DNA of 64,000 nt from an uncultured Acidobacteriota bacterium (GTDB taxonomy: Bacteria > Acidobacteriota > Vicinamibacteria > Vicinamibacterales > UBA2999): positions 324,773 through 388,772 of the forward strand of contig CAWEAM010000010.1 in the NCBI GenBank assembly GCA_963807105.1, in the 5' to 3' direction. Position numbers and translations under genes: made by a program. How positions within the stretch are numbered: the first letter of the stretch is position 1; each line of letters opens with the position of its first letter. A model generated the notes under the pieces. The model saw only the letters and a list, made by a program, of their open reading frames with translations, did no database searches and was not told where the DNA came from. Shown one piece after another: positions 1-64,000 of this stretch.

Positions 1-536
1 GTCACGGTCGCGCACATCAACCTGATCGGCCTCGACGCACTCTCGCGCGAGCTCGGCGAGGACCGCGCGATGAGCCTGCTCAGCGATGTCGTCGGCGGGC
101 TCGATGAGGCCGCGGAGCAGCACGGCGTCGAGAAAGTGCGGACGATCGGCGCTTCGTATCTGGCCGCGTCAGGCCTCTCGCTGGAGCGGCCCGACCATAC
201 TGCGCGCATGGTCGAGTTCGCGCGTGAGGTCGTTCGCATCGTCCGTCGATTCAACGCGGAGCGACGGACGAACCTTGGCGCCCAGATCCGCATCAACGCC
301 GGCCCGGTGATTGGCGGCCTGATCGGGCGGCGCAAATTCATCTACGACCTCTGGGGCGACACTGTCCGCCTGGCGCGCCGCATCGAGTCCGACGGACAGG
401 GGTCCATCGTGGTCACCGAAACCGGTGTACGAGCGGGTACACGAGCTGGTGCCTTTCGGAATGCCGACGCAGATCGAGGTGCAGGGGATCGGTACCTGTC
501 GAGCTGTACCCGGTGCTGGAGGAGGGGATCGCATGA
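1..536 (+). CDS. Class III adenylate/guanylate cyclase-like domain, 5'-partial, two frameshifts (~421, ~497); catalytic residues degenerate
   Basis: Frame from base 1 reads VTVAHINLIGLD...GVEKVRTIGASYLAASG...INAGPVIGGLIGRRKFIYDLWGDTVRLARRIES, continues in other frames as VYERVHELVPF...IEVQGIG and VELYPVLEEGIA*; the TGA at 534-536 overlaps the ATG of the next gene. Confidence 0.8.
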
Positions 537-1987
537 ACGACCTCCTCGGCTTCCTGCGCCAAGAGGGCGTCTGGGCGGTCGCGCTCGCGGTGGGCCTGCC
601 GCTCGCGCTCATCCTCGCGACCGAATTGGGCTTCGCGCTCGCCCGCCGGCGGCATCCCGCAACGGTCTGGATACGGCGGACGCGCATCTGGGTGCTGCCT
701 CCGATCGCCGCCGTCCTCTACCTCCGCGTCGTCCTGGGGTTGTCCGACGACAACGGTTGGGTGCGCCTCGCCGCGACGGCCACCTGGGTCGCGATCGTGA
801 TCGTCGCACTGGGCGCTGCCAATTCTTTGGTATTCGAGGCGGCCGCCGTCGGCAGCTGGCAGCAGCGCGTGCCGCGGTTGCTGCGCGATCTGGTCCGGAC
901 CCTCCTCGTCGCGTTCGCGGCGGCGCTGGCCTACTCGTTCATCTGGGACCGCGAGATCCAGGGGGCGCTGGCCGCGCTCGGTGTCACTTCCATTGTCGTC
1001 GGGCTGGCGCTGCAGGAGCCCCTCGGGAATCTCTTCTCGGGGCTCATGCTTCTCATGGAGCGACCCTTCGAGATCGGCGACACGATTGAGGTCGGCGGCG
1101 TCTCCGGGAAGGTGAAGGAAATCAACTGGCGATCGGCCCACATCGAAGCACTGGGGGGCATGATCCAGGTCGTTCCGAACTCGACACTCAACAAGGAAAC
1201 GATCAGCAATTACTCGCGGCCGTTACCGGTGCGCATGGAGATGCTGGAGCTCGCCTTCAGCGCTGACGATCCGCCAAACAAGGTGTGCGAGGCGCTGCTC
1301 GATGTGGCCAGGACCACCAAGGGCGTGCTCCAGTCGCCGAAGCCGATCGCTGCGACCATCGGGTACGGCAACCACGCGGTCAACTACCGCCTGATCTGGC
1401 GCGTGGCCGAAGAGGATCGGTGGTCGGTGCGCAATGACCTGATCACCCGCATCTGGTACATGGCGCGGCGCCACGAGCTGACCATGCCCTATCCGGTGAA
1501 CGTGAACATCCAACATGTGACCAAGGCCCCTTTCACGAAGGCCGCCGCCTCTCCGGCCGAGACTCTGGCGGAAATCCCTCACCTGCCACGCGTGCCCGTC
1601 GAGCAGGGCGGCGTCCGGGTGCTCGCGTTTGGCAAGGGCGAAGTGATCTTCGACGAGGGGCAACTGCTCGACGGTGTCTATCTGCTGGTGACGGGCGCGG
1701 TCTCGATGCAGCTGGTGCGTGAAGGCGAAGTCGCGGAGATCGCAGCGGTCGGGCGGGGCGAGTTCTTCGGTGAGGCCGGCATGCACGGAACGCAGACGGC
1801 AGATTCCCGGGCCGTTGCCGTCGACGACACCCAGCTCCTGCTGCTTGAACCAGACACCGTGCGACTGTTATTCGAGGCGAGCCCGACGCTCGCTCGCGAC
1901 ACCGGGCGGGTGCTCGACGTCAGGCGCAAGGCGCTGCAATCGGCTCGCAGTGCGTTGCGCCGCCAACCACGGGTGAGCAAGCGATGA
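533..1987 (+). CDS. MscS-family mechanosensitive channel with C-terminal cyclic-nucleotide-binding domain
   Basis: TM helices, GLALQEPLGNLFSG, ERPFEIGDTI, INWRSAHI, VPNS; C-terminal GEVIFDEG...GEFFGE; start MNDLL at the ATGA overlap. Confidence 0.9.
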   Translation: MNDLLGFLRQEGVWAVALAVGLPLALILATELGFALARRRHPATVWIRRTRIWVLPPIAAVLYLRVVLGLSDDNGWVRLAATATWVAIVIVALGAANSLVFEAAAVGSWQQRVPRLLRDLVRTLLVAFAAALAYSFIWDREIQGALAALGVTSIVVGLALQEPLGNLFSGLMLLMERPFEIGDTIEVGGVSGKVKEINWRSAHIEALGGMIQVVPNSTLNKETISNYSRPLPVRMEMLELAFSADDPPNKVCEALLDVARTTKGVLQSPKPIAATIGYGNHAVNYRLIWRVAEEDRWSVRNDLITRIWYMARRHELTMPYPVNVNIQHVTKAPFTKAAASPAETLAEIPHLPRVPVEQGGVRVLAFGKGEVIFDEGQLLDGVYLLVTGAVSMQLVREGEVAEIAAVGRGEFFGEAGMHGTQTADSRAVAVDDTQLLLLEPDTVRLLFEASPTLARDTGRVLDVRRKALQSARSALRRQPRVSKR

Positions 1988-2114
1988 AATCGATGTGGGC
2001 GTAACCCTCGCGGCGTGATTCTCGAACGCGGCGCCACTCGCGCTCGCGGCTCCGCGCAGCACACGATGGCATCCCAAGGCACGGTCGTATTCTCTACGGC
2101 GATCCCCCAAATGC

Positions 2115-2250
2115 CACGGCATATTGGACGCCCTCCGGCAGGCTGGGCGAGCGGCGCCTGTGATTCTCGCAACTGGCGGCGCGACCTCGTCAAATCTCCA
2201 ATGAAAACGGGTCGCTTCGGTCTTCTTCGCGCACCGGCACGCGGTCTGCA
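2115..2250 (+). promoter_or_regulatory. sigma54-type promoter module copy 1 (upstream box + CAATGAA box + -24/-12)
   Basis: CACGGCATATTGGACGCCCTCCG (2115), CAATGAA (2199), CGGCACGCGGTCTGCA (2235-2250, GG-N10-GC). Confidence 0.7.
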
Positions 2251-2326
2251 AGGTCGGGCCCCGCCGAGGAGTTTGGCGCATTGCCGTCGAACGACGATCA
2301 GCGGTCATTCGGCGGGTTACCAATCC

Positions 2327-3052
2327 ATGGAACTACTACGTCGACGCCTTCTACTGCTTGCCGAGAGGACGAGCTGGGCATTCGGCCTTGCCGGTCTCGT
2401 GTGGTGGGGGGCGTTCCACATCGGGGTCGCCAGTTCGATGCGGCACGACCTGGAGCGCTTCGCGGCGCTTCAGGGTATCGCGACGCCGGCCGGTACGCCG
2501 GACCAGTCCCTCTGGTCTCCAAATCGCGTCAGTGCCTGGCGTAACGCGCTGAGCGAACCGGCCCCCGATCCGCTTGCGGTGCTCCGAATCCCGAAGATTC
2601 GACTCGAGGTCGCAGTCCTGCCTGGCACCGCCGACGCCACGCTCGACCGCGGCGTCGGTCACATCGAGGACACGGCACAACCGGGAACGGACGGGAACGC
2701 GGGCATCGCCGGGCATCGGGACGGCTTCTTCCGCGGACTGAAGGACATCACCCCGGGCGACACGATCGAGCTCGACACGCTCCAGGGGAAGGACGTCTAT
2801 CGTGTCGAGCGAACGTGGGTGGTCGACCCGGAGGATGTCTCGGTGCTGGACCCGACGCCCACGCGGGCGCTGACGCTGGTCACTTGCTATCCCTTCTACT
2901 TCGTCGGCTCCGCCCCGCAGCGATTCATCGTCCGTGCCGTGCGTGTCGGCGGCGAAATCGCAGACCGCGCCGTGATCCACTGCACGCGTCGCGTGTCCGT
3001 CGTGCGCAAGCTGGCCGTTCGCCGCGGTGGTCTGGCCTTCTCACGTCTCTAA
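2327..3052 (+). CDS. Class D sortase
   Basis: N-terminal TM; LRIPKI, GVGHI, GNAGIAGHRDGFF, LTLVTCYPFYFVGSAPQRFIVRA give the His/Cys/Arg triad. Confidence 0.92.
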   Translation: MELLRRRLLLLAERTSWAFGLAGLVWWGAFHIGVASSMRHDLERFAALQGIATPAGTPDQSLWSPNRVSAWRNALSEPAPDPLAVLRIPKIRLEVAVLPGTADATLDRGVGHIEDTAQPGTDGNAGIAGHRDGFFRGLKDITPGDTIELDTLQGKDVYRVERTWVVDPEDVSVLDPTPTRALTLVTCYPFYFVGSAPQRFIVRAVRVGGEIADRAVIHCTRRVSVVRKLAVRRGGLAFSRL

Positions 3053-3093
3053 ATGGTTCGCGAAGACACGCAGAGCAGAATGGAGAGAGTTTT

Positions 3094-3852
3094 ATGACAC
3101 GTGCAATCGTTCGGATGGTGCTCGTCACGGCAGTCGTGTGTTCGACGGCCGTCGTGTCGCTGGCGCAGACCACGAGCTCGACGGAAACCAAGACATTCGA
3201 AGTACTCGCGGTGGACGGCAACCAGCTCGTCGTCAGGCTGCCGGAAGGCACGAGGGAGCTGACGGTCGCCGATGACTTTCGCTTCACTGTCAACGGACAG
3301 CAGTTGTCCGTGCGCGACTTGAGGCCCGGTATGAAAGGCACGGCCACCATTACGACGCGAACGACGGTCACGCCGGTCACCGTCACCGAGGTGAAGAACG
3401 GCACGGTCGCGCACTCGGCTGGTGCCACCATCATCGTACGGACCGACGAGGGATTCCGGTCGTTCACTCAAGGGGATATCGACAAGCGCGGCGTGAAAAT
3501 CATGCGCGCCGGCAAGCCCGCGCAGGTGTCAGATTTCCGTGAAGGTGATCGGCTGACCGCAACCATCATCACGTCCAAGCCGCCGCAGGTCCTGACCGAA
3601 AAGGAAGTGCAGGCTACCCTCGCGGGTGCGGGTGGAACAGGCGGCGGCGCCCGTCCGGCGGCAGCAGCGGCCCCTTCGGCCTCTTCGGCACCTGCGTCCG
3701 CCGCGGCACCTGCGGGCTCGGCCGCAACGTCGGCGGGCGCGACCAGAGCACTGCCGAAGACCGCCAGCTCGTGGCCGGTGCTCGGGCTCGCGAGCGTCCT
3801 GTTCCTCGCGATGGCGCTCGCCCTGACTACCAGGCGCCGCTTCGTCCGCTAG
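3094..3852 (+). CDS. Sortase substrate: signal peptide, two OB-fold-like beta repeats, Ala/Pro linker, LPKTA sorting signal
   Basis: C-terminus ALPKTASSWPVLGLASVLFLAMALALTTRRRFVR = LPXTA + TM + basic tail; directly follows the sortase. Confidence 0.88.
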   Translation: MTRAIVRMVLVTAVVCSTAVVSLAQTTSSTETKTFEVLAVDGNQLVVRLPEGTRELTVADDFRFTVNGQQLSVRDLRPGMKGTATITTRTTVTPVTVTEVKNGTVAHSAGATIIVRTDEGFRSFTQGDIDKRGVKIMRAGKPAQVSDFREGDRLTATIITSKPPQVLTEKEVQATLAGAGGTGGGARPAAAAAPSASSAPASAAAPAGSAATSAGATRALPKTASSWPVLGLASVLFLAMALALTTRRRFVR

Positions 3853-3869
3853 TCAATCTGCTATCAGCT

Positions 3870-3902
3870 GGCCGCGCTCGCGCGCGACGCCCGAGCGCGG
3901 CC
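3870..3902 (+). terminator. GC-rich hairpin after the sortase-substrate gene
   Basis: GGCCGCGCTCG...CGAGCGCGGCC inverted repeat; no clear U tract. Confidence 0.4.
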
Positions 3903-3972
3903 CGCCTATCTGTCACCGCCTCATCCCTGCGCTGTCTCTCGCGGATCGCAAGCTGCGGCCCTGCCTGGTCCC

Positions 3973-4071
3973 TACGGTATTCCGGAACCCCTCCGCCACG
4001 TCGGACGAACCATGTCGGCGGGCGAGCGCCGCATGTGAACGCCCCGCGGAGTTTCCCCAATGAATCAGGCC
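3973..4071 (+). promoter_or_regulatory. Promoter module copy 2 (upstream box + CAATGAA box; no correctly spaced -24/-12)
   Basis: TACGGTATTCCGGAACCCCTCCG (3973) and CAATGAATCAGGCC (4058), same ~85-nt spacing as the other copies. Confidence 0.55.
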
Positions 4072-4147
4072 GGTGCACGTTGCACGCCGCCTGAACTCAG
4101 AAAATCGGACACCATTGGATTACTCCGATCCAGCAAAGGAGTGCGCC

Positions 4148-4874
4148 GTGTTCATTAAGCTCGCTGCAGAGTCGATCGGCACGTTCTGGCTCGTTCTCGG
4201 AGGTTGCGGCAGCGCGGTACTCGCGGCCGCCTTCCCCGACGTTGGAATCGGATTGCTCGGGGTGTCACTGGCTTTCGGTCTGACGGTGCTCTCAGGGGCG
4301 TACGCGCTCGGCCCGATCTCGGGCGGTCACTTCAACCCCGCTGTCTCCGTCGGCTTGTGGGCGGGAGGCCGCTTTCCCGCCGGCCTGCTGTTGCCTTACA
4401 ACCATGGCGCAAGTCTTCGGTGGCGTCGTCGGCGCGGGCGTGCTGTACTTCATCGCCAGCGGCCGCGCCGATTTCAGCCTCGCCGGAGGCTTCGCTTCTA
4501 ACGGCTACGGCGTGCACTCACCCGGCAGGTATTCGCTTGCGGCGGGGTTCGTGTGCGAAGTCGTGATGACATTCATGTTCCTGGTCGTCATTCTCGGCAC
4601 CACTCACAAACGCGCGCCAGTGGGATTCGCCGGCCTCGCAATCGGCCTTGCACTCCCACTGATCCATCTGATCAGCATTCCTGTGACCAACACCTCGGTC
4701 AATCCGGCGCGCAGCATCGCCACCGCGCTGTTCGCTGGAGACTGGGCGCTTCAGCAGCTCTGGCTGTTCTGGCTTGCTCCGATGATTGGCGCCGCCAGCG
4801 CGGGCGTGACATACAGGGCGATCCTCGAAGGCGCAGTCGTTGAACCTCCGGTGACCGGACGCGCCGCTGCGTAG
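4148..4874 (+). CDS. aqpZ: Aquaporin Z, frameshift near 4400
   Basis: [57 protein letters not shown]; split over ORFs 4073-4501 and 4404-4874. Confidence 0.92.
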
Positions 4875-4994
4875 TTCACTCTCGAGGTGGCCAGCTCATC
4901 GCCGTGTTTGAGAGAGCCCGCGGTCAGGTTCTCGATCGCTGTTTTTCCGTAGGTTCCGCGGATGCCCCGCCCTCCGGTTGCCCCGGCCGATACG

Positions 4995-5131
4995 CACGGT
5001 ATTTCGGGCGCCCTCCGTGGAATTGGGGAGATCTGCGCGGCGGTTCGGGTGGCGAGCCGCAGCCACGTCGTGAGATCCTCAATGAATCCGGCCATTTCTG
5101 GTTTTTTCTCCTCCACGGCACGCGCTCTGCA
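4995..5131 (+). promoter_or_regulatory. sigma54-type promoter module copy 3
   Basis: CACGGTATTTCGGGCGCCCTCCG (4995), CAATGAATCCGGCC (5080), CGGCACGCGCTCTGCA (5116-5131). Confidence 0.72.
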
Positions 5132-5473
5132 GCCGGCTTGTCCGCCTGTCACTCCTCGTCGAGAAGTTCCAGACGCGCGACCGGAGTAGTCAGTGTCCGA
5201 CTGACCAGTTGGAGTGATATGGCTCGGTTGGTTGGAAAGCGGAACGCGGTTCACGGCGCAAGTAGATGAAATCGCGGATGCCGTCGCAGCCGGCGGGCGT
5301 GGTCAGCAACATGGCCTCGATCACCCGTCGTGCGTCGCCGACAGCCGCATCGTTTTGACTGCCGCACCGTTTTGACTGGCCGAGTGCGGTCGCAATGTGC
5401 TTGGATAGCATCCGGTCGGTGGCGCGCTTTAGAGAGTAACGGCTCTTCGCGATCGCGGCCCTAGGAGGACACA

Positions 5474-6025
5474 ATGAAACGGCTTGTTGTGGGAATGATT
5501 GCAGTGGCGTTTCTGGCATTGACGGCCCGCACGGCCGTGGCTCAGTCCAAGACCATCTCGTCTGAGATGCGAACGGAAACGGGTGTCGTCGAAGCGATCG
5601 AAGCCTCGACACGCTCGGTGACGCTCAAGAAACCGGACGGAACCTTCGTGACGACGGTCGCGGGGCCGGAGGTGAAGCGTTTCTCGGAGATCAAGGTCGG
5701 CGACAAGATCACCGCTCGCTACTACGAGAACCTCATTATTCGGCTGAAGCGGCCCGGCGAGCCGGACGTGGTCAGCCAGACGAAAGGCACGACCCCTTCC
5801 GAGCAAGTTCTCCCGGGTGGCACGAAAGCCAAGCAGGTGACCATCACGGCCACGATTGCGGCCATAGACATGAACGTGCCATCGGTGACTTTCACCGGGC
5901 CGAACGGCTGGAAGTACACCTCCAAAGTGGTGGACAAGGAGGCGCTCGGCAAAGTGAAGGTCGGCGACAAGTTCGACATCGTCTGGACCGAAGCGATGCT
6001 GGTGTCGCTCGAGCCCGGCAAGTAG
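5474..6025 (+). CDS. Exported protein with tandem OB-fold-like repeats
   Basis: AGGAGG RBS, signal peptide, two repeats (GVVEAIEASTRSVTLKKPDG...IKVGDKI; ATIAAIDMNVPSVTFTGPNG...VKVGDKF). Confidence 0.85.
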   Translation: MKRLVVGMIAVAFLALTARTAVAQSKTISSEMRTETGVVEAIEASTRSVTLKKPDGTFVTTVAGPEVKRFSEIKVGDKITARYYENLIIRLKRPGEPDVVSQTKGTTPSEQVLPGGTKAKQVTITATIAAIDMNVPSVTFTGPNGWKYTSKVVDKEALGKVKVGDKFDIVWTEAMLVSLEPGK

Positions 6026-6040
6026 GTGACTGGGTTACAG

Positions 6041-6068
6041 CCGGGACGATCCGCCGTGATCGTCCCGG
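6041..6068. terminator. Hairpin between convergent genes
   Basis: CCGGGACGATC...GATCGTCCCGG. Confidence 0.45.
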
Positions 6069-6133
6069 ACCGCCGCCAATGATCGGAGGTGGCGCCGCGC
6101 GTGATGAGCACTTGATGACTCGAGCCTGAGACG

Positions 6134-6830
6134 TCAGTCTGACGGCGTCAGCGCTGCAGACGCCATTCCATCGAAGAAGTCTCTGAGCGGCCAATTGGTG
6201 GCGGCAACGCGAGCGCCACCGAGAATGAACGCCTCCTGCCGGAGCACGAAACGCAAGGCTTCCAGCATCTGGCCAACGCCCGGCGGAGGGCTGCTCAACA
6301 TTTCTTCAGTGACGCCGAAAGCGGATCGGTGGGCCGCAAGCGCCGACAGCTTGCGGTCCAGTAGATGTATCGCATCGAACGACACCGCGAGCATGCCGGC
6401 TGCGGTGCCAAAAACGTCCGGGTCGAGCCCGTCAGTGATGCCTTTGCCTCGACTCTTCTCCGCGAAGACCCGAAACACATCGCGCTCGATGGTGCAGTAG
6501 AACAACCGCTCGGGCGCCGTCGGCCCCATCACACCACTCGAAAAGAACGCCGCGGCCGTGGCGCGCTGAATCGCCAGGTGGTCGGGATGGTAATAGCCGC
6601 CATGCGGATCGAACGTGACAATCACGTGCGGCGTCCTCTCCTGAATGATGTCTCGAATGGCCGCTTCTACTTCGAGCTTGTCGATATTCGCCAGCGCTCG
6701 CGGGTCGTCATGTCGTTGCCGATCCTTGCGGGCAGAATCGTGGAATCCGAGAAGCACGGGTTCTTCGATGCCGAGCCTGGCGCAGGACATGCGCAATTCC
6801 TCCGCGTATTTTGCGGCGCGGACGATCCGC
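6134..6830 (-). pseudogene. PIG-L/MshB-family deacetylase, N-terminus missing
   Basis: EELRMSCARLGI, LGFHDS, TFDPHGGYYHPDH, KLSALAAHRS; no AHPDDE N-terminal motif. Confidence 0.72.
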
Positions 6831-7350
6831 GGCGAGCTGCATGTCAGAGAGCTGGAAGGCGGTGCCGACACGACGCTCGGTGGAGATCTCGGCGCCAATC
6901 GCGGCTTTCCGGTGATCTCCCCAAATGGGAAGCAGATCGCCTTCGGACGCTCGTGCCGGGACCGCCCGTGCAGCGTCCTCTGTTTCTCACGAACCTCGCT
7001 GATGGAGAAACGCGCTTGGTGCGCGACGACTGTGGTGGCCGCCCGCGGCAATGGCTCGATGAACAGACGCTGCTCGTCGAAACGTTCGGCGCGGGGCTGA
7101 ACTCCTTTGTGGTGGTCGAGACGTGTGACGGAACGCAGCGTCCGCTGCTCTCATCGATTGATCGCCGGGTCTCCAATCCCCGTGTCTCACCAGACGGCCA
7201 CTGGCTCGCGTTCGACGCCGTGCACCCCGGCGGATCGCCGGTGGTGGCGGTCGCGCGATGATCACCAACGTCGCGCCCATTGCCGCGCCTGATCAGATCA
7301 TCTTCGTGCTGGGCGACTATCGGGGTGATGTCTGGATGATGGATGTTTGA
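6830..7350 (+). pseudogene. C-terminal PD40/TolB-like propeller fragment (kinase/regulator type)
   Basis: PVISPNGKQIAF, NPRVSPDGHWLAF, then IIFVLGDYRGDVWMMDV*; no start or N-terminal domain. Confidence 0.6.
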
Positions 7351-7446
7351 GAAGTGTCCGCGCGCCGAGCACGCCCTCCCTCCCCTCGAACCAGTCTCTG
7401 CGGCGCGTCTACTCCATGAGCCGCAAAGGGTAGAACGACGGCCTGA

Positions 7447-7476
7447 TTGACATGTGACCATATGGTCACATATAAT
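7447..7476 (+). promoter_or_regulatory. sigma70 promoter with ArsR operator palindrome in the spacer
   Basis: TTGACA (7447), 18 nt, TATAAT (7471); perfect 20-bp palindrome ATGTGACCATATGGTCACAT at 7452-7471. Confidence 0.85.
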
Positions 7477-7482
7477 CGATCA

Positions 7483-7827
7483 GTGTTCGACGACGATTCG
7501 GTGTTCAAGGCGCTCGCGGATCCAACACGTCGATTCCTTCTCGATCTGCTCTTCAAACGTGACGGTCGCACGCTGACGGAGCTCGAGTCGGAGTTGGCGA
7601 TGACGCGGTTCGGTGTCATGAAGCACCTGCGCGTGCTCGAGCGTGCGGGCGTCGTCGTCACGCGCAGGTCGGGCAGGGAGAAGCTGCACTTCCTGAACCC
7701 GGTGCCGATCCGAATGATTCACGATCGCTGGATCGACAAATACACTGGGCGTCGCGTGTCGGCGCTGTTGGATCTCAAAACCGAGTTGGAGGCGAAGTCA
7801 TGGCGACAGAGTCAAAAGCGGGCATAG
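7483..7827 (+). CDS. ArsR/SmtB-family regulator, probably leaderless
   Basis: VFKALADPTRRFLLDLL, MTRFGVMKHLRVLE, HFLNPVPI. Confidence 0.9.
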   Translation: MFDDDSVFKALADPTRRFLLDLLFKRDGRTLTELESELAMTRFGVMKHLRVLERAGVVVTRRSGREKLHFLNPVPIRMIHDRWIDKYTGRRVSALLDLKTELEAKSWRQSQKRA

Positions 7828-8297
7828 CGACGACGCAGGTCTACGAGGTCTACATCAAAGCCTCGCCACAGGCCATCTGGGACGCCCTCACGTCGCCGGA
7901 ATGGACGACGAAGTACGGCTACCAGGGCGCCGTCGAGTACGAGCTACGTTCGGGCGGCGCGTACCGGGCGCACTCTACTTCGCAGATGAAGTCGTTTGGC
8001 TTGCCGGACGTCGTCGTCGACGGCGTGGTCGAGGAAGCCGACCCGCCGAAAAAGCTGGTGCACACCTATCGCTTCCTGTTCAGCGACGCCATGAAAGCCG
8101 AGGGCTTCACGCGCGTCACGTGGGAGATCGAGAAAGTCGCAGCCGGCTTCTCGAGGCTCACCGTGACTCACGAGCTCGAGGGCGCGCCGATCATGGCCGG
8201 CATGGTCGCCAGTAAGTTCTCCGAGCAGGGCACGGGTGGCTGGGCCTGGATTCTCAGCGACATGAAGTCGCTGCTCGAGACCGGCAACTCGATGTAA
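7800..8297 (+). CDS. SRPBCC/AHSA1-like protein
   Basis: QVYEVYIKASPQAIWDALT...GWAWILSDMKSLLETG; usual ArsR partner. Confidence 0.88.
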   Translation: MATESKAGIATTQVYEVYIKASPQAIWDALTSPEWTTKYGYQGAVEYELRSGGAYRAHSTSQMKSFGLPDVVVDGVVEEADPPKKLVHTYRFLFSDAMKAEGFTRVTWEIEKVAAGFSRLTVTHELEGAPIMAGMVASKFSEQGTGGWAWILSDMKSLLETGNSM

Positions 8298-8431
8298 GAC
8301 CGGAGTTCAATGGAACGAGGAGCGCGGATCGCTGACGAGGCACTCGAGTACCGCCCGGCCTCGCGGCATTAGGCGGTAGCCGACCTCGAGGCTGGGCGGT
8401 CCGCGCAGGCAACCCTTGTCTTGCCTGACAC

Positions 8432-8568
8432 TACGGTATTTCGGGCGCGCCCTCCGGGAGGGTGGGGTGATCCGCGCCGCCCTTCGCCGGGCACACCTGC
8501 GGTGCGTCGCCAGATCCTCAATGAATCCGGCCATTTCTGCTTTCCGCTCTCACGGCACGCGGTCTGCA
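8432..8568 (+). promoter_or_regulatory. sigma54-type promoter module copy 4
   Basis: TACGGTATTTCGGGCGCGCCCTCCG (8432), CAATGAATCCGGCC (8519), CGGCACGCGGTCTGCA (8553-8568). Confidence 0.72.
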
Positions 8569-8770
8569 GCCCACCTGCCCAACTGTCACCGAACGGCGAG
8601 GAATTCGGAGACGCGCGACCTGCGCGTCAGTCGTCGACTTCACTGTTGTTGAGTGACATTGGATCGGTTCGTCGGAAAACGAAATGCCCTTCATGGGCTC
8701 GCAATGTGCATCGCGTCACCGGCGCGCTGAGAGCAAAACTTTTCGCGATCGCGGCACTAGGAGTGCACAC

Positions 8771-8855
8771 GAGACGACGTTCTCGTATTAGCCAGCGGTG
8801 ATCTTGCGATCGTCGTGAAAGTGCCGTCCGGTTTCTTGAGCGTGACCGTGACCAT
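8771..8855 (-). pseudogene. Inverted remnant of a paralog of the 5474-6025 gene
   Basis: Minus strand reads VTLKKPDGTFTT then KITAG*YENVV, versus VTLKKPDGTFVTT and KITARYYENLII. Confidence 0.7.
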
Positions 8856-8882
8856 CACGGGACGATTACGAGGAACGAATCC

Positions 8883-10674
8883 ATGCAAAACGGCATCGCG
8901 CAATGGATGGCCAACCGAGCGCGGGGGCTTCTCGCGGCTGCGTTAGTAGCCGCGACGTTTATCTCGCGGGCTGATGCTTGGGCGCAGCCTGCGCCCACGC
9001 CCGGAGCCTCGACGCGGCCGAACATCGACTGCGGCGCGGCCGTGGGCGATCGGAACACCTGCGATGCCGATACTTCGTCCGGCGTCGTGTTGGTCCGGCA
9101 GGCCGGCGAGGGTAACTGCGTGCTCGGCAAAACCTGGGGCTTCGAGGCGAAGGCGGTCTGGGTCGCCGATGGATGTCGTGGCACGTTCGCGTTCACCGAC
9201 GATCGTCTGACCGTGACCTGCGCGGCTGCTGCAGGCGCACGCGAGGTCTGCGAGGCGAACACCGCCGCTGGCGTTGCGCTCGTCAAGGGCTCGCCCGCGT
9301 GCATGTTGGGTCGGACCTGGGGCTACGACCGGGATGGCATCTGGGTGTCGGACGGCTGCCAGGGGACGTTCGTCCTCACCACCCGCGGCGCGCTGGAATG
9401 CGGGTCGAATGGTGCGCGTCAACACTGCGACGCCGACACGTCCGCCGGCGTCGTGCTGGCGCGCTCGACCGCCACGGCGGCGTGTGTGCTGGGCGACTCT
9501 TGGGGCTATGACGCCACCGGCGTCTGGGTTGACAAGGGCTGTCGTGCCGAGTTCGTGCTGGGCAATTCAGAGCCTGGCGGTCCGGAAAACCAGGACCTCG
9601 ACGCTTTCTTCGGACTGCTCGAACCATACGGCCGGCTGCGCGGCCACGTTGCCTGGTTCAACGACGAAATCGAAGTGCAGGACGACGCCTCGTTCCTCGG
9701 TCTGAACTTTTCGACCCGCGGCGCGACGAAGTTCTTCGCAGCGACCGAGTGGGGTGTACAGCCTCGTACGCGGCGGACAGGTGTTCAACGCAGGCGGGAC
9801 CACCAGCGGCGGCGGCTTTCCAACGCTGGACGATCCGCAGGCGGACCAGGTGTTCAGTGCCAGGCTCGGCTACGTCGGCGTCGACTTCGGGCCGTTCGGG
9901 CGCATTGCCGCCGGCAAGCAGTATGCGGTTCACACCGATGTGACCTTGTACACAACAGACCAATTCACCGTGTTCGGCAGTCAGGCCAGCGCGACATACA
10001 CAGCGGGCACCGACGGCGGCTTCCTGGGCAGCGGCCGCGCCGACCAGACGCTGACGTATCGCAACACGCTCTTCAACGTGCTCCGGCTCGGCGGCCAGTT
10101 GCAGTTCAGGACCGCCGACAACAGCGAGACGATCGATGGGGCAGGCGTGTCCGCACAGTTGACCGTCCTGCCAGGGGTCCGCTTCGGTGCGGCCTACACA
10201 AAGAGCTATTTCGACGACGAGGTCGCGGCCCGCATTCGCGGGCTCGGCGACGATGCCGAGTTCATTGCGCTTGGCGCCAGCATCAACTGGAAGATGTTCC
10301 AGGCCGCCGTCGTCTATGCCGAACAGAACAACGGCGACCTCGCGCGCCTTGAATTGCCGGGCAATGTCGTCGAAGCGGTTGCCTTCGACGCCGACGGCTT
10401 TGAAGCGCTGTTGCGCGTCAACGTCCGGGGATTCACCGTCTACGGTGGGCTCAACTACTACCGGCCCGACGTCGTCGATCCAATCCTCAATCCCGACTTC
10501 CGAACGAGATATGCCATTGGTGGTCTGAACGTCGGGATCTTGCCGAACATGTACGCCTACGCGGAAGCACGCCTCTTCGACGACAGCGTGGGCCCGCAGG
10601 GTGAGGAAGGGTTCGATGTCCTTGCCATCGGTGTGCATTACGGCTTCAGCGTCAAGGGGTTCCATCGCCGGTAG
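8883..10674 (+). CDS. DUF3011-repeat / porin fusion, frameshift near 9755
   Basis: Signal peptide, three Cys-rich repeats (CDADTS.GV.L....C.LG.TWG....VWV.DGC..TF), then Gram-negative porin (RLGYVG, GRIAAGKQY, GSGRAD, IGVHYGF). Confidence 0.8.
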
Positions 10675-10749
10675 AAATTCCCGCTCGTCTGCAATCGGCT
10701 CGATCTGAAAAGCGCCCAACGAGCCGGAGTTAGTGATCGGTGGCGCGAC

Positions 10750-12022
10750 ATGGAGTTTGCTGTGTTGAATCTCTTCCAACCCACACTGTTCACGCTTCTG
10801 TTCCTGGTTCTGTCAGCTACCTTTGCGAGCGCGCAGCAAGTTGAGGTGGGCCGCGAACAGATCACGCTTCGGGGAACCGTGGAGGCCGTCGACCCCGCGG
10901 CCCGGACGGCCAGAATCCGCGGGGATAAAGGGATCGTCGTCACGGTCGACATTCCGCAGTCGGTCGTCCATCGACCAACTCAAAGTCAGCCGACGTCGTG
11001 AGCCTGTCGTACTACGACGTGGTCACCGTCCGCCCGAAAGCTCCTGGCGAGCCCGCCGTTGACCGGATCGATCCTCCGACCACGACGGCGACGGCCGGCG
11101 CTCTGCCCGGCGCCACGCTGGCGTCGAGCGCGTGTCAACGGTCACCATCACCGGCTGGGACCCTAAAATGCGAACGGTGACGTTCACGGGCCCCGGGGGT
11201 ACCAGTTACACTCGTCGTCTGCTGGATACGACCGACTCGGCCATCCTCGCGGCGCTGAAGGTTGGCGATCGCGTGGACGTGACGCGCACCGAAGCCGTTC
11301 GCTTCGCGGTCGAATCGCGCACGGCGGCGGCGCAAGTGGATCCGACCGACTCATTTCGCCATCGAGTCACGATCTCGGCAGTTTGGGGATGGGACAATCA
11401 GTTCAGCGGCAACATGATTCAGGAGGCCACGGGGCGAACGGCCACTGGCCTGCCGATCAACTTGAACGAGACGACCTACGACGACGTGTACGGCCGGATG
11501 GCGATGTTCAAGATTGGCGTCGGCTACCGCACGACGCCCCGCACCGAAGCAGTGGTCAACTTCGTCATCTCGCGGAGCTCGTCCGAGACCGCGAACATCG
11601 GCACCGTGTCCAACACCCCGCTGTTCGTGGACTTCGATGACTACAACTACTGGGGGTTCGAAGCCGGCCAGCGGTTCTTCTTCACCCGCGTCCGTTTCAC
11701 GCCCTATGTGGGTTACCTGTTGGGCCTCAACCGGTACGACGACATCAGAGGCACCTTCGTCGATGTCCCCCTGAATGTGACGCCAGGCCTCGCAGCGCAA
11801 GACGGCAAGTTCTTCGAGAAGTCCTGGGCGTTCAGCCTCGGCCCCACCGGCGGCGTGCTCATCGGCGTGGGGCCCTTCGAGGTGATGGCGGAGACGCAGC
11901 TGCGCTTCATGGGCGGCCTGTCGGATGTCGACTGGCTCGTCGAGGAGGGCCTGCGCGACATCAACAGCGAGAGCTCGCGCTGGTCGTTTCCAGTTCAGCT
12001 CGGCGCCAGGATTCGGTTCTGA
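10750..12022 (+). CDS. Tandem OB-fold-like domain fused to outer-membrane beta-barrel, frameshifted (~10970-11135)
   Basis: GTVEAVDPAARTARIRG, LSYYDVVTVRPKAPGEP, VTITGWDPKMRTVTFTGPGG, LKVGDRV, then amphipathic strands ending GARIRF. Confidence 0.75.
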
Positions 12023-12108
12023 TGACCTCCGAGCACGAGGCGCGGCAAAATCTCCATGCTGCGCCTCGTGTGTCGCACAACGACGACCTGAATGTGTTGC
12101 CGGTTCGA

Positions 12109-12879
12109 TCAGCGGCGCCGTTTTGCGCTCACAGACAATCCGAATAGATTGATGTTCACCATTCCTGGAAGGACCCGCTCATCCTGAACGCCATGAAGGT
12201 TTGTTCTAGCAATGTTGAAGTGGAGACTGACCTGCTTCTTGATCAACGGAGACACAAAGTCGCAGATCCGATAGCCGAAACCGACGGTGGTTGCCGGCTT
12301 CCAGTCGTGACCCCCCTGCCCGTCAGGAAGCATCACCAGCATGACGCCTATCGCGGGCATCGTGAATCGTCCGACCTCGAAAACTCCGATCTGCATCCCG
12401 ACGATGCCGTAGGTCGGCGTTGCTGGATATCGTGCCTGCATCCACAATCCAGTCAGATGAACTCGTTGAAAAAACGAGCTCTTCACGACTTTGTCGTTGA
12501 CATTGCCGCCCGACGTCGCCAGCGATGAACGCCGGCGTTGGAGAATAAGTAAAGGCTGGTCGTCCCAGTGGCGGAGAATGTAGCAGGCGCTCGCGATCAG
12601 TTCATCGACTCCCGCATAACCCTGACATTCCGCCTCGAGCCAAGCGGGCGGTTCGGGACGCTTCTTGCGTTCCCAGATCGGCTGATCGTTGAAGTTACGC
12701 GCGACCCTGTTCCCCCACTGCTCAAACCACTTCTCCCACGCGTGGTACTCTCTGAGCCACTTTGCAAGCTCGTCAAACCTTTGCTCGGCCTCCGACCCTC
12801 CCATCAACCCCTGCTCTTGAGCCACAGTAGGAGCTGCGCTCGCCACCAGGGCCAGCCCAACAAACACCGCGATCTTCAT
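12109..12879 (-). CDS. Exported hypothetical protein (helical N-half, beta-rich C-half)
   Basis: GGAGG RBS, MKIAVFVGLALVASAAPTVA signal peptide; open frame. Confidence 0.7.
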   Translation of the reverse strand: MKIAVFVGLALVASAAPTVAQEQGLMGGSEAEQRFDELAKWLREYHAWEKWFEQWGNRVARNFNDQPIWERKKRPEPPAWLEAECQGYAGVDELIASACYILRHWDDQPLLILQRRRSSLATSGGNVNDKVVKSSFFQRVHLTGLWMQARYPATPTYGIVGMQIGVFEVGRFTMPAIGVMLVMLPDGQGGHDWKPATTVGFGYRICDFVSPLIKKQVSLHFNIARTNLHGVQDERVLPGMVNINLFGLSVSAKRRR

Positions 12880-13297
12880 GAACCCTCCAGAAGGGATCCC
12901 GCTGCCACCGACTGTGAATCTGCGTTCCGTGGCGTCTTCGCCGGAATATCCACTCCGAAGTCGGCAGGCGATTCCGCCCGCCAAATCTTACGGATGAGCT
13001 TTAATTGCAGATCCTGCACCGCCTTTCAAGCGAAGTAAAGAATTTCGTCGGCAGCGTGTCTGGCGCGAAGCCGTGATGCACAAGGCTGCGCGCGGTGACG
13101 CGAAAATTCACACGGGAATGATTCACTGCGAATGAGGCACCGGTGCTGCAGCCGCAGCGGTAGTAGTGCGTCTCACTTTCCGTGCGCTCGTGGGTCACGC
13201 GCACGCCGCAGTAGGGCAATTGAGTCGGAGTGGGCCGTGCACGCCCCTATGATCGGCATGAGGCGGTGGGCTGCCAAGTCGGGGGTTTTCGGACTAG

Positions 13298-15027
<1,730 letters not shown>

Positions 15028-15084
15028 CTAGCACAGCCATGGCCGATGGCGGTCTGACATGGCCCACGCCATTACAGCCGGGCG

Positions 15085-15200
15085 CGCCTCGATCATCTAA
15101 AGGTCTCGCGCGCGCATGTCATTGATTACTCGCTGGGGGCGATGATCGCAGGCCGGCTGGCGACGATGCATCCGGAGCGGCTGCTCAGCGTCGTCGTCTA
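15085..15200 (+). pseudogene. Alpha/beta hydrolase internal fragment
   Basis: LDHLKVSRAHVIDYSLGAMIAGRLATMHPERLLSVV (GxSxG-elbow-like region only). Confidence 0.5.
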
Positions 15201-15261
15201 CCTGGCACTGATCGGCGCGAGGACCGCAATGCTTCGAATGTTCTGCGCCTGCCGCTGCGCT

Positions 15262-16092
15262 TCACGCTGGGTTGACACTCCAGGCCGCGATGATCGGCGG
15301 CGACACCAGCGCGCCGTCGGACGTAACCACTTCAGCGCGCAGTCGTGCTTCGAGGTCGTCGATCTCTCTGCTGTCCCCGTCGGCGATGCCGAGCGTCTTC
15401 GCAAACGGCAAAACGCTTCGAAGGCTGTCGGCCATGTACCGGTAGATGATCGCGTCAGGTCCTCCTTCCACCCGCGCGTGCAGCCGAATTGTCGGGACCG
15501 ACAGGCCGGCTGCCGTAAACACCTCGCGCAGGCGAAGGCCCATGCTGGCGTCAGCACCAGCAGCGCAGATGATACGTGTCATGAGTTGAAGCATTCGATC
15601 GTAGGTGGGCGAATGCGGCCTGGAGTGAAATCCCGCGACACAGGCGGTGAAGGCCGATTCGATCATGACGACGACGCCTCGCGCCCGAACGTGACGAGCA
15701 GCGGCGCCGAGCGTCGCGACGGGATCGGGCTGGTGCATGAGCACGAATCGTCCGACCAGTGCGTCAAAGGTGCGATCGTCGTCAAAGGCAGCGATATCGG
15801 CGACCTGGAACTCGACGTTCTGGCGTGATTCTGCTTGCGCCCGCGCGCGCGCCTCCGCAACCGCTCGCGCTGAGCGATCGATGCCGACCACCGATCCACC
15901 GGCGCCGATGATTTCGGCGACGAGCAACGACACATCACCGGCGCCACAGCCGATGTCGAGCACGCGCCACCCTGGTTGCAGTCCGGCCGCCACGAACGCC
16001 TGGCGCGTGATGTCCTCGAAAAACGTACTCTGCAGCCGAAGTCGATCGAGTTCGGCGTGGGAGTGGCCCAGAACGTAGAGCGGATCGCTCAC
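15262..16092 (-). CDS. Class I SAM-dependent methyltransferase
   Basis: YVLGHSHAELDRL, VLDIGCGAGDV, FDALVGRFVLMH; GTGA overlap with the upstream gene. Confidence 0.9.
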   Translation of the reverse strand: MSDPLYVLGHSHAELDRLRLQSTFFEDITRQAFVAAGLQPGWRVLDIGCGAGDVSLLVAEIIGAGGSVVGIDRSARAVAEARARAQAESRQNVEFQVADIAAFDDDRTFDALVGRFVLMHQPDPVATLGAAARHVRARGVVVMIESAFTACVAGFHSRPHSPTYDRMLQLMTRIICAAGADASMGLRLREVFTAAGLSVPTIRLHARVEGGPDAIIYRYMADSLRSVLPFAKTLGIADGDSREIDDLEARLRAEVVTSDGALVSPPIIAAWSVNPA

Positions 16093-17015
16093 AGCGCCAG
16101 ATCCCACGTCTCCGCGACCAGCCGCTCCCGGCCGAAGCTGTCGTGCGACTTCTTCGCGGTGAGCGTGAACCCAGCCTTCTTGTAGAGACGACGAGCAGCG
16201 TCGAGCTCGCTCTGCGTCCAGAGCGTGATCCTGTGGTAGCCAGCGCGCTTGGCGAAGCGAATGCACTCCGCGATGAGGCGCGAACCGATACCCATGCCAC
16301 GCGCCGAGGGTTCGACGAGGAGGAGCCGAAGCTGGACGACGGTGTCCGACTTCCGGACAAGGAACACGGAGCCGACGATTTCACCGTCTTTCTCCGCCAT
16401 CCAGCAGCGTTCCTTCGCTGGCTGGAAGTTCTTGACGAAGTCGGCAACAATCTCCGCGGCCAGCGCCTCGAACTGCTCGTTGTAGCCCCACTCCTCCGCG
16501 TAGAGGAGGCCCTGCCTGTGCACCACCCAGCCGAGGTCGCCTGCGTGCGGCGGTCGAATGACGTACGGCGCCGATCTGTTCGTTCGCTCATCACTCAGCA
16601 CATCCTCGATCACGCGCATCGCGCCGACCACTCGCTGCTGATCGCCGGCCGAAAGCCGTTTCAGCATCGCGGCGACGTCGTCGTGGGTCTGCTGGTTCAA
16701 CTTCGCGAACGCCGATTGACCAGAGCGCGTGAGCGACAAGTGGGCGCGACGGCCGTCGGCTTCGGATCGCGTACACCGTACCAGGCCGCGCCGTTCCAAA
16801 TTGCGCAGCATGCGGCTCAGATAGCCGGCATCGAGACCCAGTTCGCGGCCAAGGTCGGTTGCCGTTGGCTGCTCGTGATGCGCGAGTTCGAAGAGGACAC
16901 GCGCCTCAGCCAACGTGAACTGGATACCCAACCAGCCGTGCTGCAGGACACCAATCCGTTTGGTGTAGAAGCGGTTGAAGCTGCGGACGGCATGGACGCG
17001 CGCGGCTGAATCCAT
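16089..17015 (-). CDS. Bifunctional MarR-HTH / GNAT acetyltransferase
   Basis: VRSFNRFYT, LDAGYLSR, LRLLLVEPSARGMGIG, ARRLYKKAGF. Confidence 0.92.
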   Translation of the reverse strand: MDSAARVHAVRSFNRFYTKRIGVLQHGWLGIQFTLAEARVLFELAHHEQPTATDLGRELGLDAGYLSRMLRNLERRGLVRCTRSEADGRRAHLSLTRSGQSAFAKLNQQTHDDVAAMLKRLSAGDQQRVVGAMRVIEDVLSDERTNRSAPYVIRPPHAGDLGWVVHRQGLLYAEEWGYNEQFEALAAEIVADFVKNFQPAKERCWMAEKDGEIVGSVFLVRKSDTVVQLRLLLVEPSARGMGIGSRLIAECIRFAKRAGYHRITLWTQSELDAARRLYKKAGFTLTAKKSHDSFGRERLVAETWDLAL

Positions 17016-17023
17016 GGCCGCAC

Positions 17024-17052
17024 ATTGTCAAATACTTTGTTGCCTAAGTCAA
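17024..17052 (-). promoter_or_regulatory. sigma70 promoter with MarR-type palindrome over -35
   Basis: Minus strand TTGACT-17nt-GACAAT, 8 nt before ATG; imperfect palindrome TTGACTTAGGCAA. Confidence 0.6.
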
Positions 17053-17265
17053 ATAATACAGCGGTGCGCCAGCGCCGTGATTGATCAACATCAAAAACGC
17101 CCCGTCGCTTCTAAGCACGTCGAGTCCGCAACTTGGCTCATCCACTCGGCGTGATGCCGTGATCGGGCGTCGTGTGGACTCCTGATGCTACGGCGATCGC
17201 CGGGGCATCGCGCGTGTGGTCGTGTCCGTAAAGGGCCCGATCGACGTCGACCAAGCACTGTCGGA

Positions 17266-17728
17266 CTAGGGGGCGATGTCGAGCCCTGCCTTCCGCAGGC
17301 CGTCGATCAACTGCTCGACCAGGTCCGGCGGGTACCATCTCGCGAGCGCGTCACGCGCGATGAGCACGATGTCGGGCTTCAGAACAAGCAAGTCTCGCAG
17401 GGCTTCGCGCGCCGCTTCATGCTCGGCGAGCTGCCCGTAAGTCGCGGCGATCACCAGATGCGTATAGAAGAAGTGCGGCAGGTTGATTTTCAACGCGATG
17501 CTCAGCGCGCCGTGGTAGTCGCCTTTGCGGTACGCGTTGTAGAAAAAAGGAAACCAGTACCACCCGGGGTGGTGCGGATTGCTCGGAGTCGCGAGCGAAT
17601 TCCGGCGGGTGGACTTCCAGCGCGACGTCGCGTCCGAGTTTCGTGTCGGTCGCGCGATACACTTCGCCCATTCCGCCGGCGCCGATGGCGGCTGTGATGT
17701 GGTAGCGAGCCAGTGTGCGGCCGATCAT
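17266..17728 (-). pseudogene. Ser/Thr kinase-TPR gene with large internal deletion
   Basis: MIGRTLARYHITAAIGAGGMGEVYRATDTKLGRDVAL joined directly to NPHHPGWYWF...LIDGLRKAGL. Confidence 0.8.
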
Positions 17729-17883
17729 CTCGAGCACGTTTCGTTCAGGCGGAAGCAAACATCGACGCGGCGGCGCGCCGTTCGATGGCGACTGCGGGAG
17801 CCGCGATTGTAGCGCGGGCGCAACGGCGCGGCCGCACTGTGTCCATCATGGCTCATGAACAAGAGATGTCCTATCATCGCGGC

Positions 17884-19024
17884 ATGATCCTGCCGATCGC
17901 GCTCCTTCTCCTCGCCAGTCCCGCACAGCCGTCCTCGGTTGCCACTGAACTCTGGTTAGGTCGATCCGCGGAGCTGGCGCTCGCCTGCGTTCACAAGGAT
18001 ACCCCAATAAGATCGCCCACGTGCTGAACGGCGACACCGACGTGAGGCCGCCGCACGAGCTGACACCCGCGTTCTATGGGTGCTACGACTGGCATTCGTC
18101 CGTGCACGGCCACTGGCTCCTGGCGCGCGTCGCGCGCCTCCACGGAGACGCGCCGTTTGCCGCCCGCGCGCGGGCGGCACTCGACCAGAGCATCACCGCG
18201 GCGAATATCGCCGCGGAGGTGCGCTACCTGAATGGCACGGGCCGCGTCTCCTTCGAGAGGCCGTACGGGCTGGCGTGGCTTCTCCAACTCCATACCGAGT
18301 TGCACGAATGGGCGACAGCGCGGCCGGCTGACGGGGACGTTCGGAAATGGGCAGAGACGCTCGAGCCGTTGACCAGCGCCGCGATCTCGCGGATCGCCGA
18401 CTGGCTGCCGAAGCTGACGGCGCCGATTCGGATCGGCGAGCACTCGCAGACGGCCTTTTCGTTCGGATTGATGCTCGACTGGGCCCGCGCGACGAGCGAG
18501 AAGAAACTGACGTCGCTACTGCTGTCCCGCTCGCGCGATTTCTACCTGAACGATCGCGCGTGCCCGCTGGCCTACGAGCCGTCCGGCGAAGACTTCCTGT
18601 CACCCTGCGTGGCGGAGGCCGACCTGATGCGGCGCGTGCTGCCGGAGGCGGAGTTCACGCGCTGGCTGCGCGACTTTCTGCCGTCGTTGCCGACCGACGG
18701 TCGAGGCGACTGGCTCGCGCCCGGCGTTGTGACCGACCCCACCGATCCCAAGCTTGGGCATCTCTACGGACGAACCTCTCGAGGGCGTGGATGCTCCACG
18801 CAATCGCGCGAAGCCTCCCGGCGTCCGATCCGCGCGGCGCGGCGCTCATGGCCGCCGCGCGGATTCACGGCACCGCTGGAATGACAGGCGTAACGGGGGA
18901 GCACTACGAAAGTGGCCACTGGCTGGGCACATTCGCCGTGTACCTCGAATCCGGCCGTGGTATGCCGGTTCCCGCCCCGCGAGACGGTAGCGAAGCCAAT
19001 GTTGCGCAGTTGAAGACCAATTAG
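17884..19024 (+). CDS. DUF2891-family exported protein, two frameshifts (~18000, ~18770)
   Basis: PAFYGCYDWHSSVHGHW, FERPYGLAW, YEPSGEDFLSP, NLSRAWML, HWLGTFAVY. Confidence 0.85.
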
Positions 19025-19098
19025 TCGCGCAACCGGAATCCCCGGGCTTTCGGCTGGAGCCGAGCAAGGTATGGATCGTCACCTCGAGTTTTCCGCCG

Positions 19099-20394
19099 TC
19101 ATGACGCAGGTCCGGCCGCGGGCATCGCCGGGACCGGTACCAACGGCGCACTGAACTCGCCAACCTTCTCGGACGCATCGACCCTCAGCCACAGCATCGC
19201 GCCGATGAACAACAGCGCCGCCATCGGCACGAACGGCGCGTCGTAGCTGCCCGAGCGGTCAACGATGTAGCCGTACAGCACCGAGCCGGCGAGCCCGCCC
19301 ACCTGCGCGGCCATGTTCATCAGGCCCACTGTCGCGCCGGCGCGCGGTCCGCCGATGTCCAGGCACACGCCGAATACTCCCGACTGCTGGAAGGTGATCG
19401 CCCCGTAGGTCAGGGCCAGGAAGACCACAGTGAGCACCGGATGCTGCGTGAGCATGGCGGCGACGGTGAACACGGCGGCGGTGGCCAGTGCCGTGGCGCC
19501 GATGAATCGGCGGCCGCGCTTCGTACCGAGCCGGCGCACGAGCGCGTCGCTGGCGGCGCCGCCGGCGAGATTCGCGAATGCGGCTACCACGAACGGCAGC
19601 GCCGACAGCACCAGGCCTGCCTCGCTGAATCCCCGGCCGCGGACCAGGAACGTGTGGAACCACGTCAGGAAGAAGTTGTAGACGTAGACGTAGCAGAACG
19701 CCAGTCCGAGCATGGCCCACACGGTCTGCGACCGGGCAGCCGCACGCCACGGGAAGGCGTGGCCGGCCGGGTGCGGCGCGGCGGCCGCGGCGGGTGCCTC
19801 GGGTGCACGCTGTCGCTGCTTCTCTTCAGGTGAGTCGCGGAACCACGTGTACCAGACCGCCGCCCACACCAGCCCCGCGACGCCGAACACGTAGAACGAC
19901 ATCCGCCAGCCGTAGCGCATCTGGATCGGCAGCACCAGCAGCGGCGCGATGGCGCCGCCCACCTGGCTGGCCATCAGATTCACGCCCGACATCGTGGCGC
20001 GCTGCGCCGGCGGGAACCACCGTGCGACGACGATGGTCGCATTCGGAAACGCGCCGGCCTCTCCCGCCCCGAAGAGGAATCGGATGACGAGCAGCGGGAA
20101 GAAGCCGCTCACCGTGCCGGTCAGGATGGTGAACACCGACCACCACCCGACGATGCGTGTCAGCACCAGGCGAGGGCCGAGGCGGTCGCCCATCGTGCCA
20201 GTCGGAATCTCGAACACGCAGTAGGCGAACGTGAAGATGCCGGTGACCCAGCCCCAGCCGATCGGGTCGATCCCGAGCTCGGCCTGCATCCGCGGCCCCG
20301 CCACCGAGATGCACACGCGATCGAGATAGGTGATGGCGAAGAGCAGGAAGAGCAGACCAACCACGCCGCGCCGGTCGCCCGCTGGGTTCGACAT
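19099..20394 (-). CDS. MFS transporter (anion:cation symporter-like)
   Basis: ITYLDRVCIS, EIPTG.MGDRLG, GAGEAGAFP, WFRDSP; 12 TM. Confidence 0.92.
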   Translation of the reverse strand: MSNPAGDRRGVVGLLFLLFAITYLDRVCISVAGPRMQAELGIDPIGWGWVTGIFTFAYCVFEIPTGTMGDRLGPRLVLTRIVGWWSVFTILTGTVSGFFPLLVIRFLFGAGEAGAFPNATIVVARWFPPAQRATMSGVNLMASQVGGAIAPLLVLPIQMRYGWRMSFYVFGVAGLVWAAVWYTWFRDSPEEKQRQRAPEAPAAAAAPHPAGHAFPWRAAARSQTVWAMLGLAFCYVYVYNFFLTWFHTFLVRGRGFSEAGLVLSALPFVVAAFANLAGGAASDALVRRLGTKRGRRFIGATALATAAVFTVAAMLTQHPVLTVVFLALTYGAITFQQSGVFGVCLDIGGPRAGATVGLMNMAAQVGGLAGSVLYGYIVDRSGSYDAPFVPMAALLFIGAMLWLRVDASEKVGEFSAPLVPVPAMPAAGPAS

Positions 20395-20676
20395 CACGGC
20401 GGATTGTGTCACGGATGAGCCGGCCGCGCGAGGGCGCCGCCAAGCCACGCCCGTAGCGCTCGCGGTGATGCTCGAGAGTTGTGGCTCTGTCCAAAAAATG
20501 TAGACAAGCCGGCGGCGCCCAAACGGTTGTGGCAGAATCGCGGCCGAACACCGCCGCAGCTTAGCCAGCCGCGGCGGCTCACGATCGCACTGGCACCGCG
20601 ATGTGTCCGTTGATGGGAACTGCCTACGGTCCTTTCGAGCTAAGACATCGCCTCGTTCGTTTTTCCGAGCGCACCG

Positions 20677-23646
20677 TCAGAACTTCAGCAGAACGCCGAA
20701 CTTGAAGAGGCGGCCCGCCAGAACTGCCAGCGGTTGCTGCCAGTTCGCGCCGTACGTATTGTTGACTGCGATGACGGCGTTGTTGTTTAACAGGTTGTAA
20801 ACGTCGAACTGCAACTGGATGCGAGCCTGAGCATGCAGTGAGATCTCCTTGATGCCGCGCACGTCCACCTGGTGTAGCCGTTCACCGAACATTGTGCCTG
20901 GCGCGACCAGTGGAACGCTCACCGTCCGCGCGTTGCCCGAGAGCGGGCGCCCCAACCCCATCACCGCCGCCGCCGGGGCTGACCAAGTAGCGGTGATTTG
21001 CGGTCCCGGTAGACTCTGGTACGCCGCACTCGCTTTGATGCCCCACCACGGCAGAGGGTAGATTCCGGAAAGCTTGATTTGCGTCTGAAACGGCGGCCTC
21101 ACGTCGCAGAATCGGAGTTCCTGCGGAGAGTCGATGACAAAGCATCTATTCGTCGCGATGCGCCCTGTGTTCGTGCCTCCCTGGAACGAGATACCGCCAG
21201 GGAGTCGCGCACTCGCGACCACATCGACTCCATCATAGACTTCTGTCTGCTCCCCAAATCTCGTATCCAGCGTCACGATATTGTCGTTTCTCCCGAACTT
21301 CGTCGGTGTGATGTTATACAGTCCACATATCAGGTTGCCGCCGCCATCAGGCAGTCGCGCGTCCACTGGACCCGTAACACAGAACTCATCGAACTCCGAG
21401 GGCTCCCATAGCAGGTTATCGGTCACCCTGAAATTCCCTCGCGTGCGACGATAGTACCCCACATTGAGCGCCAGACCCTGTCGTAACTCGTGCTGAAGGC
21501 TTACGGACGTCTCCCAATTCTTCTCCCGCGTATTCCAACCGGTGACAGTATGGTCCGCATAACTAGTGCCGACCCGGTCCGTGCCGAAGTTGGTGTTCGA
21601 ACTCGCGCCCAACTCGTTTTCCTGGGGGATGAAATCGCCGTTGTCCGTCCAAGAACGGGTCGTGCGAGTATTGCTCGTCGCCAGAGGCGGGTTGACCGCT
21701 CCAGCGATTCCCGTGGCCATCGCTTCCACATATCGGCCCAGGTTCCACTTCAGTATCGTCCTGCCTGTACCGGACACGTCGTACGCCAAGCCCAGTCGCG
21801 GTGCGATGTCTTTCCAGTTCGGCAGATCCTCGTATGCCGGATAGTCCCGCGCAGGCGAAAACCTCGATGCCGGTACATGCTGCGCCGGGACGTCTCCGTT
21901 CAAGTAGTCAAACCGTACGCCTAAGTTCGCCGTCAGGGGTCCGATAGTGACCTGATCTTGCATGAAGATGCCAAGGTTAAGCCTCACTCGGTCGATGGCT
22001 GTGTTCGGTATGAAGTAATTGACTGCGGTCGGCACGTCGTTGTTAAACGTGTAAGTAACGTCAGTATACTCGTGCAGCCGTCCAGAGCTCTCAGAGACAT
22101 CGTAGTAATGCATGTCCTCTGTTTTGCCCCAAAAGTAGTTCGTTGTCCTGCGCCGCCCAAAGACCCATTGCGTGCCGGCCTTGAGCATGTGAGAGCCTGT
22201 GACGTACGAGACTGTGGCCTTTCCCGGGAACATCTTCATGATCCATCTATTATCGTTCCCGTGCGCGCGGAACGTGACACCCCTTCCAGTGTCGGTCACT
22301 TGAATGTTGTCCAAGGCCGCGTTTAAATCCTGTCCGTAGAAGACATCCTCGGCCCGGTAGGCCTGGCCCGCCTCGACCAAGAGGTGATTACTGACGGTCC
22401 AAGTCCACGTGCCGTACCAGAGGTCGTTGACAGGCCAGAAACGATTCCTTGCTGCCTCGACGGACAAGCTCGGGCTCACCTGCGTACCGTCGGTACCGCC
22501 GGCCAAGTGGTCGTAATACAGCACCAGTTTGTTCGACCGGTTCGCCTGCAGCGTAAGACGAAGATTGTTGGCAGTGACGTAAACGCGATTCTCAGCCGGG
22601 CGCGTCAAGTCTGGCGTAAACACCCAATCCTCGGGATTCAAGTCGTAGTAGGCACCCGGAGGGCGATCTGTCGACCCCCATTTTCTAAAGCTGTAGTAAA
22701 ACCACAGCCTATCGCGCTTGATCGGACCGCCGAACGCCGGGTTGAAATCGTAGATCTTAGTTGTCAAATAGCGGGACAAACCCCAGGCTGTCAGTGAGTC
22801 GTCTAAGTTATCGCTCTGTAACTCATCGTTAGCGTAGGCGGCAGCAAACGAGCCAGAAAACCTGTTGCCTCCCTGCCTCGGGATAATATTAATCAGGACG
22901 CCACTCGACTCCGTATCAGCGGCAAATCCCGAGGTTTCGAAGACCATCTCTTCGACCATTCCCGCGTTGGCGACCCACCCGTTCGAACCGCCACCACCCG
23001 ACCCAAGAGCGTTGTGCACCCGTATGCCGTCCAGCAACGTCCGCATGTCTCCCGGTCTACTGCCATGGAACGTCAGCGTGGCGTTGCGCTCGCCGGATGA
23101 ACCGCCGACGTCCTGTGTGTTCAACGTGCCTGTGAAACCGGCGACCGACACGCCGGGTATGAGGACTCCGAGATTGTTGTAAGTCTTCGCTGTGGGCAGT
23201 TCATCGATGGCCGTCTCCGTGAACGTTTGGTTCTGCGCCGTATTGCGAGTGTCAATAATCGGAGTCAGCCCGGAGACCGTAATTGTCTCCTCGACCGCAC
23301 CAACCGCAAGTTCGGCGTTCACGGTCATCAAGAAACCAGCCGTCAATTCAAGTCCGTCCCTCCTTAGTGAGCTGAAACCGGAAACAGTAAAACTCACGGT
23401 GTACAGGCCTGGGCGCAAATCAACAATTTGATACAGCCCTTGATCGTCAGTGACCGCGACCCGCACCCGTTCGATAAGGGCCGGACTGGAAGCCTCGACC
23501 ATGACGCCAGGCAGGGGCAAGCCACTGGTGTCCCTCACGACGCCCGCGATTGTGCCAGCTAGCTGATTCTGGGCCGCCGATTGGTGGGGGAACAAGCACA
23601 CCATCGCCGCTATACTCAACGCAGTCAACCTAAGGGCCCGGCTCAT
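20677..23646 (-). CDS. TonB-dependent receptor (carboxypeptidase-regulatory N-domain)
   Basis: Signal peptide, IAGVVRDTSGLPLPGV, DLRPGLY, APRLGLAYD, C-terminal F. Confidence 0.9.
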   Translation of the reverse strand: MSRALRLTALSIAAMVCLFPHQSAAQNQLAGTIAGVVRDTSGLPLPGVMVEASSPALIERVRVAVTDDQGLYQIVDLRPGLYTVSFTVSGFSSLRRDGLELTAGFLMTVNAELAVGAVEETITVSGLTPIIDTRNTAQNQTFTETAIDELPTAKTYNNLGVLIPGVSVAGFTGTLNTQDVGGSSGERNATLTFHGSRPGDMRTLLDGIRVHNALGSGGGGSNGWVANAGMVEEMVFETSGFAADTESSGVLINIIPRQGGNRFSGSFAAAYANDELQSDNLDDSLTAWGLSRYLTTKIYDFNPAFGGPIKRDRLWFYYSFRKWGSTDRPPGAYYDLNPEDWVFTPDLTRPAENRVYVTANNLRLTLQANRSNKLVLYYDHLAGGTDGTQVSPSLSVEAARNRFWPVNDLWYGTWTWTVSNHLLVEAGQAYRAEDVFYGQDLNAALDNIQVTDTGRGVTFRAHGNDNRWIMKMFPGKATVSYVTGSHMLKAGTQWVFGRRRTTNYFWGKTEDMHYYDVSESSGRLHEYTDVTYTFNNDVPTAVNYFIPNTAIDRVRLNLGIFMQDQVTIGPLTANLGVRFDYLNGDVPAQHVPASRFSPARDYPAYEDLPNWKDIAPRLGLAYDVSGTGRTILKWNLGRYVEAMATGIAGAVNPPLATSNTRTTRSWTDNGDFIPQENELGASSNTNFGTDRVGTSYADHTVTGWNTREKNWETSVSLQHELRQGLALNVGYYRRTRGNFRVTDNLLWEPSEFDEFCVTGPVDARLPDGGGNLICGLYNITPTKFGRNDNIVTLDTRFGEQTEVYDGVDVVASARLPGGISFQGGTNTGRIATNRCFVIDSPQELRFCDVRPPFQTQIKLSGIYPLPWWGIKASAAYQSLPGPQITATWSAPAAAVMGLGRPLSGNARTVSVPLVAPGTMFGERLHQVDVRGIKEISLHAQARIQLQFDVYNLLNNNAVIAVNNTYGANWQQPLAVLAGRLFKFGVLLKF

Positions 23647-23665
23647 CGCATCACCCTCCGATCCC

Positions 23666-24560
23666 CTACATATGCGACTTATACCAATCCACGATTTCGG
23701 AACCGCTCGCTTTCCACACACTTCCAGATTTGCTGATATGGGCGAGCGCCGCATCCAAGTATTTGCTCCGCCAGGGCTGCCCCATAATCCAGGGATGAAG
23801 ATTGATGACCATTACCCGTCCCGTCTTGGCGCCGTCCCGCTGCAGGCCGTCGAACGTGTCTTGAATGATTTGACAATACTCGCCGATTAGCTTACGCCCC
23901 GTGTAATGAATAAAGTCGTCGTCTAGATCTAAATCAACACCGAGCGAAAACAACTCTCCCTCCGGCACCTTCATGCGATAGGGTTGCTCGTCGTTGGACC
24001 AATCGCACACGTAACGAATCCCTTCCGCAGCCAGAAGCGCAGGCGTGTTCATCGACTCCTGGCAGTTAGGGCTGAGCCAGCCAATGGGTGCTTTCCCCAT
24101 CACTGTCGTCAGGGCGGCGATGGATTCGCGTATGTACGTGCGCTCCACCTCGATAGACATTCCGGCGTGGATCGTCCGCCTTGCAGACACCCCGTGGCCA
24201 ATCACTTCGACGCCACGGCTTTTGCACTCTCTAACGAGAAACGGATAACTTTCCGCAACCAGCCTGTCCATGGCGATCGTTGGCCGGACGCCGTACTTAT
24301 CAAGAATGCGCCACAGCCTGAATACCCCAACCCGGTTGCCGTACCTCGTGCATGGAAAACCCGGCCAGGTCCGGGCGAAAAGGCCCAGTCGATCCTCCGG
24401 GCTCGTTTGATGGCAGCTGCCAATCCCAATGCTCGAGATTCAGAATGACGGCCAGCGCCACCCGCGCGTTATTTGGCCACCGCAGCGGTGCGCGCTTGAC
24501 AATAGGAGACCAGTCGTAATAGCCGTGATCCTGACCGTACCTGCGTTCTCCAGGCGGCAT
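23666..24560 (-). CDS. Polysaccharide deacetylase / PuuE-like protein, frameshifted (~24340, ~24280)
   Basis: YDWSPI..R..LRWPNNARVA, IGHG, GWLSP, DWSNDEQPY, LHPWIMGQP; TGATG coupling to the upstream paralog. Confidence 0.82.
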
Positions 24561-25633
24561 CAGACTAGTCCTTTCTGCTTTTGCTGCGACAGGTGGGCCA
24601 CTACCTTGTCGTAGTAGTTTGCCAGGTAGTATTCCGCAATGTCGTCGGCCGTCGTGTACCACACCCTGTCGTGCGACTTGATGTACTTGAATGCGTCGTC
24701 AAGATATTTGGCGCGATGCGCCTTACCTATCCAGTAAGGGTGCAACGACACACACATCACTGTGCCTGTGTCGGCGCCCTCCGCGTAGAGTACGTCAAAC
24801 TGATCTTTAATCATCTGACAAAAGTATGCGGCGTCTCTCTGGAGACTGAGCACCCGGCTGTCATTGGTTTGAAACGTGTACGGCACGTGAATGAACTTAT
24901 TCCCGTTCTTGACTTTCATCGGAAACGGCTGATCATCACACGCCCAATCCGTGTGGTACAGCAGCCCAAACTCCGCCATCACATCCGGGGTATTTACTGA
25001 ATTGCCGCCACCGGCGCCTAATCTGCCCTTTAATTGTTTCCCCGTATGTTTCTTTACCGTGGCAATCATGTCCCGCCAGTACGCGCGTTCGTCTTCGAGC
25101 GAATAAGCTGTGATAGGACGTGTGTTGTAGAATCCGTGCGCCATGTAGTCCCAGTTCCGCTCGACCATGGCATCACGAACCTCCGGACAGTGCTCAAGCA
25201 CGGCGGCATTCAGGCACACGCAGCAGCGTATGTTGTACTTGTCAGTTATCTCCAACATTCGCCAGAAGCCGACTCGGTTGCCATAGTCGCGATAGGAATA
25301 GCTTGGAATGTCCGGTGCGGTGGGTCTGCTTAGCGGCGTGTACTCATACCATTCAATGTTCGGGGCGACCCAGAAGGCAACCCGCGCATTGTTGGGCCAT
25401 CTAATTCTGGGCCGATCTGTAATTGGCAGATAGTCGAAGCGATCCGGAGCCAGCGCTTGTGTCGTCCGGTCTTGGCCGCCTAAGTCTAGGTTCAAGGGAT
25501 GCAGCCCGAAGATCCCGGGGGCGTTGAGCCCAGCTAGAGTGAGCTTACCTGTGCGGTCCAAAAAAGACCGCCGGCTTATGTACTCCGAGTCCACGGTTGA
25601 CTCCCGCGATATCGTCGACTTCTTCTTTGCCAT
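24560..25633 (-). CDS. Polysaccharide deacetylase / PuuE-like protein with Tat-like leader
   Basis: SRRSFL; RIRWPNNARVAFWVAPNIEWY, DYGNRVGFWR, DWACDDQP, LHPYWIG. Confidence 0.88.
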   Translation of the reverse strand: MAKKKSTISRESTVDSEYISRRSFLDRTGKLTLAGLNAPGIFGLHPLNLDLGGQDRTTQALAPDRFDYLPITDRPRIRWPNNARVAFWVAPNIEWYEYTPLSRPTAPDIPSYSYRDYGNRVGFWRMLEITDKYNIRCCVCLNAAVLEHCPEVRDAMVERNWDYMAHGFYNTRPITAYSLEDERAYWRDMIATVKKHTGKQLKGRLGAGGGNSVNTPDVMAEFGLLYHTDWACDDQPFPMKVKNGNKFIHVPYTFQTNDSRVLSLQRDAAYFCQMIKDQFDVLYAEGADTGTVMCVSLHPYWIGKAHRAKYLDDAFKYIKSHDRVWYTTADDIAEYYLANYYDKVVAHLSQQKQKGLV

Positions 25634-25719
25634 CGGAGCTGCCTCATTCAAGAACGCGCATCGGCCATGGACATCATGAAATGTCGCATCGGTCGCGTGT
25701 CCCTGCCTGCACGCTGCCT

Positions 25720-27396
25720 TCACTCCCCCGATTTCTCAGCCGCTGCCGCTTTGCCAGCCACGCGCCCGGTCACGACGTATGACCCCAACTTGCCATGCCC
25801 GCGCGCGGCGCCGAACATCCCGCCAGCGAACTCACCCGCACCATAAAGGCGCGGAATAACCGCCTCCTGATCAATCGGCACACTCGGTGAGGCACCGCTA
25901 TCCACAAGCTGAAAAGCTTGGTCGATAACCTGCATTTTCGTGTTCACTCGGATGCCACTCGACTGATCGGCGAACAGCGGTGACATTTTGGCAGCATAAA
26001 ATGGCGGTTTGACAATCGGCATGTACGGCCGTGGACGGCCAAAGTCTGTGTCGACCAGCAGGTTGTAACGGGTAATCGTTGCTTGGAGACCTTCGCCCGG
26101 AACCGCGATTTTGGTGGCCAATTCCGCCAAGCTATTGGCGGTGGCAATCAACTTTGGATCAACGTACGGAACCTTCTGCGCTCCGGGATCCGTAAACTGT
26201 TCGGGCCTCCAGCCGATGATGAGCGCGCCGGCCGAATCAGCGATCCCCCATACATTGCGCGGTCGCTTCGGCAACTGCAAAAATGCCTGTACGCCTGGAT
26301 GTGAAATTTCCGCATTGGTATTGAAGGTGTACTCATTGACAAATCTCTTGCCGTCATTGTCAATCAGGATTCCAGCGTTGTTCCGACTCGGAAACCCCAG
26401 CCCAGCCCGGCCAAACGGCGTTTCTGGGGTCTGCGGCTCCCACACGAACACTTGGGAACTGCCAAAGATCATCCACAGGTTCGGCGGGGATGAGGCATCC
26501 GCAAGACCAGCGCCCACGCGCATACTCGCCAGATGAGCGTCGCCGGTGTTTTGGGTATACGGCGCACCGGCCCAACTCCAGGCCTCATCGAGGAGTGGGT
26601 GCAGCGCGCGAAGCATCCTGTGGTTTGCGTTGTACCCACCGGTCGCTAGAACAACTGCCCGCTTGGCTCTGAACTGGAGGATGCGATCAGCGTGCTGCAC
26701 CTGAATCCCGCGTACAGGACCCCTGGGCTCTGGTCTCATGAGCGAGAGCAGCTTGTGCTCTAGCTTGATCGGAATCTGACGTCTGACCGCATGTTGGTTG
26801 AATACATCGATGAGGCTGACACCGCCTGCACCCCTGTACGTCGGGGACGCCACGGGTGTAATAGTGCGTCGCACGCGACAATCCGGCGTCTGCAATCGAG
26901 GTGTTGGACTCCAGACGATCCCCAGCTTTTCGAGCCAGAGAGCCGTGTCCGCTGCGCGCTCAACAAACACTTTGAGAATTTCTGGCACTCCTCTGTGTTC
27001 GCCATTCTCGAAGTAATCCTCACATGCCCATTCGACATGGTCCTCAATGCCAGCATTGTTCTGAATATGACTGGCTGGCATTTGGAGATCGCCGTTCGAG
27101 TGAATTGTCCGGCCACCGAACCACTTCGCTTTGTCGATCATCAATACAGAGGCACCGGCATCCTTCGCTTCGATGGCGGCAGCGTACCCAGCGGCACCGG
27201 TTCCCACGACGATGACGTCCGCCTCCTCATCCCACTTCTCCCGTGCTGGTTGCGCCGCTGCCGGACGTGGCACGAGCGCCGCCACGCCGCCGGCCGTCAC
27301 AGTGGCGCCGACTGCCGCAGCCTGTTGAACAAACTTCCGCCGCTCGATTCCTGTCAGTTCCTTACTGCCCTTCGCGGTCGAATCTTTTGACGACAT
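25720..27396 (-). CDS. Tat-exported FAD oxidoreductase (flavocytochrome c/FrdA superfamily)
   Basis: ERRKFV leader; DVIVVGTGAAG, VVLATGGY, NTGD, GKRFVNE, RLYGAGE. Confidence 0.88.
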   Translation of the reverse strand: MSSKDSTAKGSKELTGIERRKFVQQAAAVGATVTAGGVAALVPRPAAAQPAREKWDEEADVIVVGTGAAGYAAAIEAKDAGASVLMIDKAKWFGGRTIHSNGDLQMPASHIQNNAGIEDHVEWACEDYFENGEHRGVPEILKVFVERAADTALWLEKLGIVWSPTPRLQTPDCRVRRTITPVASPTYRGAGGVSLIDVFNQHAVRRQIPIKLEHKLLSLMRPEPRGPVRGIQVQHADRILQFRAKRAVVLATGGYNANHRMLRALHPLLDEAWSWAGAPYTQNTGDAHLASMRVGAGLADASSPPNLWMIFGSSQVFVWEPQTPETPFGRAGLGFPSRNNAGILIDNDGKRFVNEYTFNTNAEISHPGVQAFLQLPKRPRNVWGIADSAGALIIGWRPEQFTDPGAQKVPYVDPKLIATANSLAELATKIAVPGEGLQATITRYNLLVDTDFGRPRPYMPIVKPPFYAAKMSPLFADQSSGIRVNTKMQVIDQAFQLVDSGASPSVPIDQEAVIPRLYGAGEFAGGMFGAARGHGKLGSYVVTGRVAGKAAAAEKSGE

Positions 27397-27530
27397 AGGC
27401 CGCCTTCCAGCGAGGCGTCAGCGCCTCATACTTTCAGTGCATGACTCGGCGCAGCAGAGCCCGCCGAGCCTCGATGCTGGCCCACTCCAGCAACGCCGCA
27501 CCTAACAAGCCGCTCTGCGCGTGCAGACCG

Positions 27531-29161
27531 TCAATACTTGAGCGACTCACCGGGGAGCGCCGGCGTATTCGACGGCCATTTCCGCTTCAATCCGTTCTGT
27601 TCCCAGGCAAACGCAAGTTTGATCAATCGGCCCTCGTCGAACGGCCGACCCAGAAAGTCCATGCCGATGGGGACTCCGTCAGGCGCATTCGGCATCGGAT
27701 TCGATACCCGGCAGGAACGTCAATCGCCGGTAGCATTCCCATGGACGCCAAAAAACCGTTACGATCCGCGTTCGGTTGACCATGCTCGGCGACCAGGCGT
27801 TGCTGTAGCGGATATACCATTGCGTCGAGGGAATTCTTGTCCATGACATCAACAAGCAATCGCCGGAACTCGTGCATCTTGAGCAACCGACGCTGGTACT
27901 CTTCGAAGAATTGGGGTCCTGAGTGTGCCTGCCGCTCGCGAAGACGCGGCTCGATTCTCGGATCGTATTTGCCCTTTGCCTTTTGCAAGAACTCGGCCGG
28001 CGAGCGGTACGGCGACGTCGGTCCAAGCTCCGAGAACCACACATTCATCAAATCCCAGCACTCGTACTGGTCAACACCGATTCGATTGAACCCATAGTCG
28101 TTCATGTTCGGAATTCGAATCGGAACAACAGTTGCGCCGAGACTAGTTAACCGTGCGGTTGCCTCGTTAAACACACGATTGACTTCCGCGTGTTCCGGCC
28201 GATCGCCAAACAACTCAGTCACGACGCCAAAACGGGCGCCCTTTAACCCATTCGCGTCCAGAAAGCTCGTGTAAGTCTTGGGAATGTTCCCCAGGGCGAG
28301 TCGCGTCATGAAATCACGCGGATCAAATCCAGCCATGGCATCGAGCAGGTATGCGAGGTCGGATACTGATCGGGCAAGTGGGCCGCAGGCATTGTGCGAA
28401 AGCGAACTCGGCAGCACACCAGCACAACTTACGACACCGATCGTCGGTTTCATCGCGATGAGTCCACCTGCCGATGCAGGTGATCGAACCGATTGGCTAT
28501 TGTCAGTACCCGTTCCGATCGGCGCGAAGTTGGCCGCCAACGCAGCCCCCGTGCCGGAACTCGACTCTCCTGGCGTCCTTGTCAAATCCCATGGATTGGA
28601 GGTGCGTCCACCCAGAGACGAGTCCAGCGCCGCCGTAACGAGCTCCGTAAGGTTGGTCTTGCCAAAAATGATGGCCCCGGCCGCTCGAAGACGCTGCACG
28701 ACAAAAGCCTCGTGAACTGGATAGACGTCTTTCAGTGCGATCGACGCTCCGGTGGTGGGAAGGTCTGATGTATTGAACGCGTCTTTCAGCACTACCGGAA
28801 TGCCGTGTAAGGGGCTCCGCCTCCCTTTTGTGAGACGTTCCTCATCCAGCTCCCGTGCAACCGCCACTGCGTTCTTATTGATGTTGATGAACGCATTTAT
28901 GTTCGGCCCCTCGTTTTCGTACGCCGCGATGCGCGCCAGATACATGCCGACAAGCTTCTCGGATGTGAGGGCGCCCGTGTCGAACGCCGCGTTGATGGCG
29001 TCAATCGTTGCGCGTTCAAGGGTAAAGTCGCGGGTCGCTACGCGGGTGGTCGGGCGCGACTGCTCGTCGGTGTCGCCGCGCACCGGTACGCGCGCGATGG
29101 ACAAGGCGGAGAAACCGCCGAGCAGAGCAAGAGCGATGAGCGGAAACTTCGAGCGGTCCAT
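27531..29161 (-). CDS. Exported amidase-signature enzyme, frameshift near 27705
   Basis: LHGIPVVLKD, GKTNL, TPGESSSG, GTDNSQSVRSPA; C-terminus GVPIGMDFLGRPFDEGRLI in another frame. Confidence 0.88.
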
Positions 29162-29224
29162 GCGGCAGCCGTCACGGTTCGTGTGTCCCACAGCCGGGCA
29201 TGCCGCCCGTTTCTACCACCGTGT

Positions 29225-29234
29225 TTGTATACAA
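29225..29234. promoter_or_regulatory. GntR/MatR-type operator
   Basis: Perfect palindrome TTGTATACAA ~65 nt upstream of the amidase start. Confidence 0.7.
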
Positions 29235-29346
29235 GTCAACAGAATAGCCGGACGATTTGGCCGAATGCTGTATATTTTGGAAGCTCAGCCGACTCTTCCC
29301 ATGTCAGGGCAATGGCGGCGATTAGGCTGAGAAGCGACTTCTGGCT

Positions 29347-29830
29347 TTAGCGGGGAACGGCGTGAAGCATCGCCATCGGATCAGCGAATCGTTCGCCCTG
29401 TACGAGGACATGCTGACGCTGAAGATCCGGCGCCGAGCTCCGCCTCGCCGATCCTAGGGCCTTTACGATTTTCTCGTGCTCGGCGAAGGACGTCACGATG
29501 CGGTCGCGGACGCGCAGCTGTAGCCGCCGCTGCGGACGCAAGCGCTTGTGCAGCATCGAGGCCTGCTCGCTGAGAAACGAGTTATGGCTGCCGCTATAGA
29601 TGACCTGATGGAACTGCTCATTGCTTGAGTGGTACTCTTGTTTTGTCATCCGCCCCGCGGCAAGACGGCAACCAAGAGCCTCCAACCCGGCCATAACCTG
29701 AACCATTTTCTACCACTGGGCGGGGCGACACCTCTGGAACCGTGGCCCCACGCCGGGGACGCATCTCAACGCTGCCGACGGACGCCAACTGGATCAGCTC
29801 TTCATAGATAGGCGTCCGAGACCGCAAACT
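29347..29830 (-). pseudogene. GntR (FCD) regulator, decayed paralog of 42350-43096
   Basis: SRTPIYEELIQLAS.G.VEMRPRRGA, then IYSGSHNSFLSEQASMLHKRLRP.RRLQLRVRDR; frameshift and deletions. Confidence 0.8.
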
Positions 29831-30006
29831 GTTCTGCTAGTGCACTTTTCGTCGAGGCGGAACCCTTGGCGAAAGCTCACCGGTCGCGATTTTTTCTGCA
29901 ATCGTGTCGCGTAACTCGCCGGTTTGGATTCTTTTGTCGCCATTTTTGTATGCAACTAGGTGCGTCCACAATCTCGGCAAAGCCCAGCACCTCGAGGACC
30001 ATTTCT

Positions 30007-30315
30007 ATGGACCCCACACAGCTGACGGACTTCGCCACCCGCTATGCGGCAGCCTGGAGCAGTCAGAATCCAGGAAGTTTGGCGGCGTTCTACGCCGGGA
30101 ATGGATCACTCACCGTCAATGACGGTGAGCCGTCTGTCGGACGCGCGGCCATCACGGCGACGGCAAGGGGTTACATGACGGCATTTCCTGACATGGTCGT
30201 GAAGATGGACCGCGTGAGTCAGGAGGGCGGCCACGCGGTTTTTCATTGGACGTGGACAGGAACGAACAGCGGCCCTGGAGGCAGCGGCAAGTCTGTTCGC
30301 ATTAGCGGCTACGCC
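30007..30315 (+). pseudogene. SnoaL-like ester cyclase, 3'-truncated
   Basis: FATRYAAAWSSQNP, FHWTWTGTN.GPGG.GK.VRISGY, then similarity ends. Confidence 0.7.
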
Positions 30316-30446
30316 GCTCCATCCGTGGGCCGGTTTGCTCCAACGGATTCTGTGTGCGGTGTGGTTTGCGTGCATGATCGTCCTCGCAATCCGCCTGCGA
30401 CGAAATGACGACACAATCGTGTGTCGTACAACGAAATAAATGGTGA

Positions 30447-30704
30447 CTACTTCAACAGCACGACCACGCCTGTAACGACCAGCGCGCCTGCCCATAACCA
30501 GTCCACGTTGAACCAGGCTTTCCGAAGCAGGCCCAAGCCGAGTCTTCGGTACACCAGCCACGCAGCCAGCGCCATCACCGTGAAATACGCCAGCGTGTGG
30601 AGACCGACCGCCACCGCGGCGACGTTCACACTCGCGGCGCCCACGTGATGCGCGTGGCCGTGGCCGGCGGCTGTCACGGTCGACGGGCTCACCGCCGGCG
30701 ACAT
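30447..30704 (-). pseudogene. C-terminal fragment of a membrane protein
   Basis: His-rich linker, AVGLHTL...VYRRLGLGLLRKAWFNVDWLWAGAL; N-terminal helices apparently absent. Confidence 0.5.
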
Positions 30705-30743
30705 GGCGCAAAGGGGCGCTCGGCGCGACCTGAAGATTGTTGC

Positions 30744-32357
30744 TCATCGTCTCAGTTCCCGCTGCCGTTCCGCCTCCTCCAGCCACTGCGCCATCTTCTC
30801 GTCCTTTGCGGCCACGCGCGCCCAACCTTGTGCAGTAGCGTCCCAGCGGTAGTCCTTGATGGTCATGTCGATGCCGCGGTCGATGAGGAACTGCATCGAC
30901 TCGTAAGGGTTCGGCAAGAAGACGAGATGGTGCAGGATGCTCGCCGGCTCGTGCGAGTTCCAATTGGTGCTGACGTTTGCCCCGTGCTCGAGCAAGAAGT
31001 CCGCGACGTCGAAGTGGCGGTTGATGACGGACCAGGCGAGCGCGGTATCGAGAACGTGCTGCGCAGTCGGCGCGCCCCACTGGAGGTCGTCGAACTTCAG
31101 CGTGTGTGGGTCGTTACAGGGAAAATGCTTCTCGAGATCGCCCAGCGCAGGCGCGCCGGATTCGTCGAACCAGCGCTTCACCTGCGCGAGGTCGCCCATG
31201 CCTGCCGCATGCGGCAGATCGTCCGGCAGCGGCCAGATGCGGGTGAGTAATGGAATGAGGTGTGTCTTCGCGTACGTGAACGCCAACGCGATCGGGTGGA
31301 ATTCGGGCGACGCTTGGCGCCGGAGGAGTGCCGGATCGAGGTTGAGAAGGGCGGTGACGATTTCCCTGCGATCGTTCAGCGTTGCCGCCCCGATGAGCCC
31401 AGCCTGAAACTCCACGTAGGCTTCAGCGAGCAGCCACCGCTCACGCTGCAACGTACTGACGAACGCCGTCACATCGCCATCGTGGGCCGCGCGGCTGACC
31501 TGCTGCATGACAAACGCCTTCCACGGTCCGGCGGCTGTCGTCGCGTGCGCGACTCGCGTGTCGATAAAGTACCTGATGAAGGCGAGGCGGCCCAGGCTTC
31601 CATCGACGTGTGTGCCCAGCTCGGGATCGAGTGCGATGGATCGCTCCAGCAGGAGTGACGCGACCGCCTCGTGCTCGAAGCGGCAGGCGCACACGAACGC
31701 TTCATTGACGGTCGCGAGATCGTTGCCGTTCTCATCAAGAGCGGTGCGAACAGCGTCGAGCTCACCGAGCGCGGCAAAGAACTTGAGTGTGCGCGGAAGC
31801 AGGCCTTTGCGCTGAAACAGCTGCAGCAGGCCTCTGGCACGGGAGTCGATGAGGCCCTCGCACACCGATGGCATCACGACCGCGCCGGCGTCGATCAGCA
31901 GCTCGGCGCACGCCGCGCGGGTGAACCACCGTTCTCTCTCCGGGTCGCCGGCGTCGCCATAGGCGCCAGTGGCGATTCCGAGCAGGCCGCCTTTACTGTC
32001 CCAGTCGTTGCCTTGCCAGGACAGCAACGCCGGGTATTCAGTCAACAGTTGCTTCAGGCGTTCGACGTCGTTGTCGTGAATGACGCGTCGAGCCTGCGCT
32101 GCCGCCCACTCCAGACCGTTGCCAAGGCGTTTGCTCACCTCAGCGGTGAGGTCTTGCCAGCCGGCGTAGCCGTACTCGCGCGCGATCACGAGTTGCGCAT
32201 TGCGCTGCGTCAAGGGCAGGTCTAAATTCGGCAGTTGCGCCCGCGCACGCGCGATCGCACCGGCGTCACCGGCGGCGATGTCGCGCGCGAGTTTCTTTGC
32301 CTGTTTACGGAGGGACTCGAGAGACGGACGCGCAGGAAGAGACTTCGACGCGGTCAT
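30744..32357 (-). CDS. Ankyrin-repeat-like protein with LPARPSLESLRKQAK N-terminal domain
   Basis: AQLVIAREYGYAGW, AELLIDAGA, ADFLLEHGANV, FLIDRGID; AAGGAGG RBS. Confidence 0.85.
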   Translation of the reverse strand: MTASKSLPARPSLESLRKQAKKLARDIAAGDAGAIARARAQLPNLDLPLTQRNAQLVIAREYGYAGWQDLTAEVSKRLGNGLEWAAAQARRVIHDNDVERLKQLLTEYPALLSWQGNDWDSKGGLLGIATGAYGDAGDPERERWFTRAACAELLIDAGAVVMPSVCEGLIDSRARGLLQLFQRKGLLPRTLKFFAALGELDAVRTALDENGNDLATVNEAFVCACRFEHEAVASLLLERSIALDPELGTHVDGSLGRLAFIRYFIDTRVAHATTAAGPWKAFVMQQVSRAAHDGDVTAFVSTLQRERWLLAEAYVEFQAGLIGAATLNDRREIVTALLNLDPALLRRQASPEFHPIALAFTYAKTHLIPLLTRIWPLPDDLPHAAGMGDLAQVKRWFDESGAPALGDLEKHFPCNDPHTLKFDDLQWGAPTAQHVLDTALAWSVINRHFDVADFLLEHGANVSTNWNSHEPASILHHLVFLPNPYESMQFLIDRGIDMTIKDYRWDATAQGWARVAAKDEKMAQWLEEAERQRELRR

Positions 32358-32490
32358 TGCGACCTCCTTTCATGAATCGCCTGTAACCCGCTGAAACCAG
32401 GCTGAAAGAAGGTGCAAACGCACGCGACCCAGACCAAACAGGTGGGAGTGTTCCCTTGCCGCGGGTTGGTGGCGCCCTGTCGGCGCGCTC
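32358..32490 (-). ncRNA. Candidate structured cis-regulatory 5' leader
   Basis: Follows TTGACA-17-GATACT (32524-32496); CGCC-N-AACCCGC pairs with GCGGGTT-N-GGCG just before the RBS. Confidence 0.5.
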
Positions 32491-32559
32491 CCGGCAGTAT
32501 CACGGGACTGCCTTTCGATGTCAAACGCAGCCAAGACGGGAGTGTGGCTCGAGGCCGAA

Positions 32560-32800
32560 AGCCCGGGGATGAATATCGCACCGGCCAGAGCATGAAGCGT
32601 TCCAAGTGTCGTCATTTCTTCCGGCCCCTTTGTCGTTATTGGATCCACGACGAAGACGCCGGCCATGGCCAGGGCCGCGGCGACAGCGAGAAGTAAAACG
32701 AGCCCGATCCCCCGCCGATCGTGTCGATCTGTGAGCGAACCGCCGCACACAACGCGACGCAGCTGCGCGCCATCGAAAAGATGGCGGTCGTCATCATCCA
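32560..32800 (-). pseudogene. DUF998-like membrane protein fragment
   Basis: IGLVLLL...AGVFVVDPIT...GTLHALAG. Confidence 0.45.
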
Positions 32801-33041
32801 ACCGTCCTCTCCGATGGCGTATTCACTGGCGGGACGCCACGAAGGATCGAGTTCAGGTTTCAGGACGTGCAGAATGGCGCTACTGTGTCATTCGTGGCGA
32901 GATACGATTTCGCCGACGGACTGTCCCCAGTGGCGTCCGCTCGCTCTGGTCCCTTGCGTCCAATCCTGGTCGCGCGTATAAGAACCACATCGACGTTCGT
33001 ATCCGTGTACGGTTTCGCCGGCCAACAAGTTGGAGGTCTCC

Positions 33042-36032
33042 ATGTCGAGACGGATCGCGATCCTCTTCGGAGTTGTCTTGACCGTCGGCCCGCCAGTGTG
33101 GGCGCAAACGCAGATTACGACCGGCGTCATCCAGGGCACGGTGTCGGATCCGAGCGGCGCGCTCGTACCAGGCGCCGCCGTCGAGGTCAGGAACGTCGAT
33201 ACCAATGCATCGCGCTCGCAGATCACCGGCGCCGATGGCCGCTTCGTGTTCCTCCAGCTCCGCCCGGGCCGCTATACGCTCACGGTGACGCTGCAGGGTT
33301 TCGCCACACACGTACAGGAGGAGGTGACCCTCACCGTTGGCCAGTCCATCACGGTCAATCCTGTCTTGAAGGTGTCAGGCACAGCTGAGACCGTGACGGT
33401 CACCGGATCCACGTTCATCGACGTCACTCGCACGGAGGTGAGTAATACCCTCAATGAGACCACCATCAGCACGACGCCCATCCTGGGCCGGAAGTTCGAG
33501 GATCTGCTGACGCTGACTCCCGGGGTGAGTATCGTCCAGGGCCCGGACGGCGACGAGATCACGTTCAGCGGGCAGCGCGGCATGTACAACAACATCAGCC
33601 TCGATGGTGGTGACTACAACAACGGGTTTTTCGGCGAGCAACTTGGTGGTCAGCGGGCGGCGATCGACATCACACTGGAGGCGGTGAAGGAATTCCAGGT
33701 CGTGGCCATCGGCGCCAACGCGGAGTTCGGCCGCACCGCGGGCGGCGTCGTCAATGTCGTGACCAAGTCGGGGACGAACGAGGTCAACGGCAGCGTCTTT
33801 CACTTCCAGCGCCTGGAAGGATTGACCGCGGATGCCTCGGACGGCACTCCGCCGACCGACTTTCATCGCGAGCAATTCGGCGGGACGATTGGGGGGCCGA
33901 TCAAGCGCGACAGGGTGTTCTTCTTCGCTGCACTCGAGCACATCAACGAGAACCTGCAGCGGGCCAACCTGAGTCAGCCTCTCGGAACCTGTGGCGTCGA
34001 TACGCCCGTCATTACCAATCCAGGGCACGAAGCGCTGATCGACAGCAGCGTCGAATGCCAGCGCCGGGCATTGCTCAACTTCTTCCGCACCAACCGGAAT
34101 CAGGAAGAAGGCAACCCCATCGATCACACAATCGATAACACGGCGATCCTGGGAAAAGTGGACGCCGTGATCAATCCCTCCAACAATCTGAGCGGGTCCT
34201 ACAACTTCGACTACTCCAAGAACGATAACCAGACGTTCGACGTGGCCACCTACGGAAACTCCGCCAATGGCATCGAGGGTCCATCGAAAATCGGCGTTCT
34301 CAACGTGAATTTCTTCACGACCCTCTCCCCGACCAAGTTCAACGAATTCCACGTCACCTACGCCCGGGAATTGCGCCCGCGCAACGCCGTCGACTCGAAT
34401 GTGCCGCCGGACACGGGTATGGGCGACCCCGCATTCCGCTTCGGCAATCCCTATTTCCTGCACCCGAGCGTCGATGAGCTGCTCTGGCGTACGCAGATCA
34501 AGAACAACTTGTCGATCGTGGCGGGACGTCACACGTTGAAGCTGGGAGGCGAGTGGCTGCACACGGTCAACGATCAGGTCTTCCGTGGCTTTTTTGAAGG
34601 CCGTTACCTGTTCGGCACAGTCAGCGGGTTCCTGCGCTATGCGTCACCCGCGGGACCGGGCGGTTTTGGTCCCAACGCGGTGTCCTGCTCGAACGGCACG
34701 TGGGTGACTCATCCAACGACGTGCCCAGCCGGCAGCACCCTCGTTGGAACGCCGCTCCTGCTCTACCTCCAGGAGACCGGAAGCGGCTTTCCCGGTGTCG
34801 ATCCGCCCGGCTATTCGCTGCTCGTCAACGAGGATCTGGCGCTGTTCGCTCAGGACCAATGGCAGGTCCGTCCCAATGTCACGATCAACTACGGACTGCG
34901 CTGGGATGCGCAGGTGATGGCCGACACGGTGGACCCGGCAACGACGGCTTATGCCTCGTTGGTGAACAACCCGGCCTTTCTCTCGGAAGGCACGATTCCA
35001 AATCAGATGGCACAGTTCCAGCCGCGCTTCGGCATCGCGTGGGATGTCAAGTCGAACAGTCAGACCGTCATCCGGGCGAACGCCGGCTTGTACTACGCGC
35101 GCAACAACATGTTGAGCCAGGCTGGCTCGGTCACTGCCAACGGGCTGCAGAACCAGGGGGCCGGTCGCGGAGTCATTACCGATCTCGTGCCGGGGGTTGC
35201 TCCGATGCCGACGTGGCCAGGGATCCTCGAGATTCCACCGCTTCCACCCGGCCAGTTCCCGTTGTTCACGAACGTACGCGTCACGGCGTCCGATTACCAC
35301 AACGCGAAGATCGGGACGGTGAACGTCGCGCTCGAGCAGGCATTGGCGCCGGATTGGTCGATGTATGTCGACTTCACCTGGTCGAAGGGTGTCGATTTGA
35401 GCCAGTTTCTCAACATCAATTCCCCCGGCCGGGGGTCGCCTTTCGGCCCGGCGCTAAATGACGTCTACGTCCACACGAGCCTCGCGCACGCGCTCTACCG
35501 CGGCGCCACATTCGCGGTCCGGAAGCGCTTTTCGGGCGGCTACCAGCTCGAGGCAAACTACGTCCTCTCCAAGGACATGGACACCGACTCCAGCGAGCGC
35601 GATCCTTTTGCCGATCGCAGCTTCGACCTCCCCCTGTCGGACCTGGATCGGCTCTATGCGCCGTCTGATCGCGACAGCCGCCACAAGTTCAACCTGTTCG
35701 CCTACGGCAACCTCCCAGCCGGGATGGTTGGCAATACGCGAATCCAGGCCCGCTCGGCGCAGCCAATCACGCCGACCGGGGGCGGTCCCGACGAGCGCAA
35801 CAGCATCCGCAAGGACAACGAGTTCTTCACCTTCGACTGGCGGATCATGCGGCCGTTCCGCTTCGCCGACCGCTACGAAATCATTCCGACGTTCGAGATG
35901 TTCAACACGTTCAACAACAAGAACAACATCAATCCGTTGGTGACGCCGCTTCTGTTCGACTTCGCAGGCTTCCTGCGTCTCGGCGTGGGCGATCCGCGTC
36001 AGGTGCAGCTGTCTGTGAAGTTCGTGTTCTAA
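33042..36032 (+). CDS. TonB-dependent receptor
   Basis: Signal peptide, IQGTVSDPSGALVPGA, AVKEFQVV, TKSGTN, FQPRFGIAWD, ends KFVF. Confidence 0.92.
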   Translation: MSRRIAILFGVVLTVGPPVWAQTQITTGVIQGTVSDPSGALVPGAAVEVRNVDTNASRSQITGADGRFVFLQLRPGRYTLTVTLQGFATHVQEEVTLTVGQSITVNPVLKVSGTAETVTVTGSTFIDVTRTEVSNTLNETTISTTPILGRKFEDLLTLTPGVSIVQGPDGDEITFSGQRGMYNNISLDGGDYNNGFFGEQLGGQRAAIDITLEAVKEFQVVAIGANAEFGRTAGGVVNVVTKSGTNEVNGSVFHFQRLEGLTADASDGTPPTDFHREQFGGTIGGPIKRDRVFFFAALEHINENLQRANLSQPLGTCGVDTPVITNPGHEALIDSSVECQRRALLNFFRTNRNQEEGNPIDHTIDNTAILGKVDAVINPSNNLSGSYNFDYSKNDNQTFDVATYGNSANGIEGPSKIGVLNVNFFTTLSPTKFNEFHVTYARELRPRNAVDSNVPPDTGMGDPAFRFGNPYFLHPSVDELLWRTQIKNNLSIVAGRHTLKLGGEWLHTVNDQVFRGFFEGRYLFGTVSGFLRYASPAGPGGFGPNAVSCSNGTWVTHPTTCPAGSTLVGTPLLLYLQETGSGFPGVDPPGYSLLVNEDLALFAQDQWQVRPNVTINYGLRWDAQVMADTVDPATTAYASLVNNPAFLSEGTIPNQMAQFQPRFGIAWDVKSNSQTVIRANAGLYYARNNMLSQAGSVTANGLQNQGAGRGVITDLVPGVAPMPTWPGILEIPPLPPGQFPLFTNVRVTASDYHNAKIGTVNVALEQALAPDWSMYVDFTWSKGVDLSQFLNINSPGRGSPFGPALNDVYVHTSLAHALYRGATFAVRKRFSGGYQLEANYVLSKDMDTDSSERDPFADRSFDLPLSDLDRLYAPSDRDSRHKFNLFAYGNLPAGMVGNTRIQARSAQPITPTGGGPDERNSIRKDNEFFTFDWRIMRPFRFADRYEIIPTFEMFNTFNNKNNINPLVTPLLFDFAGFLRLGVGDPRQVQLSVKFVF

Positions 36033-36071
36033 CGACGACCGGAGCCATTCGTCGACAGCATCGGAACCAAG

Positions 36072-37019
36072 ATGGCAGGACGGGAACACACGCTCGACAA
36101 GGGCAAGGTTCATCACAAGTGGGACAAGCGCAACCCGCCGGCCATCGCCATCGAATCCGGCGACACCGTGCACTGCGAGACGGCCGAAGTGACCAACAAT
36201 CAGATCACGCCCGGCTGTCCGGCGTCGGCGCTGGGCGCGCTCGATTTCTCGCAGTTGTATCCGCTCGCCGGGCCGATCTTCATCGACGACGCCGAGCCTG
36301 GCGATATCCTCGAAATCGAGATCGTTCGGCTCGAGCCCTTGAGATGGGGATGGACGGGAATCATTCCGGGACTGGGACTCCTCTCCGAGGATTTCGTCGA
36401 ACCCTACATCCGTCACTTCGATCTCACGAATCGGTTCACGGCCCCTCTGCGCGAAGACATTCAGATCCCGATTCAGCCGTTCTGTGGAACGATGGGGGTG
36501 GCAACCGATGAGGATGGCGCGCTCGACGTGTTGCCGCCGACAAAAGGCGCGGGAAACATCGACACGCGGCATCTCACCATAGGCACGCGCTTGCGCCTCC
36601 CTGTCTACGTCAAGGGCGCGCTGTTCTCCGCCGGCGACTGTCACGCCGCACAGGGCGACGGTGAAGTCTGCGTCACGGGCATCGAGTGCCCGATGCAATT
36701 CAGTTTGCGGTTCACCGTCCGCAAAGGCCGTTCGCTGCTGCCATGGCGCTACGAATTCATTACGGCTCCCGGCTCGCTGCAACCGCGTTCCGATGCAAAG
36801 GGTTATTTCGCTCACACCGCGCTTGGTCCCGACTTGATGACGAACGCGAAGAACGCCGTGCGCGGTGTCATCGACTGGCTGGTCAGAGAGAAGAACCTGA
36901 GCCGTGAGGATGCGTACATTCTCTGCAGCCTTGCCGTCGACCTGAAAATCAGCCAGATCGTGGATGCACCCAACTGGGGAGTGTCGGCCTATCTGGCGCT
37001 GAGTGTCTTCACGACCTAG
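36072..37019 (+). CDS. Acetamidase/formamidase family protein
   Basis: GPIFIDDAEPGD, PFCGTMGV, GNIDTR, GDCHAAQGDGEV, AYILCSLAVDLKISQIVD. Confidence 0.93.
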   Translation: MAGREHTLDKGKVHHKWDKRNPPAIAIESGDTVHCETAEVTNNQITPGCPASALGALDFSQLYPLAGPIFIDDAEPGDILEIEIVRLEPLRWGWTGIIPGLGLLSEDFVEPYIRHFDLTNRFTAPLREDIQIPIQPFCGTMGVATDEDGALDVLPPTKGAGNIDTRHLTIGTRLRLPVYVKGALFSAGDCHAAQGDGEVCVTGIECPMQFSLRFTVRKGRSLLPWRYEFITAPGSLQPRSDAKGYFAHTALGPDLMTNAKNAVRGVIDWLVREKNLSREDAYILCSLAVDLKISQIVDAPNWGVSAYLALSVFTT

Positions 37020-37098
37020 TGGCCACCAGCAATAAGCTGGTGAACATGGTGGTGGCCGACGGTCTGGTGTCGGGTTGGTACTGGAAGCGGCGGCGCCG

Positions 37099-37318
37099 CT
37101 AAGGGGCCAGATCAATCTGCTTTCGGAGTTGCGCGATCCTCGGATCCGATCGCATAGGAGCCAATTCGGGAGCTTGTAGACTGTCTGCAAGCCCCGATTG
37201 GTTCAACCAGGAGTCGAAGAAATTTCGACTGCCGCTCATTTCGCGAGAAGCCGCCGCTCGAGAGCACATCTGCCAGCGCCCGCTGAATGGCCTCCTTCTC
37301 AGGCTTCCCAAGCTCCAT
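37099..37318 (-). pseudogene. wHTH/TolB-like/TPR regulator with internal deletion
   Basis: MELGK...ALADVLSSGGFSRNERQSKFLRLLVE joined to C-terminal LAPMRSDPRIAQLRKQIDL. Confidence 0.65.
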
Positions 37319-37350
37319 GGGCCGACAGGACAGGTTGCCTTTTGACGGAG

Positions 37351-37386
37351 TGCAACCGTTGCAACCCTTTTTCAACCCTTGCAACC
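37351..37386. repeat. Four direct repeats T(G/T)CAACC (spacing 9/11/9), probable regulator binding site
   Basis: tgcaacc 37351, 37360, 37380; ttcaacc 37371; lies between divergent genes. Confidence 0.6.
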
Positions 37387-37451
37387 TTGTGCCGGTTGCC
37401 GGGAACCGAGTATCGTTCGTCAGGCGAAAGTGCGAACGAGAGGAGTGAGCG

Positions 37452-38308
37452 GTGCGAGCGGCGATTGGTATCGGCATCGCGGCAGTTGCGGCGATCGGAA
37501 GCCTCGCGATCGCGTGCGATTCAGTGTCTGGCCCAACTGGCGGCGACAAGACGTACGTGCGCGGAGGAGTTTCGGACAAAGCGTTTCGGCCGCTACCGGG
37601 TGCGCGGATAGAAGTCCTCGACGGTCCCCATGCGGGCGTCACTGCGAGCTCCAACGCGATGGGGTTGTTCGAATTCTCCGGAACCACCAGTGGTGACGTT
37701 CGACTGCGCGCCAGCCGCGCCGGTTTCGAGACCGCGACCATCGACACGGCATGGCGGCCGGCGAATTCGATCTTATGGGCGTCGTTTCAGCTGAAACCTA
37801 TCGAGCCTGCACTCGCGATCGAACCTGGACCTTACACGCTGACCGTCACCTCCGATCTGGCGACGGCAACCGGCCGGCAAGCGCCGTGCGAAGGCTTCCC
37901 GGCCGACCTGAGGACCCGAACATTTGAAGGGACGATTCAGGTCAGCACGTCGCCGACGTATGCGTATGACTTTTCGACGCTGCCCACCAAACCCACGCTG
38001 AGCCGGCAGTCGGGGCGACTGTGGCTTGGCGTGGCGGGTCAATTCATCGGGTTTGAGAGCGACGACCCGATCTTTCCGAAGAATTGCCCGGCTTTCGCTA
38101 TCTCCAGATCTTGGGGAGTGCACCAACCAGCGAGCCGGCCACGTCGACAGGTACGTCCATCACGGTCCCGTTCCACGGCGACTTCTGGTATTGCCAATTG
38201 AGATCGGCGTTGAGCGCCAACAATTGTTCTCAGGTGCCGCGCGAGCAACTCGTTGATTACCGGAGTTGCTCGTCCGTCCACGACACGATGGTGTTTACAA
38301 AACGATGA
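37452..38308 (+). CDS. Lipoprotein with carboxypeptidase-regulatory-like domain, frameshift near 38075
   Basis: LAIAC lipobox, RPLPGARIEVLDG, LRASRAGF; continues in ORF 38084-38308. Confidence 0.7.
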
Positions 38309-38569
38309 AGGGTGATTGGGATTAACCAAGCGTTCCGACGAGGCGTCGATCGGGCGCCTGCAGATTGGCGATCTCGCGAGGTTGATCTTCGCTGAGGACT
38401 TGAGCGCGCGCTCGAAACGAACGAGACAACGCGGTCTACCCTACTGAATTGATTTTGTTGGGCCCTTCGACGTCGCTCAGGGCCATTCTCCCTGTAGGTG
38501 GCTGGGTGTTAGGGACGGAATTCGCAACTGGTTGCTGACGGCGGCGTGAAGCCTCCATCCTCGGAACTC

Positions 38570-40438
38570 CCTGCCGCCCGCGAGTCAGCAAGACCCGGTA
38601 GGCGTTCAGCAGGTATCGCTTCCTCTCTTCCTTGTGAATGGTCGTCCACGCGTCGCCCCGGAACGAGTGGTAGCGCCACAAGTCGGCGTGTCGCCGCAGA
38701 TCGGCATCCCAAGTAACGCAAACCCAATCGAGCTCGAGGCCCTGAACCTGGAACTCGGTTGCCGCGTCCTCCAGGTAGTAGCTCGATCGCGTGTCATGCC
38801 TGTCATTCAGGAACCACTGAACCGGCTCGACGTTCACGCGGACGTCGATCGCGTGTGGTTTAAGCCGCTGCGCTTGCGACGACGCGACCAATCCGTATCG
38901 CTCTGAACCGCGGGCATGGCTGCGGATCCAGGCCTTTGCGCGATCCAAGTCGCGCGTGACGGCCATCGGATACCGCCGCGTTACCTCCCGCAGGAGTGTT
39001 TGGGCCGAGACCACATCACAATCGAGGGCAGCCTTGACGAACGCGGACACCTTCTCCGAGCGGAAGGATCGCATCGACGTTGCAAGATGGAGCCGATCGT
39101 CCCAGACGAGCGAGCCCAAGGCACCGAGCCGCTCGAGAGCTGACTCCGTCGCGTATTCAGGGTCGGTGAGGTTGGGTGAAACATATACCCGCCAGTACGG
39201 GAACCGCATCCGGACGGCCTCGAGCCATTCGCCTATACCCGCCTCACCAGTGTGAATTTCCTGTCCCGCCACCGACGAGGCAGATGACGACGGCCCAGGC
39301 ATCGTGGCGGTCGAGATACGAGATCAGGAACTCCGGTTCGGATTGATCGAAAATGGCAATCTTCTTGCGGCGCTTCATGAAGTCAGCGGTCTTCGCGTGC
39401 GACCACGCACGCTGCGCTTCGTCGAAGATGACGACGTGGTCGTATGGAGCGCTCGTCGTGCGCACACCTTCATCTCGGAAGTGGTGGACGTTCTGAATGA
39501 AGGGCTTCACGCGCTGGCGTACAGCGCCTTCCGTTCGGTGTTTCCGATGCGCGCCAGTTCGTCGCGCGTGAGCGCTTCCTGAAGAACAGCCACCAGCGGA
39601 CCGTTTCCCGAGAGGTACACCGCACGTGCTTCGCCGAACGTCCGCCTCCGTGTGGCAACGTTCAAGCCCACGAGGGTCTTTCCGGCGCCAGGTATGCCAG
39701 TGACAAACACGATGGACTTCTCGCGGTTCGCCCTTGAGCGCTCGATGATCTCCTCTACGCCGACTGAGGTGACGCGTAGGTTCTTGGCGCCCGCGTCGCT
39801 GCGCGAAATTGCCTCGACCGAGTGTCGCGCGTACAGTGCTCGGCCCGCTTCAATGATGATGGTGGGCGTCGGCTGATAGGGCGGGCGCCCCACGCCTCGC
39901 CGTGGATCGGCGGGCCGCTGCTCGTTCCCAGGCCTTCTTCGATAGCATGTCGCAGGTGCGGAGCGCCGCAGCGATACGGTGGCCTCACGCCGTCTGGGTA
40001 CGGAGTTTGCCATGCCTCCTCCGCCGCCTCCGATTCGGTGGCGACGAGAATCGGGAGTATCGCAGCGTCATGACTCGCCGCATGGAAGTTCTTTAGGTCC
40101 AGCGCGTAGTCCCACGCCTGGTTGTAGTCCGCCAGCCGGAACTGGCGCTCGCCGCACTTGAACTCAATCGGAAATATCGTCGGCCCGGAAACCAGTACAC
40201 CATCGATCCGGCTGCCGAGTCGCGGGACCTCGAACTCCAGGTAGAGCGTTCCCTCAAGACCTCTCAGGGCGGTCCGTAGTATGTCGATCTCCAGCTCCCA
40301 TCCCTGACGCTGATCGACGTCGAGATCATGTGCGTGTGCCGCAGCGAGTGCACCCAGGACATGGTGGAGTTCCAGGGCGAGAAACCCGTCGACCGATGTC
40401 GAATAGTAAGCAGATTTTCGGTACAGCACGTCGGACAC
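38570..40438 (-). pseudogene. DUF2075 / Schlafen group 3-like nuclease-helicase; three frameshifts, C-terminus truncated
   Basis: [47 protein letters not shown], then similarity stops. Confidence 0.82.
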
Positions 40439-40547
40439 GGACGGCCAGGATAGCGTAGACGCTTCGACCGCATCGTCGCCCGGGCAGCCGAACGCGTAGC
40501 AGCATTCACCGTGGAGTGTGAGTGACCAAAACAGATTAACGATGAGC

Positions 40548-40573
40548 TGGCTGGGAGGCAGGGATTCGAACCC
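40548..40573 (-). mobile_element. tRNA 3'-end fragment (Gln-like), att-site core
   Basis: Minus strand GGGTTCGAATCCCTGCCTCCCAGCCA (T loop, acceptor strand, CCA); no D or anticodon arm upstream. Confidence 0.7.
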
Positions 40574-40885
40574 CGTAGGGCATAACTCGTAAATAGCTGA
40601 TGGCGTGAGACTTTTTGCAACCGCCTCGATTTCTGCGAGTCTTCTGTTCCTCTGGGCGCCTCTCGATTGCTCGTGAATCCGCCGCAGTCCACCCCCGTCG
40701 TGGAGACATTATGGCGACGGCGTCTGCGAGGGTTGGCCAGACCTGCACTTCCGGCGGCCCCTCGTTTGGAACTGCTCAGAGCTGGCCCAAACGTATTATC
40801 TCCGCGACTTCGATGAATCGTCCCTTCGTACGTCGCGGGGAGGAGGTGGAGTTTACAGCCGTTCGACGCTTCGTGCGCTTCGACG

Positions 40886-42331
40886 TCACTTGGCACTGAC
40901 GTGAGGAAGAACACGGGCTGAAGAGGCGGGCATCGACTGCCGGGCCAGGCGCTTCACCTGGCGAGAGGCGGCGATGCCATAGTTGTTTGCGTAGGCATCG
41001 TGATTCCGCTCGAGGTCAGCCAGGCGGTAGACGTAATTCACCATCAAGCCCAAGGAGCGACGAGTGCCAGTTTCGGACGTGTCGGCCATCCAATTCAGTC
41101 GTTGCAGGCAGGCGCCGTTCGCCAAGTGGAACCGCGCCACGGCGTCGACGGGGGCGCCTCCGAGCTTGGCTTCAATCAAGTAGTAGGCTCCCAACCGGAT
41201 GAGAGCATCCTTATGTCGCGTCATCAGACTTCGATCGAGCGGAACGTGATCCGCTCCAGTGCTTGTGACGAGCGCCACGAGTTCCTCGTGCGTTCTATCC
41301 GCCGGTGGTCGTTCGAAATAGTTCACCAACCACCTGGAGAAGCCGGGCATTGGCGAGAGCGTGGCGTACGTTCTGACGCGGGGCAAGCTTCTGCTGAGAT
41401 CGTCGACCACCTGCTTAATCAACAGATTACCGAAGGACACGCCACGCAGCCCCCGTAGACAGTTAGTGATTGAGTAGAAGATGGCGCACGTCGCCTGTGA
41501 TCGATCCAACACCTCAGAGTCGGGGTTGAGTAACGGCTGGACTCGAGCACTCATTCCGCGGGTCAGCGCCACTTCGATGAAAATCAACGGCTCTTCCGGA
41601 AGCGCCGGGTGGAAGAATGCGTAACAACGTCGATCAGCTTCCAGCCGGCGGCGCAGGTCGCCCCACCCTTGTATCTGGTGCACCGCTTCGAACTCGATCA
41701 GGCGCTCGAGAACCACCGCTGACGTCCGCCAATCAAGTCGCTGAAGCACGAGAAAGCCCCCGTTAAACCAGGACCTGAACAAGTGGAGGAAGTCGGCATC
41801 AATCGCGGTCCGCTCCGGGCAGTCCTCCAGGGTGGCGAGGAGATGGTTGCGCATCTCGATCAGCAGCCGGATCCCGCCGCGGGCGAGATTCAAGCGGCGG
41901 AAGAGCTCCTGACGCGGCGCCTCAACGGCCGTCTGAAGACCGGCAAGCGTCGACAGCGACGGCCGGGCGCGGTAGCTCTCTGCCTCACGCGCCACCCGTT
42001 CGGGATCCGGTGAAAAGCGACTGCCGAGCAGCTCGAAAAACTGATCGCGGCCTGGCGGCTCGAGCTTTTGATAGGAAGCGAATATCTCCGAAGCCAAACG
42101 TGCGCCGGCGACCTCGCCCCGCTCCGAGAGCAGCGAATCACAGATCGAGATGACCTGCTTGGCCGCGCGAATGTCAGCGCGTTCGGCGAAGGCGGGATCC
42201 GCGAAAGATCCGAAGATCCGGCGGAGCAGGGGACGACCTAAGCGATCCTTTGCGGCCGACGGGCGGGAGTGTGCATGAGGTGTCGATGGCGCCGCCTCCT
42301 CGATTCCGGCTTCGTTGCGTTGGTCGCGCAT
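40886..42331 (-). CDS. matA: Malonyl-CoA decarboxylase
   Basis: SERGE, PRQELFRRLN, SWFN.GFL, EAVHQI, FFHPALPEEPLIF, FYSITNC, SFGNLLIKQV, TLSPMPGF, VARFHLANGA. Confidence 0.95.
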   Translation of the reverse strand: MRDQRNEAGIEEAAPSTPHAHSRPSAAKDRLGRPLLRRIFGSFADPAFAERADIRAAKQVISICDSLLSERGEVAGARLASEIFASYQKLEPPGRDQFFELLGSRFSPDPERVAREAESYRARPSLSTLAGLQTAVEAPRQELFRRLNLARGGIRLLIEMRNHLLATLEDCPERTAIDADFLHLFRSWFNGGFLVLQRLDWRTSAVVLERLIEFEAVHQIQGWGDLRRRLEADRRCYAFFHPALPEEPLIFIEVALTRGMSARVQPLLNPDSEVLDRSQATCAIFYSITNCLRGLRGVSFGNLLIKQVVDDLSRSLPRVRTYATLSPMPGFSRWLVNYFERPPADRTHEELVALVTSTGADHVPLDRSLMTRHKDALIRLGAYYLIEAKLGGAPVDAVARFHLANGACLQRLNWMADTSETGTRRSLGLMVNYVYRLADLERNHDAYANNYGIAASRQVKRLARQSMPASSARVLPHVSAK

Positions 42332-42349
42332 AGGAGAATCTTCAGGACG

Positions 42350-43096
42350 TCACACCGACTGCAGGTCTGAACGCCGTGCCGCCTGAGGTGATCCCACGCC
42401 ATTGGCGTCCAGATGATGCAGGCTCGCCATTAAATCGCTGAACCTCTCGCCTTGCACGAGAACGTGTGCGCGCAGTGATTCAGAAGCCAGCTCGGGGTTC
42501 CCCGCCAAGATGGCTTCGACGATTTGTTGGTGCTCAGAATTCGACGTCCGCATCCGATCGCGAACACGCAACTGGAGTCGTCGGTACGGATGCAGGCGCC
42601 GGTGCAGCGCCGACGCTTGTTCCGCAAGGAAGGAGTTTTTGCTGCCGGCATAGATGACGTGGTGGAAGATCTCGTTCTGGTGATAGTAGCCATCAGGATC
42701 TTCGCGCTTCAGCGCAGCCTCGCAGACTTCGTGGGCTCGCACGAGCTGCTGGTGATCGGCGACTGACATGCGACGGGTGGCAAGGCGGCCGCACATCGCT
42801 TCCAACTCGGCCATCACCTCGAACATCTCGATGAGTCGATGAGGCGCGAGCTCAGGGACGATTGCACCCCGTCGGGGCCGCAACTCGAGGATGCCAGCCG
42901 AGGCGAGCTGAATGAGCGCCTCGCGCACTGGCGTCCGAGACACTCGAAAGCGGTCGGCCAGCTCCGTTTCGTCGAGACGAATACCGGGCGCGATGACGCC
43001 CGTAGCGATCTCATCTTCGATCCGGTCTCGTAAATCCAGCGAACGCGTTTGATTCCGCAAGCTGGTCTGGGCGCGACGAGGTCGTGTGATGGCCAT
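42350..43096 (-). CDS. GntR (FadR/FCD) regulator, MatR-like
   Basis: LDETELADRFRVSRTPVREAL, FEVMAELE, YRRLQLR; directly upstream of matA. Confidence 0.92.
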   Translation of the reverse strand: MAITRPRRAQTSLRNQTRSLDLRDRIEDEIATGVIAPGIRLDETELADRFRVSRTPVREALIQLASAGILELRPRRGAIVPELAPHRLIEMFEVMAELEAMCGRLATRRMSVADHQQLVRAHEVCEAALKREDPDGYYHQNEIFHHVIYAGSKNSFLAEQASALHRRLHPYRRLQLRVRDRMRTSNSEHQQIVEAILAGNPELASESLRAHVLVQGERFSDLMASLHHLDANGVGSPQAARRSDLQSV

Positions 43097-43218
43097 GGCA
43101 AATGATACTAAAAGGCCAAGAATGAACACCTTCCACGCTGCGCGACATTGCGACTACAGAACAACAAATAAGCTCCTGCGAGTTCCTATTAGGCCTCGCT
43201 GTGTGTGTCGTTTTGTGT

Positions 43219-43287
43219 TGACAACCCCGCGCGTTTGGTATACACGTGCGCCATAAGATAACACAAAATTGACCTTTTTGTACGCAC
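43219..43287. promoter_or_regulatory. AT-rich divergent promoter with MatR-like boxes
   Basis: TTGACA; TGGTATACAC (43236), TTGTACGCAC (43278). Confidence 0.55.
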
Positions 43288-43359
43288 AGATGCATTTTAC
43301 AAAACCCGGCCAATCGCGAGGCGGCGAGGGCGAGCCGTCGGGGCACGCGAATCCCGCGT

Positions 43360-43575
43360 CATGTTTGGACGAGACTCAGTCCCAGTATTTCAAGCCAGCG
43401 GTGCCACCGCTCCCGCTCAGGTACTACCGCACCGACGACGGTGGTCCGCTGAGTCAGCGCGTTCAACGTCACCGCAGTAAGAGCCATCAACCGGCAATCG
43501 AGCCCGAGCTTCGGCAAAGCGATAGCGATCCGGCTGCAACGGGATATCGACTTCGCCGTAGAGGTCACCTCCTAG
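43360..43575 (+). pseudogene. Heavily deleted TonB-dependent receptor remnant
   Basis: AFNVTAVRAINRQSSPSFGKAIAIRLQRDIDFAVEVTS* resembles the C-terminus of the 59769 receptor; upstream PLPL.. resembles its N-domain PLPIGTY. Confidence 0.45.
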
Positions 43576-43669
43576 CGAAAGAGCCGCTAGGGCCGCACGC
43601 TCGCGACGACTGCACGGCGAACCCTGTGGCGCTTGTCGGTCGCGCACATCGTGAAGGGAGGATCTCGGC

Positions 43670-45206
43670 ATGCGACAAGAGAGAATTTCCAGAGCGGTTC
43701 TGAACGCGTTCGTGCTCGCCGCCGTCGTTTGTCTCGTCGGCAGTCTAAAGGCACTGGGAGCCCAGGAGGCCCAGCCATCGCAAGAGATCCGCTATCCCGA
43801 CGGCCGAGCCGTCAGGTACGCGACCTGAGGGGCGGCCGTTCGATGCCCATCGGCAGATGCGGATTCAGCAACCGCCGGCGCAGGGTGTCGCGATCCGGGC
43901 AGGGCGCCTCTTCGATGCCAGGGAGGGTGTTCACCGGGTGAATCAGGTCATCGTCATTCAGGGCGAGCGGATTACGGAAGTCGGACCGGCGGCACAAGTG
44001 AAGATTCCGCCGGGTGTGTGGACCATCGATCTCAGCAACGCGACTGTGTTGCCGGGGGTCATCGACCACCATGCGCATATGTTCGCCGGCCAGCCGAATG
44101 AATCGATGCTGACGATGTCCGGCCTGAACCTCGCGTTGAAGGACATGGTCGAAGGCGGGTTCACGACGCTGATGGACATGGGCGCACAAACGTACGCCAG
44201 TGTGAGCGTGCGCGACGCAATCAACCGAGGGTGGATCGTCGGGCCGAGGATGCAGGTGGCCGGACCGCAGATCAACCCGCGGAAGATGAGCTACGGCGCG
44301 GCTCCGTCGGTGCCTACGCCGTATTACGAGGCGCCGGGCAACTGGCAGGACCGGCAGAACATCAATTCGCCCTGGCTGGCGAGGGCCGGCGTGCGCGAGC
44401 ATTCCAACTGGGGAGCGGACTGGATCAAGATCTACATGACCGAGGATCACGCCGGTTCCGGCTTCCCGAGCGGCGCGTTCTATCCGGACGGCCGGATGAT
44501 CAACGTGCCATCGTTGACGCTCGAGGAACTCGAGGCGATTGTCGACGAAGCCCGCTGGCGCGGCCTCAAGACCGTGTCGCACGCCTATGGCGGTGAAGGG
44601 CTGCGCCGGGTGCTGGCCGCCGGCGTCGATCTAGAGATGCATCCGACGGTCGGCATCCACGACGGCATCCAAGGCAAGCGCACCGGCATGGACAACGAGA
44701 CCATTCAGATGATCCTCAAGCCGCTCCCCAACGGGAAGCAGCGCATGATCATGCATACCCTGTGGGACTTGATCGGCGGCATGGAGAGAGGCGATCTGGC
44801 GACCACGAAAGGGCAGACGAGCCGGTATTACGAGACGGAGAAGGCATTCAAGATGCTGCACGCGGCAGGGGTGAAACAAGTCTTCGGCAGCGGCGTCTAT
44901 GGCAACGCCCACGGGACGCAGGCCATGCAGTTCGCGATCTACGTGAAATGGGGCATGACGCCGGCCCAGGCGATTCAGACGGCAACGACCAACGCCGCCG
45001 AGAGCCTGAATTACGATTGGAGCAACCAGATCGGGACAGTGGAGAAGGGCAAGTTCGCCGACATCATCGCGGTGACCGGCGACCCTCTTAAGGACATCAC
45101 GGAGATGGAGCGCGTCAAATTCGTGATGAAGGGTGGCGTCGTCTTCCGCAACGAAATCGCGTCGGCACCTACGACGACCACGGCGTCGGGCGTCCCGAAC
45201 CGGTAG
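43670..45206 (+). CDS. Exported metal-dependent amidohydrolase, frameshift near 43825
   Basis: GGAGG RBS and signal peptide at 43670; LPGVIDHHAH, GADWIKIY, VSHAYGG, GKFADIIAV, FVMKGG. Confidence 0.88.
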
Positions 45207-45405
45207 ACGTGCTGCGGTCGGCGAGGTCGAAAATCGTTCATGGGCGAGTCGTGGCCTAGCGAATCAAGCCCGCGACTCGCCTCGGTACGCTTGGCGCCTC
45301 GGGTGACGCGTTCAATCGCATCGGCGGAATGGACATCCGCTTCAGCCCCACGGACGCGGCGGATGTTCCTGATCGCCTTCGTCATTGGATTCTGATTCGT
45401 CCCGA

Positions 45406-46752
45406 TCAGTGTCGGAGACCGTCGAGGGCCTCGATGAGAAACCGATACGCGCTCGGGTCAAGTGTCGCTGCATCCGACCACTCGGAACGGGCCGCGAACT
45501 GCCCCGCGGCGGTGGCCGCGATCAGCACGCGCTCCTTCCGCTCGGCGTTCGCAGCATCCGTGTAGGTGATGACGACCGAGACAGCGGGGGAGTCCAAGCC
45601 GGTGCTCGTCCTCCTCTGGTCGACGAAGCTCACGGCACTTAGCAGGGACAGCCTGGAAAGCGCCGCCTCCATCTTTGAGGCGTCGATGTCGCGGGCGCTG
45701 GGCGACAGTTCCCGCCACTGCTGCCGCTCGCCCTGGGCGGCCCGCTCGTAAATCAGCGTCTGACCCCGGTGCGCGAGCTCGAGCCGTGTCGCGTTATGGG
45801 CCTGGAAGGTTAAGAGCTGCTTGCGGCGAAACTCTTGTGGGTCCTTCCCGATCTGGGCGACGAGCGACTGCTCAATCGTGAAGACGCCCGGCCGTGACAA
45901 GTCGCGCGCGTAGCTCGTGGCCTTGTCCGCGGGCGACCCAACCTCCAACGTGGTCAGCGAGCCGCCTGCGTCGACCGTGACGCGATAGAGCGGCTTGGCA
46001 AGACCGTATCTGGCGAGATTCGCGGAATCGGATGTCACCAGCGAGGCCATTTGGGTCGTAGCCAGCTTTGTCAGCAGCTCGCTGACGACGCCGAAATCCG
46101 CCTCCGTTTGGAGCGGACGCGTAAGGTTCCACTCGAGGTCGCTCCTGGTAAGTCGGACAGTGTGGCGAGGGGCGAGAATCTCTACGGACTCGACAGCAAT
46201 GCGATCGAACCTGAGCACGCGCTTGTCCCGGAGGTCCCACGTGCTCTTGTTGAACGTGGCGTCCGCCACGGCGGGCACGAGGAACACCTTGCGGCCCGAG
46301 TTGGCCATCGCGTAGAGGCTCTCACCCGTGGCGGTCTTGTCCCCCATGAGCAGGCTCCTCGCCGCGCGATCGCCGGACGCTTTCACCGTCAGTTCCACGC
46401 GCGGCGGGTCGAGCCCGTACTGCTCCAACTCGGTCGCGTCTTCCGCAACGACGCGGCCGACCTCGAGACTGCCGATACCGCGCGTAATTCCGACAACTGC
46501 GCCTTCGTCGGCGTCAGCTGCAATCGGAGAGGTGATCTGCCATTTCTCGCCCGCCTTCGTGACCGTTGTGATATCGCCGTCGGCAGACTTGACGGTGAGC
46601 TGGTCAATCGCCGAGGCCGCAATGCCGAGCGCTTTCGGCTTGCCCGCAATGACCTCGGCTGGGGCCGGTTGCTTCCACTCGATGAAATAGATGTACGCAC
46701 CGAGTCCCGTCAGCACCACCAGCAGCACCAGCGTGGACGACAGTCGCCGCAT
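45406..46752 (-). CDS. DUF4340 domain protein
   Basis: TLVLLVVLTGLGAYIYFIE anchor; repeats WQITSP, YGLDPP, DLRDKRVL, YGLAKP. Confidence 0.82.
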   Translation of the reverse strand: MRRLSSTLVLLVVLTGLGAYIYFIEWKQPAPAEVIAGKPKALGIAASAIDQLTVKSADGDITTVTKAGEKWQITSPIAADADEGAVVGITRGIGSLEVGRVVAEDATELEQYGLDPPRVELTVKASGDRAARSLLMGDKTATGESLYAMANSGRKVFLVPAVADATFNKSTWDLRDKRVLRFDRIAVESVEILAPRHTVRLTRSDLEWNLTRPLQTEADFGVVSELLTKLATTQMASLVTSDSANLARYGLAKPLYRVTVDAGGSLTTLEVGSPADKATSYARDLSRPGVFTIEQSLVAQIGKDPQEFRRKQLLTFQAHNATRLELAHRGQTLIYERAAQGERQQWRELSPSARDIDASKMEAALSRLSLLSAVSFVDQRRTSTGLDSPAVSVVITYTDAANAERKERVLIAATAAGQFAARSEWSDAATLDPSAYRFLIEALDGLRH

Positions 46753-46814
46753 TCCCAACTCCAAGTCACGATAGCCCAAGTAACGGCGAGTCAGTACCCG
46801 GTCTTGATGTTGAG

Positions 46815-46920
46815 TTGACAGGAACGCAAGCGCTGCTATACAACTTGTGCACACAAAATCGATAATATTGCACACACAGAATCGATATTGCACACACTAA
46901 GTTGGGCGAACAAATACAAA
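46815..46920. promoter_or_regulatory. Promoter with arrayed TGCACACA boxes (~20-nt period)
   Basis: TTGACA 46815; CTATACAA; GTGCACACAA 46847; TTGCACACAC 46868 and 46888. Confidence 0.65.
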
Positions 46921-47104
46921 GTGAGCGTGAACGGATGTGACCCCGACCCGTGTTGATCGCGCGTCCGCGGGCTGCAGCCAACCCCACGATGGCGTTCTTT
47001 TGGAGCAGGGGCGCGTGCCAGCGATCGCACGCATCCGCTTGAGTCGTCGGTCGCGCTCGCGGAGGTGCCGGGCACTGAGCGACCAAGCCGAGGTCCATGT
47101 CTGA

Positions 47105-48359
47105 ATGAGACCACTCGACGACGTCTTCGTTCTCGACCTCTCGAGAATTCTCTCGGGGCCGTTCTGCACCATGCTGATGGCCGACATGGGCGCAACAGTG
47201 GTGAAGGTCGAGCCGCCGCCCCACGGCGACGATAGCCGGCAGTGGGGTCCGCCGTTTGTCGATGGGATCAGGTACGTATTTTCTGTCGGTCAACCGGAAC
47301 AAGCAGAGCCTCGGCTTGGACATCAGGACTCCGGAGGGCAGCGAGATTCTCGGGCGGCTCATCGACCAGTCGGACGTACTAGTCGAAAACTTTCGGCCGG
47401 GAGTCATGGCCAGGCTGGGTTTCGGGTACGAACAGGCGCGGCGCCGCAATCCACGGCTCATCTACTGTTCGATTTCCGGCTTCGGTCAGACCGGGCCGTA
47501 CCGTCTGCGCCCGGGTTACGACGTGGTGGCGCAAGGGGAAGCGGGTCTGATGGATTTGACCGGCTACCCAGATCAGCCACCTGCAAAGGTCGGGGTGTCA
47601 GTGGCGGACATCACGGCCGGTCTCTATGCGCTCCAGGGCATCCTCCTGGCGCTGCTGGCGCGAACGCGGACGGGCGAGGGACAAGCGATCGACATCAGCC
47701 TGCTCGACGCGACGGTCTCGACGCTGACCTACCAGGCGATGATCTACTTTGCGACCGGGCAGAGCCCGGGGCGCATTGGCACGCGGCATCCCTCGATCGT
47801 TCCGTACGAGTGTTTTCGGACCAGAGACGGTTTCGTCAACGTTGGCGTCACGAACGAGAAGCAATGGCAGAACTTCTGTCGCGCACTCGGGCTGCTTGAG
47901 GCTGCGTCGGACCCGCGCTTTGCGACGATGGCCGAGCGGTTGGCCCATTACCACGAGCTGCAGCCGATCATCGAAAAAGCACTGTTGGAACGGACGCGCG
48001 CTGAAGTGCGGCGCCTGCTTGGCGAGCACGGCATTGCCGTGGGCCCGGTCAACAGCGTTGCAGAGATCCTCGAGGACGCGCAGATTCGCGCGCGCGAGAT
48101 GGTCGGCGAGTTGACGCACCCGGCGTACGGGCCGCTGAAGGTGCTGGGCATTCCGGTCAAGCTCTCTCTCACGCCGGGGCGGCTCGAAGGTGCGCCTCCT
48201 CACCTCGGGGAGCACAATCGCGACATCCTTCGGCGGCTTCGGTACGGCGACGACCAGATCGCCGAGTTGTTTGCGGGCAAGGTGATCGTGGCTACCGCCA
48301 ATCGGCCCCAGGACTCGGCGGAAGCGGAGATGGCCGCGTCAGCGCGTCCTCCCAAGTGA
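47105..48359 (+). CDS. Class III (CaiB/BaiF) CoA-transferase, frameshift near 47270
   Basis: VLDLSRILSGPFCTM, NRNKQS, ENFRPG, SISGFGQTGP, catalytic Asp region VADITAG, PHLGEHN. Confidence 0.92.
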
Positions 48360-48422
48360 TGACGGGCATGTCGGCCTGGTGCACGCCCGCCAGTTCTGGG
48401 ACGCGACGAGGCTGGAGGACCA

Positions 48423-50009
48423 GTGGACTTTGCTGACAGCCGGCTCCGTATCGAGCCCGATCGGAGCACGGACGCCATCGCGGCGCGCCGCGCGGGGCTC
48501 CTCTCGGGCGGAGGGCTGGATCGCATCGAAGCGCAGCACGCGCGAGGCAAGCTGACCGCACGCGAGCGCCTCCAGCGGCTGCTGGAACCCGAGTCGTTCG
48601 AGGAACTGGCGCCTTACATGCTGCCCCGTTCCTTGGGGGGCGCCGGAGTCGAACACCAGCGGTATCCCGGCGACGGCGTCGTGACCGGCTTCGGCTCGAT
48701 CGACGGGCGGCGGGTCGCCGTGTTCGCCCAGGACTTCACCGTCATGGGCGGATTCTTCTCGGAGACCCAGGCTCTGAAGATTGGACGCCTCATGGAGCTG
48801 GCGACCTCCGCCGGCGTCCCTATCGTGGCGCTGTTCGATTCCGTTGGCGCCCGCATCCAAGAAGGCGTCTGGAGCCTCGCTGGATTCGGCGACCTTTTCT
48901 GGCGCAACACCCAGGCGAGCGGCGTGGTGCCGCAGATCAGCCTCATGCTGGGGCCGTGCGCCGGCGGCGCCGTTTACTCTCCGGGCCTGACCGATTTCGT
49001 GTTGATGGTGCGGCGTCACAGCTACATGTTCATCACCGGTCCTGATGTCGTCCGCACTGTAACGGGCGAAGAGGTCAATCCGGACGCGCTCGGCGGCGCC
49101 GGCGTCCATGCGACGCGATCGGGTGTGGCCCACTTCGTGGCCGAGGACGAGCAAGCCGCGTTCGATTTGACTCGCCGCCTGCTGAGCTATTTGCCCTCGA
49201 ACAACGCGGACGATCCGCCCGCGCTTCCCGCCGATGGCTGTCTCGAGCCCGACACGAGCGCGCTGGATCGCCTCATTCCCGACCGTCCCGAGATCGCCTA
49301 CGACGTCCGGGAGGCTATTGGCCTGATCGCCGACCGCTACTCCTTTCTCGAGGTGCACGCCGAGTTTGCTGCGAACGCGGTGGTCGGCTTCGCACGCGTG
49401 CGCGGCTGCGTGGTGGCGTTCGTCGCCAACCAGCCCTCGCATCTCGCGGGCGTCCTGGACATCGATGCCTCGGACAAGATAGCGAGGTTCGTCCGGTTCG
49501 CCGACGCGTTCAACATCCCAATCGTGACGCTCGTCGACTGTCCGGGGTTTCTGCCAGGCACGGGTCAGGAGTACGGCGGCATCATCCGGCACGGCGCCAA
49601 GATCGTCTATGCGTTCGCTGAGGCCACCGTGCCGAAAATATCGATCGTGCTGCGGAAGGCCTACGGAGGGGCGTACATCGTGATGAGCAGCAAGACGACG
49701 CGGACCGACGTCTGCTTCGCGTGGCCGACCGCCGAAATCGCGGTCATGGGACCGAAGGGCGCGGTGAGCGTGCTGTATGCGCGGCGGCTGTCCTTGATGG
49801 CCCCGGAGTCGCGTGAGGCCGAACAGGCGCGACTGGAGCGCGAGTTCCGGGACCGCTTCAATTCCCCGTTCGTCGCGGCTGAAGCCGGCCACATCGACGA
49901 TGTGATTTACCCGCGCGAGACGCGGTCGCGCGTGGCAGCGGCGCTCCACTTCTTGAAAGACAAACAGGGAAGTGCGCTGCCCCGGAAGCACGGGAACATT
50001 CCGCTGTAG
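48423..50009 (+). CDS. Acyl-CoA carboxyltransferase (MmdA/PccB-like), decarboxylase alpha subunit
   Basis: GKLTARER, QDFTVMGG, GARIQEG, GPCAGGAVYSP, PGFLPG, RKAYGGAY, KHGNIPL. Confidence 0.95.
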   Translation: MDFADSRLRIEPDRSTDAIAARRAGLLSGGGLDRIEAQHARGKLTARERLQRLLEPESFEELAPYMLPRSLGGAGVEHQRYPGDGVVTGFGSIDGRRVAVFAQDFTVMGGFFSETQALKIGRLMELATSAGVPIVALFDSVGARIQEGVWSLAGFGDLFWRNTQASGVVPQISLMLGPCAGGAVYSPGLTDFVLMVRRHSYMFITGPDVVRTVTGEEVNPDALGGAGVHATRSGVAHFVAEDEQAAFDLTRRLLSYLPSNNADDPPALPADGCLEPDTSALDRLIPDRPEIAYDVREAIGLIADRYSFLEVHAEFAANAVVGFARVRGCVVAFVANQPSHLAGVLDIDASDKIARFVRFADAFNIPIVTLVDCPGFLPGTGQEYGGIIRHGAKIVYAFAEATVPKISIVLRKAYGGAYIVMSSKTTRTDVCFAWPTAEIAVMGPKGAVSVLYARRLSLMAPESREAEQARLEREFRDRFNSPFVAAEAGHIDDVIYPRETRSRVAAALHFLKDKQGSALPRKHGNIPL

Positions 50010-50018
50010 GCCGCGCTG

Positions 50019-50375
50019 ATGGCGTCCGACCTGACGACCGTTTTGTGGATCAGCGCCGTCGGCGCGGCGGTTCTCTTCGCGGCGTTCGCAGCCCTGGTCG
50101 GCCTCATCTACCTGCTGACGACACCGTGGCCGATCCCGATGCTGCGATCCACCGCGAAGCCACGACGGGCGCGACTGAGCGCCCCTGAACCTCCTGCTAC
50201 CGACGAGAACGAGCGCGAGCGGCGCAGGCGCGCGGCGGCGCTTGCAGCAGCGATCGCCAGCGCCGACGCTATCCGGCACGCCGTGAAATCGCCTGATGGA
50301 CTATCCGCGTGGAAGCTGGTGCACCGCTCACGGTGGACGGCGCGCCCCGCACCGCTGAGGACGTTCAGATCGTGA
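50019..50375 (+). CDS. OadG/MmdD-like membrane subunit
   Basis: Single N-terminal TM, Pro linker, AAALAAAIA, SAWK; position in the operon. Confidence 0.75.
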   Translation: MASDLTTVLWISAVGAAVLFAAFAALVGLIYLLTTPWPIPMLRSTAKPRRARLSAPEPPATDENERERRRRAAALAAAIASADAIRHAVKSPDGLSAWKLVHRSRWTARPAPLRTFRS

Positions 50376-50818
50376 GGCGATTTCGGGTCACCATCGACGG
50401 ACGGGAGTATGACGTCGAGATCGACGACCCCTCGGCGCGCCCCGTTATCGCGCGCGTGTCAGGTGAAGTCTTCCGAGTCCAGGTTTCAGTTCAGGATGGA
50501 GCGGGCGCGCGGGCGCCCGCGCAACCCGAGCCGACCGCCGCGCCGGCGCCGACAGCCAGTTCGAGCAACGCCGCCGCCGCCCTAAGGAGCCCCAACGGCG
50601 ACCACGCGTTGATGGCTCCGATGCCCGGCACGATCCTGTCCCTCATGGCGACGGTCGGACAGGCCGTCCAGCGCGGCGACGAACTGCTGACCATCGAAGC
50701 GATGAAGATGTTCAACGTGATTCGGGCCCCATGGTCGGGCAGAGTCGCCCAGGTGCACGTCACCGAAGGCAAGGTCGTGTCCCACGGCGATCTGTTGGTG
50801 ACGCTCGCCTCGAGTTAG
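50372..50818 (+). CDS. Biotin carboxyl carrier (MmdC-like)
   Basis: FRVTIDGREYDVEI, Ala/Pro linker, APMPG, EAMKM. Confidence 0.92.
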   Translation: MRRFRVTIDGREYDVEIDDPSARPVIARVSGEVFRVQVSVQDGAGARAPAQPEPTAAPAPTASSSNAAAALRSPNGDHALMAPMPGTILSLMATVGQAVQRGDELLTIEAMKMFNVIRAPWSGRVAQVHVTEGKVVSHGDLLVTLASS

Positions 50819-50825
50819 ACACTCA

Positions 50826-51926
50826 ATGGCCGACTCCATCAGCGCGGGGATGCTTGTCATGTTCGCGGTCGGCGGCGTCCTCATCTACTTGGCCATCGCC
50901 CGTGAGTACGAGCCGGCGCTCCTGCTCCCGATTGGATTTGGCACCCTGCTCGGCAATCTACCAAACTCACCGCTCAACGAGCCCGGCGGCATGTTGTATT
51001 TGCTCAACGAGTTCGGTATCAAGACCGAGCTCTTCCCGCTGTTCATCTTCATCGGGATTGGCGCGCTGATGGACTTTCGCCCGCTCCTGTCGCAGCCGGT
51101 GTTCGCGCTGCTGGGCGCGGCAGGTCAGCTCGGCATCTTCGCGACGCTCGTCCTCGCCACGGTCCTGGCCTTTCCGCTCAACGAAGCGGCCTCGATTGCC
51201 GTCATTGGCGCGATCGACGGGCCCACCAGCATCTATGTCACGTCGGTTCTTGCTCCGGACCTCGTGGCGCCGATTGCCGTCGCAGCGTACTCCTACATGA
51301 GCCTGGTGCCCATCATTCAGCCGCCCATCATGCGTCTGCTCACGACGTCGGCGGAGCGCCGCATCCGCATGGAGTACACGCCGCGGCCGGTGCCGGCAGG
51401 CGCCGTCATCGCATTTCCCATTGTCGTGACCCTTGTGCTCGGTGTCCTCGTTCCGAAATCGGCACCGCTCGTCGCGACCTTGATGCTTGGCAACCTGTTG
51501 AAAGAGGCGCGCGTCGTTCCCCGTTTGTCAAACAGCGCTGCCAACGAGCTGACCAACGTCACGACGCTCTTCCTCGGCCTGACGATCGGCAGTCTGATGC
51601 AGGCCAGCACCTTCCTGCAGGCGCAGACGCTCGCCATCCTGGCGCTCGGCCTGGCTGCGTTCGGGCTCGACACCGTCGCCGGGATCCTGTTCGGCAAGGC
51701 GCTCGCCGCGGTCATGAAAGGCCGGATCAATCCATTGGTCGGGGCGGCCGGCATCAGCGCGTTTCCGATGAGTGGGCGGTTGGTTCAAAGGGTTGCGCAG
51801 GAGGAGGACTTCACGAACCACGTGTTGATGCACGCCATGGCAGCGAACACGGCCGGCCAGCTCGGGTCCGTGATCGCGGGCGGGGTACTGCTTGCCCTGG
51901 TGACGGGCCTGCTCGGGTCGCCGTGA
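50826..51926 (+). CDS. Na+-translocating decarboxylase beta subunit (OadB/MmdB family)
   Basis: EPALLLPIGFG, GAAGQLGIF, IGAIDGPT, AYSYMSLVP, GISAFPMS. Confidence 0.95.
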   Translation: MADSISAGMLVMFAVGGVLIYLAIAREYEPALLLPIGFGTLLGNLPNSPLNEPGGMLYLLNEFGIKTELFPLFIFIGIGALMDFRPLLSQPVFALLGAAGQLGIFATLVLATVLAFPLNEAASIAVIGAIDGPTSIYVTSVLAPDLVAPIAVAAYSYMSLVPIIQPPIMRLLTTSAERRIRMEYTPRPVPAGAVIAFPIVVTLVLGVLVPKSAPLVATLMLGNLLKEARVVPRLSNSAANELTNVTTLFLGLTIGSLMQASTFLQAQTLAILALGLAAFGLDTVAGILFGKALAAVMKGRINPLVGAAGISAFPMSGRLVQRVAQEEDFTNHVLMHAMAANTAGQLGSVIAGGVLLALVTGLLGSP

Positions 51927-51980
51927 CGCGTGTGCACGTCGACGCGTTCATCCATCACAGAGGATTCGTCCGGCGCTCTA

Positions 51981-52044
51981 CACATACGCAATGGCCGTAT
52001 GTGCATACAAAACCCTTGACAGTGCACACTCCAGATGGTAGCTT
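51981..52044 (+). promoter_or_regulatory. sigma70 promoter with MatR-like boxes
   Basis: CACATAC, GTGCATACAA (52001), TTGACA (52016)-17-TAGCTT. Confidence 0.65.
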
Positions 52045-52271
52045 TCGCGCCCGAGCCGCATCATCGGCTGGCCTAGCGTCGCGATCAGGCGGGACGATTG
52101 TTCGATTCGCTAACCGCGCGTCCGCTTCGCGATGCAGGGGGCGATCTACTGCAACGAGCTGACCCAATGACCGACTCTCGAGACGGTCGCCAGAACGTCG
52201 CACAAGGTCGCGTCAGAAGGACTGCACGCCCCCGCGCCGATTCGGCCAGCCGGTTCATGGAGGAGGTGTTC

Positions 52272-53768
52272 ATGCATCGCGCGACCAGGGCGCCGTGTCT
52301 GATCGTCACTCTCTGCCTGCTCTGGGCTGCCGCGTGTTCCCGGACGGTCGAGAGCCAGGCGGCGGCAACCGGCGCACTGGCCTTCGAGGGAGCTCGGCTG
52401 ATCATCGGGGACGGCAGTCCGCCCATCGAGAACTCCGCCTTCGTCGTCGAGAACGCTCGCTTCATCCGTGTCGGCCGCCGCGGTGAGGTCGAGGTGCCGG
52501 CTGGCGCGGCCCGGATCGACCTGACGGGCAAGACAGTCATGCCGACAAAGGTCGATGTTCACGGCCACCTCGGCTTCGAGGAAGTCGTGGCCGGGACCAC
52601 CGCGAAAGAGAACTTCACGCGCGCGAATCTGATCGATCACCTCGAGCGGTTCGCGTACATGGGATTCAGCGGCGTCATCAGCATCGCGGATCTCGTCGAA
52701 CGCGAGATCATGCCGGGCGATCACCTGGACGTCTATCAGGCGCCACGGAATCCTCAGCTGCCGAAGACCGGGAGGCATCCCTGGGGCGACGTCCCGCTGC
52801 TGGCGCGCAACGAAATCTTCCCCAACGCAGCGCTCTTTCGCACGGCGGGCCCCGGGATCGCCACGCCTGGCGGCGGCGCGGGCGGGCATCCTTCAAGAAA
52901 CGACGTGATGTATCCGGTGACGACACCTGAAGAAGCGCGGAGCGCGGTGCGCGACTACGTCAAGTCGAAGCCCGAGTTCGTCAAGATTTGGGTGGACGAC
53001 AGGGGCGGCAAGGTCAAGACGCTGACGCCGCCGCTGTATCGGGCGGTTATCGACGAAGCGACCAGGCTCAACTTCCCGGTGGCCGCGCACACGGTCACCC
53101 TGGCGGACGCAAAGGAGCTTTACAAGGCCGGCCTCGTAGGCGCCGTCCACATTCCCGTGCGCGGCGGTGATGTCCCGGATGACGAACTGCTCACGATCAT
53201 CAGGGATCGCGTTGCGAAGAGTCGATGGCCGCTCTGGTTCAGCGAACCCGGAAATTCTGCGGCGCTGGGCGCGCAAGCCTGGGAGGACCCGCTGCTGTCC
53301 GAGATCCTGTCGCCGGACCAGGTCCAGAAGCACCAGCAGGACGCTAAGCGACTGACGCCGGAGGTGGTCGAGCGTGCCCGACGCAGTTCAGAAGCGACAG
53401 GGGATGCGGCGCGGATGCTGATGCGCGCGGGCATGAAGCTCGTGTACGGCAGCGACAACGGATCGGCGGGACGAGGGTTCGGGTGGTACGAGCAGCTGCG
53501 GTTCGAGAACTGGGTGACGATGGGCTTCACGCCTGCCGAGGCGATTGTGATGGCCACGCGCGATTCGGCCGACATCGCGGGCCTCAACACCGGAATGGTG
53601 GCTTCGGGCAGGAGCGCTGACTTCATCGTCCTCGACGCCAACCCGCTCGAAGACCTCGCCAACACGCGGCGAATCAACAAGGTCTATCTGAGAGGCCAGG
53701 AAGTCGACCGCGCGGGGATGCGGGCGCGATGGCAGGCCAGGTGGCGTACCACGACTTCGACGCCTTGA
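52272..53768 (+). CDS. Amidohydrolase-family lipoprotein
   Basis: AGGAGG RBS, LLWAAAC, VDVHGHLG, FVKIWVDDR, VAAH, YGSDNG, ADFIVLDANPL. Confidence 0.88.
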   Translation: MHRATRAPCLIVTLCLLWAAACSRTVESQAAATGALAFEGARLIIGDGSPPIENSAFVVENARFIRVGRRGEVEVPAGAARIDLTGKTVMPTKVDVHGHLGFEEVVAGTTAKENFTRANLIDHLERFAYMGFSGVISIADLVEREIMPGDHLDVYQAPRNPQLPKTGRHPWGDVPLLARNEIFPNAALFRTAGPGIATPGGGAGGHPSRNDVMYPVTTPEEARSAVRDYVKSKPEFVKIWVDDRGGKVKTLTPPLYRAVIDEATRLNFPVAAHTVTLADAKELYKAGLVGAVHIPVRGGDVPDDELLTIIRDRVAKSRWPLWFSEPGNSAALGAQAWEDPLLSEILSPDQVQKHQQDAKRLTPEVVERARRSSEATGDAARMLMRAGMKLVYGSDNGSAGRGFGWYEQLRFENWVTMGFTPAEAIVMATRDSADIAGLNTGMVASGRSADFIVLDANPLEDLANTRRINKVYLRGQEVDRAGMRARWQARWRTTTSTP

Positions 53769-53879
53769 GCCCGTCCTGAACAGGCTTCGCACACTCAGCC
53801 CGAGGCAGGCGCAGAGGACGCGCTCACCGCGTGGGTTCGAGCGGATTGTGGAATTGAAAAGGGTATTCGAGGAGGACGT

Positions 53880-55604
53880 ATGCGGCGGCGCACACATCTC
53901 ATCCGGGCGGTATGGTTCGTCGTTGCCTTGGGACCGGTAATTCTGACCTCCGCGCATCCTGTCAGGGTGCGGGCTCAGGCGGCATCCGACCGAACGGCGG
54001 TTGGCACTCGCACGGACAGTCGACTGGGAGGGCCGTACGGCTCAGTGAAAACCGTGTTGCGCGGCCAGGAACAGCCCGTCGACGGCCTGATGCTGCAGTT
54101 GATCTCGAAACGGACATCCATTAGAACGACGGTGTACACGAATGAGCTCGGCCACTTCGATTTTCCCAGGCTCGAGAGCGGCGAGTACGTGCTGCGGATC
54201 CCCCGGCCGATGGAGTTTCGCCGCTATCAGGTGGATCCGGTTCGTATCGACGGCGCCACCAAGCTCCCCGACATCGTCGTGGAGCGCGTGAGCGAGGGGC
54301 TGTTCCTGCCGCCGACGAAGGAGGTTCTCGCCCAGCTGAGCGGAGCGGAGTGGCTGGCCAATATGCCGGGCACCGCCCAGGAAAAGCGGCTCTTCACGAA
54401 CAGCTGCACGAACAGCTGCCACAGTGGGGAGCGGCCGTTCATGGTCAAGTTCGACAAAGCGGGCTGGGAGAAGATCGTCGCCCGCATGACCAATTACAGT
54501 CACCGCGTCCTGACCCAGCCATCGGAGCGGACGGAGCTGACACCCAACGCGAAGATCATCGCCAACTGGCTCGCGACCGTGCGCGGGCCCGAGTCCGAGT
54601 ACCCACCGATCGAGCCGTTTCCTCGCCCCGCTGGCCTGGCCACGCGCGCCATAGTCACCGAGTATGAACTCCCCTGGGCGATGACCAACATCCACGACAT
54701 CGCAGGCGACGCCGAGGGCAACGTCTGGTTCAACGTCAATCGCAGCCCGTTCGTCGGGAGGCTCGACCCGAAGACCGGCAAGATCGTCACCTACCGGATG
54801 CCCGAGCCTGATCGGCCGCCGAAGGTCAAACCCTACATCGACAAGTACACCGACCCGCCAGGCATTCACCCCGGGCAGCACGGCCTGTTCATAGACAAGA
54901 ACAGCGGCTACGTTTACAGCACGGGCACCTGGCATCGGAGCATTACGAGAATCGATCCTCGAACGGGTGATATGAAGGCCGTGATGACGGATCTGACCCA
55001 GAACGGCAACATGGCCCTTCATCCCGACGGCAAATCCATCTGGAGGACCGACCAGCGCAAGATCAAGAAATATGACCTGCCGGGCGTGTTCGAGACCGGC
55101 CTGCCTGTCCAGACATGGGATCTCAAGAACGTCAACAACACCTACGGCAACTTCATGAGTCGCGACGGCCGATACTTCGGCGGCGGGGGAAGTTGGATCG
55201 TGTGGCTCGACACTCAGACCGGCGAGCTTCGGGAGATTCCTCTCGCCATCGGCGGGGCGCGTGGGCGCGGCTCGTTCGACGCGGAGGGCAACATCTGGTC
55301 GGGCGCCCAGAAGCTGACCAAGTACGAGCCGAAGACGGGCGCCGTCACGCAATACACGCCGCCAACGCCGTACTACCATTCGTACTCGGCGCAGGTTGAC
55401 AAGAACGGCGACGTCTGGTCGGGACAGCAGCAGGGCGGGCGAATCGGGCGCTTCAACCCGAAGACCGGATTGTGGATCGAATACGTGCTGCCGTCGCCGT
55501 GGAGCTTCGACTACATGTCGTTCATCGACAACTCGACCAATCCGCCGACGTTCTGGTACGGCGATCAGCATGGCTATATCGTTCGGCTACAGCCGCTCGA
55601 CTAG
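53880..55604 (+). CDS. Exported carboxypeptidase-regulatory + c-type heme-like (CxxxCH) + Vgb-like beta-propeller protein
   Basis: Signal peptide, TTVYTNELGHF, CTNSCH, TEYELP, HDIAGDAEGNVWF, repeats RLDPKTG. Confidence 0.8.
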   Translation: MRRRTHLIRAVWFVVALGPVILTSAHPVRVRAQAASDRTAVGTRTDSRLGGPYGSVKTVLRGQEQPVDGLMLQLISKRTSIRTTVYTNELGHFDFPRLESGEYVLRIPRPMEFRRYQVDPVRIDGATKLPDIVVERVSEGLFLPPTKEVLAQLSGAEWLANMPGTAQEKRLFTNSCTNSCHSGERPFMVKFDKAGWEKIVARMTNYSHRVLTQPSERTELTPNAKIIANWLATVRGPESEYPPIEPFPRPAGLATRAIVTEYELPWAMTNIHDIAGDAEGNVWFNVNRSPFVGRLDPKTGKIVTYRMPEPDRPPKVKPYIDKYTDPPGIHPGQHGLFIDKNSGYVYSTGTWHRSITRIDPRTGDMKAVMTDLTQNGNMALHPDGKSIWRTDQRKIKKYDLPGVFETGLPVQTWDLKNVNNTYGNFMSRDGRYFGGGGSWIVWLDTQTGELREIPLAIGGARGRGSFDAEGNIWSGAQKLTKYEPKTGAVTQYTPPTPYYHSYSAQVDKNGDVWSGQQQGGRIGRFNPKTGLWIEYVLPSPWSFDYMSFIDNSTNPPTFWYGDQHGYIVRLQPLD

Positions 55605-55637
55605 CGATGTCGCCATACGCGAGAAGGAGGCAAGCCG

Positions 55638-56165
55638 ATGAAGCTCTCGACCTGGGTGAACGCGATGGTTGCGCTGCTACTGGTTGTGGGCGTGGGCCAA
55701 GGCGTTAGTCTCAGTGACGCACACCAGGCACGCGCTGCCGAGGCTGCGGACTCCCAACGTCCGGCGGAGCCAGCGAAGGCTCCGCCTCGGGAAGAGGGGG
55801 TCGACCCCTACGAGCGCAATGCGACGTTGTGGGCGTCGCACCGAGCGGGTGCGACGAGTGGCTGGCAGCGGGGGCAGGAGCTCTATTACATGAAGTGCTG
55901 GATGTGCCACAGCGAGTACGTGATTGTCGCCGATCCCTCGCCGGCTCCGTCGCTGAGACACGTGGCCAAGCGGTTGACCGACGAGCAGATCGCAATGTAC
56001 GTCCGCAACGGGACGGCCAGGATGCCCGCGTATCGATTCCAGCTATCCGATGCCGATATCAACGATCTGCTTGCACTGTTCAAGGAGAAATGCGGCACGT
56101 TTCCGACCGGTGGTGGCTGCTTCGATGAGCACAATCCGCCACGGAATCCTCTCTATCGCTATTAG
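55638..56165 (+). CDS. Monoheme cytochrome c
   Basis: Signal peptide, GQELYYMKCWMCH, RMPAY, LSDADINDL. Confidence 0.9.
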   Translation: MKLSTWVNAMVALLLVVGVGQGVSLSDAHQARAAEAADSQRPAEPAKAPPREEGVDPYERNATLWASHRAGATSGWQRGQELYYMKCWMCHSEYVIVADPSPAPSLRHVAKRLTDEQIAMYVRNGTARMPAYRFQLSDADINDLLALFKEKCGTFPTGGGCFDEHNPPRNPLYRY

Positions 56166-56234
56166 TCGCGGTCGCGCGCCGACGACGTTCGGCAGCGCCC
56201 CCGCCCGAAGCCAAAGAGGACTGCGCGTGGGGGG

Positions 56235-58733
56235 GTGACGGCCGTCCGGAGGATCCGTCCTTCACCTGTGCCCACGCCCGTGGCCCGTCAGGACTCCCGC
56301 CTCAGACGCGGCTCCGTCGAGCCGCCGGTCTCGCTGCCGGCGGCGCACACCACCTGCTCCAGCGCCGGACCCGCAAGCCGGCGCTGGAGCCTTCCCGTCC
56401 TCGCTGCCTTGTTCTTCGTCTCCGGCATCAGCGCCCTCATTTATCAGGTGCTCTGGCTTCGAATGCTGGCGCTGATCTTCGGCGTGACGGTGCACGCCGC
56501 CGGCGCTGTGCTCGCGAGTTTCATGGCGGGCCTTGCCCTCGGAAACTACGGCGGCGGTCGCGTGGCCGACCGCGCTCGGCGTCCACTGCTCATGTTCGGC
56601 GGGGTGGAAGTGATGATCGGCGTATGCGCCCTAGTAACGCCAGCTGCCCTCGAACTGGTCAAGCGGCTGTACGTCGGCCTGCACGAAGTGCTCGGCGACG
56701 GACTGCCACTGCTCACGATCGCGCGCCTTCTCTTCACGTTCATGGTGCTGCTCGTCCCCACCGCGCTAATTGGCGCGACGCTGCCACTCCTCGTTCGGTC
56801 GCTGGCCGCCAGCGGGAAGCGCTTTGGCACGCACGTGAGCCTTCTCTACGGGACCAACACGGCCGGGGCCGTGGCCGGCGTGCTGCTGGCCGGCTTCACC
56901 CTGATCCCCAACCTCGGAATCGCCGCGTCGTTCTGGGTAGGAGCGCTTCTGAATGGAGCCGTGGGTGTGGCGGCCATCGTGATGGGCCTTGCGCTGGAAT
57001 CACCCCGCAGCCTCATCGCAACGAAGCCACCGCTCGCTGATCCTCTTCCTTCGAGCATCACACATGCGACACCCGGACTTGCGATTTCTGACGGGACACG
57101 CCGGTTCGTGCTGCTCGTCTTCGGGTTGTCGGGCTTCGCGTCCCTCGCCCTCGAGGTCATCTGGTTTCGAGTGCTCGTGATCTTCCTGGGTCCGACGACC
57201 TACGCGTTCAGCATCATGCTTGCAACGGTGCTAGCCGGCATCGCTCTCGGCAGTGCGCTCGTGACTCCGTGGTTCACTCGGCACATTGATTGGCTGGCTG
57301 TGCTGGCCGTGGTCCAGGTCGGGATCGCGGTGTCGGCGCTGCTGTCGTTCTGGGCCCTGAGCTTCATGCCGCCGGCCGCAGCATACGTCGAGGCTTCGGC
57401 GCAGACCCCGTCCGGCATCGAGTACCTCGGCCCCGTGATCATCGGCAGCGTTCTGGCGATCCTGCCTGCGTCACTTCTGCTCGGGGTGGCTTTCCCGATC
57501 GGTGCGCGGCTCTGGGCTGACGACGATGCCGACGGTCACCAGGTCGCCGGCCGCGTCGGGATCTTCTGCGCGGTCAACGTCTGCGGGGCCATTGTCGGCC
57601 CGCTGGCCGCGGCATTCTGGCTGCTGCCGGCGCTCGGCAGCCGCCGCAGCCTGATTAGCATTGGTGGCGTGGCGATGGCATCGGCGTTCCTGCTGCTGAT
57701 CCGGCTTGCTCACCGGCGACCGCGCTTTGCGGTCGCCACGGCAATGGCTGGCGCGATAGCGTTTGTCGTAGCCGCCGGCCGAGTCGGGCCTGCCTTCGAC
57801 CTCGCCCTCGCCCGCGTGTACGGGTCGGAGCAACTGCTCTGGCACGAGGAAGGCGTGCAAACGACCGTCAAGGTCAACGCGCGTCGTGGGCCCGACGGTA
57901 GGCCCATGCGCATCTTGTATGTCGACGGGTGGCATCAGGCGAACGACTCGGGGGCGACGCTCTTTCTCGATCGTCTGATAGGCGTGCTGCCAATGGCGCT
58001 GCACCAAGACCCACGCCGCGCGCTGGTGATCGGCTTGGGGGGTGGAGCGACGCCGGGCGCGATTGCGCGGTTTCCCGGCACTCACGTCACGGTCGTCGAG
58101 CTGTCGCCCTCGGTCGTGCGCGCCGCCAACCGGTGGTTCGCTCATACAAATTTCGACTTGCTTCAACGGCCGAACGCCACTCTCCGCATCGACGACGGGC
58201 GCAACTACCTGCTGCTGACGGACGAGCGGTACGACGTCATCACGGCCGACGTGATTGTTCCGCGTCACTCCGGCTCGGCCAACCTGTACTCGACCGAGTA
58301 CTTCGAATTGACCCGCCGCGCACTCGCGCCAGGTGGCTTGATGCTCCAGTGGATCCCGGATGACACCGATCTCGAGTACCGAACGATCATGCGAACGTTC
58401 GTCGGCGTGTTTCCGAATGCCACACTCTGGGCGAACGGCAGCCTGCTGGTGGGATCCCAAGGTCCCCTTCACATCAGTCGCGCGGGCTTCGAACGGCGCC
58501 TGGCGGATTGGCCGACGCGCGTATCGCTCGAGCTTGCGGGAATCTCGAGCTTCGAGATGCTGTTGTTGCTCTACGACGCCGGTCCCGACGAACTGCGTAA
58601 ATACGTGGGCAGCGGCCCGATACTGACCGACGACCGCCCCGTCGTCGAATACTTTCTGTCGTCGCAGCATGAACGACGGGTGGTCGAGGCCGCAGAACTC
58701 AAGGGCGACGTCATGCGCCATATCAGGCCGTAG
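56235..58733 (+). CDS. Fused membrane domain / spermidine synthase-like protein
   Basis: SGISALIYQVLW and SGFASLALEVIW TM repeats; ALVIGLGGG, VVELS, DDGRNYL, YDVITAD, TDDRPVVEY; start uncertain. Confidence 0.88.
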   Translation: MTAVRRIRPSPVPTPVARQDSRLRRGSVEPPVSLPAAHTTCSSAGPASRRWSLPVLAALFFVSGISALIYQVLWLRMLALIFGVTVHAAGAVLASFMAGLALGNYGGGRVADRARRPLLMFGGVEVMIGVCALVTPAALELVKRLYVGLHEVLGDGLPLLTIARLLFTFMVLLVPTALIGATLPLLVRSLAASGKRFGTHVSLLYGTNTAGAVAGVLLAGFTLIPNLGIAASFWVGALLNGAVGVAAIVMGLALESPRSLIATKPPLADPLPSSITHATPGLAISDGTRRFVLLVFGLSGFASLALEVIWFRVLVIFLGPTTYAFSIMLATVLAGIALGSALVTPWFTRHIDWLAVLAVVQVGIAVSALLSFWALSFMPPAAAYVEASAQTPSGIEYLGPVIIGSVLAILPASLLLGVAFPIGARLWADDDADGHQVAGRVGIFCAVNVCGAIVGPLAAAFWLLPALGSRRSLISIGGVAMASAFLLLIRLAHRRPRFAVATAMAGAIAFVVAAGRVGPAFDLALARVYGSEQLLWHEEGVQTTVKVNARRGPDGRPMRILYVDGWHQANDSGATLFLDRLIGVLPMALHQDPRRALVIGLGGGATPGAIARFPGTHVTVVELSPSVVRAANRWFAHTNFDLLQRPNATLRIDDGRNYLLLTDERYDVITADVIVPRHSGSANLYSTEYFELTRRALAPGGLMLQWIPDDTDLEYRTIMRTFVGVFPNATLWANGSLLVGSQGPLHISRAGFERRLADWPTRVSLELAGISSFEMLLLLYDAGPDELRKYVGSGPILTDDRPVVEYFLSSQHERRVVEAAELKGDVMRHIRP

Positions 58734-58832
58734 CGGTTCGTGCCGCAACGTGGTCGTGCGCCGTGCCGACCGCGTGTCCGCTGACGGTCCTTACCCTGGA
58801 AGACCGGTTTCTCGCTTTCGTCTGGAGGTCTT

Positions 58833-59657
58833 ATGGAGGTCAGAGTGCACGACGGCCTTTGGTCCCGGCGGTTAGGCCTGAAACGTGCCGTCCTTGTCAT
58901 CCTCACCGGCACCATGGTCGCGGCAAGCGCCGGAAGCCAGGAGCGCCCGCGAACGTCCCTCGGCGCGGGCGCGCAGATCGTCGAGGATCTCGTGCTGGCC
59001 AACCGAATCCTCACCAATGAGGGCGTCGTCGATGGGCTCGGACACGTCAGTGCACGTCACGACCAGCGAGCCGATCGATTTCTCCTCTCGCGCGCCGTGC
59101 CGCCAGCGCTCGTCGTGGCGGACGACGTGATGGAGTACGACTTCGATGGCAACCCAATGGAACAACCGGGTCGGTCGATGTATGGGGAGCGGTTCATTCA
59201 TGCAGCGATCTACCGGGCGCGGCCTGATGTGAAAGCGATTGTCCATTGCCACACGCCTTCGGTTCTTCCGTTCGCCAATTCCAACGTGCAGCTGCGGCCG
59301 ATCTATCAGATGAGCGCGTTCCTGGCGTCCGGCGCACCGGTCTTCGAGATTCGGCGCGTGGAGGGTGCGCGGGGCATGCTCGTGAGCAGCATGGCTACCG
59401 GCCACGCGTTGGCCCGGACCCTTGCGGACAAGGCCGTCGTCCTGATGCGGGGCCATGGAGCCGTCCTCGTCGGCGAGACGGTGGCCGAGGCGGTCAGCCG
59501 CACCATTCATCTCGATATCAGCGCAAAGATGCAGGCGCAGTCCATTGCCTTGGGCGGAACCGCCAGGTACCTCGAAGCCGAGGACCTGCCGGCCGCCGAG
59601 GGCAATCCGTATGGGCGTCTCTGGGAGCACTGGAAGCAGCGGCTGCCGAGCAGGTAA
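58833..59657 (+). CDS. Class II aldolase/adducin family protein with signal-peptide-like N-terminus
   Basis: GHVSAR, ERFIHAAIY, VHCHT, LMRGHG. Confidence 0.9.
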   Translation: MEVRVHDGLWSRRLGLKRAVLVILTGTMVAASAGSQERPRTSLGAGAQIVEDLVLANRILTNEGVVDGLGHVSARHDQRADRFLLSRAVPPALVVADDVMEYDFDGNPMEQPGRSMYGERFIHAAIYRARPDVKAIVHCHTPSVLPFANSNVQLRPIYQMSAFLASGAPVFEIRRVEGARGMLVSSMATGHALARTLADKAVVLMRGHGAVLVGETVAEAVSRTIHLDISAKMQAQSIALGGTARYLEAEDLPAAEGNPYGRLWEHWKQRLPSR

Positions 59658-59704
59658 TTTCCTTTTCCGAGGCTATGTCTGACATGCAGGGCCCTACAAC
59701 ACGA

Positions 59705-59740
59705 CCGGCCCGCGCGGGTTGGGAATCCTCGGCGGGCCGG
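59705..59740. terminator. Hairpin between convergent genes
   Basis: CCGGCCCGC...GCGGGCCGG. Confidence 0.55.
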
Positions 59741-59768
59741 AAATATCTTCGGAGTTGAACGCGATCAT

Positions 59769-62720
59769 CTAGAAGTCATACAAGACATTGAACTCGACCA
59801 GCCGACCCCGCAGGATGCTTGTGACCCGGCCGAAGCTCGACCCAGATGCGGTTGCTACTCCTGTCACGGTGTTCGCGTTGAACATGTTGAAGAGGTTCAT
59901 GCGCAGCGCCATGCTATTCGCTCCCCCAAGCCGCAGCCGCTTTTCAACGCGGAAGTCCGTCAGATGGACCGTTGGTAGTTGATGGGCATCGCGCGGCTCC
60001 ACGCGAAGTGTGATCGAGGGAATTGTGACGCCGCCGCGGAACACAGCCGTTCGCGCATAGTAGCCCCCGCTCCGGGCCTGGTAGTTCGCCGAGAGCTGAA
60101 TGTCCCACCAGGGTGTCATGTAGCTCCCCGAGATTCGCCCTTGCCACTCGCTCGTGTTGTCGGCCGCGAAGATCTCCGCATTCGGGTCCTTGGTGTTGGC
60201 CTCGAACGCTCCCACGGCCCCGGAGGCCGTATTGGGTGGGAGCGGGTCGTCGAGCTTCGTGTAGCTGAAGGAGCCCTGCAGAGACCAGCGGTTGGCGAGC
60301 CGCCGGGTCGCCGCGATCTCGAACGAGGTGTACTCCTTGTTGGCCGCCGGGTCGTTGACGATCCACGGCGCCTGAAAGGCGTTCCCGCGCAGCGCCACCG
60401 GATACTCGAAATAAGTGATTGACGTCCCCGGATCATCTGCGTTGCCTCGGATGTTGTCAGGGCCCGGATCGGGGTTCGTAATTGGAATCGTGTAGCTTTC
60501 ATACGGCCGCAGGGTGTTCTCGTACCGGTACCAGTTCAGCACGCGCGAGTGAATGCCCGTGAGCCGCACGGCGAAGCCCTGCATCACCTCCCGCTCGAAC
60601 TGCGCCATGTATTCGTCGGTATAGGCCTGCGTTTCGTCCGGATTGACGATCCCATTCGCCAGGGCCGCGCCCTGGCCCGTGAAAGTCGTGCTCTGGAAGT
60701 CACACACCACGCCAGGACCGGCCACGCAGTTCGGATCCAGGTTGACCTCACCGTCATCGTACTCACGGTTGCCGTTGAGGTCGCGCCATGTGTAGACCGT
60801 TGTGTTGATGACGTTCCGGTTCGCCGTGTTGATCTCCTCGAACCAGCGCCCCTTCATATAGCGCCCCCAGCCGGCCTTAAGCAGTGTCCGGCCGTCGCCC
60901 GTGAAGTCGTAGGCAAAGCGCAGGCGCGGCGCGAGCGAGTGGTAGATCGGGAACTGGATATCCGGGTAGCACTGGGCGGGGTTTGCAATGTGCCCCGGCG
61001 GGTTTGCCGCCTCTCGGCACACCTCCGGCACCTTCCCGTCGTCATACGCGTAGCGGACCCCCAGGTTGAGCGTCAGCCTTTGGCCCAGCGTCCACGTGTC
61101 GTGGATGTAGGGGGCAACATAGAGGAGCCGCCCCGTTGGCGCCACCGGCGTGTTCTGGACTTCGATGATGTCGGAAACGCTGCTCGCGAAGACGAGCTCG
61201 TAGGTGGGCGCCTTCCGGTCTATGCGGGCGCGGTTCCCCTCCGAGTGAAAGTAGTCCGCACCCATCTTGAAGGTGTGACTGCCTCCCACCCAATCCGGTT
61301 TGTACCAGTTCAGTCCCCAGCGCACGTTGTGCCGGAACACGTGTTGCCGCTCGTTCATGTCGGGCCGGGTGCCCCACGCGTAGCCCGTGATCCGATCCCG
61401 GGCCGGCGTCGCACCGTCGGCGAACTCTTCGCCCCACCCGCCGGAGCGGTTCACCCAAAGGCCATACATCAACGACATCGAGCGCGTGTCCCCCTGGATG
61501 GACTGCCATTCCGTCTTCACCGTCGGGCTGAAGGCGTTCCACTGCTTCCGGCGCCGCTCCCACGCGACGAACTGAGTCGCACCCTCGTTGTCGCGCCGGA
61601 AAATCGCGGTCATCATGCCGTTCACAGTATTCGAGGGATTGATCTTGAGAGTCTCCTTGGTGGTGATATACCCGGCGCGCTGCCACTCGAAGCACTGCTC
61701 GCCGGCCGGCTGGAGGGCTGGGCCCGTAAAGGGCGGCTCCCGCTGGAAGCAGTCCTGCGTGAGCGTCCGGTCCCGCTGCAGACGTCCCATGCCGAAGAAC
61801 CAGAGCTTGTCGCGAAGAATCGGCCCTCCCACCTCGCCACTGTAGTCGTCCTTCAGGTCGAGCTCATCGGGGGCCCCGACGCCCTGCGCCTCGAGCTCCG
61901 GCGTGAGATTGTTGCTCTGAAAGGTCTGGTTCGTGTAGCCGACGAAGACGCGACCATGAAAATTGTTGCTGCCGCCCTTGACGACGCTGTTGATCATGAT
62001 GCCGCGCGTTGGGATCGACGCATCGTGCCCTAGCGTCGAGATCGCCGCCTCCTCGAACGCCGTGAAGTCGATGTACTGGCCCGTCTGGCTCAACAGCGGG
62101 CTCGTGGTCACTACCCCGTCGAACGTCTGGTAGGCCTGGTTGCTTTGTCCGAACGCCCGGAACACCGGGTTGCTGGTGGGCGACAACGCTTGGATGCCCT
62201 CCCGCACCCCAGGCGCCTGGGCCAGGATGGCGTTGTAGCCAGTCCGCGGCGTCGGGATCACATCGAGCGTCTCGCGCGTCAGCGTCGTCGTGGCGGCCGA
62301 GGACGTTACGTCCACCACCGGCGACAACCCGGAGACCGTCACCGTTTCCTCGAGCCCGCCGACGCCCATCGTTACATCGAGCCGGGCCGTCAGGCCGGCA
62401 GTCAGGCGCACCCCCTCGCGCCGCACCGTGCGGAAACCCTGGAGTTCGAACTCCAGTACGTAGGTCCCGATGGGCAACGGCGTCAGGCGATACCGGCCCT
62501 CCGCGTCGCTCACCGCTGTGCGCGATCCCTGCAGGGTCGGGCTCGTCGCCGTCACAGTGACGCCAGGAATAAGGCTCTGGCTCTCATCCGTCACGGTGCC
62601 AATGACGCTCGCCTCTGTCAATTGACCGGCGGTTGCTCGGCTGGTTCCCACGAGTGCTGCGAGCACAACGAGCACCGCTCCGACACTCCGCCGCCATCCG
62701 TAGACACGGCTCGAACCCAT
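59769..62720 (-). CDS. TonB-dependent receptor
   Basis: GGAGG RBS, signal peptide, IGTVTDES, LPIGTY, APRLRFAYD, ends LYDF. Confidence 0.92.
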   Translation of the reverse strand: MGSSRVYGWRRSVGAVLVVLAALVGTSRATAGQLTEASVIGTVTDESQSLIPGVTVTATSPTLQGSRTAVSDAEGRYRLTPLPIGTYVLEFELQGFRTVRREGVRLTAGLTARLDVTMGVGGLEETVTVSGLSPVVDVTSSAATTTLTRETLDVIPTPRTGYNAILAQAPGVREGIQALSPTSNPVFRAFGQSNQAYQTFDGVVTTSPLLSQTGQYIDFTAFEEAAISTLGHDASIPTRGIMINSVVKGGSNNFHGRVFVGYTNQTFQSNNLTPELEAQGVGAPDELDLKDDYSGEVGGPILRDKLWFFGMGRLQRDRTLTQDCFQREPPFTGPALQPAGEQCFEWQRAGYITTKETLKINPSNTVNGMMTAIFRRDNEGATQFVAWERRRKQWNAFSPTVKTEWQSIQGDTRSMSLMYGLWVNRSGGWGEEFADGATPARDRITGYAWGTRPDMNERQHVFRHNVRWGLNWYKPDWVGGSHTFKMGADYFHSEGNRARIDRKAPTYELVFASSVSDIIEVQNTPVAPTGRLLYVAPYIHDTWTLGQRLTLNLGVRYAYDDGKVPEVCREAANPPGHIANPAQCYPDIQFPIYHSLAPRLRFAYDFTGDGRTLLKAGWGRYMKGRWFEEINTANRNVINTTVYTWRDLNGNREYDDGEVNLDPNCVAGPGVVCDFQSTTFTGQGAALANGIVNPDETQAYTDEYMAQFEREVMQGFAVRLTGIHSRVLNWYRYENTLRPYESYTIPITNPDPGPDNIRGNADDPGTSITYFEYPVALRGNAFQAPWIVNDPAANKEYTSFEIAATRRLANRWSLQGSFSYTKLDDPLPPNTASGAVGAFEANTKDPNAEIFAADNTSEWQGRISGSYMTPWWDIQLSANYQARSGGYYARTAVFRGGVTIPSITLRVEPRDAHQLPTVHLTDFRVEKRLRLGGANSMALRMNLFNMFNANTVTGVATASGSSFGRVTSILRGRLVEFNVLYDF

Positions 62721-62797
62721 GTTCACCTCCCAAACAGCGAGTGCTGAGGGCGTGGAGGCGCACAGTCCTGAGGCTGACCCGCGCACGCTCAGTATTT

Positions 62798-63081
62798 TTG
62801 CGTGCAAGCTAGCCATTTTTGTGCTCTTTGTCAATAGATTTGTAGACATACAGGTGTCAGACGTATATCGACGGCCCCGCCATGGTCATGCGACCGTACG
62901 ACGGCTAGCGCTCTCCGAGGCCGCGGTCCGCCCGGTGACCGCCAAACCGAACGCCACCACGCGAAGTTCGTTTTTGAATCCTTGAGCAGAGAGTGGATCA
63001 ATACTGGCAAGTTTTCACATACAAAAAGTGGCTGATTGCATACGAGTCGGCCTTGACAGTGCGCATATCGACATGTACAGT
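62798..63081. promoter_or_regulatory. Divergent promoters with MatR-like boxes
   Basis: TTGCGTGCAA 62798, TTGTAGACAT 62840, CACATACAA 63016, TTGCATACGA 63036, TTGACA (63053)-17-TACAGT. Confidence 0.62.
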
Positions 63082-63172
63082 GCGACCGCCAATCGCTTCA
63101 TGAGCCCAGAGTCTTCATGACCGCGGGGTTCGGCGGTTGGATGGCCTGTTTTGACCCCTTGAAGGAGGCACA

Positions 63173-64000
63173 ATGCGGAGAAACGTAAAAGTCGGGGTCG
63201 CTTTCGTCGCGGCAGTTCTGGGCCTTTCAGGCGTGGTGGTGAACTCACAAGGTCAACTGGCCGGCCCGGGTCGTCACATCGCTCCGGAAAGCCAGATAGT
63301 CGCTGTCCGGGCAGGCCGTCTGTTCGATGCCCGATCGGGAAACATGCTGACCAACCAAGTGATCCTCATCAGGGGCGATCGGATCGCAGACGTCGGCCCC
63401 TCGGTGCAGATTCCGAGCGGGGCGACGGTGATCGACCTTAGCGGGGCGACCGTGCTACCCGGGATGATTGACGCTCACGTTCATGTGAACGGTGGCGAGA
63501 CGCCATACCAGCGCGCCATTCACCAACTGACGAACGCTCAGGCGAATCTCGAGGCAGGCTTCACGACTGTGGTCGACATGGACTCCCGGGGCGGGTTTGG
63601 GACGGTCGATCTCCGGAACATGATTAACAGCGGGCACGTGCAGGGGCCGCGGATGCAGGTTTCCGGCCAGTCCATCAATCAGCGGGCCGGAAACGCCTAC
63701 CCGGCGCTGCTGCCGGGCTTCTATGAAGGCTACACCGAAAACAAGAACATCAATTCGCCGTGGCTGGCTCGGGGCGCCGTTCGCGAGTGGAAGCTGCACG
63801 GTGTCGACTGGATCAAGATCTACACAACTCAGGATTTCGTGGGCGAGCACTACATGTTCCGGCCCGACGGCAGCGGCAAGCTGATCGCTTCCCCTTCTTT
63901 GACATCGGAAGAAGTCGAAGCCATTGTCGATGAGGCGCACCGCATGGGATTGAAGGTGGCTTGCCACACGTACGGTGGGGAAGGGATGATGAGTTGCCTG
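63173..64000 (+). CDS. Exported amidohydrolase, 3'-partial; paralog of 43670-45206
   Basis: Not in the ORF track (no stop in window): MRRNVKVGVAFVAAVLG...VRAGRLFD...LPGMIDAHVH...NINSPWLARGAVRE...DWIKIY. Confidence 0.9.
   Translation, partial: MRRNVKVGVAFVAAVLGLSGVVVNSQGQLAGPGRHIAPESQIVAVRAGRLFDARSGNMLTNQVILIRGDRIADVGPSVQIPSGATVIDLSGATVLPGMIDAHVHVNGGETPYQRAIHQLTNAQANLEAGFTTVVDMDSRGGFGTVDLRNMINSGHVQGPRMQVSGQSINQRAGNAYPALLPGFYEGYTENKNINSPWLARGAVREWKLHGVDWIKIYTTQDFVGEHYMFRPDGSGKLIASPSLTSEEVEAIVDEAHRMGLKVACHTYGGEGMMSCL

Follow-up and report, generated by a model that had tools for sequence, protein, structure and literature searches.

A 35-base putative enhancer paired with sigma54 boxes marks a likely outpost of a genome-wide regulon in an uncultured acidobacterium

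The stretch of DNA analysed here (the window, 64,000 nucleotides from an uncultured Acidobacteriota bacterium) carries four copies of a promoter module. We propose, with a probability of about three in four, that each copy is a 35-base enhancer with a sigma54 box, likely bound by one clade of FhlA-like activators, and that the copies are an outpost of a genome-wide, probably low-oxygen fermentative regulon, to which the window genes likely belong. It would comprise at least a dozen promoters, in an order for which metagenome assemblies are almost the sole source of knowledge. The precise cis-element and the candidate activator can both be tested in a heterologous host.

A pattern search of the window recovered the three boxes where the first-pass annotation had placed them: box A at 2115, 3973, 4995 and 8432, CAATGAA (box B) at 2199, 4058, 5080 and 8519 (84, 85, 85 and 87 nt from box A), and CGGCACGCG(G/C)TCTGCA (box C) at 2235, 5116 and 8553, with its GG 37, 37 and 35 nt 3′ of box B. 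In the 8.0-Mb assembly the strict box-A pattern matched four times, the A+B pattern four times and the strict box-C pattern three times, always in the window, and box B alone matched 299 times. Box A proved to reach 12 nt further 3′ than first written, the original version being, in copy 1, the first 24 nt of a symmetric 35-bp element, CTCCG-N6-CGGAG-N3-CTCCG-N6-CGGAG. This extended pattern gave three matches in the window against 0.00 expected, and at least three in 0/100 shuffles; copy 4 was missed owing to a central spacer of 5 nt instead of 3. In the window the element centre lies 92-106 nt before the GG, in keeping with the conserved palindromic enhancer ∼100-150 bp upstream of the start that is expected of a sigma54 promoter.

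Copies 1, 3 and 4 carry an intact GG-N10-GC ahead of a same-strand gene, which upholds the earlier assignment of sigma54 -24/-12 elements with an upstream enhancer; their predicted transcription starts are at ∼2261, ∼5142 (leader 332 nt) and ∼8579. The genome also encodes RpoN, whose possible absence had been raised (PF04552, 221 bits, C13:994642). Judged from the letters of the present assembly, copies 1 and 3 appear to be undamaged, the enhancer spacer of copy 4 is altered and the core promoter of copy 2 is damaged. The spacer of copy 4 may reflect a mutation or an assembly error, and the TG of copy 2 and the frameshifts of the window may be assembly errors as well. Copy 2, ahead of aqpZ, lacks an intact GG and GC; its degenerate box at 4080 was absent from the earlier list. 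It shares its short spacing with the aqpZ promoters of two relatives, one intact (G342, L061) and one with GA at -12 (G199, L069). The proposal of one shared activator type is supported; control of aqpZ through copy 2 is doubtful in the present assembly. A sigma70 scan of 1900-9000 returned one site only, unconnected with the modules.

Table 1. Promoter modules, duplicated segments and genes of the window
Feature	Position	Strand	Remarks
Copy 1 enhancer	2114..2148	+	two tandem CCG-N6-CGG palindromes; PWM 28.3, this genome left out of training
Copy 1 box B	2192..2206	+	AT-rich; possible 5′ part of IHF site
Copy 1 sigma54 -24/-12 box	2235..2249	+	GG 2236-37, GC 2248-49; score 20.4
Sortase, class D-like	2327..3052	+	PF04203
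Likely sortase substrate	3094..3852	+	signal peptide, C-terminal LPKTA, hydrophobic segment, basic tail
Copy 2 enhancer	3972..4006	+	PWM 40.2, top-scoring site of genome
Copy 2 box B core	4058..4064	+	
Copy 2 degenerate -24/-12	4080..4094	+	TG for GG, GA for GC; score 8.9
aqpZ-like MIP channel	4148..4874	+	two frames in assembly; PF00230 on both pieces; break near 4390-4404
Copy 3 enhancer	4994..5028	+	PWM 37.7
Copy 3 box B	5073..5087	+	
Copy 3 sigma54 -24/-12 box	5116..5130	+	score 18.6
Secreted 183-aa protein	5474..6025	+	CusF-like OB-fold via language-model neighbours, lead only
Copy 4 enhancer	8431..8467	+	central spacer 5 nt instead of 3; PWM 12.7
Paralogous duplicate of copy-3 promoter and leader	8433..8769	+	down to ribosome-binding site
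Copy 4 box B	8512..8526	+	
Copy 4 sigma54 -24/-12 box	8553..8567	+	score 20.0
OB-fold gene paralogue remnant	8776..8848	-	inverted, internally deleted; 85-90% to 5616-5661 and 5704-5734
DUF3011 repeats, then porin domain	8883..10674	+	two frames in assembly
OB-fold-like / outer-membrane protein	10750..12022	+	several frames

Among the genes of the window, the sortase passed the generic sortase model and missed the NCBIfam class D cut-offs (134.8 vs 140 and 128.1 vs 165), and its likely substrate had no match in Pfam and NCBIfam searches. The last gene of the table is a possible further member of the copy-4 unit; its homologues accompany the gene cluster in relatives.

The first-pass annotation took the regulon to be local. 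A PWM trained on other genomes found the four window sites as well as sites on contigs C13 and C5, where the element precedes a sigma54 box at eight further places, ahead of non-homologous operons. Of 14 sites inspected in the genome, 12 have a sigma54 partner with a score of 7.8 or more, a random 57-nt window exceeding 8 in 1.3% of draws; the partner is missing at six other PWM matches above 11 and at C13:276765. In 48 sites from other genomes the two bases of the last GG of the second palindrome, which had not been selected for, were kept in 48/48 and 46/48, and the spacers were free in their letters and fixed in their lengths. Between copies of the module the boxes are conserved far above the linkers. 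The enhancer-promoter distance is stepped and falls between 58 and 126 nt in 127/132 pairs, and 26 of these 127 contain a box B-like sequence, so that three boxes at fixed spacing do not serve as the signature of the regulon. Across the order the element stands some 70-120 bases before the sigma54-type boxes. Many genomes of this group have the module in front of their OB-fold orthologues, and a GTDB-wide exact scan yielded 49 loci, 46 of them labelled Acidobacteriota or Vicinamibacterales. A spread beyond the order was considered and dropped, single matches occurring in 8/183 same-phylum genomes vs 3 with control matches. A lookup of sequencing runs listed no RNA data set and three DNA runs (shares 0.05-0.06), a result that counts neither for nor against the regulon.

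The element-linked targets include serine dehydratase, pta, ackA, pfl and its radical-SAM type activase, a multiheme cytochrome with an MtrB porin, glgP-isoamylase-pgm, an F1F0 operon and PPK2, the membership of distal operon genes such as pfl being inferred from gene order only. Relatives add a molybdopterin oxidoreductase, an Orn/Lys/Arg decarboxylase, transaldolase and SulP. With sites ahead of fermentation, glycogen, ATP-synthase and PPK2 genes, the envelope and water-flux programme that had been suggested is not supported. A number of uncharacterised families (DUF3300, DUF2950, DUF3302, DUF4136, DUF502, DUF3011, the OB-fold protein and a sortase pair, here in a bacterium with two membranes) become linked to fermentation and energy genes and thereby acquire a testable physiological context.

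Four paralogous FhlA-like enhancer-binding proteins are encoded at C13:137.7-157.7 kb and form one clade (SH-aLRT 100 in a quick tree of 30 of the 38 listed enhancer-binding proteins, from which 8 short or frameshifted ones were omitted). All four carry PF00158 and three HTH_8; three have a PAS domain, and two of those three a Pfam GAF domain. The AAA+ loop reads GAFTGA in two and GAYTDA in two. FhlA is their best or second-best NCBIfam match, and at 370.6 and 355.9 bits they stay far below the cut-off of 830 for the FhlA equivalog. We consider it likely, from gene neighbourhood and co-occurrence, that the element is bound by this PAS(-GAF)-AAA+-HTH clade, a strong candidate for the activator that had been called unknown. 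By analogy with established sigma54 biology, two activator dimers would bind the two palindromes and oligomerise, reach the sigma54-RNA polymerase by looping and use ATP to open the promoter; the symmetry of the element could let it serve both directions. In this way the activators would turn on genes of fermentation, energy and the cell envelope as one set.

The signal that we favour, at somewhat less than even odds, is low oxygen or redox, sensed through a PAS domain of FixL/DosP type. Among PDB structures, the PAS domains of the activators match best the heme sensors FixL and DosP (1d06, 1drm, 9bgv), and a His aligns with the FixL heme ligand in 9/22 PAS domains of the clade and in 1/3 in this genome. 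Where FixL and DosP couple their PAS domain to a kinase or phosphodiesterase, the activators here couple theirs to GAF-AAA+-HTH. If this PAS domain is a heme oxygen sensor, it would link O2 directly to sigma54, a connection undescribed in the papers searched. The strongest competitor, to which we give about one chance in three, keeps promoters and activator and replaces the signal by acid, osmotic or envelope stress, sensed through GAF or through a PAS domain with a ligand other than heme (a metabolite, formate for example); it comes close to the reading of the first-pass annotation. The heme-ligand His is indeed missing in 13/22 PAS domains, and the targets include porins and HlyD/OEP efflux besides aqpZ, MscS, the amino-acid decarboxylase, the F1F0 operon, the OB-fold protein, DUF3300/2950 and the sortase pair, which are equally compatible with acid or osmotic stress. 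The nearest named family, FhlA, is moreover a formate sensor linked to pH homeostasis in the available part of PMC4987338. However, pfl, whose activase is a radical-SAM protein, suggests anoxia, as do pta/ackA, glycogen breakdown and the multiheme cytochrome-MtrB units, and the two programmes overlap because fermentation acidifies. Pfl is an oxygen-sensitive enzyme. The genome encodes four Crp/Fnr-type HTH proteins above cut-off and may therefore hold other oxygen regulators.

A bolder version of the low-oxygen reading, which we regard as unlikely, takes this sigma54 system to be the master switch for anoxia in a large acidobacterial order with few cultured members, one 35-bp enhancer being shared by paralogous one-component activators. 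Some paralogues would be heme-PAS oxygen sensors and some sensor-less, perhaps in mixed hexamers, and their joint targets would be glycogen mobilisation, Pfl/Pta/Ack fermentation, a second F1F0 ATPase, extracellular-electron-transfer-type cytochromes and envelope proteins of unknown function. Sigma54 would then do the job that FNR, FixLJ or DosR does elsewhere.

The enhancer might also be real and bound by another protein, for instance an NtrX-like enhancer-binding protein or a repressor, the PAS-GAF clade being merely co-inherited. The genome encodes ∼35-40 enhancer-binding proteins, and the clade match is missing in 5/80 element-positive genomes, one of which (G043, 99% complete) has the full module; two families (f2 and f7) have clade matches in 7/22 and 5/22 genomes and element matches in 0/22 each. 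We nevertheless consider this explanation improbable. In a comparison across related genomes, of the kind proposed earlier, the clade occurred in 75/80 element-positive vs 43/321 element-negative genomes, a co-occurrence inflated by relatedness and gene clustering, and the reversed control pattern matched 0/401. All of a set of 24 full-module genomes carry the clade. This clade alone tracks the element: a second FhlA-like clade (C7:19189), tried as the activator, was present in 5/40 element-positive vs 3/40 negative genomes, the 80 having been chosen by hand for their element and clade status. Element sites immediately flank the clade genes or fall between them, here and in many relatives (2/15 activator-centred 20-kb regions were without one), and the C13 paralogues have one recognition helix in common. 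The NtrX-like protein (C10:312058-313407) was rejected as a candidate; it is a regulator that carries a receiver domain and has a kinase of its own, and no element match lies nearby. As stated earlier, the window holds no activator gene, the sole enhancer-binding protein matched on its contig lying ∼12 kb before it.

Promoter architecture and mechanism are textbook. The -24/-12 box, an enhancer ∼100-150 bp upstream, an AAA+ activator with a GAFTGA loop and a possible IHF site between them are shared with the canonical sigma54 system with upstream activating sequence and IHF looping, as far as the available text of PMC7057263 describes it. In contrast to that description, the enhancer here is a GC-rich tandem CCG-N6-CGG pair with a 19-bp period, several paralogues appear to share one site, and the regulon is large and dispersed. 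The sensor-less C13 paralogues recall PspF/HrpRS. With the enterobacterial FhlA regulon, in the part of PMC4987338 available, the clade shares a GAF-containing one-component activator and the link to formate, fermentation (here pfl) and pH homeostasis; it differs in its N-terminal PAS and in its targets, among which hyc, hyp and fdhF do not figure. For FhlA the published enhancer (PMC4987338) is an AT-rich palindrome of 16 bp, unlike the tandem pair; a likeness between box A and the FhlA site, considered at first, was given up when the element turned out to be two CCG-N6-CGG units in tandem. The Desulfovibrio enhancer-binding proteins DVU2275 and DVU2827, predicted in the available part of PMC4641369 to drive pfl operons via sigma54 promoters, belong to another phylum and have local one-operon regulons, and the DVU2275 site is described there as AT-rich. 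In the papers searched, with subscription journals mostly outside coverage, nothing was found on the motif, the activator clade or the gene set.

Local duplication of a single promoter region, with no wider regulon, is very improbable as the full account and is contradicted by the pairs of element and sigma54 box that stand before unrelated operons on other contigs and in many families of the order. Within the window, duplication did leave its mark. The segment 8433..8769 matches 4996-5256 (72.7% over 267 nt) and 5408-5473 (75.8% over 66 nt), and an inverted gene remnant comes next; on this alignment copy 4 duplicates copy 3 and has its spacer broken. Copies 1, 3 and 4 have linkers that align with one another at scores of 4-32 vs about -20 for shuffles, which suggests that their fixed spacing is partly due to shared descent. 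In contrast, two C13 promoters have linkers unrelated to those of the window, and the enhancer-sigma54 pairing is therefore more than duplication. A mobile REP/MITE-like repeat or a structured RNA could account for a palindromic element with duplication and inversion scars at copy 4, but it can hardly be reconciled with copies that are few, intergenic, on the strand of the next gene and paired with a GG-N10-GC directed into genes, with spacers that vary in letters while keeping their lengths, or with an Rfam search of 1-14000 that gave three weak matches, none over a module or near the gathering score.

Box B, by contrast with the enhancer, is confined to one promoter family, as judged by its distribution, and together with the fixed spacing in the window it is explained by duplication. 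As a general sigma54-promoter feature of this genome it was rejected, the B+C combination being scored only by three window promoters among 268 candidate boxes. The IHF core consensus is WATCAR-N4-TTR. Box B with the next 13 nt may represent an IHF site, an assignment that we put at somewhat less than even odds: one IHF-beta gene was found above cut-off and no alpha, and the mean site score was 6.81 vs 6.26 for shuffled sequences, the sequences being homologous to one another. At one register, 22-26 nt before the GG, 13/26 box-B promoters score at least 7/9 against this consensus; copies 3 and 4 reach 7/9 and copy 1 6/9.

A pattern search of the 8.0-Mb genome found the four modules of the window where the first-pass annotation had placed them, box A (the putative enhancer element) being followed at the claimed distances by box B (CAATGAA) and, in copies 1, 3 and 4, by a sigma54-like -24/-12 box (GG-N10-GC). 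All four copies are intergenic and each is oriented into the next gene. Across the assembly, the strict patterns for box A and for box A plus box B matched at these four places only, and the strict -24/-12 pattern at three, all in the window; an Rfam search returned no family overlapping any of the four copies. The genome contains rpoN, which the annotation had named as a check, and its claim that the window holds no activator gene agrees with the 47 PF00158 matches found genome-wide, 0 of them in the window. Copies 1, 3 and 4 show every feature of sigma54 promoters that is open to sequence testing. Immediately upstream of copy 1 lie genes for an adenylate/guanylate cyclase and then an MscS channel with a cyclic-nucleotide-binding domain; MscS-type genes recur close to element sites in relatives. 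The sortase and the LPKTA-tailed secreted protein behind copy 1 are paired in this two-membrane bacterium and in many relatives, a pairing on which the literature searched yielded nothing.

Location of element-linked promoters and of other features mentioned in the text. Positions without prefix refer to the window; C5 and C13 are other contigs of the same genome and L numbers are extracted loci. Box B distances are counted from box A.
Feature	Position (box A or element)	Box B distance (nt)	Sigma54-like box	Genes downstream or adjoining
Copy 1	2115	84	2235	sortase + LPKTA-tailed protein (2327-3852)
Copy 2	3973	85		aqpZ
Copy 3	4995	85	5116	secreted protein, 183 aa
Copy 4	8432	87	8553	DUF3011/porin gene
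Element site	C13:8187			glycogen phosphorylase-isoamylase-phosphoglucomutase
Element site	C13:124287			outer-membrane barrel gene
Element site	C13:136951			one side, F1F0 operon; other side, small secreted protein + activator 1
Element site	C13:139718			small gene + PPK2
Element site	C13:146520			DUF3300 + partner gene
Element site	C13:154452			HlyD/OEP efflux unit
Element site	C13:169811			serine dehydratase, pta, ackA, pfl, pfl activase, then multiheme cytochrome + MtrB/PioB porin
Element site	C5:352406			Ysc84/SYLF protein with DUF502
Multiheme cytochrome c + MtrB/PioB unit	L263:3576-8559 (C13:177.6-182.6 kb)			behind pfl
IS630-like DDE_3 transposase	L261:10514-11602 (C13)			
Four enhancer-binding proteins	C13:137.7-157.7 kb			
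Tandem paralogues	L073:6461-9675 (C13:154.5-157.7 kb)			
Cyclase and MscS genes	1-1987 and ~1.6 kb before			
Leader after copy 3	5142-5473			
Leader part in copy 4	8579-8769			
PIG-L deacetylase (minus strand)	6134-7260			
Sigma70 consensus	7447-7476			
ArsR-family + AHSA1/SRPBCC genes (+)	7483-8297			
Frameshift-split genes	~420-530, 4390-4404, ~9750, 10990-11180			

Homologues of the 183-aa secreted, putative OB-fold protein encoded behind copy 3 were present in 113 of the 401 genomes searched in the order, and a sigma54-like box stood upstream in 25 of the 29 best-scoring relatives' loci, 22 of which (23 sites) also had box A. When all GTDB species genomes were scanned for exact matches to box A with a -24/-12 box 72-102 nt downstream, 49 loci emerged: 46 labelled Acidobacteriota or Vicinamibacterales, two on one Bifidobacteriaceae-labelled contig and one labelled Oscillospiraceae. 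The organism of the window would accordingly be a member of Vicinamibacterales. After removal of three overlapping loci and of the Oscillospiraceae match, which has no regulon gene near, 48 sites were kept, and 46 of these lie within 7 kb of homologues of the reference genes; the scanned records and the 401 genomes are the same kind of collection and not independent. At 62-82% identity, the Bifidobacteriaceae-labelled contig (L098, L113) has the element, sigma54 boxes, the OB-fold/sortase cluster and genes for activators; it is probably a mis-binned acidobacterial contig. In another genome (G082; L035/L130) a 77-nt deletion leaves the element only ~40 nt from the -24 box, without box B, and this shortened module may be non-functional.

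An extra GG lying 28-29 nt from the pattern start, outside the search pattern, was found at 48/48 and 46/48 of these sites. The element is therefore a pair of tandem palindromes: box A is part of a symmetric 35-bp sequence, CTCCG-N6-CGGAG-N3-CTCCG-N6-CGGAG, whose first spacer has AT at its centre in most sites. The annotation had picked out a real element and recognised one and a half of its two palindromes. Given established sigma54 enhancer biology (PMC7057263, Introduction), such an arrangement would be expected for two cooperating activator dimers. The element lies 58-126 nt from the promoter in 127 of 132 pairs (all loci, wide window), with peaks at 68-69, 80-83, 90-94, 101-107 and 113-116 nt and a best period of 11.5, in a set that includes kin and homologous promoters and is drawn in part from a gap-limited scan. 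These stepped distances suggest helical phasing.

A box B-like sequence occurs in 26 of 127 pairs, mostly in the OB-fold/sortase/aqpZ promoter family. Because the linkers of copies 1, 3 and 4 are homologous, the fixed three-box spacing described earlier, which is seen in the window, is partly a matter of descent. Box B is conserved more strongly than the sequence on either side, and a 13-mer starting from its 3′ end, which may be an IHF site, agrees with the IHF consensus at 7 or more of 9 positions in 13 of the 26 promoters, in one register, 22-26 nt before the GG; the genome has one IHF-beta gene over cut-off. The best enhancer belongs to copy 2, although this copy reads TG and GA at -24/-12. 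Since the aqpZ promoters of two relatives, G342 (intact) and G199 (GA at -12), show the same short spacing, copy 2 is a genuine member of the promoter family, either decayed or mis-assembled. Copy 4, with an enhancer spacer of 5 nt, duplicates the copy-3 promoter and leader as far as the ribosome-binding site and is followed by an inverted OB-fold gene remnant. Because DUF3011 genes of relatives have their own element-linked sigma54 box (L204, L231, L241), DUF3011 would be a regulon member, here behind a borrowed promoter. Parts of the long leader after copy 3 (~330 nt) recur in copy 4 and in some of the relatives.

A weight matrix built from 43 distinct sites, all from other genomes, gave 23 rows in this genome, both strands counted. 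Twelve of the 14 distinct sites checked in both directions were paired with a sigma54 box whose score was 7.8 or higher; the remaining two had a weak box (C13:159824) or none (C13:276765), and six further matrix matches scoring above 11, with no partner box, were set aside. The linkers of two C13 promoters aligned with the window linkers no better than shuffles did and are thus unrelated to them, so that the element-box pairing spans unrelated promoters. The feature described by the annotation is real; the regulon to which it points is genome-wide and not local, as had been proposed, since element and sigma54 box pairs also occur on C13 and C5, and their targets, with distal genes placed in operons by gene order, make it wider and more metabolic. 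The same targets recur at 58 further sites of relatives; a scan there that covered 32 of the 95 candidate ORFs added targets such as a molybdopterin oxidoreductase, an Orn/Lys/Arg decarboxylase, HAD-transaldolase, SulP, an MFS transporter, DUF1269 and DUF2254. Multiheme cytochrome c and MtrB/PioB genes, which here lie behind pfl, stand directly behind element-linked promoters in relatives (L221, L236, L243), and extracellular electron transfer is possibly under the same control as pfl. An IS630-like transposase gene lies beside the HAD/transaldolase genes of the glycogen cluster.

Candidate activators are four AAA+ enhancer-binding proteins on C13, which form one clade (SH-aLRT 100, quick tree) and have a common recognition helix. 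Three carry an N-terminal PAS domain, two of these also a Pfam GAF, and one is sensor-less. Two near-identical paralogues with GAYTDA lie in tandem, the second without a sensor domain; clade members of the latter kind are common in relatives. Element sites adjoin clade genes here and in relatives: they were found in 13 of 15 activator-centred 20-kb regions of other genomes, among them 7 of the 9 regions from genomes unmatched in the first pattern search, the background rate in this genome being 0.057 per 20 kb. Of the 401 genomes, 118 carry the clade's HTH tail and 80 the element (reversed pattern, 0 matches). Among these related, non-independent genomes, for which P-values are disregarded, the clade occurs in 75/80 element-positive vs 43/321 element-negative ones, compared with 5/40 vs 3/40 for a control clade. 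The element is present in 56 of the 63 genomes with the strongest clade matches, and the clade in 24/24 genomes with a verified full module. An element match without a clade match was seen in G275, G329, G356 and G410 and also in G043, a 99% complete genome with a full module; two families (f2, f7) have clade matches and no element match.

The control proposed here works like any sigma54/enhancer system, and a precedent for control of pfl by enhancer-binding proteins is known from Desulfovibrio (PMC4641369, section 9). The best NCBIfam matches of the four paralogues, FhlA and NifA, are far under cut-off, and an FhlA regulon is excluded by the score below the FhlA cut-off and by the published FhlA enhancer, which differs from the element (PMC4987338). 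No description of the 35-bp motif, the clade or the regulon was found in the literature searched, which mostly left subscription journals uncovered. As to the signal, the presence of pfl and its activase, together with acetate fermentation, glycogen breakdown and multiheme cytochromes, speaks for anoxia. Among solved structures, those nearest to the clade PAS come from two heme oxygen sensors, FixL and DosP; a His aligns with theirs, but no more than 9 of 22 clade members retain it, and in this genome 1 of 3. aqpZ, MscS, the decarboxylase and F1F0 are also compatible with acid or osmotic stress, and sensing of acid, osmotic state or a metabolite, which overlaps the first reading, is a possibility to be taken seriously, if a somewhat slimmer one. 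We tentatively prefer low oxygen or redox as the signal, with a probability of about 0.45.

Between copies 3 and 4, a perfect sigma70 consensus (12/12) whose 18-nt spacer is an 18-nt palindrome precedes genes for an ArsR-family regulator and an AHSA1/SRPBCC protein, a pair that is likely autorepressed and inserted there. Frameshift-split genes recur in the window, and several activator genes elsewhere are split too, which suggests indel errors in the assembly. The PIG-L deacetylase gene is unrelated to the regulon, as is an apparent fragmentary TolB-type repeat recognised by eye on the plus strand of the same interval.

What the first reader, a model, noticed from the sequence alone, without database searches (positions are those of the whole stretch)
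2327..12022. Diderm sortase system with one OB-fold-like module in three locations: wall-anchored, free and barrel-fused
Seen: a class D sortase is followed by an LPKTA-TM-basic substrate with two beta repeats (..DLRPGMK, ..DFREGDRL). The 5474 gene is a free exported tandem repeat (..IKVGDKI, ..VKVGDKF). The 10750 gene has a clear paralog of that tandem (YY..V..K.PGEP, LPG.T, VTFTGP.G, KVGD) fused to an outer-membrane barrel. Known: sortases are mostly monoderm, and this organism has porins and TonB receptors. Inference: an undescribed periplasmic relay or tether between peptidoglycan and outer membrane. Homology of the substrate to the other two is weaker.
Basis: partly seen in the sequence, partly recalled or inferred. 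Interest (0 to 1): 0.7.

Follow-up and report, generated by a model that had tools for sequence, protein, structure and literature searches.

The report
Acidobacterial sortase with shuffled envelope cassette
A double-membrane bacterium has a Gram-positive-style sortase gene beside one LPKTA-tagged protein that the sortase likely fixes to the cell wall; the two nearby look-alike proteins are real but belong to a separate, distantly related family and are optional neighbours, so the proposed wall-to-outer-membrane tether is unlikely.

Summary
The sortase (catalytic H130/C187/R199) and its LPKTA-TM-RRR substrate are real and tightly paired: 75 of 80 related loci. The host is a diderm whose relatives are Vicinamibacterales/Acidobacteriota.

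The 'one module in three places' is really two families. The free protein (5474) and the barrel-fused protein (10750; three indels here, intact in relatives) share a tandem OB module, F. The substrate carries a different one, S. S is no closer to F (hhalign score 22-29) than to CusF (23-27), while F-CusF scores 42-50.

Co-occurrence is real but not specific to these three genes. In 150 order genomes, F lies within 10 kb of 7 of 25 S genes, a Ysc84-like gene of 10, aquaporin Z of 6, and the barrel fusion of 0. Only 4 of 21 S-positive genomes have the fusion. A second S subfamily shows no F in 80 loci.

Best reading: a dedicated diderm sortase-substrate pair, working like Shewanella's class GN pair but with a new cargo, inside a shuffled envelope cassette. 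A rare S-F fusion protein keeps an S-F partnership open. This scan noted the pair before on other DNA.

The parts
2327..3052 (+). Sortase, class D-like but below all class cut-offs; N-terminal membrane anchor; H130/C187/R199
   Evidence: present in 75 of 80 substrate loci
3094..3852 (+). Dedicated substrate: signal peptide, tandem OB module of family S (about residues 25-178), Ala/Pro stalk, LPKTA, TM helix, RRR
4073..4874 (+). Aquaporin Z-like gene, split over two frames here; a recurrent cassette member
   Evidence: 22 of 80 loci; within 10 kb of 6 of 25 S genes
5474..6025 (+). Free exported tandem OB protein of family F (CusF/DUF1344-like fold, without the CusF metal loop)
8883..10674 (+). 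DUF3011 repeats plus Gram-negative porin, split over two frames; an occasional cassette member
   Evidence: DUF3011 in 7 of 80 loci
10750..12022 (+). Family F tandem fused to a predicted 8-stranded outer-membrane barrel; three indels in this assembly; intact paralogue P0241 elsewhere in the genome
425..1987 (+). MscS channel with a cNMP-binding domain, upstream of the sortase; a loose neighbour
   Evidence: MscS hits in 5 of 80 loci

Best explanation
The sortase and its LPKTA-tagged neighbour form a conserved dedicated pair in which the sortase likely cuts LPKT|A and likely joins the tandem-OB protein to the diaminopimelate wall peptide, within a shuffled set of envelope genes that likely serves osmotic or envelope stress. 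Steps: (1) Shown: gene pairing, catalytic triad, sorting signal, diderm markers, MurE with DNPR. (2) Predicted: the OB folds and the 8-stranded barrel. (3) Inferred from sortase chemistry: Sec export, retention by the C-terminal helix, T|A cleavage, and transfer to the free amine of meso-DAP, which leaves the twin OB on a roughly 45-residue stalk in the periplasm. (4) Inferred from gene neighbours and the Shewanella analogy: a stress role. The free F protein and the F-barrel fusion are optional members of the same cassette (with a Ysc84-like protein, aquaporin Z, DUF481, DUF502, DUF3011-porin, DcaP, MlaE and MscS), not required partners.
For: Sortase in 75 of 80 GTDB substrate loci; within 3 kb of 23 of 25 S genes in 150 order genomes; in 48 of 69 anchored loci on short metagenome contigs. 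H-C-R is found in 70 of 72 sortase ORFs that match the H and C motifs. G000 has only three credible LPxTA proteins and two sortases. MurE DNPR points to meso-DAP (the meaning of the motif is recalled). Neighbour counts in 80 loci: F 28, Ysc84-like 26, aqpZ 22, an unknown large exported protein 19, DUF481 16, DUF502 14, barrel fusion 8, DcaP 8, MlaE 8, DUF3011 7; gene order varies. In Shewanella, the class GN substrate protects envelope integrity under cell-wall stress (PMC13712847, passages and Discussion).
Against: No cleavage, acceptor or phenotype is shown for any acidobacterial pair, and the Shewanella paper says its acceptor is unknown. S also exists as free exported proteins without any anchor, and two metagenome copies keep a TM tail with no intact LPxTG (L255, L281), so wall attachment is not essential to S function. 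DapF in G000 scores under its cut-off. The stress role rests on neighbours only. F still tracks S strongly (20 of 21 genomes), and an S-F fusion exists.
Confidence: 0.55

Rival explanations
1. The sortase processes S but does not link it to peptidoglycan. It releases S by hydrolysis, or joins it to another envelope acceptor such as a protein Lys or Gly, or a lipid amine.
For: Anchor-less S paralogues are common. The acceptor is unknown even in the best-studied diderm system. The host already has 6 OmpA_C/Pal-type domains for wall binding.
Against: The predicted mature N-termini of S, F and the F-barrel are Gln, not Gly, so they are poor N-terminal acceptors (inference). A conserved full LPKTA-TM-basic signal is a costly way to make a soluble protein when free S forms already exist.
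Confidence: 0.2
2. One reading: wall-anchored S binds F. It either binds the barrel-fused F, tethering wall to outer membrane, or binds free F, relaying a ligand from the small barrel.
For: F is found in 20 of 21 S-positive vs 15 of 129 S-negative genomes; it lies within 10 kb of 7 of 25 S genes (0.23 expected), while only 1 of 53 other sortases has F that close. Four of 5 fusion-bearing genomes have S. A natural S-F fusion exists (P0492/P0511, 2 members from two sources; S half E 9e-36, F half E 6e-58). F is fused to two unrelated barrels, the 8-stranded one and DcaP.
Against: The barrel fusion is not found in 17 of 21 S-positive genomes and is next to 0 of 25 S genes. Ysc84-like (10 of 25) and aqpZ (6 of 25) are equally tight neighbours. 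No F was found in 6 of 13 S-positive phylum genomes or in 80 loci of a second S subfamily (16 of them at least 8 kb). F occurs in 9 order genomes with no sortase hit and in 5 of 5 Proteobacterial plasmid regions with no annotated sortase. None of 390 F or F-barrel proteins has an LPxT signal.
Confidence: 0.15
3. The sortase polymerises S into a pilus-like periplasmic fibre through an S lysine, as class C sortases do.
For: A one-sortase/one-substrate arrangement. Several lysines (K33, K101, K131, K135) are 83-86% conserved in A4.
Against: The class C model scores far under its cut-off (75.4/160). K33, K101 and K131 are lost in divergent anchored members. The fold is OB, not pilin-like.
Confidence: 0.05

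Closest known systems
Class GN (marine/proteobacterial dedicated) sortase system: TIGR03784 sortase, TIGR03788 target, PdsO; Shewanella SO2194-2196 (PMC13712847)
   Same: Diderm host; one sortase gene beside one substrate with a sorting motif and C-terminal TM; acceptor unknown; envelope-integrity and tether roles proposed.
   Different: The sortase is far below the TIGR03784 cut-off (89/158.25). The cargo is a small tandem OB, not the inter-alpha-trypsin-inhibitor-family target. The motif is LPKTA rather than PQTST. No PdsO hit among the window proteins tested. The clade is Acidobacteriota.
Class D sortases of Bacillota (NF033746, NF058671)
   Same: Best-scoring models; LPxTA-type motif; adjacent dedicated substrate.
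   Different: Below both cut-offs; diderm host; different cargo.
CusF / DUF1344 / DUF5666 periplasmic OB folds; ModG/ModE TOBE tandems
   Same: F repeats match CusF at 96-97%. The S model matches OB folds (Z up to 6.1). Both models pick ModE/ModG tandems as weak Foldseek hits.
   Different: F lacks CusF's His/Met metal loop (alignment). S and F are tandem, separate families with no Pfam hit over cut-off for the window proteins.
OmpA/OprF-type outer-membrane-to-wall tethers
   Same: 8-stranded barrel (Z 17.7 to the OprF barrel) with a periplasmic appendix.
   Different: The appendix is an N-terminal tandem OB, not a C-terminal OmpA_C wall-binding domain (no PF00691 hit on P0241).

Membership tests
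Sortase superfamily | PF04203 over cut-off and His-Cys-Arg triad | tested here: met
   110 bits vs 26.6; H130/C187/R199
Sortase superfamily | Substrate with LPxTG-like motif, TM helix and basic tail | tested here: met
   LPKTA 220-224, helix 227-251, RRR; 120 of 120 homologues
Sortase superfamily | Transpeptidation onto a wall acceptor | not testable with these tools
   Needs biochemistry; MurE DNPR only suggests meso-DAP
Class D sortase (NCBIfam) | Score over the curated cut-off | tested here: not met
   NF033746 128.1/165; NF058671 134.8/140
Class GN system | TIGR03784 over cut-off | tested here: not met
   89/158.25
Class GN system | TIGR03788-type substrate | tested here: not met
   No TIGR03788 hit at E<=1; the substrate is a 252-aa tandem OB
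Class GN system | Diderm host with an adjacent dedicated substrate | tested here: met
Class GN system | Adjacent PdsO and two-component system | tested here: inconclusive
   No PdsO hit in 8 window proteins; regulators recur in up to 10 of 80 loci but were not typed
CusF metallochaperone (for F) | OB-fold profile similarity | tested here: met
   hhalign 95.7% and 96.9%
CusF metallochaperone (for F) | His/Met metal-binding loop | tested here: not met
   The loop is a gap in F; no His or Met in mature F is 70% conserved
One shared module (S = F family) | S closer to F than to generic periplasmic OB folds | tested here: not met
   S-F 22-29; S-CusF 23-27; S-DUF5666 14-24; F-CusF 42-50; shuffles at most 16. 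Neither HMM hits the other half of the fusion
OmpA-type tether (for the F-barrel) | 8-stranded barrel | tested here: met
   Predicted model of P0241, pLDDT 83.8; Z 17.7, rmsd 2.3, 131 aligned to 4rlc
OmpA-type tether (for the F-barrel) | OmpA_C peptidoglycan-binding domain | tested here: not met
   No PF00691 hit at E<=0.1

The most novel reading that the evidence does not exclude
Acidobacteria use a sortase to fix an OB-fold receptor (S) to the wall. S captures a second OB family (F) that is either free or displayed on small outer-membrane barrels, giving a new sortase-built link or ligand relay across the periplasm, perhaps with the Ysc84/SYLF-like neighbour moving lipid. The S-F fusion, the 20-of-21 co-presence and F's fusion to two unrelated barrels keep this open.
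Probability: 0.15. Interest if true: 0.75.

Novelty: new variant of a known kind. Interest (0 to 1): 0.4.

Why it matters
What a sortase attaches its substrate to in a diderm is stated to be unknown even for Shewanella (PMC13712847). This pair offers a small, simple substrate, an LPKTA motif conserved in 120 of 120 top homologues, and a likely meso-DAP wall, so the question becomes directly testable. It also outlines two unnamed periplasmic OB families (at least 3,148 S proteins at 90% clustering; 5,865 F-related clusters at 50%) and a recurrent envelope cassette in Acidobacteriota. The tether claim would matter more, but the genomic evidence weighs against it.

Tried and rejected
1. Complex prediction of S (A4, 25-180) with F (A5, 24-183): score 0.00 in two runs, verdict 'no answer'; not evidence either way. 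The barrel-fused F was not tested.
2. Whole-protein hhalign A1 vs A3 gave 72%, but off-register and including the signal peptides; A1 vs A2 gave 6.5%. Both were replaced by the repeat-level test.
3. PDB sequence searches with A1 and A3: nothing better than E 0.026. The S model is modest (pLDDT 59.5 overall, about 60-84 in the domain) and its Z of at most 6.1 is only middling. The F part of the fusion model was barely tested by the Z-ranked lists.
4. ESM Atlas: S under 0.9, so leads only (DUF5666, DUF1344, CusF); F 0.91 to hypothetical or 13% CusF clusters.
5. Sequencing runs: no RNA holder listed, and DNA shares of 0.05-0.07 only. The indels in 10750-12022 could not be checked against reads, so artefact versus pseudogene stays open. 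Artefact is likelier, since aqpZ, the porin and LpxC are also split.
6. S was not found on plasmids.
7. No 'longer' homologue search was run for S (the three searches went to other queries), so S-barrel fusions are only 'not seen' in the loci examined.
8. Literature: sortase+Acidobacteria gave 16 papers, none on this system by title or abstract; sortase+Vicinamibacter gave 0; Ysc84+aquaporin+bacteria+gene cluster gave 0; searches showed nothing on this cargo. Two recalled sortase surveys (Comfort and Clubb 2004; Haft et al. 2012) were not held, and subscription papers are not covered. No supplements were read.
9. Fisher P values overstate, because related genomes are not independent, so they are not relied on.
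Full report
SETTING. The window is G000:C10:324773-388772, in an 8.0-Mb assembly of 13 contigs that is 75% complete. Of 80 GTDB loci holding the substrate, 77 are titled Acidobacteriota or Vicinamibacterales-related; three carry other labels. The host has Omp85/BamA-family genes, LpxC, 22 TonB-receptor matches, 6 OmpA_C domains and a MurE with DNPR. It is therefore a diderm, likely with meso-DAP wall peptide (the meaning of the motif is recalled). Several genes are split by indels, including aqpZ, the porin and LpxC.

THE OBSERVATION. The sortase (2327-3052) passes PF04203 and TIGR01076 but no class model: class D 128.1/165 and 134.8/140, class GN 89/158.25. Its H130/C187/R199 triad is intact. 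The next gene (3094-3852) has a signal peptide, two beta repeats, an Ala/Pro stalk and LPKTA-TM-RRR. At least 3,148 relatives exist, and the top 120 all end in LP[KS]TA. The 5474 gene is a free exported tandem. The 10750 gene is in three frames here, with three indels against an orthologue that is 81% identical in DNA. An intact paralogue sits on C13 (P0241), and 696 relatives were found. The model of P0241 (pLDDT 83.8) shows an N-terminal beta tandem and an 8-stranded barrel like OprF/NspA/OmpA (Z 17.7, rmsd 2.3, 131 aligned).

ONE MODULE OR TWO. Free and barrel-fused modules are one family, F (hhalign 100%). I built deeper profiles (S 32 rows, F 185 rows, with the fusion protein left out), split them into repeats, and compared them with CusF (30 rows) and DUF5666 (29 rows) taken from related genomes. 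Within families the repeats match well: S1-S2 scores 96.7 and F1-F2 106.3. The four S-F pairs score 22-29 (40-83%), above column shuffles (at most 16) and barrel controls (at most 12 against S or F), and S1-F1 aligns in register over 49 columns. But S-CusF scores 23-27, S-DUF5666 14-24 and F-CusF 42-50 (96-97%). So S and F are separate families of one periplasmic OB superfamily, and F is nearer to CusF than to S. F lacks CusF's metal loop. The S model agrees with an OB fold at middling Z (at most 6.1). Each family has its own forms. S is sortase-tagged, free or TM-tailed. F is free, repeated two or three times, or fused to the 8-stranded barrel or to a DcaP porin. None of 390 F-type proteins has an LPxT signal. 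One natural S-F fusion exists (P0492/P0511, a 2-member cluster from JGI and ENA).

CO-OCCURRENCE. Sortase and S are tightly paired: 75 of 80 loci and 23 of 25 genes. In 150 order genomes at least 85% complete (G000 left out), S is in 21, F in 35, a sortase in 55 and the barrel fusion in 5. F is in 20 of 21 S-positive and 15 of 129 S-negative genomes. It lies within 10 kb of 7 of 25 S genes, against 0.23 expected, and of only 1 of 53 other sortases, so that link is real. The barrel fusion is in 4 of 21 S-positive genomes and next to 0 of 25 S genes. In the 80 GTDB loci (60 of full length) it appears 8 times, and all three genes together 4 times. The key control is other neighbours. A Ysc84-like gene, absent from this window, is in 14 of 21 vs 2 of 129 genomes and within 10 kb of 10 of 25 S genes; aqpZ is within 10 kb of 6 of 25. 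In the 80 loci the counts are F 28, Ysc84-like 26, aqpZ 22, an unknown large protein 19, DUF481 16, DUF502 14, DcaP 8, MlaE 8, DUF3011 7 and MscS 5, in varied order. Across the phylum (250 genomes), S is in 13 and F in 12, both in 7; in 6 S-positive genomes, all with the anchored form, no F was found, though only 13 candidates per genome were scored. A second S subfamily from metagenomes has 69 of 80 anchored copies, 48 of them with a sortase on the contig, and F in 0 of 80; the contigs are short, and only 16 loci reach 8 kb. F also occurs on 31 Proteobacterial plasmid records. The five regions I opened show no annotated sortase, though that gene table is incomplete, and one has YSC84 next door. 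Related genomes are not independent, so these are descriptive counts.

MECHANISM. Shown: the pairing, the triad, the signal and the diderm markers. Predicted: the folds. Inferred: export, cleavage at LPKT|A and transfer to meso-DAP, leaving a twin OB on a flexible stalk in the periplasm. Weakly inferred: an envelope or osmotic-stress role, from aqpZ, MscS, the small barrels and the Ysc84/SYLF-like neighbour (SYLF binds lipids in eukaryotes: PMC3105542, search listing only). I put this at 0.55, release or another acceptor at 0.2, an S-F tether or relay at 0.15, and polymerisation at 0.05.

WHAT IS KNOWN. Diderm sortase-substrate pairs are known as class GN. PMC13712847 (passages and Discussion read) links the Shewanella substrate to envelope integrity, raises a tether role, and says the anchoring site is unknown. 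PMC8703055 (passages) notes that proteobacterial sortases are usually classed as D. PMC3174227 (one passage) lists 6 sortases in Solibacter without comment. My searches found no paper on this cargo. The system works like class GN but is not a member by its models.

VERDICT. A real, widespread, apparently undescribed acidobacterial sortase-cargo pair inside a shuffled envelope cassette. The 'three locations of one module' is two families, and the tether is unlikely. New variant of a known kind; interest 0.4.

Noticed in passing
L090:10952-11443; G000:C5:351665-352153: A Ysc84/SYLF-like exported protein is the tightest accessory neighbour of the sortase-S pair (10 of 25 genes within 3 kb), but in G000 it lies on another contig, beside a DUF502-like gene.
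   Followed up: partly
P0492, P0511: Natural fusion of an S tandem and an F tandem with no sorting signal, seen in two sources; L202 may be another, but it is cut at the contig end.
   Followed up: partly
L015:7051-10400; L106, L107, L110-L115: A second acidobacterial sortase locus type with a DUF2911-like LPxTA cargo; in G000 a VWA-like gene (recognised by eye) lies between the cargo and the sortase, and the cargo is frameshifted.
   Followed up: partly
G000:C13:22678-23550; L100:8900-9898; L009: A third LPKTA cargo family with no Pfam match apart from the anchor; it has no sortase on its contig in G000 but sits near a sortase and F in G069.
   Followed up: no
L067:199-1872; P0246, P0272, P0274: F is also fused to a DcaP-type porin, and occurs as a double tandem before the 8-stranded barrel; the barrel also occurs alone (L018).
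   Followed up: partly
L195:451-2229: Sortase and S lie in one uninterrupted frame, with a signal-like stretch between them: a fusion or a lost stop codon.
   Followed up: no
window 7447-8297: Perfect sigma-70 consensus (TTGACA-18-TATAAT) at the start of an ArsR-type regulator plus AHSA1 gene pair.
   Followed up: no
window 70-1987: An adenylate/guanylate cyclase domain directly before an MscS channel that carries a cNMP-binding domain.
   Followed up: no
window 12109-12984 (-): A 290-aa ORF with no Pfam or NCBIfam match; it follows the barrel fusion in L070 too.
   Followed up: no
L034:9042-12308: A large unknown exported protein family recurs in 19 of 80 loci; G000 has four related copies elsewhere.
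   Followed up: no
window 2960-3052: The sortase runs about 28 residues past where most orthologue matches end (about residue 210): a lost stop or an assembly error.
   Followed up: no

What the first reader, a model, noticed from the sequence alone, without database searches (positions are those of the whole stretch)
29225..63081. MatR-like GntR regulon spanning ~35 kb: uptake and periplasmic amide hydrolysis linked to malonate catabolism
Seen: related boxes in six promoter regions: TTGTATACAA 29225, TTGTATGCAA 29946, TGGTATACAC/TTGTACGCAC 43236/43278, TGCACACA array 46847-46897, GTGCATACAA 52001, and TTGCGTGCAA/TTGTAGACAT/TTGCATACGA 62798-63036. Two GntR paralogs are present, one next to matA. 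Known (from recall): MatR/MdcY-type malonate regulators bind TTGTATACAA-like palindromes and usually control only transport, activation and decarboxylation. Inference: here the regulon extends to TonB receptors, three exported amidohydrolases, an amidase, PuuE-like enzymes, a heme propeller and a Na+ pump. That would be an undescribed pathway degrading a malonate-yielding N-compound. Best candidate for a new system in this window.
Basis: partly seen in the sequence, partly recalled or inferred. Interest (0 to 1): 0.8.

Follow-up and report, generated by a model that had tools for sequence, protein, structure and literature searches.

The report
Malonate regulon with exported hydrolases
In a likely Acidobacterium, predicted binding sites of a malonate-type repressor sit in the promoters heading about 20 genes for outer-membrane uptake, exported enzymes and malonate breakdown, and 11 of these genes recur together in a second family, which points to a likely undescribed route for harvesting malonate from nitrogen-linked compounds.

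Summary
The boxes are real. A motif found de novo upstream of 80 outside orthologues of GntR2 (aTcTTGTATACAAgAt) scores 16 non-coding hits in 19.0-64.6 kb against 0.9 expected. GntR2 belongs to the MdcY/MatR group: 113 of 160 outside loci carry malonate genes. Genome G454, from another family, holds 11 of the 23 genes rearranged into two box-headed operons, so the left and right blocks are one system.

Corrections:
- The span is 19.1-64.5 kb, with an unrelated 11-kb insert (30.0-40.8 kb).
- GntR1 is a likely pseudogene.
- The Na+ pump was found only in this genome.
- Two of the three amidohydrolases lack the conserved strand-8 Asp, so amide hydrolysis is not assured.

Best reading: a malonate-induced locus that imports N-malonyl compounds, frees malonate in the periplasm, then activates and decarboxylates it. 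The substrate is inferred. Against it: the AH3-TonB-AH2 trio occurs without boxes in four genomes, and 11 of 26 AH3 genomes showed no malonate decarboxylase. Verdict: new variant of a known regulon.

The parts
19099..20412 (-). MFS transporter, anion:cation-symporter-like (nearest model D-galactonate transporter, below its cut-off); start approximate
20498..20507 (.).
20677..23646 (-). TonB0, TonB-dependent receptor; 69-76% identical to G454
23666..24560 (-). PuuE2, PuuE/allantoinase-like; one frameshift near 24350; no obvious signal peptide
24560..25633 (-). PuuE1, PuuE-like with twin-arginine signal (SRRSFL); 67% identical to G454
25720..27396 (-). Tat-exported FAD oxidoreductase of the flavocytochrome c family; rare (39 homologues at E<=1e-80 among 7995 scored); 60-70% identical to G454
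27623..29161 (-). Amidase-signature enzyme with likely signal peptide; closest solved relatives are peptide amidases
29225..29234 (.). Perfect box TTGTATACAA, overlapping the -35 hexamer and spacer of a predicted promoter on the minus strand (TTGACT-18-TAGAAA)
29347..29943 (-). GntR1, likely pseudogene paralogue of GntR2 (about 5 single-base indels in about 260 aligned bases)
29946..29955 (.). Box TTGTATGCAA, 2 bases upstream of the GntR1 start codon
40886..42331 (-). matA, malonyl-CoA decarboxylase (PF05292 + PF17408), 18 bases downstream of GntR2
42350..43096 (-). GntR2, intact GntR/FCD regulator of the MdcY/MatR group
43236..43287 (.). Boxes TGGTATACAC (43236, overlapping a predicted -10) and TTGTACGCAC (43278) in the divergent GntR2/AH1 region
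43670..45206 (+). AH1, amidohydrolase with likely signal peptide; strand-8 Asp replaced by Gly; one frameshift near 43830-43850
45406..46752 (-). DUF4340 protein
46834..46897 (.). Box array 46834 (on a predicted -10), 46847, 46868, 46888; the last three are 21 and 20 bases apart
47105..48359 (+). Class III (CaiB) CoA-transferase; one frameshift near 47265; likely activates malonate, as no MatB was found in G000
48423..51926 (+). Na+-translocating decarboxylase: MmdA-like carboxyltransferase (48423-50009), small membrane subunit (50019-50375, assigned by position only), biotin carrier (to 50818), beta subunit (50826-51926)
52001..52010 (.). Box GTGCATACAA, 5 bases before TTGACA-17-TAGCTT
52272..53768 (+). 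AH2, amidohydrolase with likely lipoprotein signal; keeps the strand-8 Asp; 67% identical to G454
53880..55604 (+). Exported Vgb/SGL-type propeller with CX3CH (CTNSCH, same in G454); 66-82% identical to G454
55638..56165 (+). Monoheme cytochrome c (CXXCH at residue 87); 67% identical to G454
56391..58733 (+). Fused MFS/spermidine-synthase protein (not in the G454 stretch examined)
58833..59657 (+). Class II aldolase-like protein with likely signal peptide (not in the G454 stretch examined)
59769..62720 (-). TonB62, TonB-dependent receptor; 67% identical to G454 and 77% to G072
62798..63045 (.). Boxes 62798, 62840 (5 bases before a minus-strand TTGACA), 63015 and 63036 (7 bases before a plus-strand TTGACA) in the divergent TonB62/AH3 region
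63173..64000 (+). AH3, amidohydrolase with likely signal peptide; strand-8 Asp replaced by Gly; ends at 64537, past the window

Best explanation
GntR2 is an MdcY/MatR-type repressor predicted to bind TTGTATACAA-like operators in seven promoter regions between 20.5 and 63.0 kb and to release them when malonate is present, and the genes behind them likely import nitrogen-linked malonyl compounds, free the malonate outside the cytoplasm and break it down. Proposed steps: (1) TonB0 and TonB62 import the compound (families shown, cargo inferred). (2) AH2, AH3, AH1, the amidase and the PuuE-like pair cleave the C-N bond, most likely of N-malonyl amides (families shown, reaction inferred). The flavoprotein, heme propeller and cytochrome c would oxidise the other half of the molecule (inferred). 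(3) The MFS carrier would bring malonate in (inferred). (4) The CaiB CoA-transferase would make malonyl-CoA (inferred). MatA, or in this genome also the biotin/Na+ pump, would give acetyl-CoA and CO2 (established chemistry of MatA; the pump's substrate is inferred). (5) Freed malonate would induce the whole set (inferred from MatR/MdcY).
For: Independent motif and enrichment: 16 hits vs 0.88 expected; controls. 3 of 3 strict sigma70-like promoters in the locus have a box within 60 bases, against 3 of 90 elsewhere. Published predicted MdcY sites include TTGCATACGA (identical to 63036), TTGCACACAA, ATGCATACAA and ATGTATGCAA, and the tabulated HTH of MdcY_DAR shares SRTPVREALIQLAS with GntR2 (PMC4494728 supplement). 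113 of 160 outside orthologue loci, and 93 of the 105 that are at least 12 kb, hold mdcA, mdcD, matA or matB. Effector-domain His145/189/211 and an Arg cluster are invariant in 9 aligned regulators, including mdc- and matB-linked ones. G454 holds 11 of the 23 genes at 56-82% identity in another order, with boxes heading both operons, one as a 21-base-period triple. In G059, G273 and G258 the orthologous regulator has box clusters of 5 vs 1.03, 6 vs 0.91 and 5 vs 1.07 expected, before TonB or hydrolase genes. 0 of 25 AH3 relatives in other genomes have a box upstream, so the boxes follow the regulator. AH3 and MatA co-occur in family f4: 15 of 26 vs 18 of 92 genomes; by genus 12 of 18 vs 8 of 25, p 0.03. 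The closest solved relatives of AH1 and AH3 are the Cc2672 carboxypeptidase and ochratoxin amidohydrolases. N-malonyl amides are made by plants and fungi (PMC4227472, PMC4726666).
Against: No binding, expression or enzyme data. The GTATAC core is shared by DipR, Atu1419, UxuR and B. subtilis GntR (PMC11472048), so the motif alone does not mean malonate; G000 is 75% complete. The AH3-TonB62-AH2 trio occurs in G072, G243, G481 and G484 without the regulator ortholog, without boxes and without malonate genes in the flanks held. 11 of 26 AH3 genomes showed neither MatA nor MdcA, four of them 96-100% complete (positive control). In G454, matA has no box, lies about 10 kb from TonB62, and whole-cluster enrichment is not significant (4 vs 1.78, P 0.10). 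G059/G273 and G258 carry different enzyme sets. AH1 and AH3 lack the Asp that binds the metal in this subgroup (PMC5636949). The redox enzymes are not needed for simple de-malonylation. Kinship and genome size inflate the co-occurrence test.
Confidence: 0.5

Rival explanations
1. The regulon is real, but malonate is only a cue (for example of plant material). The repressor has captured scavenging modules whose substrates do not yield malonate.
For: The AH3-TonB62-AH2 trio stands alone in 4 genomes. 11 of 26 AH3 genomes showed no MatA or MdcA. The enzyme sets differ among G000/G454, G059/G273 and G258. G000 has about 70 TonB-receptor-like loci and about 20 amidase-like loci, so such neighbours are common.
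Against: The same 11 genes stay with GntR and matA in two families despite rearrangement. Both Asp-less paralogues among the 15 AH3-like segments read in G000 lie inside the regulon. AH3 and MatA co-occur.
Confidence: 0.25
2. The substrate is a nitrogen ring that contains a malonyl unit (barbiturate or pyrimidine type). The flavoprotein, cytochrome c and heme propeller oxidise it, the PuuE-like pair opens the ring, and the amidases finish to malonate or methylmalonate.
For: The closest named solved relative of PuuE1 is the allantoinase PuuE. A related PuuE-like gene with a tandem partner lies near rutA on a Terrarubrum plasmid. The redox genes are conserved in G454. A methylmalonyl-CoA-type pump would suit a thymine-derived product (inference).
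Against: No barbiturase or molybdenum hydroxylase family was hit among the 39 window proteins scanned. PuuE-like pairs on two other plasmids sit in unrelated contexts. G059, G273 and G258 show no PuuE-like gene near the regulator.
Confidence: 0.17
3. The weaker boxes are promoter elements or AT-rich chance matches, or are read by another GntR in the unassembled part of the genome. The cluster is a patchwork island and only GntR2-matA is under GntR2.
For: 43236 and 46834 overlap -10 hexamers. Three hits of similar score lie where no regulated promoter is apparent. G000 is 75% complete. The left block has lower GC (0.59 vs 0.64) and its own decayed regulator.
Against: Enrichment survives AT matching, shuffling and permuted matrices. 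Only 3 of 90 comparable promoters elsewhere have a box. Boxes accompany the regulator across genomes. A GntR2 search of G000 found only the window's two genes.
Confidence: 0.08

Closest known systems
MdcY/MatR malonate regulons (Acinetobacter MdcY; Rhizobium MatR; the MdcY group tabulated in PMC4494728)
   Same: GntR/FCD regulator with the same recognition helix; TTGTATACAA-type palindromes with the same tolerated variants; a site upstream of its own gene; linked malonate decarboxylation (matA).
   Different: In the 62 of 71 published rows seen, most regulators cover their own gene and one to three neighbouring operons, listed by locus tag only. Here about 10 transcription units over 45 kb include two TonB receptors and some ten exported enzymes. 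There is no MatB, MatC or Mdc; a CaiB CoA-transferase and a biotin/Na+ decarboxylase stand in their likely place.
DipR regulon for dipicolinate catabolism (PMC11472048)
   Same: One GntR/FadR repressor, GTATAC core, six promoters in one catabolic cluster for a nitrogen compound, shown by EMSA.
   Different: Different regulator group (reported 34-37% similar to MdcY/MatR); different substrate; as far as the passages read show, not a malonate system.
Cc2672 / ochratoxinase-type amidohydrolases (PDB 3mtw, 8ihq)
   Same: Same fold (TM 0.76/0.85 to 3mtw); HxH, Lys, His, His ligands kept.
   Different: The strand-8 Asp (GTDAG in Cc2672) is Gly in AH1, AH3 and in 120 of the 120 listed homologues (GSGA).
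Na+-translocating methylmalonyl-CoA and malonate decarboxylases (Veillonella, Propionigenium, Malonomonas; PMC8085960)
   Same: Carboxyltransferase, biotin carrier, small membrane subunit and beta subunit in one run.
   Different: MmdA scores 686 against a cut-off of 999. No malonate acyl-carrier system. It is paired with a class III CoA-transferase under a malonate-type operator array.

Membership tests
MdcY/MatR malonate regulators | GntR HTH plus FCD domain (FadR subfamily) | tested here: met
   PF00392 and PF07729
MdcY/MatR malonate regulators | Orthology to regulators beside malonate catabolic genes | tested here: met
   55-70% identity to 160 outside loci, 113 with mdc or mat genes; HTH matches the published MdcY rows by eye
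MdcY/MatR malonate regulators | Palindrome with GT and AC two bases apart (TTGTATACAA type) upstream of its own gene and targets | tested here: met
   sites 43236 and 43278 upstream of GntR2-matA
MdcY/MatR malonate regulators | DNA binding released by malonate | not testable with these tools
   Only indirect support: invariant effector-domain residues
MdcY/MatR malonate regulators | GntR1 as a second working regulator | tested here: not met
   About 5 indels and in-frame stops against a genome rate of 0.16 frameshifts per kb
matABC or mdc malonate pathway | Malonyl-CoA decarboxylase MatA | tested here: met
   PF05292 313 bits
matABC or mdc malonate pathway | MatB synthetase or MdcA for activation | tested here: not met
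   Not found in G000, which is 75% complete; a CaiB CoA-transferase lies in the regulon instead
Cc2672-type metal amidohydrolases (AH1, AH3) | Four His plus carboxylated-Lys position | tested here: met
   H102, H104, K215, H265, H285 in 120 of 120 homologues
Cc2672-type metal amidohydrolases (AH1, AH3) | Asp at the end of strand 8 | tested here: not met
   Gly351 in AH3 and in 120 of 120 homologues; Gly in AH1 and in the G059/G273 enzymes; AH2 keeps Asp
Allantoinase PuuE | Score above the TIGR03212 cut-off (424.6) | tested here: not met
   128 and 86 bits: PuuE-like, not allantoinase
Oxidative pyrimidine pathway (barbiturase route; pathway recalled) | Barbiturase and a uracil/thymine dehydrogenase in the cluster | tested here: not met
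   No such family among the 39 proteins scanned; the rest of the genome was not searched for them
Methylmalonyl-CoA decarboxylase Na+ pump | Alpha, biotin carrier, beta and small membrane subunits | tested here: inconclusive
   Beta subunit above cut-off; alpha and gamma models below cut-off; small subunit by position only

The most novel reading that the evidence does not exclude
The locus is a malonyl-conjugate utilisation system, and AH1/AH3 define a large amidohydrolase subfamily that has replaced the conserved Asp by Gly because the substrate's own malonyl carboxylate takes its place at the metal (substrate-assisted catalysis). Acidobacteria would then strip plant and fungal N-malonyl conjugates such as MACC, N-malonyl-D-amino acids and malonamic acids in the periplasm. 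The PF20091 exported hydrolases behind the same box in Proteobacteria would be the ester counterpart.
Probability: 0.2. Interest if true: 0.82.

Novelty: new variant of a known kind. Interest (0 to 1): 0.63.

Why it matters
Malonate regulons are known as small uptake-and-decarboxylation units. This one ties malonate to two TonB receptors and about ten uncharacterised exported enzymes, including a rare flavoprotein family and an amidohydrolase subfamily without its conserved Asp. That gives a substrate handle on families with no known function in a poorly cultured group. The microbial fate of N-malonyl conjugates made by plants and fungi is little described in the library searched, and the proteins here can be expressed and assayed directly.

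Tried and rejected
(1) Regulon members elsewhere in G000: the top genome-wide sites outside the locus (C10:397385/397338, C13:514136, C3:1319120) lie by unrelated genes, so no remote member is proposed.
(2) The middle block 30.0-40.8 kb (SnoaL, ankyrin, TonB33, FmdA, helicase pieces) is rejected: no box at TonB33, and no orthologue in the 75 kb of G454 examined. Hits 32639, 38291 and 40700 are treated as chance; 38291 lies between convergent genes.
(4) The built-in promoter scan of 43-53 kb found 1 site vs 1.4 expected; geometry came from a relaxed scan.
(5) The cluster was not found in the window's own family: flavoprotein in 0 of 140 genomes. GntR2 orthologue in 3 of 400 genomes of the order and 1 of 118 of family f4.
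(6) Malonamidase E2 (name recalled) was not among the 35 solved relatives of the amidase at E<=1e-20.
(7) The AH3 model (pLDDT 82) confirms the fold but could not show whether another invariant acid (D221, D281, D309, D310, D318) replaces the Asp.
(8) Single frameshifts in the CoA-transferase, AH1 and PuuE2 fit the genome's background (11 in 68 kb; 9 of 60 conserved genes) and are probably assembly errors; no reads were seen.
(9) The GntR tree is only a quick tree, and one outgroup row was probably mis-cut. The five regulators from this order group with metagenome locus L124 at SH-aLRT 85; no donor is claimed.
(10) L124's matA is only a 57-residue remnant, and its CoA-transferase (51%) is no closer than G000's own paralogues (49-50%), so it is weak support.
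(11) The primary MdcY and malonate-regulon papers were not held, so extra regulon members listed there could not be checked.

Full report
Setting. The window is G000:C10:324773-388772 in an 8.0-Mb, 13-contig genome that is 75% complete.

Observation. I built a self-trained gene mask (it over-fragments genes, so non-coding space is approximate) and counted TTGTATACAA with up to two mismatches. There are 9 non-coding hits in 19.0-64.6 kb, against 0.73 expected and 0.94 with flank AT matched. None of 2000 shuffles reaches 9, and the best of 1483 equal windows elsewhere has 6. To avoid circularity I fetched 80 loci of GntR2 relatives from named genomes and ran motif discovery on their upstream DNA only. 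It returned aTcTTGTATACAAgAt. This matrix gives 16 hits in the locus at p 1e-4 against 0.88 expected; 150 permuted palindromic matrices give mean 1.6 and maximum 10. One site is counted twice and three (32639, 38291, 40700) are probably chance. New sites are 20498, 46834 and 63015.

Site geometry. The sites are placed like repressor operators. 29225 overlaps a -35 and its spacer; 43236 and 46834 overlap -10 hexamers; 52001, 62840 and 63036 end 5-7 bases before TTGACA; 46847-46897 is a 20-21-base array just past the -10. Of strict sigma70-like promoters, 3 of 3 in the locus and 3 of 90 elsewhere have a site within 60 bases.

The regulator. G000 has two FCD matches, both in the window. GntR2 is intact. 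GntR1 has about five single-base indels in some 260 aligned bases against 0.16 frameshifts per kb in conserved genes, so it is a likely pseudogene. Of 160 outside GntR2 loci, 113 hold mdcA, mdcD, matA or matB. The supplement of PMC4494728 (62 of 71 MdcY rows seen; these sites are predictions) shows the same recognition helix and the same variant sites, including TTGCATACGA and TTGCACACAA. The GTATAC core is shared with DipR, Atu1419, UxuR and B. subtilis GntR (PMC11472048 Discussion). The malonate assignment therefore rests on orthology and neighbourhood, not on the motif.

Anatomy. Left block, minus strand, GC 0.59: amidase, Tat flavoprotein, Tat PuuE1, PuuE2, TonB0, then an MFS carrier with its own box. 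Middle block, 30.0-40.8 kb: unrelated genes with no box at TonB33. Right block, GC 0.64: GntR2-matA divergent from AH1; DUF4340 divergent from a CaiB CoA-transferase and a four-gene biotin/Na+ decarboxylase; AH2, a CX3CH propeller, cytochrome c, an MFS/spermidine-synthase fusion and a class II aldolase; TonB62 divergent from AH3, which ends at 64537. No MatB or MdcA was found in G000. Signal peptides were read by eye, and Tat motifs by pattern. Operon limits are inferred from gaps.

Other genomes. GntR2 orthologues are rare: 3 of 400 genomes of the order and 1 of 118 of family f4. G454 (f4, 62% complete) carries GntR, matA, TonB62, AH3, TonB0, the flavoprotein, both PuuE-like genes, cytochrome c, the propeller and AH2 at 56-82% identity, with a different amidase (27%), within 33 kb. 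Genes of G000's left and right blocks are interleaved there in two operons. One is headed by a 21-base-period triple (42768, 42789, 42810), the other by two sites shared with GntR. In G454 matA has no box, and whole-cluster enrichment is weak (4 vs 1.78, P 0.10). The MFS carrier, AH1, DUF4340, CoA-transferase, pump, MFS/spermidine synthase and aldolase were not in the 75 kb examined, and no pump beta subunit was found in G454, G059, G273 or G258. G059 (GntR, matA, Asp-less amidohydrolase, TonB, metallo-beta-lactamase fold, aminotransferase, FAD oxidoreductase, GGT), G273 (same genus; matA not seen in the stretch held) and G258 (GntR, mdc genes, MatC, PF20091 hydrolase, TonB, sulfatases) have significant box clusters but different enzymes.

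The trio without the regulator. AH3-TonB62-AH2 also occurs in G072, G243, G481 and G484 without the regulator ortholog or boxes. 0 of 25 AH3 relatives have a site upstream (one more was dropped because its 5' end was not held). In f4, MatA occurs in 15 of 26 AH3 genomes and 18 of 92 others (p 3e-4; by genus 12 of 18 vs 8 of 25, p 0.03). Kinship and genome size inflate this. The other 11 AH3 genomes showed no MdcA either (positive control), which counts against a strict malonate link for AH3.

The amidohydrolases. AH1 and AH3 are closest to the Cc2672 carboxypeptidase and to ochratoxin amidohydrolases. They keep four His and the Lys but have Gly where Cc2672 has the strand-8 Asp, as do all 120 listed of 7365 homologues. 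That Asp is a metal ligand in this subgroup (PMC5636949 passages); its role as general base is recalled. Among 15 AH3-like segments read in G000, the two with G-S-G are AH1 and AH3. AH2 keeps the Asp. Either another invariant acid substitutes, or the chemistry differs, or the substrate supplies the carboxylate, which a malonyl amide could do. The last is my hypothesis and is untested.

Mechanism. Shown: sites, geometry, families, orthology and conservation of the set in a second family. Inferred: binding, induction by malonate, cargo, every enzyme reaction, and the route malonate to malonyl-CoA (CoA-transferase) to acetyl-CoA (MatA or the Na+ pump; background in PMC8085960 passages). I put about 0.9 on the regulon being real and about 0.67 on a malonate-yielding nitrogen substrate. 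That splits into 0.5 for N-malonyl amides such as MACC and HPMA (PMC4227472, PMC4726666 passages) and 0.17 for a ring. I put 0.25 on malonate as a mere cue.

Literature. Searches (regulon; N-malonyl hydrolysis; amidohydrolase Asp; barbiturate route) listed no paper whose title or abstract start describes such a cluster; only listings were seen. PMC12828455 passages were read and did not bear on it. Suvorova et al. 2012 and Koo et al. 2000 were not held, so extra members described there could lower the novelty.

Verdict. Observation confirmed; interpretation partly supported; new variant of a known kind; interest 0.63.

Noticed in passing
L024, L025, L026, L058, L081, L113, L120, L121, L122, L125, L133, L135, L153, L169; also G258:C12:9720-11849: An exported PF20091 alpha/beta hydrolase lies near the malonate GntR in 14 of 160 outside loci, 12 of them with a box scoring 7.5 or more within 600 bases upstream (some shared with the divergent GntR promoter); three copies in L125, a tannase beside it in L026. 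A candidate malonyl esterase family.
   Followed up: partly
window 63173-64000 and P0001-P0120: Large Asp-less amidohydrolase subfamily (GSGA at strand 8); at least 7365 hits at E<=1e-60, though only the best 120 were checked for the residue.
   Followed up: partly
G000:C10:397338 and 397385 (8.6 kb past the window): Two strong TGTATACA sites 47 bases apart inside longer imperfect palindromes (TGTCCGAAAT...TTCGGACA); no link to the cluster found.
   Followed up: no
G059:C4:1938-1957 kb; G273:C19:204-221 kb: A different malonate-GntR cluster with a BhcA-like aminotransferase, a YdiJ/GlcD-like FAD oxidoreductase, a UxuA-like protein and GGT; could point to aminomalonate or tartronate chemistry (speculation).
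   Followed up: partly
window 38436-40914: Fragmented Schlafen-group-3 helicase region (PF09848) in the middle block.
   Followed up: no
G000, several contigs (for example C9:483342, C3:1857333, C13:440490): An identical 16-mer TTCGTGTGTAAAAAAA occurs at nine places in one or other orientation and scores as a box; probably a repeated element end.
   Followed up: no
G454:C7:65286-69861: An oxalate/formate antiporter and an acyl-CoA ligase lie just past the GntR on the opposite strand; any link to the cluster is untested.
   Followed up: partly
G000:C1:552860 and C5:560739: A second Na+-decarboxylase beta subunit (56%) and a second carboxyltransferase (58%) elsewhere in the genome.
   Followed up: no
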